Positions 1 through 64,000 of a stretch of 64,000 bases of DNA are shown here, piece by piece. How positions within the stretch are numbered: position 1 is the first letter of the stretch; the number at the start of each line of letters is the position of its first letter. This stretch comes from a virus (lineage: Duplodnaviria; Caudoviricetes), in IMG/VR virus record IMGVR_UViG_2595698293_000001, positions 192,001 through 256,000 of that record, one strand, 5' to 3'. Position numbers and translations under genes: made by a program. Below the pieces are notes generated by a model, which had not been told where the DNA came from, ran no database searches, and worked only from the letters and a program-made list of their open reading frames with translations.

Positions 1-8
1 GTACTGAA

Positions 9-209
9 ATGAACACTATTATTTTTTTGATTATACTGAGTACTGGAACAACTACTACAGTAATTAAAGAAATGCCTTCTTTAGTACAATGCAAAGTAAT
101 TATGAATTCTGTTTATAAACAACAAAAAGAAAAACAAAAAGAAACAAGTAAAACAGATTACTATTGTTTGAATTCAACAACTAACACTGAGTACTACCCA
201 GATGAATGA
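9..209 (+). CDS. small hypothetical protein with N-terminal hydrophobic segment and two Cys
   Basis: ORF track; architecture resembles 2133..2333. Confidence 0.6.
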   Translation: MNTIIFLIILSTGTTTTVIKEMPSLVQCKVIMNSVYKQQKEKQKETSKTDYYCLNSTTNTEYYPDE

Positions 210-384
210 ATTCACATTTCTTTGTACTTATTATTATTATACTTCTGCTAATTCAAAGAAGTATGTAAAGGAAGAAATAAACGTATATACCAGTTCAGTA
301 CAAAAAGCTATTTGTGAGGTACATTTGTACTTAGTTTGTTGTGAAGTAATTGATATAGAATATATACATACTATACAGGAATAA
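202..384 (+). CDS. small hypothetical protein (resembles the 4181-5297 paralog group)
   Basis: ORF track; F-T-F-x-x-x-Y start and I-x-x-I-x-x-I end pattern. Confidence 0.55.
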   Translation: MNEFTFLCTYYYYTSANSKKYVKEEINVYTSSVQKAICEVHLYLVCCEVIDIEYIHTIQE

Positions 385-389
385 ATCCA

Positions 390-1280
390 ATGACTTTAAG
401 ACTTATTACTGAAGTAGATAAATCAGTAAGTGAATTAACAAATGAAGAATTGAATAAATTGGACTGGAGTTCAGTACCAAAATCACAACTTCCTTCTATT
501 TCAGATGATCGTTTAATGAAATGTCCCATCGACATTTTAACTCAAAGTTTTTCTTGTGATAACTATAGCAATGATTTGTGTTTATATATACTCACTTCTA
601 AAATAAAGAAGTGTAAAGATTTTCGAAATGGTTATGCATTATATCATTTATTAAGTAATTTTTTTAATCCAGATTTTATCAAGAATAATAAAAAAGAAAT
701 TCTTGAAATGTTAAAACGACATGAAGAGATTCATAGTACTGTTACGTTTCCATCAGTTATTCAATACCTGATGAAACATGGAATCATTTCATTTTTTGAT
801 TTAAATATGACATTTGAAACAATCAATGACACATGGGACGCACTGGAATCAAATATTCCACAAGAAGATTGGATTAAATTAATCACACGTACAAATTACC
901 TGTATTCAACACTCACTGAACACCATTCAATACAGAATAATGTAATACCATTAAGCACTGAAAACTTATGGAAATGTGGGATTAAAATTAATCCAGTTGT
1001 TGATCTGTCGTGGGTTAAAAATGGCACAGATGAATGTGATGATGATTATGTAGAAATTTTACTGGAAGATTTAATAGAACAATTAAATTGTACTTCAATC
1101 ACATGGGATGAAGTACTAGAAAAGTTCAACACATATAAACTTGATAGGGATAACAATCCCCCTTATGGTGTTAATTTTATCAGTACTGTATGGGAACATC
1201 ACATAATTGACACAAAGTTTGAATTGAACAGAGATGATTTTTTCAAGAAAAATTTACATCTTTACAAAACTATTGGATAA
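390..1280 (+). CDS. hypothetical protein, 296 aa
   Basis: long ORF with AGGA SD upstream. Confidence 0.8.
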   Translation: MTLRLITEVDKSVSELTNEELNKLDWSSVPKSQLPSISDDRLMKCPIDILTQSFSCDNYSNDLCLYILTSKIKKCKDFRNGYALYHLLSNFFNPDFIKNNKKEILEMLKRHEEIHSTVTFPSVIQYLMKHGIISFFDLNMTFETINDTWDALESNIPQEDWIKLITRTNYLYSTLTEHHSIQNNVIPLSTENLWKCGIKINPVVDLSWVKNGTDECDDDYVEILLEDLIEQLNCTSITWDEVLEKFNTYKLDRDNNPPYGVNFISTVWEHHIIDTKFELNRDDFFKKNLHLYKTIG

Positions 1281-1345
1281 AAGTCTTGACATGGAGTACT
1301 ATTTGAGTAATAATACTCCTATCTTAATTTAATGAGGAAACACTG

Positions 1346-1510
1346 ATGAAAACTCTATTACTTATTGTAGTCGTGGCTTTTGGTGCATGGTGGTTTTCTG
1401 AAAATTTTAGTATAACTTCAAAAAATGAACCACAACCTGTTCCACAAGAAGTACATACAGATTCTATTGGAACTAAGGTTGATAAAATAATTAAAGTAAT
1501 TACGGAATAA
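1346..1510 (+). CDS. small membrane-anchored protein, 54 aa (below ORF-track cutoff)
   Basis: GAGG SD; ATG 1346; MKTLLLIVVVAFGAWWF N-terminal TM; TTGACA at 1286 upstream. Confidence 0.65.
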   Translation: MKTLLLIVVVAFGAWWFSENFSITSKNEPQPVPQEVHTDSIGTKVDKIIKVITE

Positions 1511-1515
1511 ATGTT

Positions 1516-1908
1516 ATGGGATTAGATGTAACTGAAGCTCAAACACTATTAGAAAACCTTAGAGAAATTAATTCAAAATTTGAACGTAATAATCTCTGTA
1601 CTGAATGGGATAAAAAACTACCCAATAGATTTAGTGAAATCACCAATGAAATTTTATTCAGTACTGGTTTAGTTTGGATTGAACATACTTCTCTGTATAA
1701 TGTTACATATCGCCATGAAGGTTATGTTGTTGAATACAATGAATATCTAGATCAGGGCATGAAAGTACTCAAAATGTGGAGTACTGTTTATAACGAGCTA
1801 GTAATTATCTGGATTAATGACAGTAATGGTGTTGACTTTGGTGATTTAGAAGAAAGCACTACTAAGGTAGCACCAATTTTTATTGGTTTGTCTGATAATA
1901 CTATGTAA
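1516..1908 (+). CDS. hypothetical protein
   Basis: ORF track, operon-like packing. Confidence 0.7.
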   Translation: MGLDVTEAQTLLENLREINSKFERNNLCTEWDKKLPNRFSEITNEILFSTGLVWIEHTSLYNVTYRHEGYVVEYNEYLDQGMKVLKMWSTVYNELVIIWINDSNGVDFGDLEESTTKVAPIFIGLSDNTM

Positions 1909-1929
1909 GTATCAAAGAAAGGTTTTGTT

Positions 1930-2136
1930 ATGAATGAAAAATTGGCTTTAATTTGGAAAAGTGGTTATGACTTTAAAGTAACACCAAAGGAACTTAGAGT
2001 ATTTCGTACTGAATACTGTGAGTATCTTGATTTAGACCAGTATAATACCATTGTTCGTATTGAACACGATGGCGATGTTGAAGGTCATATCAGTGAAGTA
2101 CTTGATAAAGCTATTTCAATTATTGAGGCAAAATGA
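1930..2136 (+). CDS. hypothetical protein
   Basis: ORF track, AAGG SD. Confidence 0.7.
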   Translation: MNEKLALIWKSGYDFKVTPKELRVFRTEYCEYLDLDQYNTIVRIEHDGDVEGHISEVLDKAISIIEAK

Positions 2137-2333
2137 TGATTAGTTTTTATTTGGCAGTGATACTTATTAATGGTAATATCGAAAGAACACTAGGAAATGG
2201 GTTTTATAAAACCCCCGAAGAATGCTATACGACGACAAATTGGCCTCGTGATAGTGAAACTCGTGAAGAATTCAAATGCATCAAGGCTACTGGTGATTTT
2301 GTAAATTTCAAAGTTATTGAGGTACAAAAATGA
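2133..2333 (+). CDS. small exported or membrane hypothetical protein
   Basis: ATGA overlap with upstream gene; hydrophobic N-terminus, two Cys. Confidence 0.65.
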   Translation: MMISFYLAVILINGNIERTLGNGFYKTPEECYTTTNWPRDSETREEFKCIKATGDFVNFKVIEVQK

Positions 2334-2611
2334 TTCTTTCAAAAGAAGAACGTGATATTGTATTACACGCTTTATATTTTCTTGAGAATGAAAGTATGCA
2401 TACGGATGCTTCTATGGCGTTGATTGAACGTCTTCAGAAAGAAGAAATGCCAAAGATTTATCGTATCCGTTATCTTGATGGGGCTGGTGGTGATCGTATT
2501 GCCATTGCTGAATCAAGAGAAGAAGCAGAACAAATCTTCACTGATAATTATTTGAATCCTTTTTTGATGGAAGAAGTTTGTGAAGTGAAAAATGGCACTT
2601 TTATTGGTTGA
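2330..2611 (+). CDS. hypothetical protein (MILSKEE N-terminus shared with 3245..3490)
   Basis: ATGA overlap; shared N-terminal helix. Confidence 0.7.
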   Translation: MILSKEERDIVLHALYFLENESMHTDASMALIERLQKEEMPKIYRIRYLDGAGGDRIAIAESREEAEQIFTDNYLNPFLMEEVCEVKNGTFIG

Positions 2612-2635
2612 CAGATAATAAAAATACAGTATAAT
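2608..2635 (+). promoter_or_regulatory. sigma70 promoter of tRNA-like RNA A
   Basis: TTGACA 2608, TATAAT 2630. Confidence 0.75.
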
Positions 2636-2641
2636 GTTTAT

Positions 2642-2742
2642 ATCAAGACAAGTAGTAGCTTAATATGTTCAAGAGCAGCGAGCAAACACAGCATAATGGT
2701 ACTCGTCTGTACAGGTTGCATTCCTGTTTACTTGTCTTTGAT
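2642..2742 (+). ncRNA. tRNA-like RNA A (extended acceptor stem, 19-nt anticodon loop, no CCA)
   Basis: atcaagacaagtag/ttacttgtctttgat stem; D-arm GCTT..GAGC; GCGAG/CTCGT stem; T-arm ACAGG-TTGCATT-CCTGT. Confidence 0.65.
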
Positions 2743-2768
2743 TTCTTTTAATTCAACGAGGTTATAAT

Positions 2769-2972
2769 ATGTTTACACCAAACACATCAAATGTAGGTAA
2801 GCGTGTAGTACTGTTAGAAGATGTATCAACACTTCGTGGCACTTTCAGTAAAGGCCATGAAATGACTATCATCGGTGAAACATCTCGCGGTTGGGATCTC
2901 GAAGATGATGATGGTAATCGCATTTTAGAAGCTGGGATGTTTGGTCATAAAGAATTTAAACTTCTTGACTAA
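2769..2972 (+). CDS. hypothetical protein (SH3/KOW-like beta pattern)
   Basis: GAGG SD; VGKRVVLLEDV...GWDLEDDDGNRI. Confidence 0.7.
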   Translation: MFTPNTSNVGKRVVLLEDVSTLRGTFSKGHEMTIIGETSRGWDLEDDDGNRILEAGMFGHKEFKLLD

Positions 2973-2999
2973 ATGATTACGTGCTGCTAATATAAGAAC

Positions 3000-3067
3000 A
3001 AGACGGGGTGATAAATTAACATTAACCTTAATCGATCAACAGGTGGCTGCGGTTATCATCCCGTCTT
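3000..3067 (+). ncRNA. promoter-driven long-stem hairpin RNA B
   Basis: TTGACT 2965 / TAATAT 2988; stem aagacggggtgataa/ttatcatcccgtctt followed by a T-run. Confidence 0.5.
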
Positions 3068-3091
3068 TCCTTTTTAACAATGAGGTTTATC

Positions 3092-3232
3092 ATGAGTAAA
3101 GATGTTCACGTTCCAGTACAAAATGGTATGTCAGCATGTGGTAAACGAGTGGATTTAACTGGTTGGGTACGTTCAATGATCACTTGTAAAAAATGCAAAA
3201 AAACCAAAGAGTATTTTGATTTGGAAAAATAA
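3092..3232 (+). CDS. 46-aa putative zinc-binding protein (H..C..CxxC)
   Basis: GAGG SD, ATG 3092, MSKDVH...ACG...TCKKCKK. Confidence 0.6.
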   Translation: MSKDVHVPVQNGMSACGKRVDLTGWVRSMITCKKCKKTKEYFDLEK

Positions 3233-3244
3233 CAAGGATTTATT

Positions 3245-3490
3245 ATGATACTATCTAAAGAAGAACAACAAATTGTTGCACAAGCAATGAGTCTTTTGCA
3301 CTTAACCACTGACAAAGAAAAAGATTTATTCAATCGTCTTAAAACTGGGGTTGATACAGTTCAACGTATAAAAGAGAGTAATGAACGTAAAATGAAATTC
3401 CATGCATCACTCATAGCTATGTATGGTCCAAATGCACATTTACATTATAATGATTATTATCAATACTGTGAAAAAAATGGTTTTTGGTGA
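3245..3490 (+). CDS. hypothetical protein
   Basis: AGGA SD; MILSKEE N-terminus. Confidence 0.7.
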   Translation: MILSKEEQQIVAQAMSLLHLTTDKEKDLFNRLKTGVDTVQRIKESNERKMKFHASLIAMYGPNAHLHYNDYYQYCEKNGFW

Positions 3491-3499
3491 AATAAAAGA

Positions 3500-3527
3500 T
3501 TGACAAATAACATTAGTACTGTATAAT
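3500..3527 (+). promoter_or_regulatory. sigma70 promoter of tRNA-like RNAs C and D
   Basis: TTGACA 3500, AGTACT in spacer, TATAAT 3522. Confidence 0.75.
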
Positions 3528-3533
3528 GTTTAC

Positions 3534-3622
3534 AATCAAGACAAGATTAGTTCAGTAGGTAGGAACCGTTCTATGTGTATCTAAGAATAAGTTGTGGTTC
3601 GATTCCCTATCTTGTCTTGATT
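3534..3622 (+). ncRNA. tRNA-like RNA C (14-bp acceptor-like stem, 11-nt anticodon loop, no CCA)
   Basis: aatcaagacaagat/atcttgtcttgatt; D-arm TA-GTTC-AGTAGGTAG-GAAC; T-loop GG-TTCGATT-CC. Confidence 0.65.
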
Positions 3623-3625
3623 TCA

Positions 3626-3815
3626 GTGGTGAGCTTTAGTGATACATCTATTGACGATGCGGGTGTGAGGGTGGCTACCTCAGCAGTGGCGAATTATGTA
3701 GCAACTGTGCTGAAAGATGCTAAGACAGTTCGATTCTGTCCACCCGCCGCACTAAAGGTAGGGTACTAAGTACCAGAAACTAACACGAGGCAGTCGGAAT
3801 ATACGCCTACACCAC
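3626..3815 (+). ncRNA. structured RNA D with an embedded tRNA-like domain (3659-3747)
   Basis: GCGGGTG/CACCCGC stem, TGAGG/CCTCA arm, perfect T-arm GACAG-TTCGATT-CTGTC, nested inside CTTTAGTG/CACTAAAG and GTGGTG/CACCAC helices. Confidence 0.7.
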
Positions 3816-3846
3816 AATTACTTTTAATTTAATTGAGGAACAAAAC

Positions 3847-4194
3847 ATGTCAGAATCACTTGTAAATAAAAACTCTCAAGGATTTGTAATTGCAAATAAA
3901 AACCCTCAAGGGTTTGTAATTATTGATCTGAATCTTAGCAGCGGGAGAATGTTCCAAAGTACTGATGCATGTATGCAATTTGACTTCCTCGGTTATGAAA
4001 TTAGTGTTAGTACAGGTGGTTCAGTACTACAAGGTGGTTTTCTTCAGGAAATTTTAGTTACTGATCCAGAAGAACGTCCTCACTTCATTCAGGGGTCGGT
4101 GCAAGATGCTATTATGTTTGTTATTCAGCGTGAACAAAATAGAAACTTTAATGAATTTACTAATGCAATGAGTAATAAGATTGAAGAAGTTTAA
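3847..4194 (+). CDS. hypothetical protein with N-terminal 10-aa tandem duplication
   Basis: GAGG SD; NKNSQGFVIA-NKNPQGFVII. Confidence 0.7.
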   Translation: MSESLVNKNSQGFVIANKNPQGFVIIDLNLSSGRMFQSTDACMQFDFLGYEISVSTGGSVLQGGFLQEILVTDPEERPHFIQGSVQDAIMFVIQREQNRNFNEFTNAMSNKIEEV

Positions 4195-5297
4195 AGTTAA
4201 TGTTAAGTACTTCACATTCTATAGTTTAGATCCAAATGATTGTCATCCAGGATTTTTTGAATGCACCCTAATCAGGGAGAATGAATGTGAAGTACTATAC
4301 TTTATATATAAAATGTATAACAAAATAGTTGTTTATGATTATAGAAAAAGAAATCCATATCCAGGAGAAACCTTATATTTCAATCAAACAATTATTGACT
4401 CATACAGTATAATTTGTACTGGTGAATATGATGAATAATAAGTATTATAATTTTGAATTGAAATATATACTTCGCATATCAGACGATGATACAGAATGTG
4501 TCGCACATATACAAACTTTGGCATGTAATCCGACAGACGCAGTAATTAAAATAATAGAAGCTAATATTTTACCATGTAAAAAATCAAATTTTATATTAAT
4601 AACATCAATTAGATTAACTTAAAAAAATGTCAGATTGTAAAAAATATAGTATATCTGGAACATATTCAATAAATTTCAAAGGTCTAAAAGAACAACAACA
4701 AAGAACATTCAAAGTCGTATTTTGTTCAACTAATCCTATTCAAGCATTGAATCAATTAATTACGCAATACTATCTATACAGTACTCCATTTTATATATAT
4801 ATTATTGAATCTTATAAAATTGTGGAAATATAAAAATGAATTATTATACTTTTGCATTGAAATATATTTCAGCATATTCACCTAATGTGGAAGGTAAATG
4901 TGTTATAAAAGCACAAGGAAATAATCCAATTGAAGCCATTATGAAAATAATATCTACTAATTCATTCCCTGATAAAAATTCAACGTTTGTACTAATTACT
5001 TCAATTGTCATTCAATGATAATTTGGATATAGTATGAATATATATACAGTAACTGGAATTCATATGGCTCAATTTACAGGAACATTTCCAATGATTGGTG
5101 GTGTTCCTGTAAATACAATTCCTAAAAAATTTAAATTCCGAATTTCAGCAGATAATGAAGTACATGCGTATTATAAAGTTATAGAAAAATATAATGTTTA
5201 TAATACCTGCAATTATTTTTATATAATTTATGATGTTAAAGTTGACATTCATTATACCCCATATAGTAAGAATAACCTCATTAATATCTTAATCTAA
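4181..5297 (+). other. tandem array of five small paralogous CDSs (4181, 4422, 4627, 4836, 5034)
   Basis: shared YxFxxxY...N(P/E)xxA...I(T/E)SxxI pattern; very AT-rich. Confidence 0.6.
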
Positions 5298-5310
5298 CAG
5301 AGAAAATAAA

Positions 5311-5979
5311 ATGCTTGCTAATCTGAAATACATGATCAGTACTGAAGCACGTGATGAAAAAGGTTGCTACATTAAATCCGAAACCAAAACATTTGATGAT
5401 CTTGGTATGAGTGGTGTTTTTCATGAATGTCATTTCGATCCATATCACCCATTTTGGTCTAAACATCAGGAACCAGAGAAAGTACAAAATACTCGAATTT
5501 TTTGTGCATTACAAACAAATACACCTGGCATCATCGCGGCGTATAATGCGGATGATGTAATCGACCACATGACGAATTATGAAGTAATCGATGAGCACCC
5601 AATGATTAGTCCAAGGGGTGAAGTTTATACACATCAAGATTTCCATTCAATGTTTAATGAAATGGAGAGGATCATTCTTCCCAGTGGTAAACAACGACCT
5701 GAATATATGAACTTGGTTGGTTCTTATGGTGTAGCAGATAACATTGAACAAATTCTTCGTAAGTATAAATCATTGTTAAATAGTCCAGATGAAGTTGTAT
5801 TAACTATCCATCCTGTACTGAAAAAGGATCAACCAGAAAGTGGTGGTTGGCGTTGGCATAAATGGGGGTCATATATCGGCAATCACAAGATTAAGTGTGA
5901 ATATTTGTATGATGAAGTTGGTATTGATAAAGTTTTGTGTTATAATTGGATCTACGTAAAACCCAAAAAAGGAATCTAA
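5311..5979 (+). CDS. conserved phage protein with GWRWHKWGxYIG domain
   Basis: C-terminal domain shared with 17646..18233. Confidence 0.8.
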   Translation: MLANLKYMISTEARDEKGCYIKSETKTFDDLGMSGVFHECHFDPYHPFWSKHQEPEKVQNTRIFCALQTNTPGIIAAYNADDVIDHMTNYEVIDEHPMISPRGEVYTHQDFHSMFNEMERIILPSGKQRPEYMNLVGSYGVADNIEQILRKYKSLLNSPDEVVLTIHPVLKKDQPESGGWRWHKWGSYIGNHKIKCEYLYDEVGIDKVLCYNWIYVKPKKGI

Positions 5980-6251
5980 AAATGATTAATGTATTAGCAT
6001 TGGTACTTATTTTGCTCTTTATTATGTTACCAACACTTATTTCTGTTACACGCAATACAGTAGAAACTTCACTACGTGTATTTTTACTTAACTTTATGTT
6101 ATTGGTTATTTCAATCATCGTTCCTTACAGTGAATCACTTATTGATGGTATCAGTAACATTTTACTTGTTTGGTCTTATTTGATTATGTTATCTTATATT
6201 CCAGACGAATCAGATCCAAAAGATTTAAGAAATGTTGTAAGATACGTGTGA
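5946..6251 (+). CDS. hypothetical membrane protein
   Basis: about 3 hydrophobic segments; likely start at the internal MINVL. Confidence 0.65.
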   Translation: MDLRKTQKRNLKMINVLALVLILLFIMLPTLISVTRNTVETSLRVFLLNFMLLVISIIVPYSESLIDGISNILLVWSYLIMLSYIPDESDPKDLRNVVRYV

Positions 6252-6264
6252 TTAAGGATTAATT

Positions 6265-6525
6265 GTGGCAAGTGGGTTTGTTGATGATGATTGTGTAAAC
6301 AATACCATAGAAAGCACAGTACTTAATGCTATTGATTTTGCAAGAAGTAATCTATATTCAGGTGAATCATTTAAGTACTGTACTGACTGCGGTGATGAAA
6401 TACCAGAAAAACGTCGGGCAGTTCTTAGTGGTGTAAAACGTTGTGTGAAATGTCAATCTAAGGTAGACAATTCATATAAAGAGTATTATAATAGACGTGG
6501 ATCAAAAGATTCACAATTACGTTAA
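6265..6525 (+). CDS. ybiI: DksA/TraR-family C4 zinc-finger protein, YbiI-like
   Basis: MASG..DD N-terminus, CxxCG-x-x-IP-x-x-RR...GVxxCxxCQ, C-terminal NRRGSKDSQLR as in enterobacterial YbiI. Confidence 0.9.
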   Translation: MASGFVDDDCVNNTIESTVLNAIDFARSNLYSGESFKYCTDCGDEIPEKRRAVLSGVKRCVKCQSKVDNSYKEYYNRRGSKDSQLR

Positions 6526-6536
6526 AAGGAAACAAA

Positions 6537-6860
6537 ATGATTGGATTAATTTCGGTTGTACTTACTATCCCATATATTATTATTGTGTGGGCGATGGTTT
6601 GCAGTTTGTTACAGGAAAATGGTTCACTGAAGGGTAGTAGATTTAATTATAAAGAAGATTTTCTATTAAATTCTAATACAGTGTCCTTACTATACAAAAT
6701 CGTTTGGATTTGGTTAGCAGCTACAGTACTGAACTTCTTTTTCCCTGTATTTGGAATTGTACTATATATTGTTAATATTGTTATTATTCTGGTATCATTG
6801 TATTGGTTGTACGAATGTTACAAATCTGGAAAATTCAAAGTTTGGTTTAATAAAAAATAA
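6537..6860 (+). CDS. hypothetical membrane protein
   Basis: 3 hydrophobic segments. Confidence 0.7.
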   Translation: MIGLISVVLTIPYIIIVWAMVCSLLQENGSLKGSRFNYKEDFLLNSNTVSLLYKIVWIWLAATVLNFFFPVFGIVLYIVNIVIILVSLYWLYECYKSGKFKVWFNKK

Positions 6861-6926
6861 AAATTATAAATTATAAATACCTTTGTATACTACCTACAAA
6901 GGTATTTTCTTTTTAGAGGATTTATT

Positions 6927-7262
6927 ATGCATATATTACTAAGTTTAGTACTTAGTACTATTTTGCTATCCTTTCTACCTGCCAGTGTATCAGCTAACAA
7001 TGGTTCATTGTGCTTGTCTAATGATGGTGAATGGTACGAAGTACGTTCCGATCCTGATAATCCAAATAACCTCACTATTGATGGTGAAGTCTTTTACATC
7101 CTACAGCAACAAACCCACCTTAATAAAAAAGTCTTGACATTTAAAAGTACCAGTGGTACACTGGCATTGTTAGTTTTGGTTGGTAATCCAGAAACTAAAA
7201 AGGTTTCAATTGACATGTTCCTCACATCTGAGATAAAATCAGTTAAAATTCAATGTAAATAG
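6927..7262 (+). CDS. exported hypothetical protein (C-x-SNDGE motif)
   Basis: signal peptide; TATAAATA at 6872 upstream; paralog of 7639..8001. Confidence 0.75.
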   Translation: MHILLSLVLSTILLSFLPASVSANNGSLCLSNDGEWYEVRSDPDNPNNLTIDGEVFYILQQQTHLNKKVLTFKSTSGTLALLVLVGNPETKKVSIDMFLTSEIKSVKIQCK

Positions 7263-7271
7263 GGTATAACA

Positions 7272-7628
7272 ATGCTAGACAAAATTTTTGATATTTTGTT
7301 TTTAATTCCAGTTGTATCAACTGCTATTGTAGTTTTTACAATGCTTAGTTCAGTACTGATTGGTATCCTTTGTCTGGTAATGGGTAGTGATTCTGTATTG
7401 AGATTCAGTTCTAAATATTTTGTTTGGGGAGACGTGCCAGCATTTAATGCTACATTCGTCTCCTTTTTTCTTTTTATTTGTTCTCTCATGTTACATGAAT
7501 TTGAATTGCTGAGTTCGATTTATATCGTAAGCTTCTATTCAATTTTTAGTATGTGTTGTCTGTGGTACATGATCTACAGTATTGATGTTTGGTATACAAA
7601 TTATGTTGAATATAAACACAAAAAATGA
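7272..7628 (+). CDS. hypothetical membrane protein
   Basis: 3 hydrophobic segments. Confidence 0.7.
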   Translation: MLDKIFDILFLIPVVSTAIVVFTMLSSVLIGILCLVMGSDSVLRFSSKYFVWGDVPAFNATFVSFFLFICSLMLHEFELLSSIYIVSFYSIFSMCCLWYMIYSIDVWYTNYVEYKHKK

Positions 7629-7638
7629 GAATAAAAAT

Positions 7639-8001
7639 ATGAAAACTATTATCTTCTTTGTATTAATGATGATTTGTAGTATCAGTGCACGTGCAGAACT
7701 TATTGTTGATATGGTATGTGTTAGTAATGATGGGGAATCTCATACTTATAAGGTAGACAGAGATAACTTATTAACAATATTAATTGATAACATTCCATAT
7801 GATTATGAAAAAAATACAACTATTGGTGATACTGATATTTCGAAATACGCAAATACAAATAATAAATCCGAATTGGCTTATATTTCAGTTGATGTATATG
7901 AAGATATGCGTACTAAACAACAATTTCCAGAAATTAAATTAGTACTAATGGAAAATGGTGCTAAAGTTGCTAAATTCGGAGGATTATGTCATGATAATTA
8001 A
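7639..8001 (+). CDS. exported hypothetical protein (C-x-SNDGE motif)
   Basis: MKTIIFFVLMMICSISARA signal peptide; start reassigned from 7582. Confidence 0.75.
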   Translation: MKTIIFFVLMMICSISARAELIVDMVCVSNDGESHTYKVDRDNLLTILIDNIPYDYEKNTTIGDTDISKYANTNNKSELAYISVDVYEDMRTKQQFPEIKLVLMENGAKVAKFGGLCHDN

Positions 8002-8266
8002 TTTATCAATTAATTATGATTCTTTTTGTTTAAGAGATAATACTGAGAGTATTTTTTATTCTGGTGCCACTCATTTATTTTTTGAAGATTATAAAATACC
8101 ATATGAATTGATTGAAATTAATAATATTGATTATATTCAATATCATGAAAATGATAATATTGTTTGTGTTGAAATTGATAAATTGGAAGAATTAATTAAA
8201 TTTATGAAAAAATATAATTGTAATATTGAATTAAAATCTGATTATGGTATAATTCATTTCAAGTGA
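7991..8266 (+). CDS. hypothetical protein, paralog of 21029..21475
   Basis: IPY...FxKKYxxNI shared motif. Confidence 0.65.
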   Translation: MIINLSINYDSFCLRDNTESIFYSGATHLFFEDYKIPYELIEINNIDYIQYHENDNIVCVEIDKLEELIKFMKKYNCNIELKSDYGIIHFK

Positions 8267-8805
8267 GATCCAAAATGAAGCACTGGTCATATAAAAAAAG
8301 ATTAAAGAGAAATAAATGGTATCCAAGATATTATTACATACCATGGATATCGAGTTTTGCAAGATTATCTGCTTTATCTAAAAAATGTACTATTAATAAA
8401 TTTCAAGTAAGTGATATAAGCACTAAAGGTGTATATAAAGTAAAAGTTAACCCAAATGATGAAATTGGTATTTGTTTATTGAATTATAATGAATTTAGTA
8501 TTAACTATATATCTTCTGCTGTGAAATATTTAAATATACTAAGTACTAATTATGAATTTTCAGATTTTTTTACTGGAGACCGCCGACGTATAATTTGCAC
8601 TAAATCTTACGAAAAGATTTCTAATGATATAGATTTTTCAAATTTAACTGAAGAGGAATATTTTCAGTACAGTACGTTATATGATAATCTTGATGATTTA
8701 GTTAAACTTAATACATTGTTTAAATGTATTGAAGAAAAAACCAAAGACAAATTTACATTAATGAATTTTCTACGTGGAATTCAGAAATTTGAGGCTGAAC
8801 AATGA
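8263..8805 (+). CDS. hypothetical protein of the acidic-FQxST motif family
   Basis: NLTEEEYFQYSTLYD. Confidence 0.7.
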   Translation: MRSKMKHWSYKKRLKRNKWYPRYYYIPWISSFARLSALSKKCTINKFQVSDISTKGVYKVKVNPNDEIGICLLNYNEFSINYISSAVKYLNILSTNYEFSDFFTGDRRRIICTKSYEKISNDIDFSNLTEEEYFQYSTLYDNLDDLVKLNTLFKCIEEKTKDKFTLMNFLRGIQKFEAEQ

Positions 8806-9209
8806 AAACGGTACTCGTTTATCGAGTTGAACTGTGTTTTACTGCTATCAGTATTAGTGGTATGAATTATGCTCAACAAGGACCATATACTACATATGAT
8901 GCATGGATGAGCAAAGACAATGGATATAAACCGTGTTTAGTTTCATACGATCCAATTAATCAGCCTGAACCTGAAAATGATGGATTAGAACATACATTTG
9001 CAGTAATTTATGGATTTCGTGATAAAAACCAAATGTTTGATTGGTTTTGTTGTGATATCGTCTCTTTACATTATGCTGGATTTGTGTTAAGCGTATATGA
9101 AGTACCAATTGAAGATGTAAATTATGGTAGAAAACAGTTGAATTTTTATCCAAATGAGAGTAGACTTATCTCTGTAGAATCGTTGTTGGACATTGCAGAG
9201 GATTATTAA
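8802..9209 (+). CDS. conserved phage hypothetical protein
   Basis: YRVE...GPY...PxPxxDG...YGF...QxxxWF...GF pattern. Confidence 0.75.
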   Translation: MKTVLVYRVELCFTAISISGMNYAQQGPYTTYDAWMSKDNGYKPCLVSYDPINQPEPENDGLEHTFAVIYGFRDKNQMFDWFCCDIVSLHYAGFVLSVYEVPIEDVNYGRKQLNFYPNESRLISVESLLDIAEDY

Positions 9210-9493
9210 TGAAAACTGTGACAATCAAAGAAATCCAAAATAATTGGCAAGATTTAATTGAATTTAAATATAATTTTGAAGAATACAAGAAAGATACAGC
9301 GGCAAGAAATGCTTTAAATTCTGCATTTGGCTGTAAGTTAAAAGCAGCATTCTGTACTGTATATCCTGCTGTGACAGTTGATAAAACAGGCATCGATTTT
9401 GGTGCAGCACGTATTATTTTCATTACAGAGAAAGGTGATGTAAGAATGATCTCTTCTTCTGAATGGGGTGGTATCAGTACTAAATTAAATTAA
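9209..9493 (+). CDS. hypothetical protein
   Basis: TAATG coupling, GAGG SD. Confidence 0.7.
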   Translation: MKTVTIKEIQNNWQDLIEFKYNFEEYKKDTAARNALNSAFGCKLKAAFCTVYPAVTVDKTGIDFGAARIIFITEKGDVRMISSSEWGGISTKLN

Positions 9494-9505
9494 AGGTATA
9501 TTTCC

Positions 9506-9994
9506 ATGAAACCAAATAATGTTATTGTTAATGTTCCTGAATTCCATAATGTCGTTGTGCAAGGAAAGGATTATATGACATTGGGATGTTGTGGATATGA
9601 ATTGTTTACAGTACTAAAATACCATAAACAAGATGATCGTCATCATGTTATTGTACAAAATACTGGATATCTTTGTACTATTGATAATAGTCCAAATATG
9701 CTCGCAGAGAATCCAACAACAATTCAAAAATACTTAATTGAAAATCACGGTAATGACGCTGGTTTATTCTCTTTCAGTGACATGACAGAAGAGGAAGCAA
9801 ATAGTTTTATTCCCATTGATCAAAATAAAAATGCACCTGTAGTATTTTTATACGAAGATGATGCATTCATTTATCGTGACAAACTTTGTATTCTCATCAA
9901 TGGAGAAGAAAAGTCTTTTCATGAAATCAGTGCGGATAAGAAATATATTTTTACTGTAGTACTCAATCGCATTACTGAAGTACTGATGGATTGA
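9506..9994 (+). CDS. hypothetical protein
   Basis: ORF track, AAGG SD. Confidence 0.75.
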   Translation: MKPNNVIVNVPEFHNVVVQGKDYMTLGCCGYELFTVLKYHKQDDRHHVIVQNTGYLCTIDNSPNMLAENPTTIQKYLIENHGNDAGLFSFSDMTEEEANSFIPIDQNKNAPVVFLYEDDAFIYRDKLCILINGEEKSFHEISADKKYIFTVVLNRITEVLMD

Positions 9995-10069
9995 TATTAA
10001 AAATGGTTGACTTTATGTCAACCATTTTGTTATTATACGCATATATTAAGTCAATAAGGATTTATTTTA

Positions 10070-10372
10070 ATGAAAAATAAATTAGTGCTTACTATCATTT
10101 TTTTAATTCCATCAATCCCTTCATATGCAGGTAAATTGAGTGAGCCAGTTTGTGAAGTACGAGTATGTAATAAAATTTCTCGTTTTTCTTTAGATATTAT
10201 GTCACATATTAAAGATAAAATGGGTGAGAAATGTGATACTGTATTATTACCCAAATCAGAATCATATGTTGGTAATGTATTATCATCAGAAAGTCGTTGG
10301 TATCAAGGTAGTTCTATCAATCCAACAAAGAAATCAGTGACGAAAGTTGTAGAAGTACTTGAATGTCAATGA
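10070..10372 (+). CDS. exported Cys-containing hypothetical protein
   Basis: signal peptide, 4 Cys; flanked by two cassettes. Confidence 0.75.
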   Translation: MKNKLVLTIIFLIPSIPSYAGKLSEPVCEVRVCNKISRFSLDIMSHIKDKMGEKCDTVLLPKSESYVGNVLSSESRWYQGSSINPTKKSVTKVVEVLECQ

Positions 10373-10464
10373 TTAATAATTTAAAGCCAACAAAAGGTTG
10401 ACTTCGGTCAGCCTTTTTTCTATTGGTAAATATTCATGATAACAAAGAATCAAGGATGATTTTT

Positions 10465-11652
10465 ATGGCAAGCGGAATAAGATTAACCCAAGAAGAAGCA
10501 GAAATATTAGTTCAAGAACAATGTATTAAAAATAATTATACGTATAAACCATTTACATATATTAATGCAAAAACTATTTTAATATTGAAGTGTGATGATG
10601 CCGAACATGAAGAATGGAAATGTAAATTTGGTAAATTCATTTATAATGGAACTGGCTGCCCTGAATGTAAAGGAAGAAATTCGTTAAAAGAAAAAACTGC
10701 AAGAAAAAGAGTACATGATATATGTACTTCCAAAGGATATACTTATGATCCGTCATTTACATTCAATGGTTCTATTAAAACCATAATTACGGTTTATTGT
10801 AATGTTAATGGACATAAACCATATAAAATAACCTATAATGCATTAGTAAATCAGAAATATGGATGTATTGAATGTGGTGGTAGATTGAAACTATCACAGC
10901 AAAAAGCTGAATCAAATGTGATTAAACGATGTTCTGAAGTTGGCTATACTTATAGACCATTTGAATATAAAAATAATAATACTAAGATTTTATTAAATTG
11001 TTCAATTACAGAACATGAAGAATTTTATATAAGTTATTATAATTTTATTAGTAACAAAAATGGTTGTCCTGTCTGTAGTAAGTTACGTGTTTCAGAAAAG
11101 CTTAGACTTTCACAAGAGGAAGCAGAATTTCGATTGAATGAAATATGTTTATTGAATGGATATTCATATGAACCATTTGTGTATATTAATTCATCAACTG
11201 TTATAGATATGAAATGTTCAGTTCCTGAACATCCTTCTTGGAAATCTAGTTTTCAAAATACTGTACAAAAAAGACGAGGGTGTCCGTGTTGTTTTATTGG
11301 TGGTTATGATCCAAACAAACCAGGTTATTTGTATATACACAGAATACATGGAGATGATAAAACATATTATAAGTTTGGTATAACAAATAATTATGAAGAT
11401 AGATTCAAACAATATAATAATAATGCATTCAAAACTGAAAAATTTAAAACATATTATAGTACTGATGGTTTATTAATAAAGGATATAGAATATTATATTA
11501 AATATAAATCTAATATTGAACGATGTGTTTTATCGAAAGAAAATTACAAGGATGGATATACTGAAACCATAAATGAATCGTCATATGAGCAGTTAATACA
11601 TATAATAGAACAATATAACGTAGAATCTATTGACGTAAATGCAATTAAGTAG
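10465..11652 (+). CDS. free-standing homing endonuclease-like protein: four C..H..GCPxC zinc-ribbon repeats plus a C-terminal GIY-YIG-like (T5orf172/MUG113-type) domain
   Basis: repeats ending GCPEC, GCIEC, GCPVC, GCPCC; GYLYI...YKFGITNN...RF...DGYTET; AAGGA SD before ATG 10465. Confidence 0.8.
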   Translation: MASGIRLTQEEAEILVQEQCIKNNYTYKPFTYINAKTILILKCDDAEHEEWKCKFGKFIYNGTGCPECKGRNSLKEKTARKRVHDICTSKGYTYDPSFTFNGSIKTIITVYCNVNGHKPYKITYNALVNQKYGCIECGGRLKLSQQKAESNVIKRCSEVGYTYRPFEYKNNNTKILLNCSITEHEEFYISYYNFISNKNGCPVCSKLRVSEKLRLSQEEAEFRLNEICLLNGYSYEPFVYINSSTVIDMKCSVPEHPSWKSSFQNTVQKRRGCPCCFIGGYDPNKPGYLYIHRIHGDDKTYYKFGITNNYEDRFKQYNNNAFKTEKFKTYYSTDGLLIKDIEYYIKYKSNIERCVLSKENYKDGYTETINESSYEQLIHIIEQYNVESIDVNAIK

Positions 11653-11695
11653 TAAAATAAATAATAGTATATTTTAAGTTAAAGGAGGGCATACA

Positions 11696-13393
11696 ATGCC
11701 TGGTGATTATAATAATGGCGACATGAAGCACAGAAATGGTGCAATTGTACAACATTCAAAACGCAAGTCGGAGTACCGCCCTGCTGGTAACTATGTTGGT
11801 GGTAGTAAAATGAGCAGGAATCAGTCCACTGGAAAACAAGGTGCTGAGAACGCAAAACCCGGTGAAGTTACTGACACTTCCAAAATGAATCAAGAAGAAA
11901 AGTTGCGTTATTTTAATAAACTTGGACTTCTTAATCCAACACAAAAACAGCAACTTGCTGATATTGATGCTAAAAAATCACAATCCAGTACTGCAAATGT
12001 TGAACCAGTACAGAAACCTAGTACTGAACAACCTAAACCAGATGTTAATCCAGTAAAAGAATTATCTGATAAATTAGGTAAAATTTTCGCTAATAAACCA
12101 CAATTAATTCAAGGTATCGTGAAAGCATTACAATCTGTGCCAAAAGAACAATTAAAAGATAAAGCACAAGCTGTACTGAAAGCTATGAATAACAACACCA
12201 GTACTGAACCAACTGAAGTATTCAGTACTGTAATGCAAGCAATTGAAGGTTCTCCTGAAAAGGATGAAGATGATATTGATTTCGATGAAAAAGAACCAGT
12301 TAAATCTGAACCAGAAGAAGGTTCTATTGACTGGATTCGTAAAATACATAAGTTTGTTTTTGATAAGTATTTTAATCAAGATTTTGATAGTTATAAATCT
12401 TATAGGGATTTACTTAAAAATAAACACGATGCTAATATTTTTCAGGATTATCTTGAAAAAATGGAAAAAAATCCAAAAATCAAACCATTGTATGATCTAG
12501 CTATGCATAAATTAAATGACTTCGATCCAGAAGAAGGTGAAGATTCTAAATTCATTAACATTGGTGACGCAGTATTCAGTATCATCAAAGATGGTGAAAA
12601 TGTACAACAAAGTTCTGGTGCTGAAGAAAGTGATAAGTACGCTCAAGATTATGAAAGAGAAGAAGAAAAAAGTCGTGATCTAGAACGTCAGTACAGTACT
12701 ATGTCAGAGAATGATTTTAGAAAAGATTTTCATTTCTTAGATAGTAAAGATGTAGAAGCATTAATTAAACAAGCTAAGCAATTCAAAAATTATCAATCAG
12801 CACTATCAGCTATTGCTTCGGGTGTTGATAATAGCACAGATGGTGATAACAATGAAATTCTTTCTTCCATGTATGCTATCGCTGATGATTTAGGTAGTAT
12901 GGGATTTGAATTGAAAGATAACGATAACAGTACTTCAGATAATAATGAATATGGTTTTGTTATGTCTCCAGAAGAATTATCATCTACTGGAAAACATAGT
13001 TATAATAATGATCCAGAAGTATATCAACAGCCAACATTGGATGATGCCTTAGTACTTGCACGTAAACATGCAGCGGCTGCACGTAAAGAAGATTTTGATA
13101 AATTCTTGAAATATGTAGCTGATGGTATGAAAGAACAGGGTACTAAACCAGCAATTATTAACAGAACTCTTAGTCATTATATGCATGAACTAAAAAATAA
13201 TGGTTTTAAATTTCAATCTGCACTAAATTCTATGGTAGATAATGCCGAGGCTTATGATCCAGATGATGATTATGGTACTGAATTTGACCACAACATAGCT
13301 TCATTTGAAAGTGGGATGGAAAACTACGATAAAGATCAATCAAAATATGAAGATCAAATAATTCACGTTTACAATCAATTACACGGAAAATAA
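11696..13393 (+). CDS. 565-aa acidic, Cys-free, low-complexity protein; possible internal virion protein
   Basis: strong AGGAGG SD; TAAATA late-type motif upstream; D/E-rich; function is inference. Confidence 0.7.
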   Translation: MPGDYNNGDMKHRNGAIVQHSKRKSEYRPAGNYVGGSKMSRNQSTGKQGAENAKPGEVTDTSKMNQEEKLRYFNKLGLLNPTQKQQLADIDAKKSQSSTANVEPVQKPSTEQPKPDVNPVKELSDKLGKIFANKPQLIQGIVKALQSVPKEQLKDKAQAVLKAMNNNTSTEPTEVFSTVMQAIEGSPEKDEDDIDFDEKEPVKSEPEEGSIDWIRKIHKFVFDKYFNQDFDSYKSYRDLLKNKHDANIFQDYLEKMEKNPKIKPLYDLAMHKLNDFDPEEGEDSKFINIGDAVFSIIKDGENVQQSSGAEESDKYAQDYEREEEKSRDLERQYSTMSENDFRKDFHFLDSKDVEALIKQAKQFKNYQSALSAIASGVDNSTDGDNNEILSSMYAIADDLGSMGFELKDNDNSTSDNNEYGFVMSPEELSSTGKHSYNNDPEVYQQPTLDDALVLARKHAAAARKEDFDKFLKYVADGMKEQGTKPAIINRTLSHYMHELKNNGFKFQSALNSMVDNAEAYDPDDDYGTEFDHNIASFESGMENYDKDQSKYEDQIIHVYNQLHGK

Positions 13394-13462
13394 TAAAAAG
13401 GGTTGACTTCGGTCAGCCCTTTTGTTATTATATATACATCCAAACAAAATAGGAATACTACA

Positions 13463-13855
13463 ATGCCTTTAATTAAATTGGAAACTCATATCGCTGCTAT
13501 CGAATCCATGATGAAACAACTGGATGTTCTTGAACTGACAACTGATAGTCCAGTACTGAATCATTGTCTCAGTCTTGAAGATATGGGTGAATTGGGTAAT
13601 GGTATTGAAGCAATTCGCCGTAATCTGAATAATGCTAAAGCATGGGCTGTTGAGCAATATAATACACAAGTGTTGCAATTATCGTACACTACCAACAAAG
13701 GTGATTTTGCTCGTTTTCATGGTACTAAAGATGAACTTCGTAAATTCTGGAATTCATCAAAAGATAATATGAAGTACGTTGAAATCTATTACAATTATTC
13801 TCGTGCTCCAATATGTGGTGATAAAGCTGTTGGAATATTTTTATCCACAAATTAA
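13463..13855 (+). CDS. hypothetical protein
   Basis: AGGA SD after cassette promoter; start reassigned. Confidence 0.75.
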   Translation: MPLIKLETHIAAIESMMKQLDVLELTTDSPVLNHCLSLEDMGELGNGIEAIRRNLNNAKAWAVEQYNTQVLQLSYTTNKGDFARFHGTKDELRKFWNSSKDNMKYVEIYYNYSRAPICGDKAVGIFLSTN

Positions 13856-13939
13856 TTAAAAAGGGTTGATTTCGGTCAGCCCTTTTGTTATCATATCAGT
13901 ACTTAATATATAATTTTAATTTAAAAGGATATCTTACTC

Positions 13940-14176
13940 ATGATGGTATCAGTACAACCGTATGTAAATGGTACTTTTGTCCTTAAAATCGAAAGTGGTT
14001 ACAGGACTGGTTTATTCGTTAGTAAACCAAAGCTCAATGATACTGATATAGAATTTCCAGAAACATTCAGTACTGAAACAGATGCATTAAATTGGGCAAT
14101 TGAAAATGGATATCAAAAAATTAAAATAAACAGCACGATTGAATTAAATTATGGAGTTCGTATAAATGCAAAATGA
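13940..14176 (+). CDS. hypothetical protein
   Basis: AGGA SD. Confidence 0.65.
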   Translation: MMVSVQPYVNGTFVLKIESGYRTGLFVSKPKLNDTDIEFPETFSTETDALNWAIENGYQKIKINSTIELNYGVRINAK

Positions 14177-14528
14177 ACAAGAGAATCAAGAAAAGAAAAA
14201 ACTAGATACTAATGATTATAAAATCTTACATATCGCCTTACAAAAAATCATGGAAGGCGAACGTAATGAAGATTATGGCATTTGTTATAATCTACAATCT
14301 AAAGTACTAAACTATATTGAAAAACGATTCATTTATCAATTCCTTCAGGAATCACTAAAAAGTATTCTTGGTGGTAAATGTGGTCAATATCCAATTGAAG
14401 GGTCGTATGAAGATTTCAAACGAAACAATGAAAAATGGAATACATTTACTGAATTCGGATTTAAGCGTTTAAATCTACTCAAATCAATGATTGAACGTAC
14501 TGAAAAACTTTCTTTGGGAGAAAAATAA
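14166..14528 (+). CDS. hypothetical protein, paralog of 18717..19148
   Basis: GxRNExxGICxNL...YPIEGS...KW...RLNLLxSMI. Confidence 0.8.
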   Translation: MQNEQENQEKKKLDTNDYKILHIALQKIMEGERNEDYGICYNLQSKVLNYIEKRFIYQFLQESLKSILGGKCGQYPIEGSYEDFKRNNEKWNTFTEFGFKRLNLLKSMIERTEKLSLGEK

Positions 14529-14950
14529 TGTCCAACTGCCCACATTGCAATAAAGAATTAAAAATTGACTCCTGTGTATATAATAATGTTGAGACTTATG
14601 GTAAATCCGCATTAGCAACATCTAAATGTTGTGGGCGTGCTGTGGTGGTTTCTCGTGTAGTCAACTTTGGTATCAGTGCTTATAATGGTGAACGAACTGA
14701 AGATGATTGGGGTAACAGTATTCTACCAAAATCTAATGTACCACAAAGCAATATCAATGATGAACTTGCTATCAATGTTGTTGAACTTCTAAAATCAGAT
14801 AGACGATATGAAGCACTTGAAGTTATTCGCAGCATCAAAAATCCACTGACTGCTGGTTGGCTTGTACAAGAAGTATTAAATGAATTAAATGTTCCGAGTC
14901 GTACACAAACAAAAAACTGGCTAATTAATGCTCTTTATAATGGTAAATGA
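14528..14950 (+). CDS. hypothetical protein with N-terminal CPHC...CC zinc ribbon
   Basis: MSNCPHC...SKCCG. Confidence 0.75.
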   Translation: MSNCPHCNKELKIDSCVYNNVETYGKSALATSKCCGRAVVVSRVVNFGISAYNGERTEDDWGNSILPKSNVPQSNINDELAINVVELLKSDRRYEALEVIRSIKNPLTAGWLVQEVLNELNVPSRTQTKNWLINALYNGK

Positions 14951-15270
14951 TTATGTTTGAATTATACAGATTCGCTGGAATTGCTATTGTTTTATTGGGA
15001 TTTATGTATATTTTAATTTGCCTTTTGTTGAAATTTTTCAAATACAATACATTATTGAATAAAATTTTTCCAAAAGGAATTGATGACATAGACAGAGACT
15101 GTTGTTTAATTGCTTTTTCTATATTTGGATTATGTTCGTTGTTTTTTGATATATCGGTACCAACGGCGTGCGTAAGTGCATTTCTTTCTTCTATAATTTT
15201 GTTTGTATTAATTGTATGTTTAGCAATTAATGTGCTAATTTCATTTCATAAAAAATTACCAGAAAGGTAA
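14947..15270 (+). CDS. 3-TM membrane protein related to the 26.6-29.4 kb array
   Basis: C-terminal FHKKLP motif. Confidence 0.7.
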   Translation: MIMFELYRFAGIAIVLLGFMYILICLLLKFFKYNTLLNKIFPKGIDDIDRDCCLIAFSIFGLCSLFFDISVPTACVSAFLSSIILFVLIVCLAINVLISFHKKLPER

Positions 15271-15347
15271 TATTGTAGTACTAAAAAAAATAAAAACCAA
15301 AAGACCATTTTAATATAAGTGGTCTTTTCATATTATAAGGGATAATT

Positions 15348-15722
15348 ATGTTGATCAAAGAAACTGGTAGTAAAATTAATTTTATTGATGTAAACGATGT
15401 ATACGTAGGATATGATATTAGCCAGTCCTGTTGTGAACACGCTGGTTGGTTTATTCATCCAATGCAATGTGAATCACCATATATTGAGGAATATGGTGAT
15501 TCATACAGTGGTATTGTTAATAAAGAATTTGATTTAAATGGATTTGTATTTGATACTAAGTTTGTTGAATACTCAACCAAAGATACAGATTCTGGTGCAA
15601 TGGTTATTTTCCGCATGGTTAAAGGTAATAATCAATTGTTTTTGCATCTATTCAATGTCCATAACGGATACTATGGTCATGGTTTTGATACCAATCTTCC
15701 ATGTGGGAATGGTTGTTTGTAA
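15348..15722 (+). CDS. conserved phage hypothetical protein
   Basis: QSCCE...HNGYYGHG motifs. Confidence 0.75.
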   Translation: MLIKETGSKINFIDVNDVYVGYDISQSCCEHAGWFIHPMQCESPYIEEYGDSYSGIVNKEFDLNGFVFDTKFVEYSTKDTDSGAMVIFRMVKGNNQLFLHLFNVHNGYYGHGFDTNLPCGNGCL

Positions 15723-15799
15723 GAAATTAATATTAAGGTTGACTTCGGTCAACCTTTTTGCTATTATGTAATTACAATTGTATACCGAGGATATTTAAT

Positions 15800-16054
15800 A
15801 TGTTCGCATTGCAAAATAAAAATACTAAACAGATAATGAAAGTATCTTATTATTTCACGAATAGTGATGCAGGGGTAGAATTTGATTCACAGGGTGATTA
15901 TTTTTATTTAGAAAATGATCGTGAAGAACTGGAAAAACTACTTGAATTCTATCGTGAAGAAGGTAAAATAACACAGTTTGATGATTATCCAGAATGTGGG
16001 GTAGGAGAGTTGGATGGTTACGAAATAGTTGAAATTGAATTGGTAGTTAAATGA
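15800..16054 (+). CDS. hypothetical protein, paralog of 24035..24307
   Basis: (Y/F)AL...KQ...L-x-x-DR-x-x-x-(D/E)-x-L shared. Confidence 0.7.
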   Translation: MFALQNKNTKQIMKVSYYFTNSDAGVEFDSQGDYFYLENDREELEKLLEFYREEGKITQFDDYPECGVGELDGYEIVEIELVVK

Positions 16055-16262
16055 AAACACATTAGGAATTATATCATGAAAAACATCATCAAAAAAGATT
16101 CAGGCGGTTATTCTGTAGTACTGAACGGTATTATTATCGGTGACGCAACAACTATGAAAGAAGCACGCAATATGATTGCTCAATACAAACGTAAACTTAA
16201 ATACTCAAATTTAGTTCATAAGTATACTAAATTTTCCAACGATTTTAAGTCGAAATAAAAAT

Positions 16263-16646
16263 ATGAAAATTCAATTAAGTACTACACTACAAGACACAGA
16301 AAACAAAGATAATATTGAGGTACAAATTTTAGTTGATGTATCAAAACATGACACAGTACTGATTAATATTGATGGTAAAACTTTTAAGTTAACAGATATT
16401 GAACGTATCATTGATTGTGCTGATAAATTAGTTAATTTAAGTACCGAATTCAAAGAAGAATATAGTGAAGAAGTATCTGATTTAAAATATTTTGATATTG
16501 ATTTCTTTAATCAACAGGGTGAACACAATAAAGTAACGCTTTTAGCAAAAGATCCTGCTCAAGCTGTGGTATCTTTCTATGGTTCTGCTCATGCGGAACT
16601 CCACCCAAACTCTACAATTGTCAGCGTAATGCTGAAAAAATATTGA
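16263..16646 (+). CDS. hypothetical protein
   Basis: ORF track. Confidence 0.7.
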   Translation: MKIQLSTTLQDTENKDNIEVQILVDVSKHDTVLINIDGKTFKLTDIERIIDCADKLVNLSTEFKEEYSEEVSDLKYFDIDFFNQQGEHNKVTLLAKDPAQAVVSFYGSAHAELHPNSTIVSVMLKKY

Positions 16647-17056
16647 CAGTATGGTTTTCTTTTGATATTATGTATACATGTTGAGTGTACTGAGGATTTA
16701 ATCATGCATGGTGTATTGACTTCACAAAGTATGAAAGTTGTATTCAAAGGTGAAGATGAAATCAGTTTAGAATCTGAGATTGTTCAAGAATGTCGCAGCT
16801 TTTCTGAGTTTAAAGACTTAGATATTCATACACACGGTGATTATTTTCATCACTATACAATCCAGTACAGTACTAATAGTATTGAACCGAAAAACTTTGC
16901 ACCACAAATTATGAAAGCAGCACTGCTATTGATTTCAATTGCAACAAAACGTGGATTAGTACTAGTTAATTTATAATAGTGTTTGACAAATCTTAATGAC
17001 TGCGGTACTATATCTATGTACCGCAAAACAACAAATTTTAATCTAAGGATATAAAC

Positions 17057-17644
17057 ATGAACGTTACTTTCCATAAAACTGCTAACCACAAACATGAAAT
17101 TCACATCAATGGTTTTAAAGCTGGTCTTATTCAACTTCTATCACATCATCCTGATCATAAAGTTAATGATGAACAGCGTATGGATTGGCGTGTATTCTTT
17201 TGGGGAAAATATCAACAATTCCAAATGGATTATCGTGCAGTAGGTATCTGGCCTCAGACTCGCGGTTGCAATAGTGATATCTCTCTGAATAAAATGAAAA
17301 AAGATTTGGAATTTCTTTTGCAAAATAATATCGATATTGTTCTTCCTAAAAAGTATTTTGAAGATAAAGGATATGTATTCGCCCATTTCAATGACGGCGA
17401 TATCTATACTATTGATACTGAATATCAAGATAAATGGACAGAATATTTCCATATCGGAGGAAAACATCATCTGTTTGCATCTGAACACGAACTGACTGAA
17501 CGCGTACAAAAACTGTTTGATTATGAAAAACGTAATTACGCTGGTAAACCCCACTTATTGAGTGAAAATAAAATCCTGGATATTGAATATCGTATGGTAA
17601 ATGCAATGTTCGATACTTCTTATTATAATAGCATTAAGGATTAA
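17057..17644 (+). CDS. hypothetical protein
   Basis: TTGACA 16983 promoter, AAGGA SD. Confidence 0.8.
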   Translation: MNVTFHKTANHKHEIHINGFKAGLIQLLSHHPDHKVNDEQRMDWRVFFWGKYQQFQMDYRAVGIWPQTRGCNSDISLNKMKKDLEFLLQNNIDIVLPKKYFEDKGYVFAHFNDGDIYTIDTEYQDKWTEYFHIGGKHHLFASEHELTERVQKLFDYEKRNYAGKPHLLSENKILDIEYRMVNAMFDTSYYNSIKD

Positions 17645-17645
17645 C

Positions 17646-18233
17646 ATGTTAGTTAAACTACATTTTGATTTAGAAAAAATGAATGCTGAAGGTGCCAGAA
17701 ATGGCACCTCGTATGAAGTAATCGATCATGATGGAAAGTATGCTCATATTGTGAAAGTAGATTATTCTCATTCATTGTGGAATGGTTTTGGTGCAGAAGG
17801 TGTTCATGATATTGATTTCTTAATTGAACATCAACCTGGTGTATATGAAACTCTAAGTGCAAACTTTCATTTAGAGATCGAAGAAACACAAATGAAAATT
17901 TGTGATAAGGATAACATTACCACAAACGGTGAAGTACTTGGATACGATGAATATGAACCGTATAGTACTGAATTCTTACCAAGTTATGGTGTATGTGATA
18001 ACATCGAACAAGTATTAGAACTCTATAAACCTTGTATTGTCCATAGTACTAATAAATTTGTTATTTCATTGACACCGATATATAAAAATACACAACCAGA
18101 ATTACATGGCTGGCGTTGGCATAAATGGGGTGAGTATATTGGTACTCAAGAAATTACAACCGAATACATTGCTGATGAACCACTAATTGAAATGGTATAT
18201 TGCTTCCATATCTATTGTGTAGAAGAAAAATAA
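17646..18233 (+). CDS. conserved phage protein with GWRWHKWGxYIG domain
   Basis: SYGVCDNIEQ...GWRWHKWGEYIG; start reassigned. Confidence 0.8.
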   Translation: MLVKLHFDLEKMNAEGARNGTSYEVIDHDGKYAHIVKVDYSHSLWNGFGAEGVHDIDFLIEHQPGVYETLSANFHLEIEETQMKICDKDNITTNGEVLGYDEYEPYSTEFLPSYGVCDNIEQVLELYKPCIVHSTNKFVISLTPIYKNTQPELHGWRWHKWGEYIGTQEITTEYIADEPLIEMVYCFHIYCVEEK

Positions 18234-18304
18234 TAAAAAGGGTTGACATAAGTCAACCCTTTTTGCTATAATAAAATCACATTAATTAAAAGTGATAATC
18301 AATT

Positions 18305-18703
18305 ATGTCAAAATATCGTTCAGTACTTAAAGTAAAGAAAGAAGAAATTAAACCAGAAATGTTTGAAAATAAGAAAAGTTATGAATACTTTATGACTTTG
18401 TATTATGAATTTCGTTGGTTGGAATTATTACGTAAACAAGGTGCAATCATCTTTATGGATGGTGAACCTATGGATAAAAAAGAATTTTTCTCTTTCGGTA
18501 TTGATGATGATGGAACTATGCCACGTCTTGGAACCAGTACTACTAATAATAGTATGACTGTGTATTGTGGTTTTACTTATGGTAACAAACCAAATACAGT
18601 ATTCGTTTATAAGAAAGAGATCAATGAAGCATTGAAAAATATCACTTACGTAGAAAAGAAAGATATTAAAAAATTCACTACTCAAAAATATTCATTTCAA
18701 TAA
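18305..18703 (+). CDS. hypothetical protein
   Basis: downstream of cassette promoter. Confidence 0.7.
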   Translation: MSKYRSVLKVKKEEIKPEMFENKKSYEYFMTLYYEFRWLELLRKQGAIIFMDGEPMDKKEFFSFGIDDDGTMPRLGTSTTNNSMTVYCGFTYGNKPNTVFVYKKEINEALKNITYVEKKDIKKFTTQKYSFQ

Positions 18704-18716
18704 AGGAATATAAAAT

Positions 18717-19148
18717 ATGTTCCAAAAAGAAACAGTACTTAAAAAAATAGATGAATGTATTGATACTCTTCAATATCATATTTCTGAATCGAACAGTAGT
18801 ACTGAAATTTTAGATCATACTTCAATACTTAATAAAAAAAAGAAAAAGAATTATAAATTGATTCTTTCTGCTCTTGAAGAAATTAAAAGTGGGAACAGAA
18901 ATGAACTTCATGGTATTTGTAACAACTTGTACTTCAAAATGGACAATACCGATATGGTAGAGGAATTTATTAAGTATTCTTTTGATAGAATTTATGGAAG
19001 TAATCATGATTATCCAATTGAGGGTTCTAGATTTCACTATCAAATGAATAAAAACAAATGGGACGAATCAACAATACACGGTAAAAATCGATTAAATCTT
19101 TTGGACTCGATGATTCAGTACTGTAAATGTCGATTGCTTTCTATTTAA
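18717..19148 (+). CDS. hypothetical protein, paralog of 14166..14528
   Basis: shared motifs. Confidence 0.8.
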   Translation: MFQKETVLKKIDECIDTLQYHISESNSSTEILDHTSILNKKKKKNYKLILSALEEIKSGNRNELHGICNNLYFKMDNTDMVEEFIKYSFDRIYGSNHDYPIEGSRFHYQMNKNKWDESTIHGKNRLNLLDSMIQYCKCRLLSI

Positions 19149-19209
19149 AAATATTAAAATATATGTATCCTCTTTAAATTCTAAATATATTAAAAAGGGG
19201 ATACATTAA

Positions 19210-19890
19210 ATGGTTAAATTATTAAAAACATTAGTTCTTATTACAATATTTTATATTCCATTTGCATTTGGTGATAATAATTGTAATGATAAGTTTCTTA
19301 ATTCAACTCTACCTGATGTTAAATACAATCAACAAATTTGTTATACTAAATTTGTAGTACTATACAATTACAATTATAAAATCCCAATGGTAAGTGCTGA
19401 ATACTTAACGCCAGATGATATCAACGCATCAAGTAAATTGAATAGAAAAGATGCATTCCATTCAGATAAATCCATTCCACCAGAATTTAATCAAACCGTA
19501 GCTATGTATAAAGGCACTGGATATGATAAAGGACATATGACACCAGCAGGTGATATGGATAATGCATTTGATCAATCAGAAAGTTTTAGTTTAGCAAATA
19601 TGACTCCCCAGACTAAAAAGTTAAATGAAATAGTATGGAGAGGAATCGAAGAAAAAGTACGAAATTCTATATTATCTGATGGTGCTGCCTATGTTATTAC
19701 TGGTAGTATAGTTCAGAATGGTTCAAATAGACTTAATACTATTGTCATACCAGATTATATCTATAAAGCAGTATACTTTGTTAATACAAAAAAATCCATT
19801 GTATATGTAGCAAAAAATGATAATTCAGGTGGAGAAGAGGAATTATCAGAAAAAGATTTTGAAGTGAAATATAAAATTAAACTTTTTTAA
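19210..19890 (+). CDS. exported DNA/RNA non-specific endonuclease (NucA/Serratia nuclease family)
   Basis: signal peptide; GYDKGHMTPA and NMTPQ..LN...W catalytic motifs. Confidence 0.92.
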   Translation: MVKLLKTLVLITIFYIPFAFGDNNCNDKFLNSTLPDVKYNQQICYTKFVVLYNYNYKIPMVSAEYLTPDDINASSKLNRKDAFHSDKSIPPEFNQTVAMYKGTGYDKGHMTPAGDMDNAFDQSESFSLANMTPQTKKLNEIVWRGIEEKVRNSILSDGAAYVITGSIVQNGSNRLNTIVIPDYIYKAVYFVNTKKSIVYVAKNDNSGGEEELSEKDFEVKYKIKLF

Positions 19891-19956
19891 TAAAAGGGGT
19901 TGACTTAGGTCATCCCTTTTTGCTATAATCAATGAATCAATTAAAGGAGATACACA

Positions 19957-20400
19957 ATGACTCGTATTAATTTAGTACATGTTAAAGAACTTGCAGATCA
20001 ACATTTGATGGCTGAATACAGAGAGCTTCCACGTGTGTTTGGGGCAGTTCGTAAACATGTACAAGATGGTAAGCGAGTTTCTGATTTCAAAATCAACCGT
20101 ACTTACATCTTAGGTACAGGACATGTGACATTCTTCTATAACAAATTATTGTACTTGCAGAAGCGTCACATTGATATTGTAAATGAATGTTTACGCCGTG
20201 GAATGAAGATTCAAAACACCGACATAAACGACCTCAGTGGTATTCCTACAGCTTTCTGTAATGATTATAACCCATTACCTCATGAGATCGATGTATCTCG
20301 TTCCAGATTGATTGAGAAGATTCAGATGAAGCCTACCTGGTATAAGTTTACCAATGTGGAGTTTCCATCTTATTATATTACTATGTTGGATAAGTACTAA
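19957..20400 (+). CDS. denV: endonuclease V, pyrimidine-dimer DNA glycosylase/AP lyase
   Basis: [31 protein letters not shown]...LGxGHVTFFY closely matches T4 DenV. Confidence 0.97.
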
Positions 20401-20440
20401 TATAGTGTTTGAATAAAATAAATTAGGTGGTTTTTATACT

Positions 20441-20674
20441 ATGAAATTTAAAAAATTTAATGGTACTGTCTATTCGTGTGACGATATATACTGTAATCCG
20501 TCTTATCATGATGGATTTTTCATCAAAACAAAAGATCATGAAGTACTGAAAGTTTCCTTACAGTGGGAAGAGGGTAGAACAAATAACTATAGATTTGTTC
20601 GAGGTGATAAATTTTCATACACTCCAAAAGATATAATTTGGCCGGATAGTGTAGTTGAAATAGAAATTAAATAA
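20441..20674 (+). CDS. hypothetical protein
   Basis: ORF track. Confidence 0.65.
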   Translation: MKFKKFNGTVYSCDDIYCNPSYHDGFFIKTKDHEVLKVSLQWEEGRTNNYRFVRGDKFSYTPKDIIWPDSVVEIEIK

Positions 20675-20675
20675 G

Positions 20676-20957
20676 GTGGAAATTATTATGCCATTTCTCT
20701 TTATGATACTGTACTATTTGATTATTTTTCCATCTTATACTATTGGTGATTTAGTAGAATCAAAATTTGGTAATAAAGTTGGTACCGAGATTAAATGGAT
20801 AGTTGTGCATCTTATTGTTCATTTAATAATCTTTGCGTTATTCATCGCATTACCATTATGGTTGTTTGGTGTAAAAATATTAATAATTGCAATTATTTTT
20901 TTAGTTCTGGAAGTAATATGTTTCTATCTTATTCATAAACATAATTCGAAAAAATGA
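20676..20957 (+). CDS. hypothetical membrane protein
   Basis: 3 hydrophobic segments. Confidence 0.7.
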   Translation: MEIIMPFLFMILYYLIIFPSYTIGDLVESKFGNKVGTEIKWIVVHLIVHLIIFALFIALPLWLFGVKILIIAIIFLVLEVICFYLIHKHNSKK

Positions 20958-21028
20958 AAAAAAGGGTTGACTTCGGTCAGCCCTTTTGTTATTATATATA
21001 CATCCAAACGAAACAGGAATTTAATTTA

Positions 21029-21475
21029 ATGAAACTTCAATTCGACGCAATCAGTGCTGGTTCTAAAACAATCACAATCAACTGTGGTTCTATGACTCGT
21101 GAGTTTCTTGAAGAACATAATATCCCATATAAGATGCATTATGACGATATCAAACTTGATATCAATGCAGAAGCAGACGTAGATATCCGTTCCTTTGAAG
21201 ATATCAAGCACTTCTGTAAAAAGTATTGTGCAAACATTACATTCGGTAATGGTACACCTGAAATTGAATTCTACAGCCTCCATGAAGAAGATTTACCATT
21301 ACATTGTTCATGGGATTACAAAGATATACCAGTACAACAATTGCGTGCAATGTATGCATCTTTTATCCAAGAATGTAGTGAAATCAACGGTAGTACCGAA
21401 ATGAATGAAGATGAAAAAGAACAAATGAAACTCTTCGAGGAAACCATCGAATGGGTAAAAGGCCGAAATAAATGA
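21029..21475 (+). CDS. hypothetical protein
   Basis: AGGA SD after cassette; start reassigned. Confidence 0.75.
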   Translation: MKLQFDAISAGSKTITINCGSMTREFLEEHNIPYKMHYDDIKLDINAEADVDIRSFEDIKHFCKKYCANITFGNGTPEIEFYSLHEEDLPLHCSWDYKDIPVQQLRAMYASFIQECSEINGSTEMNEDEKEQMKLFEETIEWVKGRNK

Positions 21476-22387
21476 AAGATTCAGTACTGAAATGTTCAGA
21501 CGGTGCTGATTGGTTAGTTGACAGGCTACCAAATGAAGCGTATAATGCAATGAAATCTGAGATTGAATTGTGCGTTCATACTATCTTCCAGAAATATGGA
21601 TATGGTAAAGAATTGCAAGATGCATTCAATGAATCTATTCCAGTTAAATTAGAAAGAAGGAAATAACAATGAATAAGGCACAAGAACTGAAACTCTGTAT
21701 TCAACAACTTTGTACACTTCGTTGTGAAAACCTTCGTGCTATCTATGAAGGGGATGTAATTGAAGTGCAGCGTTGTGAAACTGCAATCGAAGCAAAAGAA
21801 TTTGAAGTCAACCGCTTAATTGATGAACTTTGTGGAGAAAAGAAATGAACGTATTTAAGTTAAAATTCTATGCAAACGATACCCGCCCATTCGGAAAGAA
21901 ATTAGATTATGATCTGTACTTTAATAGTACTGAACTGGCATTAGAGTACCTCAATACTAAAATGCCAGGACATAAAGAAATCACAGAAGAAGTTGTTAAG
22001 CCGTGGTTCACTAATTACAATACTCGCACTTTTACATGGGAAGGTAAACGTTATGATGAAAATGGTGAATGGGATTATCCTGTGGAGTTCACGGTTGAAC
22101 TCGACCAAATTGAAGTAATTCAATCACTAGAGAAATAATATATGCCATTACTACTTTGTCCAGTACTTTTAATATTACTAACAGTTTATTATTTCAATCC
22201 ATTACTAGCTGGTACATTATTTTTATTTTTATTCTGTGCAACAATATATAATATGTTGTTGGTACTATTGTGGTTGATTGGTACTTATATTGTACCACAA
22301 AAATACGAAAACCATTTTGCTGTGGTGATGATTGTTTTATTTGTAGTACTGAATGGTGCATGGATCTGGGCTATCTGGTTTCAATAA
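21472..22387 (+). other. run of small hypothetical CDSs (21472..21666, 21669..21848, 21845..22138, membrane protein 22142..22387)
   Basis: tightly coupled ORFs. Confidence 0.65.
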
Positions 22388-23361
22388 AAAAGTTCAGTTA
22401 AGAAATTACTTATCAAAGATAAGAAGAATATTTCTATCCAGATGTGTAAATTTTTTTTACTATATGACATAGGATAATATATAAAATGTATGTTACTGTT
22501 CAAACTAATGATAGAACTCAAGTGTATACTAAAGAGTTTTTAAATAAAGTGGGAATTGTTGAACTAACTCGTCTAGCTTTTGAGCATTATAATGCACAAG
22601 AACAATATGATAATGTTCCACAAAATTATAAGAAAAAAAACAATCTCTTTACTGGTCTTGTAGTAGGTGAAATAGTATGAAAGGAATCAAAGCTAAAAAT
22701 AGTGTCTTATTTTCTTTGATTGATGGAAAATATACATATGAAGTAATGTATGGAACTACTAGATCTGTAGTATTATATATTGATGATGTATTATCATTAT
22801 CAATGAATAAAACTACTATGAATTGTATGACAAATCGTGCTGTTCCATTTTCAGTACTGGAACGTATGCAATCATTTGTCAATAACGTATAGTCTATTCT
22901 ATTACATTAATATTTCTATTATGGAATTATAAATGTGGTGGTTACACCAGAAAAAGAACTGAAAAAAGGGTTGACGAAAGTCAGCCTTTTTGTTAATATA
23001 ATAATCATCTGAAAAACCATTTTAATTTGAGGTATATTATGTCACGTAAAGTTCTTATCAATCGTTTAGCTGAAGCCCTGAATTGCAAACCGCATGAGAT
23101 TCCCCATGTTAATGAACTGACCAGTAATCAAATATACTGGATGATTCAACATGAACGTATGCATAAACGCTATGGTGATTTATATCGTTCAAAATGATCA
23201 TATAAAAGATATAATAATTAATCCAGTACTGACTATTGTGTTATCATATTTGTAGTATTCGAATTGATATATTTTGTGATAAACTCCGTTAAAAAAATAA
23301 ATTATATAAAAGGGTTGACTTATGTCAGCCCTTTTGTTATTATAGTTGTACAACAAATTAT

Positions 23362-23961
23362 TTGGATACTGTTATGAAAGTTATTAAATTAAAGAAACGA
23401 AAATTCATTAAACAATATAAACGTGATTCGGTTGTATTTCATGTATACTTGTCTGATGGTGTTCCTGGTAGTTTATTGACAAAACAGTATTTTACCGCAG
23501 TACACAATGCTGATGTACGTTATATGGATATAGACAAAAATATTCTCAAATTAAGAGATGATATCAACAACAGTACTGATAAAAAAGTACAAAGAATTGA
23601 AGTAACGATTAATAATAATTTAGGTTACTTCCGTTTGTATCATTTGATTGGGGATAAATTTATTCCTCACCGAGAACTAATGATTCACTGGAATTCGAAA
23701 GGTTTCAATTGTAGATCTCATATGATACAGTACAGGGATAATTGTATTCATCCTATATCTGGAAAACCATATTGTGTATTGTGGTATAAAGATATTATTG
23801 CATATGATTATTATCGTATTTCTGAATCAAGGAGAACCATCGATAATAGTATCCATAAATTTGAATTATTATTGAATGACATTGAATCAGGTAAGTTTAA
23901 TAAACCAACAAAGAACATTAGTTATACTGCACATTGTTTAGATGTTTTTCTTAAAGATTAA
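23362..23961 (+). CDS. hypothetical protein
   Basis: flanked by two cassettes. Confidence 0.7.
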   Translation: MDTVMKVIKLKKRKFIKQYKRDSVVFHVYLSDGVPGSLLTKQYFTAVHNADVRYMDIDKNILKLRDDINNSTDKKVQRIEVTINNNLGYFRLYHLIGDKFIPHRELMIHWNSKGFNCRSHMIQYRDNCIHPISGKPYCVLWYKDIIAYDYYRISESRRTIDNSIHKFELLLNDIESGKFNKPTKNISYTAHCLDVFLKD

Positions 23962-24034
23962 CAAAGAAAGGGGTTGACTTTGGTCAGCCCTTTTGTTATT
24001 ATATTTGTATATTAAGTCAATGAGGCGTTGTATT

Positions 24035-24307
24035 ATGATTCGTTATGCTCTGCGTCATAGAATTTCCAAACAGTACGTTGGATTTCGTACTGTGCAATGG
24101 GAATTCGGTACTGATATTCATTTGGATTTCGATGATGATTATATTTGGTTGAAAGAAGATCGCACATTAATGGATACACTTATTGAAAATAGAAAGTCAA
24201 GTGATGCATCGTTACAATTGAGTGATTCAGTACTGAAGGCGTTAAAAGATTATAAATTAGAAGTGATGGAAATTAATTTCCCAGATACTGATTGGTGGGA
24301 TGATTAA
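24035..24307 (+). CDS. hypothetical protein
   Basis: GAGG SD; paralog of 15800. Confidence 0.7.
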   Translation: MIRYALRHRISKQYVGFRTVQWEFGTDIHLDFDDDYIWLKEDRTLMDTLIENRKSSDASLQLSDSVLKALKDYKLEVMEINFPDTDWWDD

Positions 24308-24574
24308 TGATTGTGAAAATACAATTTTAATTTCATAAACTAAATTATCTAAAGGTGAAATAATGCAATACTCTATCTATGCTCGTATGGGAGTTGATTA
24401 TGAATGGAACAGACTTCGTACAGTGTACAATGAAGAGAAAGCAATTGAACTGAAAGAGTATTACGAACAAACATGGCGTATCGTTGAAATTCGTAATGAA
24501 AGCAAATAAGCGTTGACAACATACATCAGTACTGTATAATATATACAATCTTAATCGAAAAGGTAAAAACATAA

Positions 24575-24916
24575 ATGAAAGTTACTCTGACTGGTAGTAC
24601 AATCAATGTAGCAACAATCAAATCAGTACTGGAAAACAATAGCCGAGTATATATTTCACTTCCAATTAATGATGTTTGTGAAATTTTAGTAACTCGTTTG
24701 GAATCGCATTTTAACGGGTATATTAAACAAGATAGTATTGAAGTTAAATACGCCGAACGAGATTGTGGTGAAATCCAGTGTATGGCAACAGAATACTTCA
24801 ACATCAATATGATGGAAAAAGCCGCAATGTCTGCCGTTGAGCGATATAATTCAGAAGATCCATGTGAATTTTCTAATTATTCAGTGGCATTTGAAAATAC
24901 ATTTATTAAAGAATAA
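24575..24916 (+). CDS. hypothetical protein
   Basis: TTGACA..CAGTACTG-TATAAT promoter at 24513-24540. Confidence 0.75.
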   Translation: MKVTLTGSTINVATIKSVLENNSRVYISLPINDVCEILVTRLESHFNGYIKQDSIEVKYAERDCGEIQCMATEYFNINMMEKAAMSAVERYNSEDPCEFSNYSVAFENTFIKE

Positions 24917-25377
24917 CAAAATGAAGTCATACCTTTTCCTATAATATAGTATTACTAAAATAGAGAATATTGTATGAAACTTGATTATGCATTAATAAGC
25001 AAAACGTTTAAATTAATATATTTTATTTTTGGTTATAGTAAAAATTCTAATTTTTTTCCAATATTATTTGACCTTGATGAAAATGATATTCACCAAGAAT
25101 ACAATAAAATATTGAATAGAGAGTTACATTTATCAATTAAAGAATTAGTAATTAATAAGTATATTCATTATAAAAATAAAAATTTTGATGGATATTTGCG
25201 AATTATTGGATATGATTTTGATACATCGAACTTAATAGTAAATGCACCTAATAATACAGGAATTTTCCAAATAACTTGGGTGAATTTAAAAATTTTTGAC
25301 AGTATACCATCAAAAAAGGGTTGACGAAAGTCAGCCTTTTTTGTTATAATGTGTTTATTAAGAAAGGAGAAATAAAA

Positions 25378-26148
25378 ATGCATCCTCGTTTAGTTAGAAG
25401 TCAGAAAATCCAGAAAAACTTCGATTCAATGCTCGCAGTACTGGAAAGTATGCTTAAACCAAATAGCCCTATTAATAGCATGATTGTAAGTGGTGCTCCG
25501 GGTATTGGTAAAACATACTCACTCTCTAACCGACTCAATAAAGCACATTCTAATGCTGAATGTAATGTAACTACCGTTAGCGGTAAAATGACTACCCTAG
25601 CACTCTTCGAAGTACTGTACAAAAACCGGTTCAGTACTAATATCATTGTACTTGATGATATGGACAGTATTTTTGATTCAGAAGATGGTATGAATCTGCT
25701 CAAAGCAGTACTTGATACTTCAAAACGTACAGTATCATATATGTCATCTTCTAAGTACTTAAAAGATAATGGTATCCCAAGTACTTTTGATTTTTTTGGT
25801 AAAATTGTATTCATTACAAATAAAGATTTAACACGTATTGCTGCATCTAAAAGCAAACAAGCACCACATTGTCAAGCATTGATTTCTCGTTCAGTGTATA
25901 TTGATCTTGAAATTCAAAGCAAAGAAGATATCATGATTCATATCGAAAATGTTATGCTCAGTACTAACATTCTAGAAAAATACAATGTGAATCAAAATGG
26001 TAGTAACATGATTCTTAATTGGATGCTGAAACACCAGGAACGTCTACAGTCTCCATCATTACGTACACCTGTACTTATTAGTGCTCTGTATAATTCCAAT
26101 CCATATGATTGGGAAGAAATTTGCGAAAATGTTTATCTGGAGAAATAA
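25378..26148 (+). CDS. AAA+ family ATPase
   Basis: Walker A GAPGIGKT, Walker B IIVLDDMD, sensor-1 FITN, Arg-finger ALISR; AGGAG SD. Confidence 0.9.
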   Translation: MHPRLVRSQKIQKNFDSMLAVLESMLKPNSPINSMIVSGAPGIGKTYSLSNRLNKAHSNAECNVTTVSGKMTTLALFEVLYKNRFSTNIIVLDDMDSIFDSEDGMNLLKAVLDTSKRTVSYMSSSKYLKDNGIPSTFDFFGKIVFITNKDLTRIAASKSKQAPHCQALISRSVYIDLEIQSKEDIMIHIENVMLSTNILEKYNVNQNGSNMILNWMLKHQERLQSPSLRTPVLISALYNSNPYDWEEICENVYLEK

Positions 26149-26462
26149 TGAAATACAAATGTACGGTGTATAAAGAAGGAATTGTATTCATTGAAGTCTA
26201 TGTAGATGATGATATTTGGTTTGAAGTTGATGAATGTTTTGATACAAATGTATACGTATCAAAAAATGGATATATCTATGAATATAATTTAAATAACGAT
26301 TTTGGTTCAATGCAAGATGATGAATTATTTCAATTGAGTACTGTAAGTCCGATTCCTTTTGACTTAAAAATCATTAGAGAAGCCCATAAACAATTCAGTA
26401 CTATTATAAAAGAAAATTCATCATTATTGTATCATTATATATTAGTAACAGAGGACGAATAA
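26148..26462 (+). CDS. acidic-FQxST motif family protein, coupled to the AAA ATPase gene
   Basis: QDDELFQLSTV; TAATG coupling. Confidence 0.7.
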   Translation: MKYKCTVYKEGIVFIEVYVDDDIWFEVDECFDTNVYVSKNGYIYEYNLNNDFGSMQDDELFQLSTVSPIPFDLKIIREAHKQFSTIIKENSSLLYHYILVTEDE

Positions 26463-26592
26463 TGAAACCAGAACAATGGATCATCGATGATATGCGTGCT
26501 ATGCGTAAGATTGAAAATAAATCATACGAAGAACAAGCATACTTAGATCTTCTTCAATGGTATGTTAAAGTAATCCAATCAAAGGAATAATT

Positions 26593-29367
26593 ATGTTAGA
26601 CTTTATGCTAAAAAGTGAACTATCTCATACTATTGGATATAGTATTGCAGTACTGATCGTATTCAGCTTTCTGTTTGAAAAAATCAATTGGCTATTCAAA
26701 ACCAATATCTATAAAAAGTATTATAAAGTTAAAAGTTTTGACAGACAATTCTTTTTGGGTGTAATGTATACATTAACATTATATTGTAGTGTATTTGAAA
26801 TTGGATTTGTACTGGCTGATTCACCATTAACATTATATCTTTCATTGTATACACTTTTTGTTATACCATTTTCTTTGTATATTTTTTGTACTAAAGTGTT
26901 CGATAAAATTATTGAATTCCGAAATAAACTACCAGACTGATATGGAGTAATATAAATGATTGAGTTTATATTCAAAAGTGATTTCGCATATAGCGTTGGG
27001 TATTGTATCTTTATTGCTATTATTTTTAATTACTTATTTGAGAAAATTAACCATTATTTTAAGACAAATATTTACAAAAAGTATTATACAAACAAGAGCA
27101 GTAAAAGAAAAAACATTGAATTCACTCTGTATATTAGTACTATATACCTGGTAACAATTGAACTTCCTTCAGTACTAACTGATAAAAATGTAACAATGCT
27201 ATTTTGTGTATATAGTGCAGTGATTATCTTCTTTTGGGTATATTATTCAATCCAGGCATTGAATCGAAAATTAACTGAATTCCATAATAAACTACCGGAT
27301 TAATTAAAAATGAATGAATTTCTACGAAGTGAACTATTGTGTTCAGTACTACAATGCTTTTTGTTGTTATTCATTGTGTACCATTTGTATATTTTAGTAC
27401 TATGGTACTTTAAACGTAAATCGTATTTGACATTATGGCAAAACAATAAGTTAGCAGTTCCATTTCTTACTACTACAACAATAGCTTATGCTCTTTCCGG
27501 GATTTTCCTGTTTCCGGTAGATGATCCTGTAATGCAAGAAAGTGGGATAGCAATTGCAAATCTTATTAGATCATTGTTCATTAGTGCATGGTTTTTCTTT
27601 GTATTAATCAGGTACTTAGTGCGTTTACGTACTAAAATCGAAGGGGCATTCTAAAATGATGGAGTACATTAATCTGTTTGATACATCATTTGTTATAGTT
27701 AGTACTTATTATATTTGTAGTACTATATTCTACTTTCTGATGTGGTTCTTTAAACGTAAACTGGATAACTTCATTAAGCAATATTCGTTACAACTGGTAT
27801 TACAATTGTATTACTGGATTGGATTTGGTTTAATGTATTTGCATTACTATTTTGTATTATATAATATCCGTGAAAATAATACATTTATGCTTTATATGCT
27901 ACAAATTATCGGTACTACAATCTATGTAGGTTATCTAATGTCGATTGTACTGTCAAAATTAAGAAACAAAATCCCTGATATGAGGAATTAAAAAATGACA
28001 TATATTTTTATTGCATTAGCAATGTATTACTGGATTTCGTGGACTGGATATCTCTTTGCATTAAAATCTTTTGATTATTTCAGTGCTTCATGTAAAGAAA
28101 TTGGGGGATGGCATGTAATGGCAACTTCGTCAGTAACATACTGTGCTTATGAAAGTATTACTGATAAAACATTCAATGATTTGGTATTGAGTACAGTACT
28201 GATGTATTTGTGGGGTTTTGCATTCATTGTTCATATTTCACCTTTAATTAGAGATAAAATTGTAAAATTTCATAATAAACAAAAGGAAAAGCGTACATGA
28301 TCATTACATTAAATTTACTGACATTTTTTAGTGTATTAACGTGTTTAATCTTTATTGGAAAATTCTTTTGTGTTAAAATAGCAGAAAAGATTTATGATTC
28401 ATGGGAAAACGAAATGTCTTTATGGGTTCCTATATTCTGGACTGTTAGTAATGTATTTTTAATTCCAGCCTGGATTGGTGCAACAAAGGAAATCTTCCCA
28501 CTTTTTTTATTCAGTGCAATGTTCAGTGCTGGTTTTTGTTTTATGTATATGGCATTTGAATTGATTGTTGTACTAAATGCTGTATTAGTACCTGCATTAA
28601 AGAATGTGCATGTAAAAATTAAACTCAAGAAATCACAGGGCAAATTATGACTTACAGAGATTATTTTTGTATATTCGAAGTACTGGTTTTCACTTCAGGT
28701 AGTTTAGTATTGTTATTGCATTATTTTTGTGTTGAGCCTTTTTACAAATTATTAAAACCAAAAACCGAAATGGGTGTATTTTGTTTATTTCAGTTTTTGT
28801 ATTACTATTTTCTGTCTATTCTTTCTGTTGTTGTAGAAGTAATTTTCGGAGGATTTGTTAATGCAGACAAAATGCCGTCATACGAGTTGTTTACAATCTT
28901 CAATGTACTTATGATTGCTTTAATTGTGTTCGTATCAATCCTTGCTGGAATTTACAAATTTTTTGTATTCCTTGGCAACAAACACAATGATATAGTACTA
29001 AAACGAAAAGGAACACTGACAGATGAACGTAATTGAAATAATTGTAGTTGCATACCATATTTTAGCAGTACTTCTTATTTTATCTGTTCTCGTGGATTAT
29101 GCATTAGGATTTGATAAACTTAAATTTATCTATCAGTACTTTGATGATAATTTCGACAGTGATAATCCAGTACACGTATTTCTTGGATTAGAATTTATGT
29201 GCTTAATTCTTGTACTGTTTATTCCCATTATCGGTACTGGAACATCTCTTTTCTTCATTACTGCAATTACATTATTGTACTTCGTAGTAATAGTTCTTAT
29301 TTTAGTACTATATTCTGTTGCATATGGAATAGAAAAAATTAGAAATAAACGCCTAACAAAAAAATAA
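26593..29367 (+). other. tandem array of eight ~100-130 aa 3-TM membrane proteins (26593, 26956, 27310, 27656, 27995, 28297, 28647, 29023)
   Basis: three hydrophobic segments each; basic C-tail, several ending (F/L/I)(R/H)NK; 26593 and 26956 clearly paralogous. Confidence 0.8.
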
Positions 29368-29439
29368 AAAATAGTTCCTGAACTTGACAATGCTGGATTT
29401 TTTATATATAATAACATAATAAAATAATAGAGGCACAAA

Positions 29440-30036
29440 ATGAAACGCATAACTCGCATAACTCGCAGCAAAAATGTGATCAGGGATAGATTTCGCAAGG
29501 TAAACATTATTAAGTACAGTACTATTGCATTAGCATTAAGTACTACATTTGTACTCACTGCATGTGATGAACCAACAAATGTAGACGTATACAAATCATT
29601 AGAACAATGTAAAACTTCTGGAAAAAATCCAGCACAATGCGAAGAAGATTACAAAAATGCACTAAAGCAAAGTGTCAGTACTGCACCGCATTACAAATCA
29701 CAAAGCGAATGCTACGCAGACTTTGATACAGTATGCCAGGAAGGTCATTACAGTACTGGTGGTATGTTCTTCTATCCTATGATGACAGGATTCCATAGTT
29801 CAGGACAAGGATATCATTCACAACCTTTATATAGTCATAAAGGTAATTACGTTGATGCTGGTGGAAATAATTACGGATCAACTTACAGTACCACTACTAA
29901 CAGAACTGTACCAAGATCCGGTCTGACACAAAAAGCACCAACCAGTACTATAACCAGAAGTGGATTTGGTAGTACTGTTTCAAGTCGTAGCTTTTCAAGT
30001 TCTCATAGTTCATCAAGCCATTCATTTGGTGGTTAA
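29440..30036 (+). CDS. DUF1190 (YgiB/YjfM-like) lipoprotein
   Basis: lipobox LTAC; VYxSxxxC...C...AP(H)Y...CxADF; QPLY; TITRSGFG; Ser-rich tail ending FGG. Confidence 0.88.
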   Translation: MKRITRITRSKNVIRDRFRKVNIIKYSTIALALSTTFVLTACDEPTNVDVYKSLEQCKTSGKNPAQCEEDYKNALKQSVSTAPHYKSQSECYADFDTVCQEGHYSTGGMFFYPMMTGFHSSGQGYHSQPLYSHKGNYVDAGGNNYGSTYSTTTNRTVPRSGLTQKAPTSTITRSGFGSTVSSRSFSSSHSSSSHSFGG

Positions 30037-30053
30037 ACAACAAAGGAAAATAA

Positions 30054-30686
30054 ATGAAATATTCTAGCCTGAATCTTTATAATAATCCAGCAGTCGCTAC
30101 TCATGCAATCACTGGTACTATCAATGATTCTTCTTATAAAGAATTCCGTGAGTTCATCAAGGCAGTACTGGAAAATAATCAGAAAATCTCCGACGAAGAA
30201 CGTATTCATAAAGAAAAGGAAGAATTTAATAAAATTCATAACCCAGAAGCTAAACCAGAATTCTTTAGCCCTAAAACTAAAGTACAACGTATTAATCTTA
30301 TCGTAGATTCATATGGTGGTCAATGTTCTTCTATGACCAGTATTGTTGCACTAATGAATAGTTCTCCTATTCCTATTGATACATATTGCTTCGGTGCTGC
30401 TATGTCAGCAGGATTTATGATTTTTATTCATGGAAAAAATCGTTATGTAGGTAATGCAGCAGACCTTATGATGCATAGTTTAAGTACTGGTGTATATGAT
30501 CACGCACCTGGTATTAAATCAAAAGCCGAACACCTTCTGAAAATTAATACAGTCTATCAACAAATGGTAGCAAATAAAACTGGTCTTACAATGGAATGGC
30601 TTAAAGAGCACGAAGAAAAGGATATGCACTTCCTTGCAGATGATTGTATTGAATACAAAATTGCAGATGCAATCATTGAGGAATAA
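30054..30686 (+). CDS. ClpP-like serine protease
   Basis: SYGG, GAAMSAG (Ser nucleophile), MMH (His), KDMHFLA..C..Y.IAD (Asp). Confidence 0.9.
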   Translation: MKYSSLNLYNNPAVATHAITGTINDSSYKEFREFIKAVLENNQKISDEERIHKEKEEFNKIHNPEAKPEFFSPKTKVQRINLIVDSYGGQCSSMTSIVALMNSSPIPIDTYCFGAAMSAGFMIFIHGKNRYVGNAADLMMHSLSTGVYDHAPGIKSKAEHLLKINTVYQQMVANKTGLTMEWLKEHEEKDMHFLADDCIEYKIADAIIEE

Positions 30687-30689
30687 TAT

Positions 30690-30896
30690 ATGACAATATT
30701 ATTCAGTACTAAAGATCCGGTAGGCGATTCTAGTAATGTAGTTAGTAACTTCTACAATCATGTTCGTCGTAAGACACATCATGGTTCATGGGGTGCTGAT
30801 AAACATGCACGTAAGCTATTCCCGAGGGGAAAGGCGTATGATCGTCTGTTTGAATTACAATTGGATTGTTGGAAAAACCGCTACGATTATTTCTAA
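30690..30896 (+). CDS. hypothetical protein
   Basis: GAGG SD. Confidence 0.65.
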   Translation: MTILFSTKDPVGDSSNVVSNFYNHVRRKTHHGSWGADKHARKLFPRGKAYDRLFELQLDCWKNRYDYF

Positions 30897-30905
30897 GAGA
30901 ATACT

Positions 30906-31349
30906 ATGACTCCAGACCAATCACGTGAGGTGGAAGAAGCCAGTACATTGTTTAGTCAATCCAGTAGTGATATCACATCACCATATACTGGCCTCGCCAA
31001 ACATTATATGCGAGGTTTAGAATCTATTCATCGCATTTATAATGAGCGGGACTGGTTTGATTCTGCTTCAATTGATGATGTTGAATACATTAAAAACATG
31101 TGCAAGTACTATGAAGATAACAAAGAGTTTTATGATAATATTGGTTATCACGACCACGATTATAATACAGTATTTGAGATTGTCGATATTCATAACTTAG
31201 CACATAAAAACGCAATTAAAAGTATGATGAACGTTTACAAAATGGCATACAATGAGTTTCATCGCACACACTATCCAAACGAACCCGATGTGATATACGC
31301 CGGAACCGTTCTCAAGAAAATGGAAGAAATATTTCCAGAACTATTCTAA
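30906..31349 (+). CDS. hypothetical protein
   Basis: ORF track. Confidence 0.7.
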   Translation: MTPDQSREVEEASTLFSQSSSDITSPYTGLAKHYMRGLESIHRIYNERDWFDSASIDDVEYIKNMCKYYEDNKEFYDNIGYHDHDYNTVFEIVDIHNLAHKNAIKSMMNVYKMAYNEFHRTHYPNEPDVIYAGTVLKKMEEIFPELF

Positions 31350-31417
31350 AATAAAGGGTTGACTTCGGTCAACCTTTTTGCTATTATAACAGTACTATAT
31401 CAAAGAGGTAATTAATA

Positions 31418-32020
31418 ATGAAAAAAGTCAAAAAATTATACAAAGATTGGTACAACAAAATTAAACAACAACATTTAACAGAAAAACGTAACCCACAATA
31501 TACCTATGTGTTTAACTGGACTTTCAAATCTTCTGATAGTATGAAAAAGATTAAACCAGGTGATACATTCAAAACTGCTAAAGTACTAAAAGTATTTCTC
31601 AGAGCCAATAATATCTATCTCAATGAAGTAGGATGGAATAATAGAGGAAAAATTACCTGTACTAATAAAATTAAATCAGCTACCTTTGATGTATATATTA
31701 AAGATATTCCGTGCTCAATTATGATTAGTAAATTTTTTGGGGTATCTATAATCACCAATTATCATAAACATAAAAAAAATAATACATTAGAAAATTGCAT
31801 TGCATATAATGCACTGAATGATATCTTTGTACAGGATCGTCAAAAACATAAAGAATTAAACATCGATTACAATAACTTAACAGAAGAAGAAATATTTCAA
31901 CTAAGTACAGTACTTGATATCGATTTCTATAAAACCATCAAAAATATAGGAACAGAACTGTACAACACACAAAACCTAAACTGCAATAAACTCGTAGCAG
32001 TACTAAACAAATACAAATAA
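31418..32020 (+). CDS. acidic-FQxST motif family protein
   Basis: NLTEEEIFQLSTVLD. Confidence 0.75.
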   Translation: MKKVKKLYKDWYNKIKQQHLTEKRNPQYTYVFNWTFKSSDSMKKIKPGDTFKTAKVLKVFLRANNIYLNEVGWNNRGKITCTNKIKSATFDVYIKDIPCSIMISKFFGVSIITNYHKHKKNNTLENCIAYNALNDIFVQDRQKHKELNIDYNNLTEEEIFQLSTVLDIDFYKTIKNIGTELYNTQNLNCNKLVAVLNKYK

Positions 32021-32042
32021 AACCAATGAAGGATTTAAGTAA

Positions 32043-32600
32043 ATGATCATCCAAATCAATAGTTATAAAACAAAAGAAGAACTGACCACCCTTATCATTA
32101 AAGCTATTCAAAAAGGGGAAAGTTATATCAAAATTCCATTAGATAAAACAAGCAATCGTAATATTGTTATTTCTCAAATTGATAAAGATTTTGATATCAA
32201 TATATGCTATATGGAAGAAACCAGTACTGATATCATTTACTCAGGTACTGAATCATTTAAACCAGACCAAATCATTACAGCAGTGTATAATTGCGTCCAA
32301 CGTTATTTCAGTACTGAACCAAATAAAACAATCAGAGAACAACAAAAATACAATACACGAAATATGCAAGAAGTAGAAAAACATAGTAAAAACTTCCCCT
32401 GTGGTATGACCGTCAAAGAATTAAAAGAATTAATTAAAGATTGGCCTGAAACCAATCAGTACGGAGAAGATACTTTAGTCTATATCAGTACTGAATCAGA
32501 TACGGATTGTACTGTACATTCTTCGTGGTGTTCATCAGTAAGAACTAATGATAATGGTACACTTGTATATGACTTAACTCTTGATACAGAACAAAGATAA
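32043..32600 (+). CDS. hypothetical protein
   Basis: AAGGA SD. Confidence 0.7.
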   Translation: MIIQINSYKTKEELTTLIIKAIQKGESYIKIPLDKTSNRNIVISQIDKDFDINICYMEETSTDIIYSGTESFKPDQIITAVYNCVQRYFSTEPNKTIREQQKYNTRNMQEVEKHSKNFPCGMTVKELKELIKDWPETNQYGEDTLVYISTESDTDCTVHSSWCSSVRTNDNGTLVYDLTLDTEQR

Positions 32601-32602
32601 TT

Positions 32603-32648
32603 AAAAAGACTCCCCGTAAAACTCGATCAAACGGATTCTACGGGGAGT
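32603..32648 (-). terminator. GC-rich hairpin with U-tract on the minus strand
   Basis: ACTCCCCGTA/TACGGGGAGT preceded by AAAAA. Confidence 0.55.
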
Positions 32649-33074
32649 ATACTATATTGGACGATATGGTCATTATAGTAGACAATTTAATGGATATGGG
32701 TGATTCAGTACTGATAATAATGAATAGGAATTGATAAGAATAGTATAGTACTATTCAGTACTATTCAGAGTGAATCAGTACTATTAAGAATGATTAAGTA
32801 CTGATATGCCACTAAGTCCGTTTATAAAGTCGCACCCAGTGGGCTACATTTGTAACTATTCAGTACTTAATAATTCAACTCATCAATTATTACAAACCTA
32901 ACTATTTCAAATCTAATTACCCCATTAACTAAATCCCCAAATTATATATTAGCAAAAATCCCAGTACTAAATCAAGAAAAATCTGGATTGTCGATGAGAA
33001 AAAATCTGGATTTTAAAAATTTTGAAATGTCGTTCATAGTTCAGGAAAAAAATGAAATCATAACAAGAAAAGTG

Positions 33075-33103
33075 TTGACACGGACATACTGCCATTATAT
33101 AAT
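33075..33103 (+). promoter_or_regulatory. consensus sigma70 promoter with no downstream ORF
   Basis: TTGACA-17-TATAAT. Confidence 0.85.
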
Positions 33104-33109
33104 GTAATC

Positions 33110-33455
33110 CTCAAGACGAGAGAATGTTCTCTCACAGAAAATGCGAAGAAGCCGAGTTTATCTGTCCCTGCGTTAGTGGGCTAACATTTGAATAGGACAA
33201 TACGTAGATGAGTGAAAAAGGTTCAAAGGGAAATATTTGATTCCCTGTAGTATAGTTAATGAGTTAGTACTGATTTAGATATAATCATTGAGTAGTACTA
33301 CTGTCGCAAAGGGAAACCTTTGGCTTCCATGGGGAGTGATGACAGAAGGGCATTATCCTCCATATAGAGTTACTGCGAATAACTCCGTAAGTTGGGTTGT
33401 GGCAAACCTCCTAAAATAGTGAATCTACAGTACTACTGATTGGTAGTACTGCTTT
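33110..33455 (+). ncRNA. candidate ~345-nt structured ncRNA
   Basis: between a perfect promoter and terminator CAGTACTAC/GTAGTACTG-CTTTT; several hairpins (CAAAGG-GAAA-CCTTTG, GAGTTA..TAACTC); raised GC; no ORF. Confidence 0.55.
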
Positions 33456-33596
33456 TAATTTAAAGTGTTTCTTTCCATAGAGAAAAGGTGCATGTAACTT
33501 GAACATGTGAACTACGGGAACAGTACTGAACAATTCCAGTACTGATTCCTCTCCAAATTTTGGATACAATAATGCTAGGCTTCAGTTAGTACTGAG

Positions 33597-33715
33597 TGAG
33601 AATGATAATGATTCTCATTTGAATTGGATGAGAACGATTCTCATTTACTATTGCAAATGATAATAGATTGCATTTACGAATGGTTCTCATTCGCAGATGA
33701 TAATGATTCTTATTC
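33597..33715. promoter_or_regulatory. array of about five Fur-box-like sites
   Basis: AATGATAATGATTCTCATT and variants; further copies at 33886, 34112, 34947. Confidence 0.75.
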
Positions 33716-34328
33716 AAAATTGATTTTTCCGATTTTTTCCATTAGTCACCCTTCAGCGTAGGGTTAATTTTTCCCCTGCCGAATCGGTTTTATATTTTCA
33801 AAATCTGGATTAATCATATCAGTACTAACCCAGATAAACAATACCCTTTTACAAATCTTTACAAAAAGATTCTAAATGCGAATACAAATGATAATGATTC
33901 TCATTTACAGTACTGAATACTTTTCCCCACGCCCTGGCGTCTCCGGTTCCTCCCGTCTATATAAACATTATACAGTACTGAAATATTAAGTCAATACTAT
34001 TTTTTCAAAAAGATTAAAATAAAATACTTGCAATCCTGATATTATTATATTATAATGTTTACAGTACTGAGAAAGTGCTTTTGCCAGCTAGGGTGCGGGG
34101 GAGTATGCGTTAAATGAGAATGATAATCATTTACAGTACTGGACGGATTTTCCCACCCTCGGGGGTCTCTTTTTGTCTATGTAGTAATTATACAGTACTG
34201 AGATACTATATCAAGTCTCTTTACAAATCTTTACAAATCACCCGGGGAGATTTTTCTTTACAATAAAAGTACTTGCATAATTCTTTCAGTACTGCTATTA
34301 TATATTCATACCAAACAGGAGAACTACC

Positions 34329-34499
34329 ATGAAATACGCATACTCTTATTTTATTGTGAACGGTGAACGTTTGACCATCGGCCAGGCAGCGGTAAAGCAT
34401 GAAATCATTTGCGATGATCTGGCGAAGATGCTACCAGGTGAAACGCAAGAGTTTTACAAAGGCTTTCAGAAAGTCACTGTGACCCGCTGCGAAGATTGA
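34329..34499 (+). CDS. 56-aa early hypothetical protein (below track cutoff)
   Basis: own promoter 34273-34301, AGGAG SD. Confidence 0.7.
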   Translation: MKYAYSYFIVNGERLTIGQAAVKHEIICDDLAKMLPGETQEFYKGFQKVTVTRCED

Positions 34500-34562
34500 T
34501 CCAGTACTGGGGCAGCAATGCCCCTAAAACGTCCTGTAACGCATTGTAAGAGGTTTTAGAAT

Positions 34563-34790
34563 ATGGCTAGAGAAGTTAACGCAGGTGATATAAAGGCGGC
34601 TGTACTGCGTACACTGAAAGCATACGGCAGAAAGTTGAATGATCGCAACGTTCCCTATTATTTCCTTGCTGCTACTCATAAAATGGCAATCGCTGAGGCT
34701 CGCGGGTGGCTGAATGATCGCAGTACTGTAAAGAGTACCAGAACAAGAAACGCAATTGAGCGATGGATAAAAGAATTAAATCATTTCTAA
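34563..34790 (+). CDS. basic hypothetical protein
   Basis: GAGG SD. Confidence 0.6.
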   Translation: MAREVNAGDIKAAVLRTLKAYGRKLNDRNVPYYFLAATHKMAIAEARGWLNDRSTVKSTRTRNAIERWIKELNHF

Positions 34791-35178
34791 TAGTTCAGTA
34801 CTGAAATTATAAGGGGAGTTAATTAATTCCCCTTTACAAATCTTTACAAAAGAATTGTTGACATAGTATCCCAGTACTGGTATTATGTATTCATAGACAG
34901 AACAAGTCTTTGGCCCACCGGGTGCGGGGGAGTATCTATTAGATTGAATGAGAATGATAATGATTCTCATTTACTGTACTGAATATATTTCCGCACCCTT
35001 TTGGGCTTTTCGATTACTTTCTACTTGTTAATAAGTATACCATAATCAGTACTGAATGCAATGGTCTTTACAAATCTTTACAAAAGAAAATAATTATAAA
35101 AAGTACTGAAAAAGTACTTGACGTAATAATGTAGTACTGGCATAATACATCCATACCAAACAGAACGGAGTAACTATA

Positions 35179-35466
35179 ATGTTTAATGAAAATGATCATA
35201 TTGTTAAAGAGTTTTCTTTCAGTAAGCCTATCCATTTAGAAAACGGTGAAACGCTGGACAATAAATTTTATGGTAGTATTATTAAGCGTTATACATCGCG
35301 GAGTAGTACTGGAATTTTGTGGGAAGTGAATAAACAGTACAATGGTAATTCGCTGGTTGTCAATGAGTGGGAAAGTTATGCAGTAGCTGAAATGGATTTT
35401 TCTAACTTTATTACTGAATCTTTGAACGATGATATTTTTTACAAGTTCACGGCGGAAAGGGTTTAA
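35179..35466 (+). CDS. early hypothetical protein
   Basis: own promoter, GGAG SD. Confidence 0.75.
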   Translation: MFNENDHIVKEFSFSKPIHLENGETLDNKFYGSIIKRYTSRSSTGILWEVNKQYNGNSLVVNEWESYAVAEMDFSNFITESLNDDIFYKFTAERV

Positions 35467-35582
35467 AAAGTTTTAAAGAGTACTTGACAACATAAACCAG
35501 TACTGTATAATGTATTGCATAGAAAGGAGATTCCAGAATAATGGAATCTCCGATAAAACAAACTAATCAGGAGTTAATTACC

Positions 35583-36191
35583 ATGAACGTTATCGATACC
35601 ATCTATTCTAAATCTTTTATCGAACTGAATGAAGAGCAGAAAGAAAAAGCAATTGATATTATGCGGGAAATTGAAAATCAGGACACTACCCCTTATTGGT
35701 CAATTGATCTTGTTAACCAGATGAAAGAAAAATTAGTACAATATGGAATTGATGATTCTGAAATTTTGTGGTCTGGATTTTGTTCACAGGGAGACGGTGC
35801 AAGTATCAGCACTGAATCAATTAATGCTGAGATGTTTTTACGTAAGGTAAAAGCGTGGTCTAAATTTAAAGGCTTGCGTAAATTCATCTCCGAAGAAACT
35901 ATTTCTTTGAGTGTTCGCCGGGTGAGCCATCATTACTATCATGAATATTGTGTTAGTGGTAATGTTGAAATTGCTTATTGTGAAGATGTTACCGCCAAAC
36001 AAGAACAATTAGTGGACGATTTGCAAACTTTGATCACAAGTACTATTCGTGATTTGTCTCGTGAATTGTATAAAGATTTAGGGAATGAAAACGATTATCA
36101 AAATAGTGATGAAGCATTGATTGAATTGATTAATGCAAATGATTATAATTTCAAAGTTAATAGTACTGGTAACGTATTGGGGTTAGCGTAA
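35583..36191 (+). CDS. conserved mobile-element/phage protein with SGFxSQGDGAS motif
   Basis: FxELxEExKEKAI...WSGFCSQGDGAS; AGGAG SD; start reassigned. Confidence 0.8.
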   Translation: MNVIDTIYSKSFIELNEEQKEKAIDIMREIENQDTTPYWSIDLVNQMKEKLVQYGIDDSEILWSGFCSQGDGASISTESINAEMFLRKVKAWSKFKGLRKFISEETISLSVRRVSHHYYHEYCVSGNVEIAYCEDVTAKQEQLVDDLQTLITSTIRDLSRELYKDLGNENDYQNSDEALIELINANDYNFKVNSTGNVLGLA

Positions 36192-36476
36192 TGACTAAAT
36201 TATATATTCGTTTCTGTTTTGCCTGGTACTTGTATAATCTGCAAAATGGTTATACAGTGAAATAATGCACTGATATACTGTAAAACGTCCTGTAAACGAT
36301 TATGGGACGTTTTAAGGAATATTAGTACAATGTTAGTACTGAATGATTTAAACGCCTTACAGTGGCTTACCGAGCGTTTAAAAAGTAATTGACGTAATAA
36401 TGTAGTACTGGCATAATTCATCTATACCAAACAACAAAGGGAATCAGTACTGATTCCCCTGTAAGGAGTAACCAAA

Positions 36477-36791
36477 ATGAGTACTAAAGAACTGAATGTA
36501 ACTACCAACACTTATAAGACGTTATGCGGTCGGTTGTTACGTGATTATTACACTGTAGAGATTGAAGAACGCGAATTACCCGAAGATAAACACTATTGGG
36601 AAAGTGGTGTTAGTCCTCTGCTACGGGTAACAACGTCTAAGCATGTTTTCTTTACTTCCCGCATTCATGTTAATAAGCGTGTTGAATTGACTTTCTCTTT
36701 CAGTGGTAGTTATAAAGATCATGAGATCTTGAATGATCGTATCGTTATTAATAAATTTATTCAAATGTATGGTGCGGATTCTTTACTTTAA
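36477..36791 (+). CDS. early hypothetical protein
   Basis: promoter, leader hairpin, AGGAG. Confidence 0.8.
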   Translation: MSTKELNVTTNTYKTLCGRLLRDYYTVEIEERELPEDKHYWESGVSPLLRVTTSKHVFFTSRIHVNKRVELTFSFSGSYKDHEILNDRIVINKFIQMYGADSLL

Positions 36792-36877
36792 GTACTTGAC
36801 AATTCGATCCAGTACTGTATAATGTATTACATCAAAGGGGATACATAGTGTATCCCTGATATAAAGGAGTAGCGACT

Positions 36878-37657
36878 ATGCGAGCTTTTAACGTTTATAA
36901 GAATGACAAGAAAATTGATGTTGTTTATTATTCCGAAGTAATGACGGCAAAAGAAGTAACCGATTTGCTGAATAGCCGTGGTGAATACAACGGCGAAGTA
37001 AAAGCATTTCGGTCATTGAATAGTGCGAATATTCGCACAGTACTGAAAAATGCTAAAACTGTTTTATTCAATGATGACGAATATTTTAATAAAGATGTTA
37101 CGGGTATTAAAAACCTGGAAGATCTGAAAAGCCTTATTGGTATTAAAGGCAACGTATACAAAGTGGGGGAAGTCGGATCCCGCCATGAATATAAATTAGC
37201 CAATAGTGATTATAAATTTTCAATCCTGGTAATGTAATATGAAAGTTTATATTTTGGAAGTGGAAGAATGTAATTCATATTCTTACAGTGGTACACTATC
37301 ACGCGTGGAGGCGGTATTTGCCAGCGAGAAAGAAGCCCACGCCGCTGGGGTTCAAAAAGTAAAAGAAGGCTATGAAGGTTATAGCGTCGATGCTTATGAT
37401 ATTCAGGGCGATCTTTCAGCACTTTTAAAGGAATTAAAATAATGGAATATGAATTAATATATCACACTCGGTTATATGTTATTTTCTTTGAAATAACGTT
37501 ATGGGGAGTAAAGGCAACGATTTATAATAAAGACGTTGTCGACGATCAAGAATGGATCGTTGTTGCAGAAGATAAAACGCCTCATGATTCGTTAAGTACT
37601 GATTTTAAATTATGCCGTGAATTATTAAAGAGAATAAGAAAAGAGAATAATATATAA
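36878..37657 (+). other. three-gene early operon (36878..37237, 37239..37442, 37442..37657)
   Basis: promoter 36796, terminator 37658. Confidence 0.75.
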
Positions 37658-37691
37658 AACAAAGGGGATCGATTGATCCCCTTTGTTGTTT
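37658..37691. terminator. bidirectional intrinsic terminator
   Basis: AACAAAGGGGATC-gatt-GATCCCCTTTGTT. Confidence 0.8.
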
Positions 37692-38020
37692 CAGTACTGA
37701 ATTAATAATAGATACACTACGGCACCCTATGGGTTAGTGCCTTGTGTCCGGCTTATGTGGTTATTATGCCAGTACTGCGAACATAAGTCAATAGTTGATT
37801 TGTAAAGAAGTGTAAATGCACAGGAAGCATTGTAAGGCGTTAATCTGTTGCTGGTGGCTGATAGTATAGAGTAGTGTTTTAGATTGATTGTAGGCCGTTG
37901 TAGGCGTTTATAGATAGTAAAGTACTGATAATGTTTAATGATCCTGGTATGTGCAAATTATTTTAATTTTTTTCGTATTGGGTATTGACGGATTATGTCA
38001 GTACTGGCATAATGTATCAC

Positions 38021-38150
38021 ATGAAGCGGCGAGATAGAAAATCATCTCAGTAGCTGGCCAGTAAAGCATACGAAGTCCTGGTGTCGCCTCAAACGGTTTT
38101 AGGTATCAAATAACACGTAACATCTAAACGTTGATGATACTGAAAACTAA
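38021..38150 (+). ncRNA. candidate structured RNA or leader
   Basis: promoter TTGACG 37985 / CATAAT; helices GCGGC/GTCGC, GAGAT/ATCTC, CCAG/CTGG, GTATCA/TGATAC; no SD-linked ORF. Confidence 0.45.
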
Positions 38151-38246
38151 AAAGAAAAAAGTAGTTGACAAGTACTAACGAGAATGAGATAATCTCTCTC
38201 GTTGAAACAAACAAACAATCTTAATCAAAACTTAAAGGTGAATAAA

Positions 38247-38747
38247 ATGGCTAAACTGAATTCTGTGATCGTTGCTCTGCTGGCTGGTGATGTTGCTGCT
38301 CTGAATACTTCTTTCGCGTCGGTATCGATGGAAGATATGAAAACTGTTCGTAATAACTTTAACGAGTTTTACTCCAAGTTTAAAGCTGCTAATGAAGCTG
38401 CTGAAGCGGCGGCGAAAGAGCGTAAAGTACAGATCGAAACCGAAACGAAAGAACTGGTAGACGCCCTGGTAACTGCTGGCCTGGATCTGGAAATGGCCGC
38501 CGAAGTCGCCAGCCAGAAAATGGCGGTGAAATATCCCGAACTGGCTCCGAAGTCTGCAACTGGTAAAACCTGGTCGTTTGAAACCGTATTCGTTAACGTT
38601 GACGGTGAAAAACTGGAAATTGGCACCAAAGGCAACAAAGGCAGTATGAAAGCACTGGCGGCGGCACGCGAAGCAATTGCCGCAGGCAAATACAAAGATC
38701 GTGCTGAATGGATCGCCGCTCACGCCTGGACTGAAACCGAAGCGTAA
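38247..38747 (+). CDS. highly expressed early protein with H-NS/MvaT-like architecture
   Basis: host-optimised codons (CTG, AAA, GAA), own promoter and terminator; coiled coil EAAEAAAKERK...LVTAGLD. Confidence 0.6.
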   Translation: MAKLNSVIVALLAGDVAALNTSFASVSMEDMKTVRNNFNEFYSKFKAANEAAEAAAKERKVQIETETKELVDALVTAGLDLEMAAEVASQKMAVKYPELAPKSATGKTWSFETVFVNVDGEKLEIGTKGNKGSMKALAAAREAIAAGKYKDRAEWIAAHAWTETEA

Positions 38748-38768
38748 TAATTCAGTACTGTAATAATT

Positions 38769-38799
38769 AGCCTCCTGTAATTAGGAGGCTTTTTATTTT
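38769..38799 (+). terminator. intrinsic terminator
   Basis: AGCCTCCT/AGGAGGCT followed by a T-run. Confidence 0.85.
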
Positions 38800-39397
38800 G
38801 TTCAAAAAAATATTTTAATTTATTTTTTGAACGGACTTCAAAAATCGGATATAATAATAAAGGGTGTTAATTACAGAGACCCCCATAGTGTTCGCTACGC
38901 TCACATAATGATCTTACTCGTTGCACTCGTAAGATCATTATCCAATCGGCCTTCGGCGATTTCTTTTTGATTTCCTACGGAAACCAAACGAAACCACCAG
39001 CAAAGGCAGATCCCATTATTTGATTTAGTTAGTACTGCGATTAATTAGTAATTCATTGCACTACATAGCAATCAATTCCTTTTGTAATAGCTCACAGGAC
39101 GCAATAAGACGCGTTTAAATGACTTCCCTATGTAATGCCATTCCTTTTTAATAAGTCCTCTTAAAACGCGTTACAGTGCGTTATATGGCGTTTTTATAAT
39201 ACTCATCATTTCTTTTTCAAAAAGTACTTGCATTAATGATCCAGTACTGCAATAATGTACTCACTGAAACGCAGTAAGCGAAGTAAGTAAATGCAAATAA
39301 GTACTTGACAAAGTGTTGTAGTACTGGCATAATGAATACATCAAAACGAAATAGCAAAGGGATTCAGTACTGAATCCCTGTTAAGGAGAAAAACCAA

Positions 39398-39871
39398 ATG
39401 TTAAAACTTCATAAAGTACTTGATAACGCAGTTGTAACCGACTTTTTCCTGTCTCTTAACAACGAACCGAAAACAGCGAAGGAAATTGTTTTGAGTGGTT
39501 ACATCGCCAGCAAGTCAGAGATCGCACATTTGGAAAGTGCTTTCAAGTCCGGTGATGCATTATACAAAAAAATGCAAAATACCATCGAAGATTTGCAATA
39601 TATCAATTTACGTGATATTGTAGACAATAAATTGGATATTTCAGAAGAAGCACGCGAGAAGCTGGTAAGTAAATTATGTTACCGCTGCCGAACTGCAAAA
39701 TGGAATCGCATTCGTAGTATTATTACTTACGATTTAAGTAATATCGATTCCAAATCAATTCTTGAACGTATGTTATTAAATTTACAAAGCAATGAGTGGT
39801 TTTATACCGCCGCTCAATCTCATAGCGAAGAAATTGCATATATTCGTGATTATGTAATTTACAGCAAGTAA
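39398..39871 (+). CDS. early hypothetical protein
   Basis: tandem promoters, leader hairpin, AGGAG. Confidence 0.8.
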   Translation: MLKLHKVLDNAVVTDFFLSLNNEPKTAKEIVLSGYIASKSEIAHLESAFKSGDALYKKMQNTIEDLQYINLRDIVDNKLDISEEAREKLVSKLCYRCRTAKWNRIRSIITYDLSNIDSKSILERMLLNLQSNEWFYTAAQSHSEEIAYIRDYVIYSK

Positions 39872-39944
39872 TTAATAATTGATTAGCCATCATTAAAGCT
39901 GGTGGCTAATAGAATATTAATAACCTGTTAGGAGAATAATCTTT

Positions 39945-40214
39945 ATGAAAGGTATTAGTACTTTAATTGATAAAAACACTCATGTAAGACGTTCAATGAT
40001 TGCCGTATCACTGGCTAAAGTTGTTGCAAGTGGTTATCTGGTTTTTGTTGTAGATGGTAAATTGCAAGAGCGTTCAATTGCATTTAGTACTAAAGAAAAT
40101 TGCCGTTATATTGTATACAAGAAAGAAGCATACAAGATAGATTTACCAGCGAAACCGATCTCCGGTGGTTACAATGTTGAAAGTCTATATGAAAGGCCAC
40201 CGTATACTGCGTAG
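39945..40214 (+). CDS. early hypothetical protein
   Basis: AGGAG SD. Confidence 0.7.
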   Translation: MKGISTLIDKNTHVRRSMIAVSLAKVVASGYLVFVVDGKLQERSIAFSTKENCRYIVYKKEAYKIDLPAKPISGGYNVESLYERPPYTA

Positions 40215-40468
40215 AATCGATTTTGAGCGGCTTTAATGAAATATAGGGTATCAGTACTGATACCCGTTTAAAACAGTGTAGGAGTGATTCTGTGAAGCGT
40301 GAACAAGCTTTATTGACGCCTGAAGAGGCAAGACGCTATGAAATGTTTTCAAACCAGGAAACGATCAAAGCGGCACAATATAACCCGGTTGCTTGTACAG
40401 TACAAAGAAAGAATTTTGTACTAAATGAAGTAGAAAGTATTATCAAATCAAATAAGGAGTAACAAGCT

Positions 40469-40741
40469 ATGCAAAATAACCGTCCAATGATCCGCAACAT
40501 GCTTTTCGTATTCCAGAAAAAAGTTAATGTAACTTCGGTAAATGGTGAACGTAAATTAAATGCAGCATTCGCCAAATATACCCAAAGCAAAAACATCCAT
40601 TACTTTTATCTTACTCTGAATGAGTTTAATGATCTGGTAAAAGAAATGTTTGTCAGTACTGAAATTGTTGCACCTGTAAGTACTGACACCATTTTGAAAG
40701 AGTGGGAAAGTTTTTACAAAAGTTCTGTTGTAATCGCTTGA
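40469..40741 (+). CDS. early hypothetical protein
   Basis: AGGAG SD. Confidence 0.75.
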   Translation: MQNNRPMIRNMLFVFQKKVNVTSVNGERKLNAAFAKYTQSKNIHYFYLTLNEFNDLVKEMFVSTEIVAPVSTDTILKEWESFYKSSVVIA

Positions 40742-41058
40742 CAACATAATCCAGTACTGGCATAATAACTACATAGACCACAAAGGAGAAACATAATGGA
40801 AACTGTAATTGCTACTACCAAAATCAATGGACTGGATAATGAAGTTTCATTGATCCATGACGGTAACGAATATGTTGTGTCATATGGTATCTATAAAACC
40901 TATCATGACGCTATCAATGAAGCTTTTGAGGATTATATGAAAGCAATTGAAATTGCTTATGATGATTATCGTTGAAAGTACTTGCTTTAATCATTCAGTA
41001 CTGTATAATGTATTACATCAAAGGGAATGAATGATTCATTCCCACATAACCAGGAGTA

Positions 41059-41418
41059 ATGACTATGTTTGATAAAGTTTTATTTTCTGATAACACCTCT
41101 GAAACCGAGATCCCGGAAGCGGTAAAAGCTTTTGCTCAATTAGTTGCCCAGCGTCAAACTGATAATTACGACGGGCCTTATTCTTTTCTTACTGAGATTA
41201 GTAAAGGCAAAAAGTTTATTAAACTTATTCGCCGCGAGAAGTGGAAAGATAACGGACAATTAACAGGCGGATCGGTATTTGCCTTTATTGATCCCGATGG
41301 TAACATTTACAAATCAGCGACAGCTAAAGCACCAGCTAAAGGCATTCGCGGAAATGTTAACATCAACGGCGGCGGTGATGCAATCGGGCGTGATGGTTAT
41401 ATTCGTTACTTTCGTTAA
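41059..41418 (+). CDS. conserved phage protein (GKKFIKL...SVFAFID..GNIYKSA..KAPAKGIRGN)
   Basis: recognisable widespread phage family of unknown function; own promoter. Confidence 0.8.
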   Translation: MTMFDKVLFSDNTSETEIPEAVKAFAQLVAQRQTDNYDGPYSFLTEISKGKKFIKLIRREKWKDNGQLTGGSVFAFIDPDGNIYKSATAKAPAKGIRGNVNINGGGDAIGRDGYIRYFR

Positions 41419-41507
41419 TTGACAAATCTTTACAAATCCAGGGGTTGACTTCGGTCGCCCCTTTTGTTATTATATATTCATACCACAGAGCAAGTGGTTT
41501 AGCCCAC

Positions 41508-41625
41508 AGGGTGCCGAGATGTATCTATAGTTTAATGATTTTAAGTACTGAAAAATAATTATAAAAAGTACTTGCTAGACGTGAATTCTTTTAAGAATTC
41601 ACTTGTATTTGTGATTCAGTACTGC
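41508..41625 (+). repeat. ~118-bp near-identical direct repeat, second copy at 51395..51513
   Basis: one-base indel; contains inverted repeat GTGAATTCTT-TT-AAGAATTCAC. Confidence 0.9.
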
Positions 41626-41932
41626 TATTATATATTCATACCAATTAAGGAGATTATCCAAATGAATACACAATATGTGCCGGTGATGAATATCACTATA
41701 GGAAATGGAAAAGGTATGCATCGATTCAGTACTACAAAGAGTTATACTCAGCGTACATTAGAATCATGTGCAATTACTAAATGGCAAATCAAACATTACT
41801 TCACTACGGACAAGAAATAATGATTGTAAAAGTATTGACAACGATAATTCAGTACTGTATTATAACTGGTGTAGCGTTCGTGTTAGCAGTTGCTATAGTG
41901 TTTAGTACTGTAATTGTATTGGGGAACATATC

Positions 41933-42238
41933 ATGATTAAAAATATTGAAGCATTCGATAAAGCATATCTTTACACCAGTACTTTTCGGAATAGCGATGG
42001 CGATCCGGTTGAATTTAAAAATGTAGTACTGATCCGGCCTGGTTTTGATATTATTCATATCTGGAATTCATGGAATCAAGCGGCGGGCAATCGCTATACT
42101 ATTGATAAAGAAATTTCAATAGAAGAAGCGTTAAAACTTCCATCATTGCCGGATCGTTTATCCCTGGCTAGTCGTGTGGAACTGGTGGGTGATACCGCAC
42201 AATATATCACGCATGAGTATGAATTTAAGTACTTATAA
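41933..42238 (+). CDS. early hypothetical protein
   Basis: own promoter. Confidence 0.7.
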   Translation: MIKNIEAFDKAYLYTSTFRNSDGDPVEFKNVVLIRPGFDIIHIWNSWNQAAGNRYTIDKEISIEEALKLPSLPDRLSLASRVELVGDTAQYITHEYEFKYL

Positions 42239-42324
42239 GTGTTGACAACATAATTCAGTACTGTATAATGTATTACATCAAAGGGGATACATAGTGTATC
42301 CCTGAATTAACAGGAGTAACCCAT

Positions 42325-42573
42325 ATGTCTAGTATCGTTATCAATGAAACCTTATTATCTGTTACTTATGACAATGACAGTGTTTTTCCGGGTAAAGATT
42401 ATGGGGACGAAATTCCCGTAAAAGTTGAACTCGATCAAAGTGTCGGTAATGCCGACGATATTAAACGCACTATGGTGGTTAAAATTGGCGATATCACTTT
42501 ATTGCCCATTGATATTGATTATATCAAGTTTATGATTGATCGTGCAAATACCATTGCCGAAACCTTCAAATAA
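42325..42573 (+). CDS. early hypothetical protein
   Basis: promoter, leader hairpin, AGGAG. Confidence 0.8.
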   Translation: MSSIVINETLLSVTYDNDSVFPGKDYGDEIPVKVELDQSVGNADDIKRTMVVKIGDITLLPIDIDYIKFMIDRANTIAETFK

Positions 42574-42656
42574 GTACTTGACAACTGGTTTCAGTACTGT
42601 ATAATGTTTATCAAAGGGGATACATAGTGTATCCCTGATTTAAAGGAGATTCTAAA

Positions 42657-42845
42657 ATGGCAGTAGTATACGGTTATATCAGCAACTATGATTTGACTTT
42701 CCGGGAAGTCGGTACTGAATTAGGTGCAAAGAATGCAGCAACGCGAAACGGCTCGACCCGCGTAGGATATCGCAGTAGTATTAATAATATGTATATTGAA
42801 ACGCATATCCGCAACGATAAAAAGGGTAAATGGGAAAAAGTGTAA
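42657..42845 (+). CDS. early hypothetical protein
   Basis: promoter, leader hairpin, AGGAG; GAKNAATR motif. Confidence 0.8.
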   Translation: MAVVYGYISNYDLTFREVGTELGAKNAATRNGSTRVGYRSSINNMYIETHIRNDKKGKWEKV

Positions 42846-43235
42846 TCTAATTCCATTTACAAATCTTTACAAAACCAGTACTTGATTTAATTATTGAGTA
42901 CTGGTATTATATATTCATTGGCAGATAAGCCGCAGCCCACAGGGTGCCGAGGTGTATCTATAGTTTATTGAATTGAAGTACAGAAAAATATTTCTTGCAT
43001 AATTCATTTCTTATGTTATAATAGTAATCACATAAATTAATTGGAGTGAACAAAAATGTTATTAGATTGGCTCAATACTTTATCCCCTGCTGCTGGCCGA
43101 CGCTGGGCTATCGGTTCGTCGGTTGCCATCGTTGTAGGCGTCATTGTACTTTTAGTGATGATTTTCTAAAAAGTACTTGCTTTAATGATCCAGTACTGTA
43201 TAATGTACTTATACCAAATAACAGGAGTAAAACCG

Positions 43236-43553
43236 ATGAAAGATGTAACTTTACCAGTAGTTCAAACTAACTTTGAAAACCAATTCCTGGCCGAAGTATT
43301 CAAGATTGATAATGGCGTTGTATCAATCAATTACGGTTTCAATAGCGGCGGTTATGAAAAATTCATTTATTTCGTTACTGCCGATGGTGGATGCCTGGCA
43401 ATTGATACGGTACTGAATGAATTCAGTAAAGTAGATTTTAATGATGATAATGATCCTCAGTGGTATATTGTCGGCTATGACGTGAACTATGAAGATGAAG
43501 ATCTTTATGATGATCATACTAATCAAAAAATTGAATCCGCTTATGGGGAATAA
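43236..43553 (+). CDS. acidic conserved early phage protein (GGY...DG...W.IVG.DVN.ED..L...IESAYGE)
   Basis: AGGAG SD; start reassigned. Confidence 0.8.
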   Translation: MKDVTLPVVQTNFENQFLAEVFKIDNGVVSINYGFNSGGYEKFIYFVTADGGCLAIDTVLNEFSKVDFNDDNDPQWYIVGYDVNYEDEDLYDDHTNQKIESAYGE

Positions 43554-44725
43554 AAATGATCATCGTACTATCAGAGAAAGAAAAGAAATTAATTCTTTCA
43601 GTACTGAAAGAATATCCCAGAAATATGCGGGAGCCGTTTGAAACAAATGGTGAATTCGAAGAGCATTTAAACGATATCGATTTATTGATATCCAAGATTG
43701 AATCACAATAGTGATGTACTGTAAAACGTCCTGTAATCGATTATGGGACGTTTTAAGGAATAGCACTATGATTTATTCAGTACTGTAAAAAAACGCTTGA
43801 AAATTGATTCCAGTACTGTATAGCTGCATTACTGTTTAATGTGGGGTATTAAAATGAAATATGTTATGGTAGATGAAATTACTAGCACGAAACCCAGTGA
43901 TGATTATAACAAATGGCTTGCCCGTAGCAATAAATGTATTATTCCGCACGATGACCGCGTATATCATTGTTATGAATGCGGGGAGATTATACCAAATGTA
44001 CTGGATCATTCAATCTTTACATATGATGATCTTAATTACGCTCATTCAAGATGCCTTGATAAAAAATAGTTGACAGTATCATATCAGTACTGTATAATGC
44101 TTTACATAGGAAAATTATTCTCCCCATTATCAGGAGTAAAGAATATGTTTTACATCGGTACTGTTAAAAAAAATTCAAATGTAATTGAAGCATCATTGAT
44201 TTGTACTAACAATGAAGTGGCTGGCTATGATTATGCTCAAGAACGATTCATGAAACACTATACCGGTGATGATTCAGTGTCATTCGATTTTGAACGTATC
44301 GGTGATGGTGTTACAATTATGAAATTTGAAGATCTCCCTGAAATCGATTTTGATTTTGTCGTTACACTGTAAAAAAAGTACTTGCATAATTCTTTCAGTA
44401 CTGTATACTGTACTTATACCAAACAAAAGCAAATGGAATCAGTACTGATTCCCTGTAAAGGAGATAGACCAATGTCAGATCGTATCACTCGCAAAATGGT
44501 AGCAGATAAAGTTGCTGGGCTGAATCTTGCTATTGACCGTCGTGGATTGCCTGAAAAATATCAGGTAGTACTGGAAGATGGCAAATTCAATATTGAATTA
44601 CAGCCGTCTCATGTTTATACTAAACCAACGACAGTACAAGGGAATTTAAGTACACGTGAAGCATATCTTTACCTCAAAGGTATGTTTGAGATCCTTCTCA
44701 ATAATGTACCATATAAAGATTAAAG

Positions 44726-44756
44726 AAAAAGGGGAGACAATGAGTCTCCCTTTTTT
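44726..44756. terminator. bidirectional intrinsic terminator
   Basis: AAAAAGGGGAGAC-aatga-GTCTCCCTTTTTT. Confidence 0.85.
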
Positions 44757-44949
44757 GTATTCAGTACTAAATTATATAGATACATTTATGCACCCTGTGG
44801 GTTAGTAGCTTGTTCTGCTTTATGTAGTAATTATATGATAAAGCTGGTGGCTTGTCAACACTTATTTTAAAATAAAAAGTACTGAATAGTACTTGCAAAA
44901 AGTATTCAGTACTGTATAATGTTTGTATTGAGATTAAGGAGTTCTTACT

Positions 44950-45507
44950 ATGTTAATCAAAATGTATCACGGTTCTAATAATTTTGATCATCGCTGGGGA
45001 TATCTGGGTGGAAAACCTGGCAATTTTCATATGGGTTTTGGACTATATCTAACTAACTCTTATCGCTGGGCTGATAATTATGGGCGACGTCATTATGAGT
45101 TAGATTTAGATATTTGTAGTACTGGTGCCGCACATAATGTATGGATTCCTACTAAACACTTTATGGAATTCATAAGAGTATATTGTACTAAAAAGTTTTA
45201 TACAATGTGCTGTAAAGAATTTAAAGACCGTGAATCTTTGAATGTAGAACGCGTTGAATTGCTTATTATCAATATGGAAAGGCACGTTACGAAAATCGCT
45301 AAACCATTTGCTGAATTCGTCGCTGCCTGGGGTTGTACGCATAGCATTGAAATATCCGGTAACTATGGTGGTGTTTGCGTGCGGCTTTATGATTTCAGTA
45401 TTATAAAGAATTGTATCATAAGCCAGGAAACGCAGGATTTTTATTATCCAGATGAATTGACAAGATATCCTCAAAAAACTTGTATTAATGATTCAGTACT
45501 GATATAA
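44950..45507 (+). CDS. ADP-ribosyltransferase-fold-like protein
   Basis: MYHGS...GFGLYLT...AxxYG motif typical of H-Y-type ARTs. Confidence 0.6.
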   Translation: MLIKMYHGSNNFDHRWGYLGGKPGNFHMGFGLYLTNSYRWADNYGRRHYELDLDICSTGAAHNVWIPTKHFMEFIRVYCTKKFYTMCCKEFKDRESLNVERVELLIINMERHVTKIAKPFAEFVAAWGCTHSIEISGNYGGVCVRLYDFSIIKNCIISQETQDFYYPDELTRYPQKTCINDSVLI

Positions 45508-46987
45508 TGAATTAAATTAATCAGGAGGAATTATCTTAAATGAATAACCGTCAATTGATGATCGATGCATCTCGTTTTCGTTCAAAAGAAGAAAAGAGAA
45601 GTTGCATTAAATGGGTTTTGTCAACTTTCATTATTGGATTACTTATTGTTGCTTTTGTTTATAGTTAGTACTTGACAATATAATCCAGTACTGTATAATG
45701 TTTATCAAAGGGAATGAATTATTCATTCCCGATTAATCAAAGGAGTTTTGCCATGATCTATATTATCAAAGTATCCCCGACCGTAGGTAAATCAGAAGTT
45801 GTAGCTGTTATCACTTCCCTGGAAGCGAAAGATCTTCATACCCCGTTTAATGTATGGGTGGAGGATAATTTCGGACAATTCAGTACTGCTGAATATATCG
45901 AACAATTCGCTGTCCCGGACACTGGTAAAATCAAAGTGGATCGTGTCCTGGATTTTGATAACAGTAATTACTTTTAAAAACGTTTGACAACTGATTTCAG
46001 TACTGTATAATGTTTATCAAAGGGAATGAATTATTCATTCCCGATTAATCAAAGGGGTTTATCATGAAAGAGTATATCTTTGAAGTAACTTTCACATTTG
46101 GCCCGCACCAACTGATCCGGTCTTCTGGCTACAACCGCGAACAAGCATTCAGCAACCTTCGCCGTATGTACCCCAATGTCGTGACCTGGGTCAAGTGTGA
46201 AGAAGCTTAAAATAATTAGTCAGTACTATTGACAACGGGTGATAGTACTGCTATAATTATTTTAACTTATACGGAATGGAGTTAAAACAAATGTTCAGTG
46301 TCAGCAAACAAGGCGACAAATTTCTGGTTCAATACCATCATTTTGATCTGGTATACACTCAGCCAGATTGTGTATTCAGTACTCAGGAAGGTGCCGAAAA
46401 GCACAAAAAAGCCTTGATCGAAAATAGCAACAGTGGTACATTAGATTTCATCCAACAGTACTGGAATGAATCTAAGCTGGTGGACGGTTATTCCAACACA
46501 GTTTATTATGTAGGTATCACTGATTAATCGGGAGTACTGTTAATGTATATGCCAATTATCATACCGTTAGCAGTACTGTTAATCGCCGCCGTTATCTGCG
46601 AACAATATCATTTGTTAGGAATGTAAACTATGATTCAATGTGAATTGTCAGTACTGATCACGCTGTTCTATATGTTGGGGCAAAAGAAACAAGATATTTC
46701 TGGTGATAATGCATTATTGTATCAATCATTAGACCAATGGCAACGATCTGAATTAAGCAATGCATGGGCGAAAGGTTACAACGATAGTACTGCAAAATAA
46801 TTTAAAAAAGGGGTTGACTTACGCCAGCCCTTTTGTTATCATTAGTACATAGCAAGAACAATGCTCAAGCCCACAGGGTGCGGAGGTGTATCTATAGTTT
46901 ATGTTGGTCTGAATCATTAATTTTCTTGACAATTGGTTTAGTACTGGATATAATAGCCGCCATTGAATACAGGAGGATTTTAAAAAA

Positions 46988-47254
46988 ATGGCCTATCATA
47001 CACCACATAGACATTTCATTGATAAACGCGGTATGGCTTTTAAAGCAATGAGTGACAATCGTAACACACAAATGTACTTTAAAGATATGACGTTAGAAGA
47101 AGCTATTGAAGCTGTAAGGAATGATCGTAAGCTTTCCAAGAAAGTTGCATCAGTACTTAATGCTTTTTGGTTTGAACGTACTACCAACAAAGAATACAAA
47201 GAAAAGATGATTGCACTTGGTAAAGTAGTAAGAGAAGAAAAATTATATCTTTAA
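46988..47254 (+). CDS. basic early hypothetical protein
   Basis: AGGAGG SD, own promoter. Confidence 0.75.
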   Translation: MAYHTPHRHFIDKRGMAFKAMSDNRNTQMYFKDMTLEEAIEAVRNDRKLSKKVASVLNAFWFERTTNKEYKEKMIALGKVVREEKLYL

Positions 47255-47505
47255 GTACTTGACTATGTGATTCAGTACTGCTATTATATATTCATACCAA
47301 TTAAGGAGATAGACCAAATGAAACAAGCTAAATTTAATTCAGAAATTAAAGCAGCAAAAGCACACAAAGTACAGTTAGTAGTACTGGTTATTGTATCAAT
47401 CTTTTTGCTGTGCAACATCGGCTAAAATAATTATTACAGTACTATTGACAACCAACGATAGTACTGGTATAATTACTTTACCAAATAAAAAAGGAGTAAC
47501 CAAAA

Positions 47506-47781
47506 ATGCGGATTAAACTTACCAGTGATGAGATTCATTCAGTACTGACTACCAATATGCAGGACTGGAAAAAGTACGCTGATATCGAAGAAGTCCAGGA
47601 ACTCAATGATGATTTGAGTGTAGATGAAATTATCACTATTTGCTCATCTCAATTCTTTGATGATATCAATGATGAAGAGCAAGATGTATTTGATATCATG
47701 GAAAAACATTTTATTGCGTATGATGTTTTCCCGTATACTCGCCAGGCTTATATTCTTATTCACAACATTTATAACAAATAA
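47506..47781 (+). CDS. acidic early protein, possible DNA mimic
   Basis: about 20 D/E versus 7 K/R in 91 aa; AGGAG SD. Confidence 0.6.
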   Translation: MRIKLTSDEIHSVLTTNMQDWKKYADIEEVQELNDDLSVDEIITICSSQFFDDINDEEQDVFDIMEKHFIAYDVFPYTRQAYILIHNIYNK

Positions 47782-47793
47782 GGAATAATAATC

Positions 47794-48159
47794 ATGGAAA
47801 AAGAATTTAAAATCAAATACAATATCAGTACCGATGGCGGTTTTGAAGTACCAGAAGAAGATCAAGAACGTCTTAATGATGTTATTATGATTGACATTTC
47901 AAATAAAATCATTCAAGGCTACCGCGAAGGTGAATTGTGTGAATCGTTGATGGATCAATTCGATGAAGTGGAAACGTTTTATCGTGGCTGGTGGAGTATC
48001 GAAGAAGTTCACAAAGTACACGAATACCGTGTATTCTGGATTAATGGCGTTAATGATATCGAAGATATCATTGTAAAAGAAAGTAGTGAATCCGCCGCCA
48101 TTCAGTACTTTAAAGATCACTACCCCAACAAACGTTATCACCATTTAGAAAAAATTTAA
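47794..48159 (+). CDS. acidic early hypothetical protein
   Basis: GYREGEL...YRGWW motif. Confidence 0.75.
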   Translation: MEKEFKIKYNISTDGGFEVPEEDQERLNDVIMIDISNKIIQGYREGELCESLMDQFDEVETFYRGWWSIEEVHKVHEYRVFWINGVNDIEDIIVKESSESAAIQYFKDHYPNKRYHHLEKI

Positions 48160-48246
48160 AAAGTAATTGACAACATAATCCAGTACTGATATATTAATAC
48201 GCATAGGGGCAAACAACTTGCCCCACTAAACAAAAGGAACTACCAA

Positions 48247-48603
48247 ATGATTACTAAATTCTACGCTACTCGTGAACAGGCTCGGATCGTCGCTCGTGAA
48301 GAAGGCGAAACCTTCAAAGATATGGGTAAAGATTCCCCTGCTGGTCAACGCTGGGCAGTACTGTTCCGCGAGGTCAAAGACCTGGTAGAAAACGCTAAAG
48401 CCGTTGAAATGAACGTTCCCACCAAAGAAGATAAAGAACTGACTGATGCCCTCGCTGCTGCATTCTCCGCGATGGATAAAGCCGCAGCGGTAGTACTGAA
48501 AGTACCGGAATTTGTTACCAGAAAAGTGCATTCAGTACTACAAAATAAATTCAACGGTAAACAGGTTCAAGTGTTTACTAAACGTAAAATTCCGGTCATG
48601 TAA
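48247..48603 (+). CDS. highly expressed early hypothetical protein
   Basis: optimised codons; FYATREQAR...KDMG...GQRWAV. Confidence 0.8.
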   Translation: MITKFYATREQARIVAREEGETFKDMGKDSPAGQRWAVLFREVKDLVENAKAVEMNVPTKEDKELTDALAAAFSAMDKAAAVVLKVPEFVTRKVHSVLQNKFNGKQVQVFTKRKIPVM

Positions 48604-48707
48604 AATCTGACTATTACAGTACTAACAAAGGGGCTTCAATGCCCCTTTAAACGTCCTGTAAGCCATTCTAAGAGGTTTTACATGAAAAGGTACAACTACA
48701 CAAAGGA

Positions 48708-48929
48708 GTGATGAAAGTTCATTATAATGCCCCGCAACGCATTATAGATAGAGCCATTGAACTAGCCAATCAATACCTAGCTGGTGGATTAACTCCCAGG
48801 AAGTTAAGCAACGGGAAGTTATATGTAATCAACGTTGATACTAATAATCGTATAGTAATCAAAGGTGAAAGCATATCACTGTATGAACATCAGCAGTATA
48901 ACAAGAAAGTAAAAAATATTAGTAGATAA
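48708..48929 (+). CDS. small basic protein, weakly ParE/RelE-like
   Basis: P..I..RA...Y...RKL...YVINV...RI...HQQYNK pattern; weak. Confidence 0.4.
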   Translation: MMKVHYNAPQRIIDRAIELANQYLAGGLTPRKLSNGKLYVINVDTNNRIVIKGESISLYEHQQYNKKVKNISR

Positions 48930-49008
48930 GTGTTGACAACTGATTTCAGTACTGCCATAATGTATACATACAAGGCAATACCGCCTAATAACATAGGAGT
49001 AACTGAAA

Positions 49009-49431
49009 ATGAAAAAATCCACTAAAATTATCTTAGGTGTATTTGTTGTTCCGGCAGTAGCCTTTTTTACTTGTGCTATGATTTTTGGTGATGCTTCTCG
49101 GGTTGCCGCAAAAATCGAAAAAGAAAAACAAGTCCAGGTGGAAGTCAAGAAAGAAGAAAAGAAAAATTATAACACTGTATGGGAAGCAATTTGCCATACC
49201 AGTAATGGTAAAAGGATCTCCATCCTTACAGCGATGAATAATGGAAAATCAATCGTCGGAAACGAATATATGGAAGTTACTTCCAGTACTGGTAAAGAAT
49301 TTGTAATGACGAACTATAATAACAATAACGTTGCAATTGTTACACAAGATTTTAAAGGTAATGCAGTACTTGAATATCATACGGAATATGAAGTAATATT
49401 TGCAAAATGCACATTTGAATGGGGTGCATAA
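49009..49431 (+). CDS. membrane-anchored periplasmic hypothetical protein
   Basis: N-terminal TM; CHTSNG...AKC resembles the CxSNDG family. Confidence 0.7.
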   Translation: MKKSTKIILGVFVVPAVAFFTCAMIFGDASRVAAKIEKEKQVQVEVKKEEKKNYNTVWEAICHTSNGKRISILTAMNNGKSIVGNEYMEVTSSTGKEFVMTNYNNNNVAIVTQDFKGNAVLEYHTEYEVIFAKCTFEWGA

Positions 49432-49614
49432 AAATAAACATAATAAACAAAAAAGGGGGTTGACACAGGTCAGCCCTTTTGCTATTATTAATATCAAGAA
49501 AACAAGCTAACCCACAGGGTGCATAAATGTATCTATAATTTATTAAAGAATTTTAGTACTTGACAACGTAGTACAGCAGTACTAAAATATCTACATACAA
49601 AGGAGATTACCAAA

Positions 49615-50199
49615 ATGAACAAACATCTTAAAGTACTGAATAAATGTAAATCCAATACCGAAATGTTACTGTACTGTTACAAAAATTTAATTAAACTCGG
49701 GAGAGGTTCATCCAGAACAGTATTTTTGTTAACAAAAAACAAAGTACTGAAAGTTGCTCATAACCATATTGGCAACCAACAGAATACAGCAGAAATCACT
49801 GCATGGTTGTATATTGATTATGACCGCTATTATAATAAACGCTTTTTCGCTAAAGTGTTCCCTGATATGTCGCATTTTAAAGATGTATACATAGTACAGG
49901 AGTACTGCGACAATATCAGTACTAAAGAAGCGAAGCCATACATTGAACATTACTTGACACCTAGCACTATTGAAAATGAGCGTGCTAAACGCTTCCACAC
50001 GGCGTTAAGAGATGTAGACAATACCCTTAACTATAAAACGCTGGTGGACTTAAACGTGGGCAATATAGGCCGTTCTGTAAGGGGTGCAATAAAACTCCGT
50101 GATTATGGATTATCTGAACATATTGCTAAACAGTATAGAGAAGCCCGCGACCAGTACCACCAACTCAAAAGTATTAGTAACATAAGTATTGATTTATAA
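49615..50199 (+). CDS. protein-kinase-like (Ser/Thr kinase fold) protein
   Basis: G-loop LGRGSSRTVF, VLKVA, alphaC Glu (NTAE), catalytic DLNVGNIG, DYG. Confidence 0.8.
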   Translation: MNKHLKVLNKCKSNTEMLLYCYKNLIKLGRGSSRTVFLLTKNKVLKVAHNHIGNQQNTAEITAWLYIDYDRYYNKRFFAKVFPDMSHFKDVYIVQEYCDNISTKEAKPYIEHYLTPSTIENERAKRFHTALRDVDNTLNYKTLVDLNVGNIGRSVRGAIKLRDYGLSEHIAKQYREARDQYHQLKSISNISIDL

Positions 50200-50264
50200 T
50201 TTCAGTACTGCTATAGTACTTTCACAGGGGAGATAATCTCCCCAATCACAAAGGAGATTTTACC

Positions 50265-52384
50265 ATGAGTACTAAACCATTTGTAACCACTCGTTCTAAT
50301 CTGACTGAGATCTATGTACATGGTGGATATGAGGAAACGTATGTCACTGGTATTATGGTAGAATTCAATCAGGGTTATCGGTTTATGTTGGTAGATTCAG
50401 AAATCTATCATACACAACAAGATAAACATGGTTATGTCAATAAGTACTCCACCGATGAAGTACTGAAACGCCTGGATAACAAAATTAAACAAATTCAAAA
50501 ACATCTTGACAACGGCGGAAAACTTAATCATTTACTTTGGGATAGCTTAGATCCCTGCTACGGTTCCGATGCATATGGTAAAAGCCGTGACACTGCAATG
50601 AAAGTACTTAAAGATTATTTCTTTTAAGTATTGACAAGTAATTCCAGTACTGGCATAATGTATTTCAAGGAGGTAATAACACCTCCTACCTTCAAGGAGT
50701 AGTGACTATGAATACTAAAGAAATGCTTTGTGAGTTCGCCAGTAACAATCTTGGCAACGCCGCGTTCATTGATGGTTTTAATTATGTAGCAACTCGTGAT
50801 CAAGAAGGTAAAGTATTCGTTAAAGATCGTATGGGCTTTTCTATCCAGGTTCAATCCGGTACTGCAAGCCATATCGACGGCATGAATGTATGGGCTGCTA
50901 CTATCCCCGGTGATGGAACATATCATTTCCGTATCGTAAAATAATTTAAAAAGTACTGGACAATACAATCCAGTACTGTATAATGTTTTGCATAGGGAGA
51001 GATAATCTCTCCCACTAAAGGAGAATACCGAAAATGATTACTGGTCACATTACTAACTATGCAAAACGCCGCGATGTAGAAATAGAAGTACTGAAAGCAG
51101 GCGAAGTTGACGATGACGCTCAGGTATGGTTCTACACCGCAGACAATGATTGTGAACCAGTACTGATGTACCTGATTAATAATGATGGTTCTCTTACTTA
51201 TCGTAGCAAACTGATGAAGTCCCTGGAAGATATGCCAGCACATATCAATAATAAAGAAGTACTGAAACGCGTAATCTGCTACATCTCAGACCAGCACAAA
51301 GCGGATATGATGTAATCTTTACAAATATGGGGGTTGACTAATGTCAGCCCTTTTGGTATTATATATTCAATCCAGCGAAATGGTCTAACCCTCAAGGGTG
51401 CCGAGATGTATCTATAGTTTAATGATTTTGAAGTACTGAAAAATAATTATAAAAAGTACTTGCTAGACGTGAATTCTTTTAAGAATTCACTTGTATTTGT
51501 GATTCAGTACTGCCATAATATATCCATACAAGGGAAACATAGTGTTTCCCGATAATCCACAGCAATAGTGCTGGTGGATGAACCAGGAGTAATAACCATG
51601 CAAGACAAATCAATTCATGTTCAAGTAGTTTCAAGCCGTGGCTATGACGATGTAGTACTGGATATCATGGTTAAAGATCTGCGGGACTATGCAATCATTG
51701 CACGTCATATCATGGTTAACTCCATTTGTATCAGTACTGGTGCTGATATGGAAGAAAACCGCTTACATATAGAAGAACATCTATACAAAGCACGCATGAA
51801 TGACAGCAGTGTATTCATCATTGAAGGTGCCGAGGGTAAAGAGTATACTGTATACCTTCGCCAGTACCAGGAAGTAGAAAAAGAAGAAGATTAATTTATA
51901 AAAAGTACTTGCTTTAATAGTTCAGTACTGTATACTGTTTATCAAGGGGAAGCAATAGTGCCTCCCCACTCATAGGAGATACACCATGTTTACTATCACT
52001 TCTCGACAGGATGTTCTGTACGTTGCTAAAACTTTTGGTCTGGAAGCACTCGATCATATCATTCGCAACAGTACAATGAATGCTGATGCAAATGGGATTA
52101 TCATTGATACTCGGGCATGGGCCGCCAATGAAGTCATTGCCATCGAGCATGTTAACGATGGTAACAATGTCTATGAAGTGGATGCATGTTTCAATGCTGT
52201 TAATGTAGCAGGTATGTATATCACTGGTATTGATGATATCACTATCATCCGCTCCGGTATGGGTAACTTCTCCATGCCTTTACGTTCAGCAATGGAAAGA
52301 AAAGAGATCAGTACAGAACAATGTGCAAATATAATCAATGAGATTACCGCACGTAATGAAGCTGCTGCTATCCTTTACCCGTAG
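50265..52384 (+). other. five monocistronic early hypothetical CDSs (50265, 50702, 51034, 51598, 51986)
   Basis: each has an AGTACT promoter, leader hairpin and AGGAG SD. Confidence 0.8.
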
Positions 52385-52403
52385 TAGTTCAGTACAGTAC
52401 TGT

Positions 52404-52438
52404 AAGCCCATAGGATAAACCCTGTGGGCTTTTTCTTT
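52404..52438 (+). terminator. intrinsic terminator closing the early island
   Basis: AAGCCCATAGG/CCTGTGGGCTT followed by a T-run. Confidence 0.85.
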
Positions 52439-52685
52439 ATGGGTAATATGATTGGGTAGGTTATGGTGTAAGTACTGTCAGAATTGATTACAGGAGGATA
52501 GCGTAAAAATTGATTAATTGATTTCAGTACTGAACTGTTATTGAGAAAAAATATTAGTCAAAAAATAATTGACTTAGAAAATATTTAAACCAATACCTTA
52601 TACTGTATGAAATAGTTTCGGACTGTGATTATATATTTGACTAAGTAAAGTGGTATTAGGCTTAGCACTTTTATATAGTATTACA

Positions 52686-52787
52686 GTACTGAACAATTTA
52701 TATCATTCTGTGCACTATTCTGTACTGGAACAATTTATATCATTCTGTGCACTATTCTGTACTGAACAATTTATACTATTCTGTACT
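52686..52787. repeat. tandem repeat, ~36-bp unit, two full copies and one shortened copy
   Basis: GTACTG(G)AACAATTTATATCATTCTGTGCACTATTCT. Confidence 0.9.
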
Positions 52788-53147
52788 ACACTAATTGAAA
52801 TTAATGGTTATAAAACCCTTGCCTCTTCAATAAAAGTGTGCTATGATGTAATTAATATGTGTGTTTCTATTATGTGAAATTATAGGTACAAAATGAAAAC
52901 CAGACCGTATCACACTGAAATAAAAGAAGCTTTTTATAATGGTAATCCATTAAGAAGTATTGAATTAGTTTTGCTTCGTAATTTAGGTACACCATCGCAA
53001 GAAGAGTGTGTTCAAGAATATATAAATCGTTTGATATAATGTAAAGTACAAAGCAAAAGGCATTTTTATCATTACTTAAATCGTAATACATAAAGAATTA
53101 GATGATATTTAATGCTGTACTAATATCTTGACTCTTTTTTTCTACAA

Positions 53148-53534
53148 TTGTATATAACAGGAATAGTAATGCAACCTAAATTAATAAATTTTAAAAAATT
53201 TGATTCAAGAGTTAGTAAATCATGTCAAGAGTATACAAAAAGATATTCAATTCAACCCAATACTGTTAGGGTAAAAGAAATCTATCTACTTCATGCACTG
53301 GATACTAATGTACAATACGGGTACTCATTGCAGTACATTGATGCATTAATGCAAGAAATAAAAAGAAAGTGTATATGCGTGTACATTACTGGTGTTAATT
53401 ACGAGAAGTTCAGATTTGCAGTAAAAGACTGGAACGATCCTGCTGTGGTACTGAAAGAATGTGAAACGATGGAAGAAGCCATGGCGTTTATCAAGACCAA
53501 CAATTATCTTTGTGTAGAAAATTTATCAATTTGA
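53148..53534 (+). CDS. hypothetical protein, paralog of 56813..57160
   Basis: C-terminal CExxExAxxxxKxNNY. Confidence 0.7.
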   Translation: MYITGIVMQPKLINFKKFDSRVSKSCQEYTKRYSIQPNTVRVKEIYLLHALDTNVQYGYSLQYIDALMQEIKRKCICVYITGVNYEKFRFAVKDWNDPAVVLKECETMEEAMAFIKTNNYLCVENLSI

Positions 53535-53632
53535 CTAACCTTTGTTTGCATTAAAAGTAGACAAAGGTTTTTCTTTTTGCTATGATATCAGTACTACATA
53601 ATTGTATCAACTCATTGGTGAGGAATCAAAAA

Positions 53633-54031
53633 ATGGCAAAGAAAAAGAAAAAGATTGACAGAACATTACGGCATCCTAAGTACAGAGTTCAATATCATGA
53701 TAGTGAACAGATAGAAGTAGATTTGGGCGGTGGAAGTAGGTTAAAATATGCTAACAATGCATATGTGAATAATAAATTTGTATTAACATTGTATAAAAAT
53801 TTCAAGTATCATTCAAGTAATGATCTTCTTGATTATACATTTATTAGTACTGAAGAAGAATTATTTCAGCATTCTTTGTTGTGTGCAGTTGATATTGATT
53901 TTTCGGTACTGGTACAGTTACAGAAAGCTTTAAAGCATCAAATGTATCAATATATTTTTCCAAATAAACTGGAAATGATTAATATGAAGAATAGATATGT
54001 TTTGGATATTACTGGTACTGAAATTGTTTAA
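53633..54031 (+). CDS. acidic-FQ motif family protein
   Basis: STEEELFQHSLL. Confidence 0.7.
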   Translation: MAKKKKKIDRTLRHPKYRVQYHDSEQIEVDLGGGSRLKYANNAYVNNKFVLTLYKNFKYHSSNDLLDYTFISTEEELFQHSLLCAVDIDFSVLVQLQKALKHQMYQYIFPNKLEMINMKNRYVLDITGTEIV

Positions 54032-54055
54032 TAACAATATAACTAATGAGCCAAA

Positions 54056-54583
54056 ATGAAAATTAATATCAAAGATGATAGTGAATTAAGTACATTAGTA
54101 CAAGATATATGTACTGTATACAATAAGATGAAATCTGTAACTAAAGATAAAGGAAGGATAGATGTATTACGCGGTGAATACAGATTTAATCATATATTGA
54201 GTAAAAATTCATCTGTACTGCAAACTTGCATTAGTAATGTTCAATACAATATCATTGAATACGGTTCTTTCTTTTCTGATTACTGCTATGATAATATGAT
54301 AAAGATTGATAGTACTGGTAATATTTTGGATGTTTATTTAGCACCGAGGGGTGCAGTATTAGAAATTATTAAAATTGGTGATATTAATAACACATTGGAA
54401 CACATTGAATTGCCTCCAAGGTCTACTGAGATGACAGAGGAATATGTATTTCAATTAAGTACAGTACATGAATATTTTTCTGCTATTATAATGATCACAG
54501 AGTTAAAGAAAAGAATTAATCGCAAGATGCGTGTTCATGTACCTGATTTCAGTACTGAATTGATCAAGTACATTGAGATATAA
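54056..54583 (+). CDS. acidic-FQxST motif family protein
   Basis: MTEEYVFQLSTVHE. Confidence 0.75.
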   Translation: MKINIKDDSELSTLVQDICTVYNKMKSVTKDKGRIDVLRGEYRFNHILSKNSSVLQTCISNVQYNIIEYGSFFSDYCYDNMIKIDSTGNILDVYLAPRGAVLEIIKIGDINNTLEHIELPPRSTEMTEEYVFQLSTVHEYFSAIIMITELKKRINRKMRVHVPDFSTELIKYIEI

Positions 54584-54662
54584 AATGTCTTGACATTGGC
54601 TTTTCTTTTTGCTATTATAATTATAAACCCTTATTATACTTTACAAAGAGTAAGAAAATAAA

Positions 54663-55307
54663 ATGACTACAAGTGAATTATCTGAACTGTTTGGGATTTT
54701 ATCAGTACTGATGCCTAAGATTGAAAGTAATCCACATCATTTATTGAGTCCAAAAGCACAATCTATTTTTAGTATTGAAAAGCGAGTGGATCTGGAATAC
54801 CATGAATACCATGCTTATTTCAAAGCTATTGAAAATGGTGAGATCATACCAAAAGTATATCATGTTAGTATTAATGAATTGAGTTCTTACACTCGCTGCG
54901 AAGTTACTCGTCGTGGAAATTATTATAATACTACTTATACTTGTGAACGAGTATTAACAGTGAAAGAAAATTCACATGATTTTAATGTAATTAATCTTAC
55001 TGATGATGGTAAAGTGAAAGAAGTTATGTATCATCCTACATCAGAAGAAATTATGATCAACAAAGGTGGTGTTTGGGGAAGTCGACATAAAATTAAAATT
55101 CCTAATTACAAAGACTATGATGATGTTGATGCTTACATGTTTCAGTTAAGTACTGTAAAGGATTTTAGTACTGAAGAAGAAAATATTATGAAGTTCTTTA
55201 TGTTCTTACAGAAGTTTAAAAGTTCACGAAAGCGTTTGCCTAAATTTAGTACAAACATTGAACTGATTTCATTATCTAAACTGCTAGAGTTATATGACCA
55301 AAATTGA
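54663..55307 (+). CDS. acidic-FQxST motif family protein
   Basis: DVDAYMFQLSTVKD. Confidence 0.75.
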   Translation: MTTSELSELFGILSVLMPKIESNPHHLLSPKAQSIFSIEKRVDLEYHEYHAYFKAIENGEIIPKVYHVSINELSSYTRCEVTRRGNYYNTTYTCERVLTVKENSHDFNVINLTDDGKVKEVMYHPTSEEIMINKGGVWGSRHKIKIPNYKDYDDVDAYMFQLSTVKDFSTEEENIMKFFMFLQKFKSSRKRLPKFSTNIELISLSKLLELYDQN

Positions 55308-56151
55308 ATACTATTCAGTACTGAATATTCAAGACTTATGTTATGATATGTATAATAATGCGAGTGTTTACAGAAAAGCAATGCGTTCAGTACTGAATAC
55401 CTTAGTCGAAGAATTCAATTCAAAATATAAAGGAACGCAGGTACTGATAAAAATTGATAATGGTGTTTATAAAACTGTAATTAAATATTATACTATATCA
55501 TATATCAATTGTGCATTCAAAACTGATATTGGATGGAGAAGATATTTTGATGAAACTACTATGATAGTCGGGAATAAAAATGACTAAAGATGAATATTTT
55601 TCAGTACTGAATATACAGGAAGTATGTAATGAATTATACTTCACTCCTTATACAGAAGTATTGCGTTCTGTACTACAATCACTACAGAAGGAATTCAATG
55701 CAAAGTACAGAGGAACTCCAGTACGAACAAAAAACAATGAATTTGTCTATGAGACGGTAATTGATCATTATATTATATCGTTCATTGATTGTGTGTTCAA
55801 AACTGATATTGATATTGGATGGAACAGATATTTTGATGAAACCGTTATGATCATTGGGAAATAAAAAAAATGACTAAAGATGAATATAAATCTGTTTCTA
55901 TTATTCAAAAAATATGTGTTTCTATTTACAGAAATACAGAATACGGTACTGCTATGCGTTCAGTACTGAATATGTTATCAAAAGATTTTACTCATAAGTA
56001 TCATGGCCGAAAGATAAAAATTATTAATATTAATGGAGAATATTACACAAAAATTAAAAAGTACAAGATTACATTAGGTGAATGTGTATTTCGTACTAAA
56101 TCAGGAGTTAACGGTTTATTTTTTGGAAATTATACGATGCTATGTGATTAA
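55294..56151 (+). other. three tandem MTKxEY paralogs (55294, 55580, 55870); further members at 57883, 58228, 62907
   Basis: MTKxEYxSVxxIQ...RSVLxxL..(E/D)F..KY.G...YxI...FxT...(Y/F)F. Confidence 0.85.
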
Positions 56152-56812
56152 AAATGGTTTTTTACTTACCATGTTAGTACATAGATAAAACAACCATGAT
56201 ATTTAATATAAAGGAAACGTTATGAAACAATTTTTTAAAACCATCTGGAATTCACTGTTCAGTAAAAATACCAGTAATGTCGTTGATACTGTTGATAGTA
56301 CTGTTAGTACCAATACACAAAGTACATACATTCCGGTATACAGTGATGAAAATCCATTCTATACAGAAGAAGAGAAGAAACAATGGATTGAAGATGAAGT
56401 ACGTTTACGCAAAGAAGAAGCAGAGCGTATGAAACTTGAAAAAAGTAATAAGAAATGTAACCAATGCAACAAATAAATTCTGACTATTATTACAGTACTG
56501 TACAGTACAATATGTATTTAAGTTCTTTTATGAATTTAAAAACGAGTTCAATAGACAAAGACGTGTATGAAAGTATATTGGGTTGTTTGAATCATAGTAT
56601 TCATAAATTATATAAATTAAAAGGTACGTTGGGATGATTGATAATTACCAACAAATAAAAACACTATCTGAGTATTATAAAATTGATACTAATTATATAG
56701 TACGGATGCCTGTAGAGTTAGATGAATCTTTACATAAGTGGAGATATTTTTCAGTATTAAATAATTTGAATTTTGTCATTAATAGTTTATATGAATTACA
56801 AGGTAAATTACC

Positions 56813-57160
56813 ATGAAATATAAACGATGTGATGATGGATATCTGGCTGCCAGGTATTACAGTAAATTTGTATCTACAACTAATAAAGATGATCTGCTAT
56901 TACTTATGTTAGTAGGTACAATTAAACAAGAAATGGCGGCTGAAAGATATATCAACACGTTAATACATAAAATGGTACTTAAACACAGGCTGGTTAAAAT
57001 TAGAACTATTGGTGGTTATGAACCTTATAAGTTTGGTGTATTTTATCTTGACAATACTAATTTAGTTGCTTCTGATTCTATTATAATTTGTGAGTCCATT
57101 GAAAAAGCGGTTCAGTACTGTAAAAATAATAATTATAGATTGATTGGTACAGAGGTATGA
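56813..57160 (+). CDS. hypothetical protein
   Basis: GTxxQ...YIxxLIHKM shared with 63185 and 63410. Confidence 0.7.
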   Translation: MKYKRCDDGYLAARYYSKFVSTTNKDDLLLLMLVGTIKQEMAAERYINTLIHKMVLKHRLVKIRTIGGYEPYKFGVFYLDNTNLVASDSIIICESIEKAVQYCKNNNYRLIGTEV

Positions 57161-57882
57161 ATTATGATGAGTTTAAAATTTTATGACCATTTACCAAAAA
57201 GTATTAAATTCAGTAATATACAATATTATACATTAGAAGATTGGGAAATGCATTATCGAAAGATACTCGGTTTTTCTTTGGGATTTGAAGAAACTGAGTA
57301 CCAGGAAATACATTATAATTATTATATTGAAATATTAAAATGTATGATACATAAAGATTATGAAATTTTAATTTCCAGATATATAGTGACGAGTAAAAAT
57401 GGATCAAGAAACTAAGAAGAAGTTAACAGAACTTATTGAAGCATCTATTAATGCTGAGGGTGCTTTCTTTGAGCACTACGATAAGTACGATAAAAAAGGA
57501 CGAGTATTGTGGGAGAAGCGTAATAGTACCAGGAAGGAGTTGGATGAATTTATTTCTAAATTGTGAGGAAATTAGTGAATAGTCCAAATGGTCGTGCATC
57601 TATATCACAACTATATTTGTATAATCTTAAATTATCTTATATTATAAAATCAATAAAAACTAAAAATAACTTCATTGGTTTGCCTAATTATGTAAGAGAA
57701 ATGGAGATAGATTCATTTGTTAAGGATATGATAGAAATATATAAAATTCAAGGTAAGTTACCACCGTTTGATGAGTTGTAATACTATCCACTTCATACCC
57801 ACCGTGTGTCTTTTTAAACACTTGACTTCCAGTCAAATCTGTGTTATTGTTATTATTGTAATAATCAAAATGGTACAATATA

Positions 57883-58503
57883 ATGACCAAAAGTGAATAC
57901 TATTCTGTACTGAATATTCAGGAAGCGTGTAAAGGTTTATACTTTACTCCTTATATTGAAGTGATGCGTTCTGTATTTAAATTACTACAGAAGGAATTTT
58001 CTACAAAGTACAAAGGAACACTAATTTCTGTAAAAAACGATAATGAAGTTTTTGATGTTTTAATTAATAGTTATAGTATAACATTTATTCTTTGTTATTT
58101 TGAAACATCGGGTTCTATAGCAGTGACAAGAAAATATTTTGATTCTGATACAAAGATTAGGAAATAAAAATAGTGTAATCTTTTATACATCCAACAATCT
58201 TTAAAAATAACGGGTAATTACTGTATCATGACTGAACAAGAATACAAATGCACAACGCATGTAATCGGAGTATTAGGTGATATTGAATCAAAGTATCGCA
58301 GTACAATGCTTACTATCTTATCAATGCTACAAACTGATTTTAATAAAAAGTACGCACAAAGAAAAGTACAAATAACTGTAGGTTCAGGTGTTAAAACCAA
58401 AACAATCAAGGGGTATTGTATTGGATTTAGATATGTGTATTTTACTATTACCAAAGGATATAAAAGAGAGTATTTTAATGAATTCACTACTTTGTGTTCA
58501 TAA
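57883..58503 (+). other. two MTKxEY paralogs (57883..58167, 58228..58503)
   Basis: shared motifs. Confidence 0.8.
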
Positions 58504-58781
58504 AGAGGGATTATGAAAAGAGATAAACATTATAAACAAATTGAATTCATTTATAAACTCGCACGATATAGTGATGCTTACACTTATATTTCTTATAAAT
58601 CATATCTCAAAGAAGTTGTTGTTTTGTATCTTAAAAAGTACAAATCAAAAAAGGTTGATTCTGGTACTTACATCATAGACGATATTAAATTTTTATACGG
58701 TGAACTTCGTGTATACCAGAGAAGAGTAAGTGATGGTATGCTTTTGTGGGATTCTATCTGGAATACAAAAATAGATTAATT

Positions 58782-59210
58782 ATGAAAACATTAGAAGAAT
58801 TAATTAGAATAAGTAAAAATATCATTTATATTAACAATGTATTCAGTACTGGAAAAGGTCATCTTATTGTTGATGATGTTAGATACTTTTATTCTGAGTC
58901 TGCTCATATATGGTACAGTTCATTTTATGTTCGTGATTTTGAACCCGAGTGGGATTGTATTTCTTATTCGAGGGGTTTAAGTACAGTCACAACTATTTCT
59001 TCTATGAAGGAACATACTCACACACTCGATTGTTCAGAATTTGATTTAAGTGAAGAGATGCTTTTTCAGTACAGTACCATGTATTCCAGTCTTGAGCTGG
59101 AAGCTATATTCGTTAAAGTGTACCTGGATAAATTCACTGATATAGATGAATTTTGTATAAATCTCTCACAATACCCTTCGTATTGCGAAAAACTTGGATT
59201 AATACCATGA
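58782..59210 (+). CDS. acidic-FQxST motif family protein
   Basis: LSEEMLFQYSTMY. Confidence 0.75.
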   Translation: MKTLEELIRISKNIIYINNVFSTGKGHLIVDDVRYFYSESAHIWYSSFYVRDFEPEWDCISYSRGLSTVTTISSMKEHTHTLDCSEFDLSEEMLFQYSTMYSSLELEAIFVKVYLDKFTDIDEFCINLSQYPSYCEKLGLIP

Positions 59211-59623
59211 GTTACAGAAGTTCATTATTTTTTGCACAAAAGGTATACTATACCGTTCAGTGCTTTTATAATTCAGAATTTGATAATACAGTACTAAAAA
59301 AGACAGGAAATGACAGTGTATTTGATTACTACGATTATCAGAATTTATTTTTTGGTTATCCGGTCTTCAATACTACACAGATGGATTGTCATATTTCTCT
59401 TGATTTTTCTTTTATGACATTCAATTCATATAGTACAGACTATATGTCACTCGATTCTGTGGTTAGATTAAATTCTGATAACATAGTGTTAATTCATAAT
59501 AGCGAGGATTATGATTTCTTTAGTAATTCTTATACTGAAAAAGAATTGTTTGTTTGTACTGTATTTTCGTACCTAATTCTTAATAAATGCAAACCATTCT
59601 ATCTGGATTTGAGTATAATTTAA
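59207..59623 (+). CDS. hypothetical protein, paralog of 60245..60640
   Basis: SLFxAxKxYxTxQxFYNS...CxPFYxDL. Confidence 0.75.
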   Translation: MSYRSSLFFAQKVYYTVQCFYNSEFDNTVLKKTGNDSVFDYYDYQNLFFGYPVFNTTQMDCHISLDFSFMTFNSYSTDYMSLDSVVRLNSDNIVLIHNSEDYDFFSNSYTEKELFVCTVFSYLILNKCKPFYLDLSII

Positions 59624-59642
59624 AGAGGGGATTTTCATTATC

Positions 59643-60245
59643 ATGCTAGAGAATTTTTATTCAAATTTAATGAAAGCTTTCCCTACAAAAGAGGAAGTTG
59701 GATTAGGCCATGTATCAGATTTGGATTATGATATTTACGTTGCTATGGTAATTGTTGGTCAAGCAAAAAGTGTTCATGAGGTTCATGAACGATGGACAAA
59801 ACTGGCGAATGAAAGAAATTATACAAATGAATTGAAATCTGAACCTGAAATACAAGGTAGATTGTTTATTGTAAAAAATACAAGAACATTAGAATTAATT
59901 TTGATACCTACTAAAGAAACATTTAATGAGATATCAAAAACCGAAGAATATCTTTTGAATAATCATGGAATTTCTTATAAATCAAAAGACTGGATTATTG
60001 ATACAGTACTGTACGTTTCTCGCAAAGATAGAGGATTAACAAGAGTACATGATTTATATTCTTCTGTTCTAAAAATTGTTACACCAAATGAATTTGGAAT
60101 ATTCAATTCAGAACAATATGATATAATCATGAACTGTATTAATGATAAAATATCAAGATGTTATAATCGTTGTGTATATCCAAATGGATATCATAGTAAT
60201 AAAAATTTTCACTACAAATACAATGAAATATGGAATAAAGTATAA
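59643..60245 (+). CDS. hypothetical protein
   Basis: GAGG SD. Confidence 0.75.
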   Translation: MLENFYSNLMKAFPTKEEVGLGHVSDLDYDIYVAMVIVGQAKSVHEVHERWTKLANERNYTNELKSEPEIQGRLFIVKNTRTLELILIPTKETFNEISKTEEYLLNNHGISYKSKDWIIDTVLYVSRKDRGLTRVHDLYSSVLKIVTPNEFGIFNSEQYDIIMNCINDKISRCYNRCVYPNGYHSNKNFHYKYNEIWNKV

Positions 60246-60640
60246 TGAACAACAACGAATCACTTTTTCTTGCTAAAAAGATATATAACACTGCACAACT
60301 TTTTTATAATTCAAGTTTCAACTGTACTGGATTTAAGAGAAGTTTTGTGGGGCTGGATTATGAATACAAATTTTCCAATTTAATTGTTTTCAGTACTGAA
60401 AATACATATGGCTGTTTCTTTTCTTTTAAAAAAAATATTATAATTTTTGATAATGAATTCGCCGGTATAATTGAATGTGAATACGAAGATGGAACACGTA
60501 ATTATCTTTCCCGTATAATGAATTTACATCAACAGTGCCAACCTGTGAATACAAAGGATAATATGTCAGTACTGACAATTTTTTCGTACTTAGCCCAGAT
60601 GAAGTGTCAACCATTCTATATGGATTTACGCATAATTTAG
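60245..60640 (+). CDS. hypothetical protein
   Basis: paralog of 59207. Confidence 0.75.
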   Translation: MNNNESLFLAKKIYNTAQLFYNSSFNCTGFKRSFVGLDYEYKFSNLIVFSTENTYGCFFSFKKNIIIFDNEFAGIIECEYEDGTRNYLSRIMNLHQQCQPVNTKDNMSVLTIFSYLAQMKCQPFYMDLRII

Positions 60641-60652
60641 GGGGTATATTTT

Positions 60653-62685
60653 GTGTTAAAAATTCACTGTCGTAACGGTATATTTTTTTGTAACACTACA
60701 ATACATAACGGAAAGTTGATTTATCATAAAAGTGAGGATTCTTTTTATTATACCACCCATGTGAATTCTAAAAAAATGCACAAAATTATTGATTATTCAG
60801 GATTACAAGAGGATGAACTTTTCCAGATGCATTTAGTATATGATAAAGTACTTAATTTGGATTTTTACACTTTAACATATATTCAGACCAAAATGCGAGA
60901 ATTATCAAAAATTTATACTGCTGATTTTAAGATTATAACACCTGAAATATAAGATGAATAAAAATATAAGAACCAATAATATTATGTGGTGCACTGTATA
61001 TAAACTGATTTATACTACTTATGCTCTTATACGATTGGTTAGCAAAAATAATACAAAAATCGATGTTTATTTCTATAATGACGGTACCAAAGAACACTAC
61101 TTAACAGAGGGTAATGATATATATGAAATTCATGATTTATGCTCTTTGAGCACAGAAGAACATTTCCAATTACTCACAGTATGGGATTATAAAACAGATA
61201 TTGATTTTGTTATTTCTGCACATAAACGCATAGAGGAACTTAAAAAGGATGAGTTTTTCAATCGTGTCGATACAGTGATTGAATATTAAAAGAGCGTACA
61301 AAAAAATGATTTATGATAAAAATGTTGAGTATATAACCCAGTTCATAGTACTATCATACACCAGATATGGCAGTTCTGGTTCCAGGTATATTGATAGTAT
61401 ACTTAAACAACATATTGAGTTTAATGTTATCAATAACAAGAAAGGTTAATATAGAAATGGGTTTTGATACAAGAGAAGGTGCACTCTTTTATGCAAATCA
61501 AATATGTAATTTAGTTTTGTATTACAAAAGTAATGAAAATTTATTAGATGAATATAAATGTTTGTATTCTAAAGTCGATGATGTATTAAGAATTTCTTTA
61601 GAAATAGAACACAAAAACCCATTCCCTGAATCAATTATTGATTTTCAAGAAAAATATATTAATTATATTCCAGGTAAAGAATGTGAATTAATTCTTTCCG
61701 ATGTATTTGGCCATAGTATCAAAATCGATCCCAGTGTTCTAAATGAAGAATTGAATACCAGTACAGAAGAAGGTTATTTCCAGAAGAGTACTATATACAA
61801 TTCTGATGAATTGTTCTGCATTATTCTTTTTGAAAATATAGTGCGTAAAATTCCTTTTCAATTCTACATTGATTTAGAAACAATTAATTACCTAATAAAA
61901 GAGAAAAATTATGAGATATAAAATATACAAAAGCGACCTCCTTGTTGTAGCTGAATACATTTGTGATGATATGTTCAATATGTTCAAAAATGAACATGAT
62001 TTTATTTTAAATTTAAGTACTAAAAAATTTAAGTTGAACTATTATGGTTCATATGAATTATCTGAACACTATTCAATTGATTTAAATGATTGTACTCAGA
62101 TGCAGGACGATGAATTGTTTCAATACTCTTTAATTTTTTATTTTAATTTATTAAGTTTAAAGGATATTGTATCGCTTCAAAAAGAAATGCTTACTATACA
62201 AGATGATACATATGGCACTAAAGAAATTAATTTTATTGACTTTTGAATGTATACGTGATAATATACGTGATAATATATGTGGTATGGGTGATACAAAACC
62301 ATAAAAAGAGGAATATATAGTGCAGACAAATCAAGAAATACAAATAAAATTAAAAATTAATAATTATTATAATAATACAGTTAGTGCTTCATATAATGAA
62401 GAAGTTTTGTACGAAATAAATTATTCCATGAATGATTCCATTTTTACATTTCGTGAGTACAATGGTATCACTTTAATAAGATCTTATATAATTCCAGTTA
62501 TTGATTATACCGAAATGCAAGATGATGAATTGTTTCAGTACTCTTTAATATACGATCTGGAACATGTTATTCCCTTTGACTCTATGGTTGAATTGCAGGG
62601 TATTATGAAATCACGTACACAACTACAAGGTGAGATTGAATACACATTTATCACAATGAATAAGAAGAATTATTATGTACAATGA
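60653..62685 (+). other. run of five acidic-FQ motif family CDSs (60653, 60954, 61457, 61911, 62320)
   Basis: QEDELFQMHLVYD, STEEHFQLLTVWD, TEEGYFQKSTIYN, QDDELFQYSLIF, QDDELFQYSLIYD. Confidence 0.8.
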
Positions 62686-63584
62686 ATGTATTAAATCTCA
62701 CATAGAAAAAATAACTCTAATGTCTCCTGAGTATTTTACTTTACGAAATGCAAAAATTTATCGTAAAATACAAAAAGATGTTGTTAATTATTATCTTTCA
62801 TTGTACTGCAATGGAACTAAATCAAATTATATCATAATAGATATAAGGTCTATAATTGATGGTACATTTAGTATCCAGTACAGAGTGTACCAAAGGAGTT
62901 ACAATCATGACTAGAGATGAATATTTTGTATTGCAATGCATCAATTCATTTTACTACGATATTACGATTAATTACAAATACAGGGAAGTATTATTCGAGT
63001 ATATTTGTGAAGCAGAAGAGTACTACAACAAAAAAATAAAAGGTGCACCATGCACAATAAAAAACATAAATGAAGATGCTATACTGGAGAATATACACTG
63101 TATTGGATTTAAACATATATTATTCACTGTATATATGTTTAATCTAAAGAATTCAACAATAACTCGATACGAGAATATAGAATTTTGAAAACAACAAAAA
63201 ATATATCAAAACAACAAAGTACTGATCTCATGTTTAAAGCTTATTTACAAGTGGAATTGGAAAGTAGTACTTCTCCAGAGTGGTCGAGTTATCGTTTATC
63301 TGAATTGTTCATGTTGTATCATTTGGGTACTACTAGTCAGGATGAAATGTCGGAGTTCTACATTTATGCACTTATTCATAAAATGAATTATGTACACAAT
63401 GGTAAGTAAATGAAAACATTAACAATTCCTCAGTGGTCTAATTTGTATGATTATTATCATGAAAAATACAAAACCAATTGCAAATCCAGTAAAGACGTGA
63501 TAAGATGTATTGAAGTGACATTGATTGCTTCACTTGGTACAGATAAACAAACATATTGTGTAGAGCAATATGTTGCAATGTTAA

Positions 63585-64000
63585 TTGATTACACAAAGGA
63601 GTTTCAACATTAGTACAAATTTATCTAGTGCAGAGTTAGATTTTTTAGTTCGAAAATGTGATCCTTATGTCCAAAAATTACTAAAGAAATGTAAAACATA
63701 TTCATACACAAATGTTAAATTACAGTTTGAATTTACTACAATAAAAATTTATTCCTGTGTGTTAATTGATTCTGATATTATACCAAAAAGAAGTTCATGT
63801 GAAATTCCTTTGGAAATCTTTTATAAGAAACATTATAAATTATTAAAGAAGTTGAATTATATTCAGTACTACAGTAATGCACATTTATATACTGAATTGC
63901 AATGTATGTATAATCAGTACCTTGAAAGCATGGGGGTATCTATTGATGATTTTGATGGATATCCTTTAAGTACTGAACAGATTAATTTATACAAATTTGT
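63585..64000 (+). CDS. partial hypothetical CDS running off the window end
   Basis: open frame from TTG 63585 to the end; start uncertain. Confidence 0.55.
   Translation, partial: MITQRSFNISTNLSSAELDFLVRKCDPYVQKLLKKCKTYSYTNVKLQFEFTTIKIYSCVLIDSDIIPKRSSCEIPLEIFYKKHYKLLKKLNYIQYYSNAHLYTELQCMYNQYLESMGVSIDDFDGYPLSTEQINLYKF

What the first reader, a model, noticed from the sequence alone, without database searches (positions are those of the whole stretch)
2608..3815. Cluster of promoter-driven tRNA-shaped RNAs that cannot be ordinary tRNAs
Three tRNA-like folds (2642-2742, 3534-3622, 3659-3747) keep the D-arm/T-arm elbow. However, their anticodon loops are 19, 11 and 10 nt, none ends in CCA, and the acceptor helices are extended (about 14 bp) or continue into a larger fold. 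A and C share the same ATCAAGACAAG/CTTGTCT closing stem and each follows a near-consensus promoter. The stems are kept while the decoding parts are altered, which argues against random decay. Inference: tRNA-elbow mimics acting as decoys for host anticodon nucleases or tRNA-sensing defences, or as ligands for an RNP.
Basis: partly seen in the sequence, partly recalled or inferred. Interest (0 to 1): 0.85.

Follow-up and report, generated by a model that had tools for sequence, protein, structure and literature searches.

The report
Phage tRNA relics beside new RNA
One of the three flagged tRNA look-alikes is part of a roughly 190-base folded RNA that many large phages keep among their tRNA genes and no RNA catalogue lists, while the other two look like worn-down tRNA remnants sitting at the start of early phage transcripts.

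Summary
The window comes from a 346-kb Klebsiella jumbo phage (Alcyoneusvirus, Rak2-like). The three tRNA-shaped folds exist, but they are three different things.

- **C (3659-3747):** the tRNA-like domain of a ~190-nt RNA (3626-3815). This family has a four-way junction, an invariant 14-nt junction strand and a pseudoknot. I found 42 members, mostly in phage tRNA clusters. 94.7% of cells are paired and 30 of 39 pairs show double changes. Rfam 15 has no match. The "ACCA" near its end is helix, not a CCA tail.
- **B (3534-3622):** a marginal tRNA (30.4 bits, 11-nt anticodon loop). It fills the slot where 15 of 41 family loci carry a real tRNA just upstream of the RNA. It is missing in 3 of 6 close relatives and changes faster than its flanks. 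It is probably a tRNA relic kept, at most, as a processing spacer.
- **A (2642-2742):** unique to this phage. No tRNA model supports it. Its 5' half resembles a cloverleaf-shaped element that relatives carry at the same site.

Both promoters are genuine members of the phage's early-promoter family. The anticodon-nuclease decoy idea is not supported. The function of the RNA family is unknown, and transcription is not shown.

The parts
2608..2635 (+). Early promoter (12 of 12 match to the sigma-70 consensus) driving element A and ORF 2769-2972
   Evidence: It is a member of the phage's early-promoter family.
2642..2742 (+). Element A: a structured leader with a 13-14-bp closing helix (2642-2654 with 2729-2742) that starts at the inferred +1. 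It has a 19-nt loop on a long arm and a T-like hairpin with the non-canonical loop TTGCATT.
   Evidence: There is no tRNA-model hit. ARAGORN calls it only at relaxed settings. It is unique to this phage. Its 5' half aligns with element D of relatives.
2965..2993 (+). Promoter-like site (9 of 12; perfect -35 in Muenster) ahead of element E
3000..3075 (+). Element E, not in the finding: a 15-bp closing helix (3000-3014 with 3053-3067) followed by a U-run, ahead of ORF 3080-3232
   Evidence: z -3.9. It is 97.6-100% identical in three relatives.
3500..3527 (+). Early promoter (12 of 12) driving element B and the family RNA
3534..3622 (+). Element B: a degenerate tRNA (Rfam tRNA match 3541-3616) inside a 14-bp extended acceptor helix (3534-3547 with 3609-3622). 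It has an 11-nt anticodon loop and a mismatched T-stem.
3626..3815 (+). The family RNA of about 190 nt. It comprises P1 (3626-31 with 3810-15), P2 (3634-41 with 3750-57), the P3 hairpin (3645-59), the tRNA-like domain, P5 (3762-66 with 3770-74), the J5/6 strand, P6 (3789-92 with 3804-07) and a pseudoknot.
3659..3747 (+). Element C, the tRNA-like domain of the family RNA: acceptor-type helix 3659-65 with 3741-47, D arm about 3666-82, stem 3683-87 with 3704-08 and a 16-nt loop, 15-nt variable region 3709-23, and T arm 3724-40 with loop TTCGATT
   Evidence: Real tRNAs match this part of model R1.
3747..3749 (+). 5' strand of the pseudoknot (CCG). It pairs with 3795-3797 (CGG) in the P6 loop.
   Evidence: Found by mutual information. 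92.2% of cells are paired and 3 of 3 pairs covary.
3775..3788 (+). Invariant junction strand J5/6 (family motif AGNAANTAACACGA, continuing into GGC of P6)

Best explanation
The 1.2-kb stretch is a decayed outpost of the phage's tRNA region. It holds one conserved non-coding RNA gene and several tRNA-derived leader structures.

**Shown**
- 3626-3815 encodes a member of a widespread, uncatalogued phage RNA family.
- The family core is a helix joining the 5' and 3' ends (P1), a four-way junction, an invariant 14-nt junction strand and a 3-bp pseudoknot.
- A variable domain caps helix P2. In this phage, and in about half of the members, that domain is tRNA-shaped.

**Inferred**
- The RNA is cut out of tRNA-operon or early transcripts by the host's tRNA-processing nucleases. 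It accumulates as a stable small RNA and acts in trans through its invariant core on an unknown, conserved partner, probably in tRNA or translation metabolism.
- The tRNA-like cap serves as a built-in scaffold or an elbow-type recognition module.
- Element B is the worn-down remnant of the tRNA that in many members sits a few bases upstream of the RNA. At most it still works as a spacer or processing signal between the early promoter and the RNA. It is dispensable where a promoter abuts the RNA, as in K64-1.
- Element A, like elements D, B' and E, is a lineage-specific leader of tRNA origin. It occupies the place where other early transcripts of this phage carry a simple 5' hairpin. It probably acts only in cis, through 5'-end stability or attenuation, if it acts at all.
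For: **Family and structure**
- The same RNA occurs in Yersinia fHe-Yen9-04, Pectobacterium CBB, Serratia ChuuTotoro, Klebsiella KP13-26, Citrobacter Tr1 and Yersinia P778.
- It also occurs in 39 full-length plus 1 end-cut of the 55 IMG/VR loci that carry the 15-base motif.
- 68 GenBank phage records match one family member.
- On the seed alignment of 12 sequences, 97.4% of cells are paired and 16 of 32 pairs show double changes. 0 of 500 shuffles reach this, and slid controls give 37-57%.
- On 42 members, 94.7% of cells are paired and 30 of 39 pairs show double changes. 0 of 500 shuffles reach the covariation score, and slid controls give 37-49%.
- The pseudoknot was found by mutual information, independently of the model. 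It is 92.2% paired and 3 of 3 pairs covary.
- The window sequence can form all of these helices.

**Not catalogued**
- There is no Rfam match at E <= 10 in the window region, and none at E <= 1 over the RNA in 8 further loci.

**Phage-specific**
- Only 2 of 80 bacterial loci carrying the motif are members.

**Link to tRNA genes**
- 28 of 41 loci have a same-strand tRNA within 500 nt.
- 15 have one ending within 15 nt upstream, and 13 have one starting within 15 nt downstream.

**Element B**
- B scores 30.4 bits against the tRNA model. Its tRNA match ends 9 nt before P1, and its extended helix ends 3 nt before it.
- B is absent in K64-1, phiKp_21 and RCIP0023. In K64-1 a -10 box lies 9 nt before P1.
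- B is 91.2% identical to its Muenster copy, while the RNA is 99.5-100% identical.

**Leaders**
- Of 16 early-type promoters genome-wide, 8 are followed by a leader structure of -10 kcal/mol or stronger within 60 nt.
Against: - No expression or RNA ends are shown. Contigs from wastewater RNA libraries cover parts of the region only at low depth and may derive from DNA.
- Processing by tRNA enzymes, trans action, and the roles assigned to A and B are all inferences.
- Alignment A4 was fitted to the model's structure. Relatedness of the sequences inflates the shuffle controls. The window sequence was part of the model's seed.
- 13 of 41 family loci have no same-strand tRNA within 500 nt.
- No conserved protein neighbour points to a partner: the largest cluster covers 4 of 41 loci.
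- B and B' keep a nearly identical anticodon-type arm. All five named relatives carry at least one B-type element (B or B'), whereas this phage carries B but has A at the B' site. This could mean some constraint that I have not explained.
Confidence: 0.7

Rival explanations
1. One reading: all three are tRNA-elbow mimics made as small RNAs. They would act as decoys for host anticodon nucleases or other tRNA-sensing defences.
For: - B and C have plausible D/T elbows.
- Both lie behind strong early promoters, which would suit an early counter-defence role.
- About half of the family members (22 of 41 by my pattern) keep a canonical T arm.
Against: - The anticodon-loop region is the most variable part of the family and is missing in many members. 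One member is only 88 nt with no cap domain.
- A has no relatives.
- B is absent in 3 of 6 relatives and accumulates helix-breaking changes.
- The acceptor end of C is closed by P2, and the two bases after it sit in a pseudoknot.
- No defence-related gene context was found.
Confidence: 0.1
2. All three are plain tRNA pseudogenes with no present function.
For: - The region is syntenic with true tRNA clusters in Yersinia fHe-Yen9-04 and CBB.
- B scores just above the tRNA cut-off with an oversized loop.
- A, B, B' and D differ greatly between phages whose flanks are 95-100% identical.
Against: - C is refuted as a pseudogene by family-wide conservation and covariation, and by 99.5-100% identity among Alcyoneusviruses.
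- The long closing helices of A and B start at the inferred +1. They are not a tRNA feature and look selected or newly built.
Confidence: 0.1
3. A, B, E (and B' and D in relatives) are cis-regulatory leaders. They would be 5'-terminal stem structures that stabilise early mRNAs, or stem-plus-U-run attenuators that set read-through into the small ORFs. Their tRNA ancestry would be incidental.
For: - Other early promoters of the phage are followed by simple stable hairpins at the same position: 8 of 16 leaders reach -10 kcal/mol or stronger.
- The helices of A and B begin 7 nt after the -10 box.
- E and B' are followed by U-runs.
- E is 97.6-100% conserved.
Against: - No transcript data exist.
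- The promoter and terminator scans are consensus matches only.
- B in Muenster has a mismatch in the closing helix.
- This reading overlaps with my best explanation for A and does not explain C.
Confidence: 0.3
4. The 190-nt RNA is a self-cleaving ribozyme or another processing element that matures neighbouring tRNAs, in the way proposed for HDV-like theta ribozymes.
For: - It has a compact junction, a pseudoknot and an invariant junction strand.
- It abuts tRNA ends within 0-15 nt in many loci.
- It follows suppressor-type tRNA(CUA) genes in Yersinia fHe-Yen9-04, CBB and L039.
- Theta ribozymes set a precedent for ribozymes next to phage tRNAs (PMC10879173; passages read).
Against: - No ribozyme family of Rfam matches.
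- The topology, with the 5' end pairing the 3' end, differs from the nested double pseudoknot of HDV-like ribozymes. That comparison is my own reading, from recall.
- 13 of 41 loci have no nearby tRNA, this window among them.
Confidence: 0.1

Closest known systems
Phage T4 species 1 and 2 RNAs (rnaC, rnaD): small stable RNAs encoded in the T4 tRNA cluster
   Same: - Both are small non-tRNA RNAs encoded among phage tRNA genes, presumably released by tRNA processing, with function unknown.
- T4 rnaC also carries a T-arm-like hairpin (annotation and sequence seen).
   Different: There is no similarity by covariance model. In T4 only ordinary tRNAs match the tRNA-like part of R1. The conserved junction core, the J5/6 motif and the pseudoknot are absent there.
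Bacterial Y RNA-like YrlA (Rfam RF02553) and other tRNA-mimicking ncRNAs
   Same: - Both are modular ncRNAs in which a closed-off tRNA-like domain with D/T elbow features is attached to a separate conserved module.
- One family member (L040) even shows the permuted T, stem-loop, D order described for YrlA (PMC4201824, passages read).
   Different: - There is no RF02553 match in the window.
- The genome has no Ro60/TROVE gene.
- No GNCGAA-type 5' motif is present.
- The arm order in the window is the normal tRNA order.
- The conserved core is unrelated.
Canonical tRNA genes and tRNA pseudogenes
   Same: - B matches the tRNA model over all 71 positions.
- A, D and B' keep recognisable D-arm or T-arm pieces.
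- Relatives carry real tRNAs at syntenic places.
   Different: - The loops are oversized (19, 11 and 16 nt).
- There is no CCA.
- Acceptor helices are extended or closed.
- ARAGORN at default settings rejects all three.
HDV-like theta ribozymes next to phage tRNAs (PMC10879173)
   Same: Both are small structured RNAs placed within a few nt of phage tRNA ends, often next to suppressor tRNAs (passages read).
   Different: - Theta ribozymes are minimal HDV-like folds reported from gut phages of Bacteroidota and Bacillota.
- This family has a different topology and sequence, matches no Rfam ribozyme family, and has not been shown to cleave.
   Same: B sits between a promoter and a downstream RNA, exactly where real tRNAs sit in other family loci.
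   Different: No cleavage has been shown. B is dispensable in 3 of 6 relatives. I did not read the literature behind that note.

Membership tests
tRNA (Rfam RF00005) | Covariance-model score at or above the gathering score of 29 bits | tested here: inconclusive
   B scores 30.4 bits, just over the cut-off. A and C give no hit at E <= 10 in the region or the genome.
tRNA (Rfam RF00005) | 7-nt anticodon loop carrying a readable anticodon | tested here: not met
   The loops are 19 nt (A), 11 nt (B) and 16 nt (C). ARAGORN needs "introns" of 12, 4 and 15 nt to call them.
tRNA (Rfam RF00005) | Detection by ARAGORN at default stringency | tested here: not met
   ARAGORN finds 0 genes in the window and 8 genes elsewhere in the genome at 176.5-182.1 kb.
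tRNA (Rfam RF00005) | Free acceptor end with a discriminator base and a CCA that is encoded or can be added | tested here: not met
   A and B have 13-14-bp extended helices. The 3' side of C runs into a pseudoknot and P2.
Unnamed phage tRNA-cluster RNA family (model R1, built here) | Full-length match with P1, P2, P5, P6 and the J5/6 motif | tested here: met
   Window 3624-3817 scores 145.8 bits, but it was in the seed, so this holds by construction. Thirty of the 42 aligned members were not in the seed and score 46.7-139.4 bits.
Unnamed phage tRNA-cluster RNA family (model R1, built here) | Pseudoknot between the three bases 5' of the P2 3' strand and the P6 loop | tested here: met
   3747-3749 (CCG) is complementary to 3795-3797 (CGG). 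Family-wide, 92.2% of cells are paired and 3 of 3 pairs covary.
Unnamed phage tRNA-cluster RNA family (model R1, built here) | Location next to tRNA genes on the same strand | tested here: inconclusive
   28 of 41 loci meet this. The window has no canonical tRNA nearby, only the relic B, whose extended helix ends 3 nt upstream of P1.
YrlA / bacterial Y RNA (RF02553) | Covariance-model match | tested here: not met
   There is no RF02553 hit at E <= 10 in 2400-4000.
YrlA / bacterial Y RNA (RF02553) | Ro60 (TROVE) gene in the genome or nearby | tested here: not met
   PF05731 gives 0 matches in the 345.8-kb genome, and the control genomes respond.
YrlA / bacterial Y RNA (RF02553) | GNCGAAN0-1G motif near the 5' end, as described in PMC4201824 | tested here: not met
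   The motif is not present in 3626-3660.
T4 rnaC / rnaD | Sequence or structure similarity | tested here: not met
   R1 finds only tRNA-like partial matches in the T4 tRNA region and in the whole T4 record.
HDV-like (theta) ribozymes | Match to an HDV-like family; self-cleavage | tested here: not met
   No Rfam ribozyme family matches. Cleavage cannot be tested with these tools.

The most novel reading that the evidence does not exclude
The conserved four-way-junction and pseudoknot core is a new functional RNA class that many virulent, tRNA-rich phages use to act on the host tRNA or translation machinery. It could be a catalytic RNA, or a platform that docks tRNA elbows. The tRNA-shaped cap would then be its built-in ligand or recruiting handle.
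Probability: 0.15. Interest if true: 0.85.

Novelty: new variant of a known kind. Interest (0 to 1): 0.62.

Why it matters
- **A widespread unrecognised RNA.** A strongly conserved, pseudoknotted RNA sits in the tRNA clusters of many cultured phages. Examples are K64-1, Muenster, CBB, fHe-Yen9-04, phiEa21-4, the Serratia jumbo phages, and Stephanstirmvirinae and Vequintavirinae members. It goes unannotated, or is mislabelled as "tRNA-OTHER", "tRNA-Phe" or a hypothetical protein.
- **A testable candidate.** It is the kind of small stable phage RNA whose role has been open since T4 species 1 and 2. This family offers a clean core motif and lab phages in which to test it.
- **Annotation.** Oversized-loop tRNA look-alikes near phage promoters should not be read as decoys without comparative support.

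Tried and rejected
- **YrlA / Y RNA.** Rejected: no model hit, no Ro60 gene, no RtcB gene, and no 5' motif (motif as described).
- **T4 rnaC and rnaD.** No similarity by model R1.
- **Theta / HDV-like ribozymes.** The topology differs and no Rfam ribozyme family hits.
- **B as a direct descendant of the tRNA(CUA) that precedes the RNA in fHe-Yen9-04, CBB and L039.** The alignment shows only generic tRNA positions, so this is inconclusive.
- **Relatives of A.** There are none in the phage collection beyond the near-identical record. One 18-base pattern gave 0 IMG/VR hits. A 19-base pattern gave 3 hits, all chance matches inside coding regions.
- **A conserved protein neighbour of the family RNA.** None: the largest cluster covers 4 of 41 loci.
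- **Expression.**
  - Four wastewater runs were laid. Contigs from three metatranscriptomic runs cover 2352-2726, 3132-3370 and 3660-3984 piecemeal, at a word depth of 2-9.
  - They may come from DNA and show no ends, so this is no verdict.
  - A contig of the fourth run, probably DNA, skips 3220-3624 with the K64-1-type junction.
- **Literature.**
  - Searches on tRNA-like structured RNAs in phage tRNA clusters and on the core motif as a text string found no description of this family.
  - Supplements of PMC10690425, a list of 10,006 candidate viral RNAs, could not be opened and may include it.
- **Recalled resemblances.** The invariant strands reminded me of the double T-loop modules that dock tRNA elbows. 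The paper's text (PMC3664808) gives no consensus to compare against, so this is untested.
- **Earlier scan notes.** Three look-ups by sequence found nothing. Note e1-5785797 describes a similar-sounding promoter-driven RNA in another genome, but I could not establish that it is the same family.
- **A correction.** The correct count is 39 full-length plus 1 end-cut of 55.
Full report
**Where the window lies.** The window is bases 192,001-256,000 of a 345.8-kb phage genome. The finding region is 99.7% identical to an unannotated Klebsiella phage record. It is 88-93% identical, over the 71-80% of the query that aligns, to Alcyoneusvirus phages KP13-7, Muenster, K64-1, phiKp_21 and RCIP0023. The phage's eight canonical tRNA genes lie at 176.5-182.1 kb, which is 10-16 kb upstream of the window.

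**Checking the observation.**
- *Promoters.* Both are perfect 12/12 sigma-70 matches. They belong to a family with an extended -10 context that recurs far above chance: 15 sites against 2.76 +/- 1.71 expected.
- *Closing helices.* Those of the first two elements are real and share the ATCAAGACAAG strand.
- *Loop lengths.* The first two loops are 19 and 11 nt, as stated. I read the third as 16 nt, not 10.
- *tRNA detectors.*
  - ARAGORN at default settings finds nothing in the window. Rfam at gathering thresholds also finds nothing.
  - With permissive settings only B matches the tRNA model, at 30.4 bits against a cut-off of 29.
  - A and C are not among the tRNA-model hits at E <= 10.
  - ARAGORN relaxed to 80% calls all three. 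It also makes 178 calls in the genome against 102-125 in shuffles, so that is weak support.

**Element C is part of a larger, conserved RNA.**
- A search with 3495-3830 showed that 3629-3812 is conserved in Yersinia phage fHe-Yen9-04. The 3' part is also conserved in CBB, Stephanstirmvirinae, Vequintavirinae and a 90-kb Yersinia phage, always inside tRNA clusters.
- Lining these up gave a common architecture:
  - P1 joins the 5' and 3' ends. In the window this is 3626-31 with 3810-15, so the "ACCA" there is helix, not a CCA tail.
  - P2 is 3634-41 with 3750-57.
  - A small P3 hairpin precedes a variable domain that caps P2.
  - P5, an invariant 14-nt strand (family motif AGNAANTAACACGA) and P6 follow.
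- On 12 sequences the helices are 97.4% paired, and 16 of 32 pairs show changes on both sides.
- A covariance model recognised 39 full-length and one end-cut member among the 55 IMG/VR loci that carry the 15-base motif. It recognised only 2 of 80 bacterial loci that carry the same motif.
- On 42 members, 94.7% of cells are paired and 30 of 39 pairs covary. 0 of 500 shuffles reach the covariation score, and slid controls give 37-49%.
- A mutual-information scan found a further, unmodelled contact. The three bases just 5' of the P2 3' strand pair with the P6 loop. This pseudoknot is 92.2% paired and all three pairs covary. In the window it is 3747-49 with 3795-97.
- The genome has one copy. Phage 121Q and T4 have none.
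- No Rfam family matches the RNA here or in 8 further loci.
- 68 GenBank phage records match one member. They are annotated as nothing, "tRNA-OTHER", "tRNA-Gln", "tRNA-Phe" or a hypothetical protein.

**What the tRNA-like part is.**
- The cap on P2 is variable. 22 of 41 distinct members carry a canonical T arm by my pattern.
- Some members have a small two-hairpin domain instead. One, L046, is an 88-nt bare core.
- One, L040, has a permuted T, stem-loop, D order like that described for YrlA (PMC4201824 passages).
- In the enterobacterial subgroup the acceptor-type helix and the T arm covary. The region between them runs from a near-normal anticodon arm in ChuuTotoro, where it is annotated tRNA-Phe, to insertions of over 100 nt.
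- Real tRNAs match this part of the model at 18-25 bits.
- So C is a genuine tRNA-shaped module, but an accessory one. Its decoding end is not what is conserved.

**Context of the family.**
- Of 41 loci, 28 have a same-strand tRNA within 500 nt. 15 have a tRNA ending within 15 nt upstream and 13 have one starting within 15 nt downstream.
- No protein family recurs beside it: the largest cluster covers 4 of 41 loci.
- From this I infer that the RNA's ends are made by the tRNA-processing machinery, as is assumed for T4 species 1 and 2 RNAs. No end has been observed.

**Element B.**
- The tRNA-model match of B ends 9 nt before P1, and its extended helix ends 3 nt before it. This is the slot held by real tRNAs elsewhere, for example a tRNA(CUA) 3-10 nt upstream in fHe-Yen9-04, CBB and L039.
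- B is present in OU509535, KP13-7 and Muenster. It is absent from K64-1, phiKp_21 and RCIP0023.
- In K64-1 a TTGAAC-17-TATAAT promoter-like site lies 9 nt before P1. A wastewater contig shows the same junction.
- Against Muenster, B is 91.2% identical (5 mismatches and 3 gap columns in 89 nt). The upstream ORF is 98.4% identical, the promoter 97.7% and the RNA 99.5%.
- The changes hit the closing helix, a D-loop G, the T loop and one T-stem pair.
- I read B as a tRNA relic that at most still spaces or processes the transcript.

**Element A and its kin.**
- Only the promoter and the first 11 nt of A are shared with the five other Alcyoneusvirus records.
- At that site they carry three things in order:
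  - a B-type copy without a D arm (B') followed by a U-run;
  - an extra paralogous ORF;
  - a cloverleaf-shaped element D.
- A aligns with D in its 5' half only, although the flanking ORFs are 94-99.6% identical. This points to cassette replacement.
- Other early promoters of this phage are followed by simple stable hairpins: 8 of 16 leaders reach -10 kcal/mol or stronger.
- The helices of A and B begin 7 nt after the -10 box.
- A fourth structured leader, E (3000-3067, followed by a U-run), lies behind the promoter-like site at 2965-2993 and is 97.6-100% conserved.
- The neighbouring ORFs have no known function.

**Mechanism and rivals.**
- *Shown:* the family, its fold, its phage specificity and its link to tRNA genes.
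- *Inferred:* excision by tRNA-processing nucleases, trans action of the invariant core, the scaffold or handle role of the cap, B as a relic spacer, and A and E as cis leaders.
- The decoy-for-anticodon-nuclease idea conflicts with the hypervariable loop region.
- A ribozyme role cannot be excluded, but nothing specific supports it.
- Expression remains unproven.

**Novelty.** I found no description in Rfam 15 or in four literature searches. Earlier scan note e1-5785797 may describe a related RNA in another genome, but three sequence look-ups found no overlap.

Noticed in passing
window 3000-3075: Element E is a 15-bp closing helix plus a U-run behind a promoter-like site (2965-2993). It is 97.6-100% identical in three relatives, more conserved than several neighbouring ORFs. 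It may be a small RNA or an attenuator.
   Followed up: partly
window 24513-50984 and genome-wide: The early-promoter family has an extended CAGTACTGTATAAT -10 context. My pattern finds 16 sites genome-wide, 15 of them inside the window's span. About half are followed by a conserved initial transcribed sequence and a stable GC-rich leader hairpin just ahead of the ribosome-binding site.
   Followed up: partly
window 2330-2611 and 3245-3490; L001 1518-1760: Paralogous small ORFs starting MILSKEE or MILSNEE each precede an early promoter plus a tRNA-like leader. The unit of ORF, promoter and leader appears to have been duplicated in tandem. It is gained or lost between close relatives as a 405-nt indel at 3220-3624.
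   Followed up: partly
window 3575-3769; L002 2983-3177; L019 2502-2645; L001 3024-3122: Relatives annotate "hypothetical protein" CDSs over the family RNA, with different coordinates in each record. The window's equivalent ORF has no PHROG or Pfam match. These CDSs are probably spurious.
   Followed up: partly
own genome 180735-180808 (outside the window): There is another sub-threshold tRNA-like sequence inside the true tRNA cluster (21.7 bits). ARAGORN at relaxed settings gives it a 4-base anticodon.
   Followed up: no
L040 4614-4788: In this family member the cap domain is a circularly permuted tRNA look-alike: a T arm, then a stem-loop, then a D arm. That is the order described for YrlA.
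   Followed up: no
L083 5449-5572; L139 5039-5182: Only two bacterial assemblies among the 80 motif-bearing loci carry the RNA: an Acidobacteriaceae MAG and Limoniibacter endophyticus. They may be prophages. I did not examine the context.
   Followed up: no
window 3866-3925: ORF 3847-4194 starts with a near-perfect internal direct repeat (NKNSQGFVIA / NKNPQGFVI). The terminator scan flagged part of it as a palindrome.
   Followed up: no

Follow-up and report, generated by a model that had tools for sequence, protein, structure and literature searches.

The twelve FQ-motif open reading frames (ORFs) in the 64,000-nucleotide stretch of Klebsiella jumbo phage DNA analysed here (the window) appear to be variants of a single small fold that have diverged from one another, rather than unrelated proteins equipped with a docking tag. 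They belong to a family with ~50 copies per genome, or 8-10% of the genes, in RaK2/K64-1-like, 121Q/PBECO4-like and related Erwinia jumbo phages. The reading that we favour, with a probability of roughly 0.7, is that of a lineage-specific family of non-virion proteins that would be expressed early and diversified as host-directed binders, the FQ segment playing a mainly structural part.

All twelve ORFs named in the initial annotation are present and carry the motif, with the consensus [ST]-E-E-x-x-F-Q-x-S-[TL]-[VIL] (12/12), and in every one of them 41-55 residues separate the motif from the stop codon. Membership was established by an ORF, the motif and a match to the genome HMM, and the list of twelve proved complete, being exactly the window's share of the HMM members. 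Their products (99-214 aa) and two degenerate copies are as follows, with the position at which the motif's F codon starts.

8263..8805, plus strand: member, 180 aa from GTG 8263 or 176 aa from ATG 8275; LTEEEYFQYSTLYD; F codon 8662; HMM E 4.6e-13
26148..26462, plus strand: member of the short class, 104 aa; MQDDELFQLSTV; F codon 26328
31418..32020, plus strand: member, 200 aa, with a long basic N-terminal part; LTEEEIFQLSTVLD; F codon 31895
53633..54031, plus strand: member, 132 aa, or 149 aa from ATG 53582; STEEELFQHSLL; F codon 53864
54056..54583, plus strand: member, 175 aa; MTEEYVFQLSTV; F codon 54449; phrog_18780
54663..55307, plus strand: member, 214 aa; DDVDAYMFQLSTV; F codon 55140; phrog_18780
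58782..59210, plus strand: member of the long class, 142 aa; LSEEMLFQYSTM; F codon 59064
59207..59623, plus strand: degenerate member without FQ (FF at the motif position); phrog_37680
60245..60640, plus strand: degenerate member, motif entirely lost; phrog_37680
60653..60952, plus strand: member of the short class, 99 aa from GTG; LQEDELFQMHLVYD; F codon 60821
60954..61289, plus strand: member of the short class, 111 aa; LSTEEHFQLLTV; F codon 61164
61457..61921, plus strand: member of the long class, 154 aa; TSTEEGYFQKSTIY; F codon 61778; modelled with AlphaFold
61911..62246, plus strand: member of the short class, 111 aa; MQDDELFQYSLIF; F codon 62118
62320..62685, plus strand: member of the short class, 121 aa from GTG; MQDDELFQYSLIYD; F codon 62533; modelled with AlphaFold

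The pattern FQ.[SLH][TL][VILM] occurs 15 times in the six-frame translation of the window, compared with a mean of 2.4 (maximum 7) in 100 dinucleotide shuffles, and when an acidic pair is required before it the shuffle mean falls to 0.03. Within the 135 plus-strand ORFs it was counted 11 times, against 0.14 (maximum 2) when residues were shuffled inside each ORF. Loosened to FQ.[SLH][TL], the pattern also matches two chance sites, at 11090 (plus strand) and 12181 (minus strand). A whole-proteome HMM search, proposed as a check in the initial annotation and run over the 2858 six-frame ORFs of the 345.8-kb genome, enlarged the family from 12 to 43 solid members (E<=1e-3). A further seven are degenerate or borderline, three keeping FQ and four having lost it, and in degenerate copies M or F stands in place of Q. 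All members, these seven included, lie on the plus strand; they form several clusters that flank the inferred terminal repeat and together span ~115 kb, the 53633 member being the first past the boundary of the repeat, and 19 of the 43 are directly preceded by another member in tandem, same-strand arrays. Among the solid members F and Q are present in 43/43 and S in 40/43, the invariance of F and Q being partly built in because the HMM seed was chosen by a regular expression requiring [FM]Q. The two acidic positions are ~91-93% conserved among these very divergent paralogs.

Such a recurrent peptide might arise from the DNA itself, as a by-product of its AGTAC richness or of some repeated element. 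GTAC, AGTAC and AGTACT are indeed strongly over-represented genome-wide (AGTACT, 937 occurrences vs 116 expected at zero order), and CAG makes up 63% of the Q codons in the motif vs a genome average of 27%. Yet codons vary synonymously at every conserved residue across the 43 members (F, TTT 35 and TTC 8; Q, CAG 27 and CAA 16), serine being drawn from both of its codon families (AGT 22, TCA 10, AGC 4, TCT 4), and selection therefore acts on the protein, not on AGTAC-rich DNA. Moreover, in 17/43 members the S is followed by Leu, without AGTAC, the motif is in frame in every case and keeps a fixed spacing to the stop, and 43 motifs could not explain 1485 AGTAC sites. The codon data thus refute an artefact at the DNA level, which the initial annotation had listed as a possible refutation of its reading and to which we give next to no chance.

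The motif appears to be part of a folded domain. In the AlphaFold model of the 61457 member (154 aa; pLDDT 87.3, pTM 0.82) it lies inside helix 104-111, and in that of the 62320 member (121 aa; pLDDT 67.8, pTM 0.60) inside helix 68-77. The long and the short model share one predicted core order of beta-sheet, short FQ helix, long helix and beta-strand, although these are two of ~50 members and the short-class model is of modest confidence. In both, the motif is helical, within or adjoining the best-predicted segment of a single compact predicted domain, and is therefore not a linear tag; a separable tag, whether autonomous module or disordered peptide, was accordingly rejected. The helix said to follow the motif is present in both models, but its amphipathic character did not hold up (hydrophobic moment 0.40, vs 0.38 in shuffled tails). 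Each member would then be a small (~100-215 aa) single-domain alpha/beta protein, with a core that runs from a beta-meander sheet through a short helix bearing (T/S)-E-E-x-x-F-Q-x-S and a turn (T/L-hydrophobic-Y-D) into a longer hydrophobic helix and ends in a beta-strand. The long class would have one further helix at each terminus. The common fold is inferred for the ten window members other than the two modelled.

The extent of homology outside the motif depends on how it is sought. The claim that the N-terminal parts differ holds pairwise, with no significant pair found by phmmer among the 43 members, but fails at the level of profiles and predicted fold for those subsets that could be tested. 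When N-terminal profiles alone were compared, hhalign gave 94% (83 columns) and 79% (76 columns). An iteration restricted to N-termini recruited 33 of 118, the N-terminal part of the 58782 member among them, its sole decoy matches being two neighbouring FQ-less ORFs, and a tail-only iteration with the motif removed recruited 43 of 122 tails plus the same two ORFs. N-terminus-only profiles connect five genome members plus one pair, and N-terminal profile scores show a small enrichment over decoys (median 2.25 vs 0.8 bits, p=0.0008); profile comparison left the N-termini of most members without detectable homology. In short-class members the match to phrog_13866 covers almost the whole protein (residues 1-99 in the 61911 member; 1.4e-8 for the 60653 member), and the 53633 member also matches it (3.5e-7). 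PHROG cross-matches extend ~60 residues upstream of the motif in the 8263 member and cover residues 66-176 of the 31418 member; for these two and the 54663 member only weak PHROG alignments suggest the common fold. The degenerate ORFs at 59207 and 60245, whose Muenster orthologs are 86-91% identical, retain the N-terminal domain and the C-terminal helix/strand.

These observations bear on the comparison with F-box adaptors drawn in the initial annotation. In F-box and similar adaptors a constant docking module, a domain in its own right with a known partner, is joined to variable substrate-binding domains that are unrelated to one another. The likeness, one invariant element in many small proteins whose remainders vary, is real. 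The notion of unrelated proteins with a short docking tag is not supported in view of the shared core and the N-terminal and tail profile links, since the FQ element spans ~12 residues inside one compact predicted fold and the variable parts are homologous where testable. The opposite possibility raised there, that the motif is the core of one common fold, is approached by the predicted shared topology together with the profile links.

Known families and folds offer no home for these proteins. No recurring Pfam family was found, none being matched by more than one of the 43 members, and neither a sequence nor a fold match was found in the PDB. PHROGs does not present the family as one: the 43 members are spread over at least 32 groups, all of 'unknown function' (12674, 9317, 13866, 15629, 22855, 18780 and 26 others), and these groups cross-match one another. 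Foldseek matches in BFVD (TM up to 0.75) were to uncharacterised proteins only, from phages RaK2, 121Q, SP27, PBECO4, slurp01, GAP32, Yersinia fHe-Yen9 phages, Serratia BF and Erwinia pEa_SNUABM_47. The profile matched 47 ORFs in K64-1, 54 in coliphage UB and 52 in Erwinia phage Hallingskeid at E<=0.01; at E<=0.001 it matched 47 in another IMG/VR contig (G001, 348 kb), nine in GAP32 and none in PA5oct or T4. In G001, 30 members, all with the FQ motif, fall within one 20-kb stretch. Among 1.84 billion cluster representatives 79 match (E<=1e-3), 77 of them with a convincing FQ motif; these are 61-249 aa long, the matched region is always C-terminal, and no longer or fused forms were found, which is weak evidence. 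Orthology across genera is mostly lost.

The conservation of the motif can nonetheless be read in functional terms. We think it unlikely that all paralogs dock through an exposed acidic/F-Q/S face of the helix on a single shared machine of phage or host, with a protease or ATPase, RNA polymerase and the sliding clamp as candidates, while the variable sheet brings clients or blocks sites. Such a hub would account for why E-E, F, Q and S are so extremely conserved while the rest of the family drifts freely, and the acidic pair and invariant Q, which go beyond the usual needs of helix capping, are also compatible with a functional face on the surface. Four degenerate members persist as ORFs although they have lost Q, so that the fold may be able to do without it, a further point in favour of a hub. 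Nevertheless, a helical motif in a confidently predicted compact domain is unlike known docking peptides, and the hydrophobic M or F that takes the place of Q in degenerate copies favours, judging from the sequences, a structural role for this residue. Clamp-binding or PIP-like peptides are of the Q-x-x-[LIM] type, lie at a flexible terminus and bind the sliding clamp; Q-[YL]-S-[TL]-[LIV] presumably resembles the bacterial QL[SD]LF type, but its predicted setting in an internal helix argues against a peptide of this kind. The start codon of the 26148 member does overlap the stop of an AAA-like ATPase gene (25378-26148, TAATG), the coupling from which an ATPase partner had been proposed, but this is not special because 28 of the 43 members are packed as tightly against the upstream ORF. 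The ClpP-like protease is likewise where it was said to be (ORF 30054-30686; Pfam CLP_protease, 7e-23), but its best PHROG is 'head maturation protease'; proximity is all that ties the proposed ATPase and ClpP hubs to the family. A shared partner for the FQ helix is possible, and a broader version, tentative and rather unlikely, would have an exposed FQ face common to ~50 co-expressed early proteins plug into one host or phage hub or into each other while hypervariable sheets bind different targets, making a phage-encoded combinatorial adaptor or decoy library, a parallel in a bacterial virus to the terminal gene families with which pox- and asfarviruses evade immunity.

Other roles for the segment seem less probable still. 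A conserved surface amid a variable remainder is typical of shared dimer interfaces among paralogs, and with many members co-transcribed in arrays the helix-turn could be a common interface for homo- or hetero-oligomers in combinatorial assemblies; the monomer models are compact with high pTM, however, and we regard this as distinctly unlikely. Invariant polar residues within nine residues might suggest a small site, made up of E-E, Q and S, for catalysis or for binding a metal or nucleotide, but the sheet has no other conserved position, neither Pfam nor the PDB returned a recurring family or a sequence or fold match, and a set of ~50 paralogous enzymes that drift freely everywhere else would be out of the ordinary, which makes an active site very unlikely. 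It is more improbable again that the motif serves as a protease cleavage site or degron. In favour of processing are a ClpP-like gene in the window and sequence resemblances alone, E-x-x-Y-F-Q to what we take to be sites of Q-specific viral proteases and L-x-E presumably to T4 prohead protease sites; yet the motif sits at the best-predicted place inside a folded domain, P1' is Y or L rather than S or G, and the family matches in phAPEC6 are not virion proteins.

The last point, together with gene position, bears on the favoured reading of early, host-directed binders. None of the 45 profile matches in phAPEC6 is among its 62 virion proteins (Table 1, PMC7247149). Strong TTGACA-N16-18-TATAAT sites number 83 on the plus strand vs 15 on the minus strand and are concentrated at 160-280 kb of the genome; the family sits among these sigma-70-type promoters, beside the inferred terminal repeat, and one sigma-70-like promoter lies at 54590, by the 54663 member. 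In Muenster the array begins just past the terminal repeat located by PhageTerm, with a kinase, a YafQ-like toxin and an ADP-ribosyltransferase as neighbours. The proteins are probably made early in infection and act on the host. Host RNA polymerase would drive their early expression, tandem duplication would have enlarged the family, and divergence may have left only the helix-turn keystone recognisable pairwise. The result would be a repertoire of diversified binders whose variable surfaces may engage host targets in takeover or counter-defence, the FQ segment mainly holding the fold. An arms-race signature within the genus was not found, median ortholog identity to Muenster being 96.1% for 30 family ORFs vs 97.4% for 68 neighbours (p=0.067).

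Terminal multigene families are familiar from large eukaryotic DNA viruses, for example MGF110/360/505 of African swine fever virus (ASFV) and the Bcl-2-like and host-range families of poxviruses. Like the FQ family, these comprise tens of old, divergent paralogs of one small fold near the termini, non-structural, in early regions and varying in copy number between relatives. Here, in contrast, the virus is bacterial, the fold is different and no accelerated within-genus divergence was detected. If its members are host-directed binders, the FQ family would be a bacterial-virus example of such families, and a large natural library of small, stable scaffolds against bacterial targets, possibly including defence systems.

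The nearest counterparts are in Asteriusvirus coliphages (121Q, PBECO4, UB, phAPEC6), which have the same C-terminal profile, FQ motif, tandem arrays of small ORFs and Foldseek-matching models; the present phage differs in its Klebsiella host and in carrying its copies in several clusters, not one array. The sentence that Hua et al. devote to the Asteriusvirus family gives no motif, fold, distribution or function. Bacillus phage G, as described by Iyer et al. (2021; PMC7824862), has a lineage-specific expansion of ~35 zinc-ribbon proteins of unknown role. There too, one small domain has multiplied to tens of copies specifically in a jumbo phage, though with a recognisable Zn-ribbon and a plausible role in nucleic-acid binding, whereas the FQ family has no recognisable domain.

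About one gene in 10 of these 350-kb phages thus falls into one family that databases leave unnamed and for which no solved fold gives a match. It is the largest gene family of this group of phages, whose Klebsiella and E. coli jumbo phages are under characterisation for therapy. For annotation, one profile could join some 45-55 'hypothetical proteins' per genome into one family. Public runs containing the DNA studied here are wastewater metagenomes and metatranscriptomes, in which it is kept as contigs.

The motif that the initial annotation had claimed in twelve ORFs of the window was present in 12/12 (for example LTEEEYFQYSTLYD, MQDDELFQYSLIYD and TSTEEGYFQKSTIY), and a stop codon follows 41-55 residues after it in every one of them. 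This observation was right and, indeed, understated: a C-terminal-region HMM, run over the 2858 six-frame ORFs of the whole genome, recovered 43 members at E<=1e-3, 12 of them within the window. The best-supported reading is that these ORFs form one multigene family, restricted to this clade, whose members number about 50, share a single fold and are encoded in a promoter-rich region beside the terminal repeat. All 43 members lie on the + strand (1 at 64.8 kb, 10 at 159-183 kb, 12 in the window and 20 at 257-276 kb); 19/43 stand directly behind another member and 28/43 overlap the upstream stop codon or start within 10 nt of it. The F and Q are kept in 43/43 members, an invariance partly built in because the seed required [FM]Q, the S in 40/43 and each of the two preceding acidic positions in 39/43, while the S is followed by Thr in 26 members and by Leu in 17. 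The family further includes five borderline ORFs, three having kept FQ and two carrying FM, and both N-terminal and tail profiles pointed to two degenerate members:

Window 59207-59623: degenerate member, FF at the motif
Window 60245-60640: degenerate member, motif absent

Inside the tandem array, a 203-aa and a 187-aa ORF (loci L003/L004, genome 269683-270848) were missed by the family profile and may be further degenerate members. The 43 members are spread across 32 PHROGs, every one of unknown function.

A by-product of AGTAC-rich DNA, the trivial explanation that had been considered for the motif, was excluded, as codons vary synonymously at the conserved residues: F is encoded by TTT in 35 members and TTC in 8, Q by CAG in 27 and CAA in 16, and S by AGT (22), TCA (10), AGC (4) or TCT (4). 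Therefore, selection acts at the protein level. The core pattern occurred 15 times in six-frame translation, compared with a mean of 2.4 in 100 dinucleotide shuffles (0.03 with the acidic pair required in front), and 11 times against 0.14 when residues were shuffled within ORFs. The richness in GTAC-containing words is a separate, genome-wide feature of the DNA, distinct from the motif. Palindromes are usually avoided in phages, and the excess of AGTACT in this genome (937 against 116 expected, about 8-fold) is the opposite; the sites prefer C and G as flanks, giving CAGTACTG, and occur in all three codon phases as well as in non-coding DNA.

Whether the motif is a tag on unrelated proteins, a constant docking segment for F-box-like adaptors as first proposed, or part of one fold depends on what surrounds it. 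That the N-terminal parts differ held in pairwise comparison, where no significant pair was seen upstream of the motif among the 43, a method too insensitive to decide the matter, but profiles link subsets of them. When N-terminal-only profiles of ortholog groups were compared in hhalign, probabilities reached 94% (83 columns) and 79% (76 columns), and an N-terminal-only iterative search recruited 33/118 N-termini, of which this genome contributed 5; among 1790 decoy ORFs, this search and the per-member runs took the two FQ-less neighbours listed above and one further ORF. With the motif excised, a tail-only search recruited 43/122 tails and the same two FQ-less ORFs, with zero other decoys, and the phrog_13866 alignment spans nearly the full length of short-class members. 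Most members showed no detectable homology beyond the motif, and the enrichment of scores over decoys was small.

Structure prediction was carried out for one long-class member (ORF 61457-61921, 154 aa; alignment of 66 rows; pLDDT 87.3, pTM 0.82) and one short-class member (ORF 62320-62685, 121 aa; 26 rows; pLDDT 67.8, pTM 0.60) using AlphaFold, with the following elements:

154-aa model, first half: helix 6-25; six strands at 35-90; helix 104-111 (EEGYFQKS)
154-aa model, second half: helix 116-131; strand 136-139; helix 140-149
121-aa model: five strands at 6-59; helix 68-77 (DDELFQYSLI); helix 86-98; strand 107-113

Both models have an identical order of core elements, and the motif lies within or adjoins the best-predicted blocks. 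On the model, T/S-E-E starts a short helix, F-Q-x-S closes it and T/L-h-Y-D makes the turn into the next helix, which reads as a helix-turn keystone of the predicted fold; a FQ segment serving as the conserved keystone is part of the best-supported account of the family. An amphipathic helix had been described after the motif, and a helix is indeed found there in both models, but its amphipathicity is no higher than in shuffled controls. With the motif in a helix, two models sharing a core order and profiles linking subsets of the paralogs, the adaptor-tag reading in its original form is unsupported. The only BFVD matches were uncharacterised proteins from the same phage clade (TM up to 0.75, identity 16-27%), no Pfam family was matched by more than 1/43 members, a profile search of PDB sequences gave zero matches and the ESM Atlas yielded no usable match. 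PD-(D/E)xK or RecB-like QxxxY nucleases, Nudix proteins, sigma region 4 or LuxR-type HTH domains and SUKH immunity proteins were each considered and rejected, there being no conserved residue outside the motif and no Pfam or fold match.

Most likely, the family consists of putative diversified host-directed binders. The main alternative is that all members dock on a shared candidate partner through the FQ face. The partners envisaged in the initial annotation included an AAA ATPase, to which one member would be translationally coupled, and a nearby ClpP-like protease. The ATG of the 26148 member does overlap the stop codon of the AAA-like ATPase gene (window 25378-26148), but such packing is usual in this genome; the AAA matches of the ATPase are weak and no PDB relative was found. 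The protease (30054-30686) is a real ClpP-like protein, yet it is most similar to head-maturation proteases. The likely start of the ATPase is ATG 25378, which is preceded by a promoter and the Shine-Dalgarno sequence AAGGAG; TTG 25321 was rejected as its start, since the ORF would be too long and this TTG belongs to the promoter -35 box.

The window covers bases 192001-256000 of a single phage contig of 345,809 bp; it has about 30% G+C and its + strand carries nearly all long ORFs. The + strand has 83 near-consensus sigma-70 promoters (TTGACA-N16-18-TATAAT, <=1 mismatch) and the - strand 15, and these sites cluster at genome 160-280 kb, which is where the family is located. By collinearity, the annotated PhageTerm terminal repeat of phage Muenster corresponds to about window 33.5-53.5 kb, placing the start of the first family cluster directly past the repeat. 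The equivalent region of phage CBB was proposed in the CBB paper to hold early genes behind RpoD-like promoters (PMC5259590). The 45 matches in phAPEC6 (gp011c, ten genes between gp054c and gp134c, and gp379c-gp466c) include none (0/45) of the 62 virion proteins in Table 1 of PMC7247149, and the family is thus absent from the published virion proteome of this one relative. From the promoters, the position of the terminal repeat, the CBB proposal and the absence from the phAPEC6 virion list, we infer that the family genes are expressed early. Public runs with this DNA are limited to metagenomes and metatranscriptomes from wastewater or the environment, available in contig form.

In Muenster, the terminal repeat encodes a protein kinase and a YafQ-like ribonuclease toxin, and the array is followed by an ADP-ribosyltransferase gene; these annotated neighbours of the family region (Muenster 8436-9952 and 40204-40462) make up a set typical of host takeover. 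Window 33000-51000 (genome 225-243 kb), which collinearity with Muenster identifies as the terminal repeat, has a higher G+C of 35-37% and about 20 near-consensus sigma-70 promoters of one stereotyped form, TTGACAAC..(C)CAGTACTG(G/T)TATAAT with a spacer of 16-17, each ahead of a small ORF. A second promoter class, with the spacer (A/G)GTCA(A/G/T)CCCTTTTTGC between TTGAC and TATAAT, occurs at window 18243, 19900, 25321, 49460 and 54590, one copy driving the AAA-like ATPase gene.

By DNA similarity, K64-1, Muenster, KP13-7 and RCIP0023, all Klebsiella jumbo phages of the genus Alcyoneusvirus, are the closest named relatives, followed more distantly by 121Q/PBECO4-type E. coli phages and one Erwinia phage. 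At E<=0.01, whole-record profile searches matched K64-1 47 times, coliphage UB 54 times and Erwinia phage Hallingskeid 52 times; at E<=0.001, the counts were 47 for a 348-kb IMG/VR contig, 45 for phAPEC6, 9 for Cronobacter phage GAP32 and zero for both Pseudomonas phage PA5oct and T4. These match counts are not exact copy numbers. The IMG/VR contig holds 30 members in one 20-kb stretch, with FQ in all. Among 1.84 billion cluster representatives, 79 matched the C-terminal profile (E<=1e-3); all are of 61-249 aa and match within the C-terminal part, 77 with a convincing FQ motif. Longer, fused forms were looked for without success, which is weak evidence. The full-length family alignment as homology query gave 5 matches only, the word index being poorly suited to the family, and the narrow short-class alignment found one IMG/VR locus. 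Paralogues have been reported as nearly 10% of gene products in the RaK2 paper (PMC3622015) and as 22 ORFs in the CBB paper (PMC5259590); the family is unmentioned in the passages found of Iyer et al. (2021), and the literature searched gave no account of the motif, fold or function.

Median identity to Muenster orthologs was 96.1% for 30 family ORFs versus 97.4% for 68 ORFs beside them (p=0.067), and therefore there is no clear within-genus acceleration. Across genera, orthologous relationships have mostly disappeared, consistent with ancient duplications and a birth-and-death turnover of copies. In wastewater run X4, one contig carries 739 other letters for the N-terminal two thirds of member 54056-54583 (window 54020-54428) and rejoins it about 7 codons ahead of the FQ motif; this single contig may reflect an N-terminal replacement, or divergence past the 90% threshold plus an insertion. 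A loose contig end at window 61783, considered as a chimera of two paralogs joined at the motif, was rejected as cross-mapping of the other paralog, because the two share 20 identical bases plus CAG there. Elsewhere in the window, a DNA/RNA non-specific endonuclease (Endonuclease_NS, Pfam 7.9e-37; 19210-19890) and a DUF1190 protein (8.2e-26; 29440-30036) are encoded amid small ORFs.

What the first reader, a model, noticed from the sequence alone, without database searches (positions are those of the whole stretch)
33747..51417. Repeated gene-less transcription unit: CpxR-type box, sigma70 promoter, two-hairpin RNA ending in CCC-n-GGGTGC, then a Fur box or GTATCTAT
Thirteen promoters on both strands drive no ORF. 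Most give a short variable stem with an A-rich loop (AGAACAA, AGAGCAA, AGATAA), then CCC-ACA-GGG-TGC. At 34028-34234 and 34833-35081 pairs converge head-on on a Fur box; the second pair has a TTTAC-N5-TTTAC box outside both -35 elements. First-stem sequences vary while pairing is kept (ACCAC/GTGGT, AGAC/GTCT, AGCA/TGCT, GGC/GCC, GCC/GGC), which argues for an RNA-level function. In the seven distal copies GG-N8-TG fits the elemental pause consensus G-11 G-10 ... Y-1 G+1. Hypotheses are RNAP traps or anchors, put-like antitermination RNAs, R-loop replication primers (several copies are G-run rich), or sponge sRNAs. I know no described system with this layout.
Basis: partly seen in the sequence, partly recalled or inferred. 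Interest (0 to 1): 0.9.

Follow-up and report, generated by a model that had tools for sequence, protein, structure and literature searches.

The report
Early small-RNA modules in jumbo-phage repeat
The terminal repeat of this giant Klebsiella phage carries about thirteen short units, each a strong bacterial-type promoter followed by a small folded RNA with an invariant core and no gene of its own. Related giant phages share this undescribed RNA family, and its job is still unknown.

Summary
The window is an Alcyoneusvirus-like Klebsiella jumbo phage. The finding lies wholly inside its ~20-kb direct terminal repeat, the early region.

- **Units.** There are thirteen: eight clear and five degenerate at the left end. 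Each has a sigma70-type promoter, a variable 3-5-bp stem with a purine-rich loop (H1), an invariant R-CCC-N3/4-GGG-U hairpin plus GC (H2), six variable bases, then GTATCTAT or a Fur-like box.
- **Distribution.** A covariance model found 109 hits in 12 related phage genomes. All lie inside one block of 20 kb or less, or its terminal duplicate.
- **RNA-level support.** All four H1 pairs covary. G.U outnumbers A.C 49 to 3, which points to folding of the transcribed strand.
- **No match to anything known.** Nothing turned up in Rfam, in 185,579 bacterial and archaeal genomes, or in E. coli genomes, and I found no paper describing it.
- **Contexts.** Units stand ahead of a second promoter and gene, as ~100-nt units ending at a terminator, or in head-on pairs.
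The CpxR-type tandem box (4 of 84 units) and the pause motif (41 of 76) are not family-wide. Fur-like boxes occur in only some lineages.
- **Best reading.** A multi-copy, very early non-coding RNA family acting as RNA. What it does is inferred only.

This scan found the same family earlier on other jumbo-phage genomes.

The parts
32815..52680 (.). Direct terminal repeat (early region) that holds all the units. The boundaries are inferred from Klebsiella phage Muenster, so the right end is approximate.
   Evidence: Muenster positions 1-20030 are annotated as a terminal repeat predicted by PhageTerm. Muenster position 1 aligns to window 32815, and its 18356-21158 aligns to window 50971-53802.
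33745..33841 (-). Degenerate unit. Promoter-like stretch at 33841-33813, and an H2-like hairpin with a longer loop at 33763-33745. It is transcribed towards the Fur-like array at 33590-33715.
   Evidence: Sequence read; coordinates. It was not found by the covariance model.
33886..33994 (-). Degenerate unit. Promoter TTGACT-16-TATAAT at 33994-33967, a G-rich variant hairpin at 33940-33925, then a Fur-like box at 33886-33908.
   Evidence: promoter scan; Fur-like site 33890-33908.
34028..34109 (+). Left member of the first head-on pair. Promoter at 34028-34056, H1 at 34063-34079, weakened H2 plus GGGTGC and a G run at 34084-34109.
   Evidence: nhmmer E = 0.003.
34113..34134 (.). Fur-like box at the centre of the first head-on pair.
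   Evidence: 3 mismatches to the 19-nt Fur-box consensus at 34116-34134.
34145..34214 (-). Right member of the first head-on pair. Promoter at 34214-34187 and an H2-like hairpin at 34165-34145. No H1.
34858..34939 (+). Left member of the second head-on pair. Promoter TTGACA-17-TATTAT at 34858-34886 and unit at 34892-34939 (H1 AGAC/GTCT, CCCACCGGGTGC).
   Evidence: Covariance-model hit of 65.8 bits, E 4.7e-14. Promoter.
34947..34974 (.). Fur-like palindrome at the centre of the second head-on pair.
   Evidence: Two overlapping sites, 34950-34968 (+) and 34956-34974 (-), each with 3 mismatches.
34981..35061 (-). Right member of the second head-on pair. Promoter-like stretch at 35061-35034 and CCCAAAAGGGTGC at 35005-34993.
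37658..37791 (-). Stand-alone unit. Promoter at 37791-37763, unit at 37757-37708 (H1 GCC/GGC), intrinsic terminator at 37687-37658. The predicted RNA is about 100 nt.
   Evidence: Covariance-model hit of 33.9 bits. Promoter and 13-pair terminator.
41445..41602 (+). Promoter at 41445-41473 with its -35 inside a terminator-like hairpin, unit at 41479-41528 (H1 ACCAC/GTGGT), terminator-like hairpin at 41581-41602. A second promoter and a gene starting at 41662 follow.
   Evidence: (49.3 bits).
42882..42961 (+). Promoter at about 42882-42910 and unit at 42916-42961 (H1 TGGC/GCCG). A second promoter and a 37-aa ORF at 43056 follow.
   Evidence: (57 bits).
44732..44858 (-). Stand-alone unit. Promoter TTGACA-17-TATAAT at 44858-44830, unit at 44824-44776 (H1 AGC/GCT), terminator at 44750-44732.
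   Evidence: (50.4 bits).
46807..46895 (+). Composite terminator and promoter at 46807-46842, and unit at 46848-46895 (H1 AGCA/TGCT). This is the best-scoring copy. A second promoter at 46926-46954 and a gene starting at 46988 follow.
   Evidence: (69.9 bits).
49453..49536 (+). Composite terminator and promoter at 49453-49488, and unit at 49492-49536, which has no H1. A second promoter at 49560-49588 and the kinase-like gene starting at 49615 follow.
   Evidence: 44.1 bits; no H1 found.
51329..51490 (+). Composite terminator and promoter at 51329-51362, unit at about 51366-51417 (H1 CCA/TGG, four-base H2 loop), terminator-like hairpin at 51469-51490.
   Evidence: (22 bits).
32832..32843 (-). 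Promoter-less H2-like word CCCACTGGGTGC, 17 nt inside the inferred left end of the repeat. Its membership of the family is doubtful.
   Evidence: It is absent from the ends of the other seven records checked.

Best explanation
**Shown**
- The units are copies of one conserved, promoter-coupled RNA module that giant RaK2-like enterobacterial phages keep only in their terminal repeat.
- The module has two small hairpins. H1 is variable in sequence but keeps its pairing and has a purine-rich loop. H2 is R-CCC-N3/4-GGG-U followed by GC. A conserved unpaired tail, six variable bases then (G)TATCTAT, comes after H2.

**Inferred from promoter consensus, with no transcript data**
- Host sigma70 RNA polymerase fires these promoters as soon as the DNA enters the cell. 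The first ~35-50 nt of every transcript are this module.

**Inferred mechanism, which I commit to at modest odds**
- The product that matters is the short RNA itself. It is made in bulk from ~13 promoters per repeat and acts in trans as the ligand or decoy of a protein, host or phage, that reads the invariant H2-GC core.
- How the transcript ends is secondary. It may end at its own terminator (~100 nt), by collision with a facing polymerase or a Fur-type roadblock, or by reading on into the next gene.

The confidence of 0.4 applies to the whole statement, including the trans-acting mechanism. I put the 'shown' part alone at about 0.9.
For: **Same family in many genera.** BLAST found it in 87 phage records. 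The 55 rows with at least 64% query coverage are all 310-386-kb enterobacterial jumbo phages, plus one 52-kb fragment.

**Confined to the early block.** There were 109 covariance-model hits in 12 genomes: 8, 51, 43 and 7. All lie inside one block of 20 kb or less, or its terminal duplicate, in records of 345-378 kb.

**RNA-level folding.** H1 is 95.6% paired and all 4 pairs change on both sides. The covariation score is 0.381 against 0.128 in shuffles (0 of 500 reach it) and at most 0.044 when the partners are slid. G.U/U.G cells number 49 against 3 A.C/C.A.

**Strong sequence constraint.** The copy at 46848 is identical over its first 44 nt to a copy in Salmonella phage Munch. Terminal-repeat proteins are only 32-73% identical between these phages. 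In 8 kb of the repeat, this cassette and one 46-nt stretch (window 37722-37767, the unit at 37708-37757) were the only megablast matches outside the genus.

**Independence from a downstream gene.** Of 84 non-redundant units, 12 are followed within ~35-60 nt by an intrinsic terminator, 10 of them on the strand opposite to the genes. Another 25 face a partner unit.

**Related precedent.** Two highly transcribed non-coding RNAs lie in the terminal repeat of the distant relative PA5oct (PMC7318152, passages read). They are not homologous to this unit: 0 model hits.
Against: - There are no transcript data. The only public 'RNA' runs holding this DNA are wastewater contigs, which cannot show expression.
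- The hairpins are tiny, and single-sequence fold energies are no better than shuffles.
- No partner protein was found. The two proteins present in all ten terminal repeats compared (this window and nine others) are a ParE-like domain protein and an 89-aa protein of unknown fold.
- 31 of 84 units sit just upstream of a second promoter and gene in the same direction. That also fits a cis-acting role.
- The fixed 64-65-nt offset of the head-on pairs in five genomes suggests that geometry on the DNA matters. A purely trans-acting RNA does not need that.
- The alignment used for the pair counts was fitted to the model's structure, which biases it towards pairing (caveat).
Confidence: 0.4

Rival explanations
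1. Cis-acting co-transcriptional element. The nascent module stays with, or pauses, the polymerase that makes it. This could be put-like processive antitermination or a hairpin-stabilised pause. Polymerases starting at unit promoters would then behave differently at the many terminators of the repeat than polymerases starting at ordinary gene promoters.
For: - The module always begins at the inferred start site, 5-7 nt after the -10.
- 31 of 84 units lie upstream of a second promoter and gene on the same strand.
- In this window, 41479 and 51362 are followed by a terminator-like hairpin and then a gene.
- Terminator-like sites are dense in the repeat: 34 against 9.6 in shuffles.
- GG-N8-TG is present in 7 of 8 units here.
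Against: - 12 of 84 units run straight into strong terminators, and 10 of these have only antisense of other genes beyond. Another 25 of 84 face another unit at ~110 bp.
- GG-N8-TG holds in only 41 of 76 units family-wide.
- The module is about half the size of put RNA (size recalled).
- No Rfam family matched.
Confidence: 0.25
2. DNA-level or R-loop device. The head-on pairs especially would act on the DNA. They could park two polymerases against each other or against Fur, or leave persistent RNA-DNA hybrids that prime early replication, as at the R-loop origins of T4 (recalled).
For: - Head-on pairs are conserved with a fixed 64-65-nt offset and an A+T-rich centre in CBB, GAP32, 121Q, fHe-Yen9-04 and record G005. 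In this window, Munch, fENko-Kae01 and 7t3 they have a Fur-like box in the centre instead.
- All units lie in the repeat.
- The left-end copies here carry G runs right after H2.
Against: - H1 covariation and the 49:3 excess of G.U over A.C point to folding of the transcribed strand, not to a duplex protein site.
- The H2 loop varies between 3 and 4 nt, which a dimeric duplex-binding protein would tolerate poorly.
- 59 of 84 units are solitary.
- Ten origins in 20 kb would be unusual.
- Convergent transcription overwinds the DNA between the promoters (general knowledge).
Confidence: 0.15
3. Regulatory cassette with no function of its own beyond expression and shuffling. It would be a PeSL-like terminator-promoter module whose leader merely stabilises the 5' end of transcripts, and it would spread and persist by recombination between copies.
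For: - Composite terminator-promoters precede the units at 46807, 49453 and 51329, as in the PeSLs of T4-like phages (PMC4122927, passages read).
- Metagenome contigs join different repeated promoter regions of this repeat, for example 34317 to 44430 and 49488 back to 42235.
Against: - The leader is more conserved between genera than the genes it would serve.
- H2-GC is invariant even where no gene follows.
- Distinct H1 types are shared across genera and are not homogenised within a genome.
Confidence: 0.1

Closest known systems
PeSL (promoter-early stem-loop) cassettes of T4-like phages (PMC2839356 seen in the search listing only; PMC4122927 passages read)
   Same: Both are composite terminator hairpin plus sigma70 early promoter, repeated many times among small early genes of unknown function in a plastic region, and both show signs of recombination between copies.
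   Different: In the passages I read, PeSLs are described only as terminator plus promoter in front of genes. Here the promoter is followed by a conserved ~50-nt structured leader with an invariant core. Many copies have no gene, lie on the opposite strand, or face each other.
HK022 put RNAs (putL, putR), cis-acting antiterminator RNAs (recalled; no paper read here)
   Same: Both are two-hairpin RNAs encoded directly downstream of early host-type promoters of a phage, with no ORF of their own.
   Different: The module here is about half the size. It is present in ~10-13 copies, on both strands and in head-on pairs, and is often followed at once by a terminator with nothing to read into.
Face-to-face promoter pairs of temperate phages (P22 Pant/Psar with sar RNA; coliphage 186 pR/pL) (recalled)
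   Same: Both have two strong promoters converging over ~60-110 bp, producing short overlapping transcripts.
   Different: The temperate-phage pairs are single-copy developmental switches in which at least one promoter drives genes. Here both members are ORF-less copies of one RNA module, and the pairs recur 1-3 times per repeat.
Non-coding RNAs in the terminal repeat of Pseudomonas jumbo phage PA5oct (PMC7318152, passages read)
   Same: Both are ORF-less regions in the long terminal repeat of a related jumbo phage. RNA-seq shows those of PA5oct to be highly transcribed.
   Different: The PA5oct RNAs are 236 and 451 nt long and each occurs once. The unit model finds nothing in PA5oct (0 hits at E <= 1).

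Membership tests
   Met for 8 of 8 model hits in the window. Promoters are predicted, not mapped.
   Present in 7 of 8 clear units here; 49492 lacks it. Across the family all 4 pairs covary and 95.6% of cells are paired.
   Present in 8 of 8 clear units. Across the family the CCC/GGG pairs are C-G in 74-79 of 80 rows, and the outer pair is A-U in 43 and G.U in 34.
   8 of 8 hits in the 345,809-bp genome lie at window 34892-51415.
PeSL cassettes | A terminator stem-loop immediately followed by, or overlapping, an early sigma70 promoter. | tested here: met
   Terminator-like hairpins at 46807-46834, 49453-49480 and 51329-51352 contain the -35 hexamer of the unit promoter.
PeSL cassettes | The cassette flanks genes and mediates their gain and loss. 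| tested here: inconclusive
   Contig joints between repeated promoter regions were seen. However, 12 terminated and 25 paired units of 84 have no gene to serve.
HK022 put RNA | Two stem-loops transcribed just downstream of an early promoter. | tested here: met
   H1 and H2 lie at about +3 to +32. This is a resemblance of layout only.
HK022 put RNA | Acts in cis to carry the polymerase through downstream terminators into genes. | not testable with these tools
   This needs transcription assays. The context speaks against it for 37 of 84 units.
HK022 put RNA | Sequence or profile similarity to putL/putR. | not tested
   I had no put sequence from a tool. No Rfam family reached even E = 0.01 on the units.
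Hairpin-stabilised or elemental pause | GG-N8-(T)G spacing downstream of the hairpin. | tested here: inconclusive
   7 of 8 units here, but 41 of 76 family members with an intact core. T at the -1 position in 67 of 76.
Fur box | A 19-nt palindromic consensus (recalled motif) with few mismatches. | tested here: met
   5 sites with 3 mismatches against 0.13 expected. There are 7 in the whole genome, 5 of them within 33598-34974. They are also present in Muenster, Munch, fENko-Kae01 and 7t3, and absent at this stringency in CBB, GAP32, 121Q, fHe-Yen9-04, Hallingskeid and G005.
Fur box | Bound by host Fur. | not testable with these tools
   This needs ChIP or a gel shift.
CpxR-type box | A direct repeat of the pentamer with a 5-nt spacer upstream of the -35. 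| tested here: inconclusive
   6 tandem boxes in the window against 0.5 expected, but only 4 of 84 family units have a tandem. 12 of 84 have a single AATCTTTACAA box ~50 nt before the unit.
Any Rfam 15 family | A match at the gathering score. | tested here: not met
   0 matches in the whole window. With relaxed thresholds there were only 12 weak hits, none on a unit core.

The most novel reading that the evidence does not exclude
The module is a polymerase-capturing RNA. It binds the host RNA polymerase that has just made it. In the head-on pairs, two such loaded polymerases are parked against each other, or against host Fur, at the end of the genome. This would build an iron-gated nucleoprotein anchor that controls the first steps of infection: holding or staging DNA entry, priming replication, or switching early transcription. 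No known phage uses such a mechanism.
Probability: 0.08. Interest if true: 0.85.

Novelty: new variant of a known kind. Interest (0 to 1): 0.62.

Why it matters
- RaK2, K64-1 and 121Q-type jumbo phages are candidates for therapy against Klebsiella and E. coli, yet their earliest transcription has not been mapped.
- These units are likely to be the first and most abundant transcripts after DNA entry.
- They are more conserved than any early protein, and they match nothing described. They are therefore a direct handle on an unknown RNA-based step of host take-over.
- The family could be added to RNA-family libraries so that these loci stop being annotated as empty intergenic DNA or as spurious small ORFs.
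- The cassettes are also compact, strong, insulated promoter parts.

Tried and rejected
**Expression data.** The look-up of sequencing runs returned only wastewater metagenome or metatranscriptome runs kept as contigs. Laying four of them cannot show starts, ends or levels. It says nothing for or against transcription.

**tRNA or tmRNA.** None in the window.

**Rfam.** Nothing at the gathering score. Only weak hits on terminators with relaxed thresholds.

**Thermodynamic support.** The z-scores of 8 units are not significant.

**Further base pairs 3' of H2.** A mutual-information scan of 81 anchored sequences gave no Watson-Crick-type covarying pair.

**Mini-ORF reading of (A/G)TG-TAT-CTA-TAG.** Rejected. 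The start codon is absent in many family members, for example those with CC or AT in its place.

**Link to the genome terminus.** The H2-like word 17 nt from the left end is not found at the ends of the seven other records checked.

**IMG/VR pattern scan.** It returned 98 stretches, of which 80 (L002-L081) were listed. Apart from 7 loci in five ~350-380-kb jumbo-phage records, these are probably chance matches. I did not examine them further.

**Host homologue or mimic.**
- The strict core pattern has 0 matches in 185,579 species genomes.
- blastn of a unit against 5,426 E. coli genomes gave none.
- No sense match to an E. coli rRNA operon.

**Antisense target in the phage's own genome.** The longest complementarity outside the units is 12-14 nt, the same as for shuffled units. 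One search was flawed because it counted self-matches, and timed out.

**16S rRNA lead.** GTATCTA is complementary to E. coli 16S 789-795, and CAGGGT to 794-799. Duplex energies of 80 unit tails with 16S are no better than shuffles (-16.1 against -14.9 kcal/mol), and the best sites lie elsewhere. I kept this only as a weak lead.

**Partner protein.**
- Of 42 repeat ORFs, two are present in all 9 other terminal repeats compared.
- One is a ParE-like domain protein. The other is an 89-aa protein of PHROG 14550 with no Pfam hit.
- The model of the 89-aa protein (pLDDT 75.2, built from only 6 sequences) has no PDB match better than E = 0.29.

**PA5oct.** No unit found.

**Papers.** The AVAST-5 paper and the CBB paper hold nothing on these units in the passages seen.

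Full report
**What the window is.** Megablast of 33700-41700 matches Klebsiella jumbo phages: RCIP0023 at 97.2% over 98%, Muenster at 95.7%, and K64-1. In Muenster, positions 1-20030 are annotated as a terminal repeat predicted by PhageTerm. Muenster position 1 aligns to window 32815, and its 18356-21158 aligns to 50971-53802. The finding (33747-51417) therefore lies wholly in the ~20-kb direct terminal repeat. This stretch is packed with about 42 small + strand ORFs. It also holds many sigma70-like promoters and 34 terminator-like sites, against 9.6 in shuffles.

- CCCNNNGGGTGC occurs 8 times against 0.03 expected. With loops of 2-5 nt there are 10 sites, all at 32832-51401.
- Eight of the 11 GTATCTAT words in the window lie 6 nt behind a unit's GGGTGC.
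- Reading the flanks gives the same order each time. First comes a promoter whose -10 ends 5-7 nt before CAT or CAA. Then come a short stem around a purine-rich loop, a 3-5-nt linker, CCC-N3/4-GGG-TGC, six variable bases, and GTATCTAT.
- Five more degenerate copies lie at 33745-35061.
- The two head-on pairs on Fur-like boxes are there: 5 sites with at most 3 mismatches against 0.13 expected. So are the TTTAC-N5-TTTAC boxes: 6 against 0.5 expected.
- One correction is needed. The five distal + strand units are each followed by a second promoter, a ribosome-binding site and a gene. Only 41479 and 51362 have a terminator-like hairpin in between, at 41581-41602 and 51469-51490.
- The two distal - strand units (37708, 44776) run into strong terminators at 37687-37658 and 44750-44732. 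They would give RNAs of about 100 nt.

**Relatives.**
- blastn with one cassette found 87 phage records. The 55 rows covering at least 64% of the query are all enterobacterial jumbo phages of 310-386 kb, plus one 52-kb fragment. Their hosts are Klebsiella, Escherichia, Salmonella, Yersinia, Pectobacterium and Erwinia. Cronobacter phage GAP32, a 358,663-bp record, was reached through the IMG/VR pattern scan and the model scan. The Cronobacter rows are 141-147-kb phages that match only the promoter and terminator part.
- I built a covariance model from 10 copies with the same geometry and scanned whole genomes with it.
- Hits numbered 8 in the window's own 345,809-bp genome. There were 51 in fHe-Yen9-04, CBB, 121Q, GAP32 and Munch. 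There were 43 in record G005, fENko-Kae01, 7t3, Hallingskeid and Muenster, and 7 in fHe-Yen9-03.
- All 109 lie in a single block of 20 kb or less per genome, or in its duplicate at the other end in CBB and fENko-Kae01. In fENko-Kae01 that block is annotated as the terminal repeat.
- The distant Pseudomonas relative PA5oct has none.

**Structure.**
- Ninety-two hits from 11 genomes (80 distinct rows) were aligned to the model.
- In H1 all four pairs change on both sides and 95.6% of cells are paired. The covariation score is 0.381, against 0.128 in shuffles (0 of 500 reach it) and at most 0.044 when the 3' partners are slid by 1-3 columns.
- At least 20 different stem sequences are used. The commonest loops are AGAACAA (12), AGATAA (11), GCGAAA (8) and GAGAAA (8).
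- In H2 the three C-G pairs hardly vary, at 74-79 of 80 rows. The outer pair is A-U in 43 rows and G.U in 34. A few copies carry CCT...AGG.
- Over all eight pairs, G.U/U.G cells number 49 and A.C/C.A cells 3. This is what folding of the transcribed strand predicts. A duplex protein site or folding of the opposite strand predicts something else.
- Two caveats apply. The alignment was fitted to the model. Single-sequence energies are not better than shuffles.
- No further covarying pair lies 3' of H2. The tail is conserved as plain sequence.

**Constraint.**
- The copy at 46848 is identical to one in Salmonella phage Munch over its first 44 nt.
- Terminal-repeat proteins shared between these phages are only 32-73% identical, and just 2 of 42 are found in all nine other repeats.
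- In 8 kb of the repeat, this cassette and one 46-nt stretch at 37722-37767, the unit at 37708-37757, were the only megablast matches outside the genus.
- Distinct H1 types, for example AGCA/TGCT, TGGC/GCCG and TCCA/TGGA, recur across genera.

**Contexts.** I sorted 84 non-redundant units with simple pattern rules.
- 31 are followed within 90 nt by another promoter-like site.
- 12 are followed by a terminator, 10 of them on the strand opposite to the genes.
- 25 face a partner unit, 8 of these with a Fur-like box between them.
- 16 show none of these.
- Head-on pairs have a fixed 64-65-nt offset and an A+T-rich centre in CBB, GAP32, 121Q, fHe-Yen9-04 and G005.
- Fur-like boxes at this stringency occur only in this phage, Muenster, Munch, fENko-Kae01 and 7t3.

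**What the side motifs are worth.**
- The tandem TTTAC-N5-TTTAC precedes 4 of 84 units, 3 of them here. A single AATCTTTACAA box about 50 nt before the unit is found in 12 of 84, in 7 of the 10 phages in that set.
- GG-N8-TG holds in 41 of 76.
- These are therefore local or partial features, not defining ones.

**Known or new?**
- No Rfam family matches.
- The strict core is absent from 185,579 species genomes and from E. coli genomes.
- Three paper searches and the passages I read in the CBB and PA5oct papers do not describe it.
- The terminator-promoter composites resemble the PeSL cassettes of T4-like phages, but PeSLs have no conserved leader RNA.
- The layout recalls HK022 put RNA and the face-to-face promoters of P22 and 186. 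Those comparisons rest on recall and were not tested.
- The scan's own notes show that earlier agents found the same family on several E. coli jumbo-phage genomes and reached similar verdicts. I consulted them after my own analysis.

**Mechanism.** The data support an RNA-level element made at the very start of infection. Its placement does not depend on strand or on a downstream gene. Some copies have their own terminator. The core is invariant and the copy number is high. Taken together, these features fit a trans-acting small RNA that serves as the ligand or decoy of a protein, and I put that at about 0.4.
- A cis-acting effect on the transcribing polymerase comes next, at 0.25. The position at +1 and the tandem arrangement ahead of genes favour it. 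The terminated and paired copies, and the patchy pause motif, count against it.
- A DNA-level or R-loop role is at 0.15. The conserved geometry of the pairs favours it, and the strand-specific pairing counts against it.
- A merely structural PeSL-like cassette is at 0.1.
- I found no partner protein. I found no antisense target in the phage and no expression data.

**Verdict.** The feature is real and conserved, and I found no description of it in the libraries and papers I searched. It is an RNA family whose function is open. Its central inference, an RNA-level function with no known counterpart, holds. Its specific regulatory readings (CpxR, pause) are weakened, and Fur remains a plausible but lineage-specific add-on.

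Noticed in passing
whole window, e.g. 34872-34879, 41617-41624: The palindrome CAGTACTG occurs 103 times in the window against 0.59 expected. AGTACT occurs 937 times in the 346-kb genome, 146 of them in the repeat. It sits just before the -10, abuts the -35 (AGTACTTGAC), lies in the loops of 5'-leader hairpins, and also occurs inside genes.
   Followed up: partly
33590-33715: An array of about five overlapping Fur-like boxes lies just left of the finding. The degenerate unit at 33745-33841 is transcribed towards it.
   Followed up: partly
46807-46842, 49453-49488, 51329-51362: These are terminator-like hairpins whose stem contains the -35 hexamer and whose T tract runs into the -10 of the next promoter. 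They are compact terminator-promoter composites of the PeSL type.
   Followed up: partly
52404-52431: The terminator near the right end of the repeat is built from an H2-like word and its inverted copy (AAGCCCATAGG...CCCTGTGGGCTT). It looks like a promoter-less miniature of the head-on pairs.
   Followed up: no
48711-48929 and 39945-40214: These are the only two repeat proteins found in all nine other terminal repeats. One is a 72-aa ParE-like toxin-domain protein (PF24732, 41 bits). The other is an 89-aa protein of PHROG 14550, whose mostly beta-strand model (pLDDT 75) matches no solved fold.
   Followed up: partly
units, e.g. 46876-46895: GTATCTA is complementary to E. coli 16S rRNA 789-795, and CAGGGT to 794-799. 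These are adjacent parts of one rRNA stretch. Duplex energies are no better than for shuffled tails.
   Followed up: partly
32800-52799: Wastewater contigs join different repeated promoter regions of the repeat, for example 34317 to 44430, 37423 to 45672, and 49488 back to 42235. This suggests that related phages differ by cassette-mediated gene shuffling.
   Followed up: no
38247-38747: This early protein has a sub-threshold match to the H-NS N-terminal domain (21.9 bits against a cut-off of 24.5). Muenster's annotators call its counterpart a putative DNA-binding protein.
   Followed up: no
L100 12001-11940 (-), L115 10216-10300 (+), and others: In the terminated class of units, a further conserved stretch (AGTACTGTACAAATAAACAG) lies between GTATCTAT and the terminator in Munch, fENko-Kae01, 7t3 and Hallingskeid. 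The whole ~100-nt RNA may therefore be conserved there.
   Followed up: no
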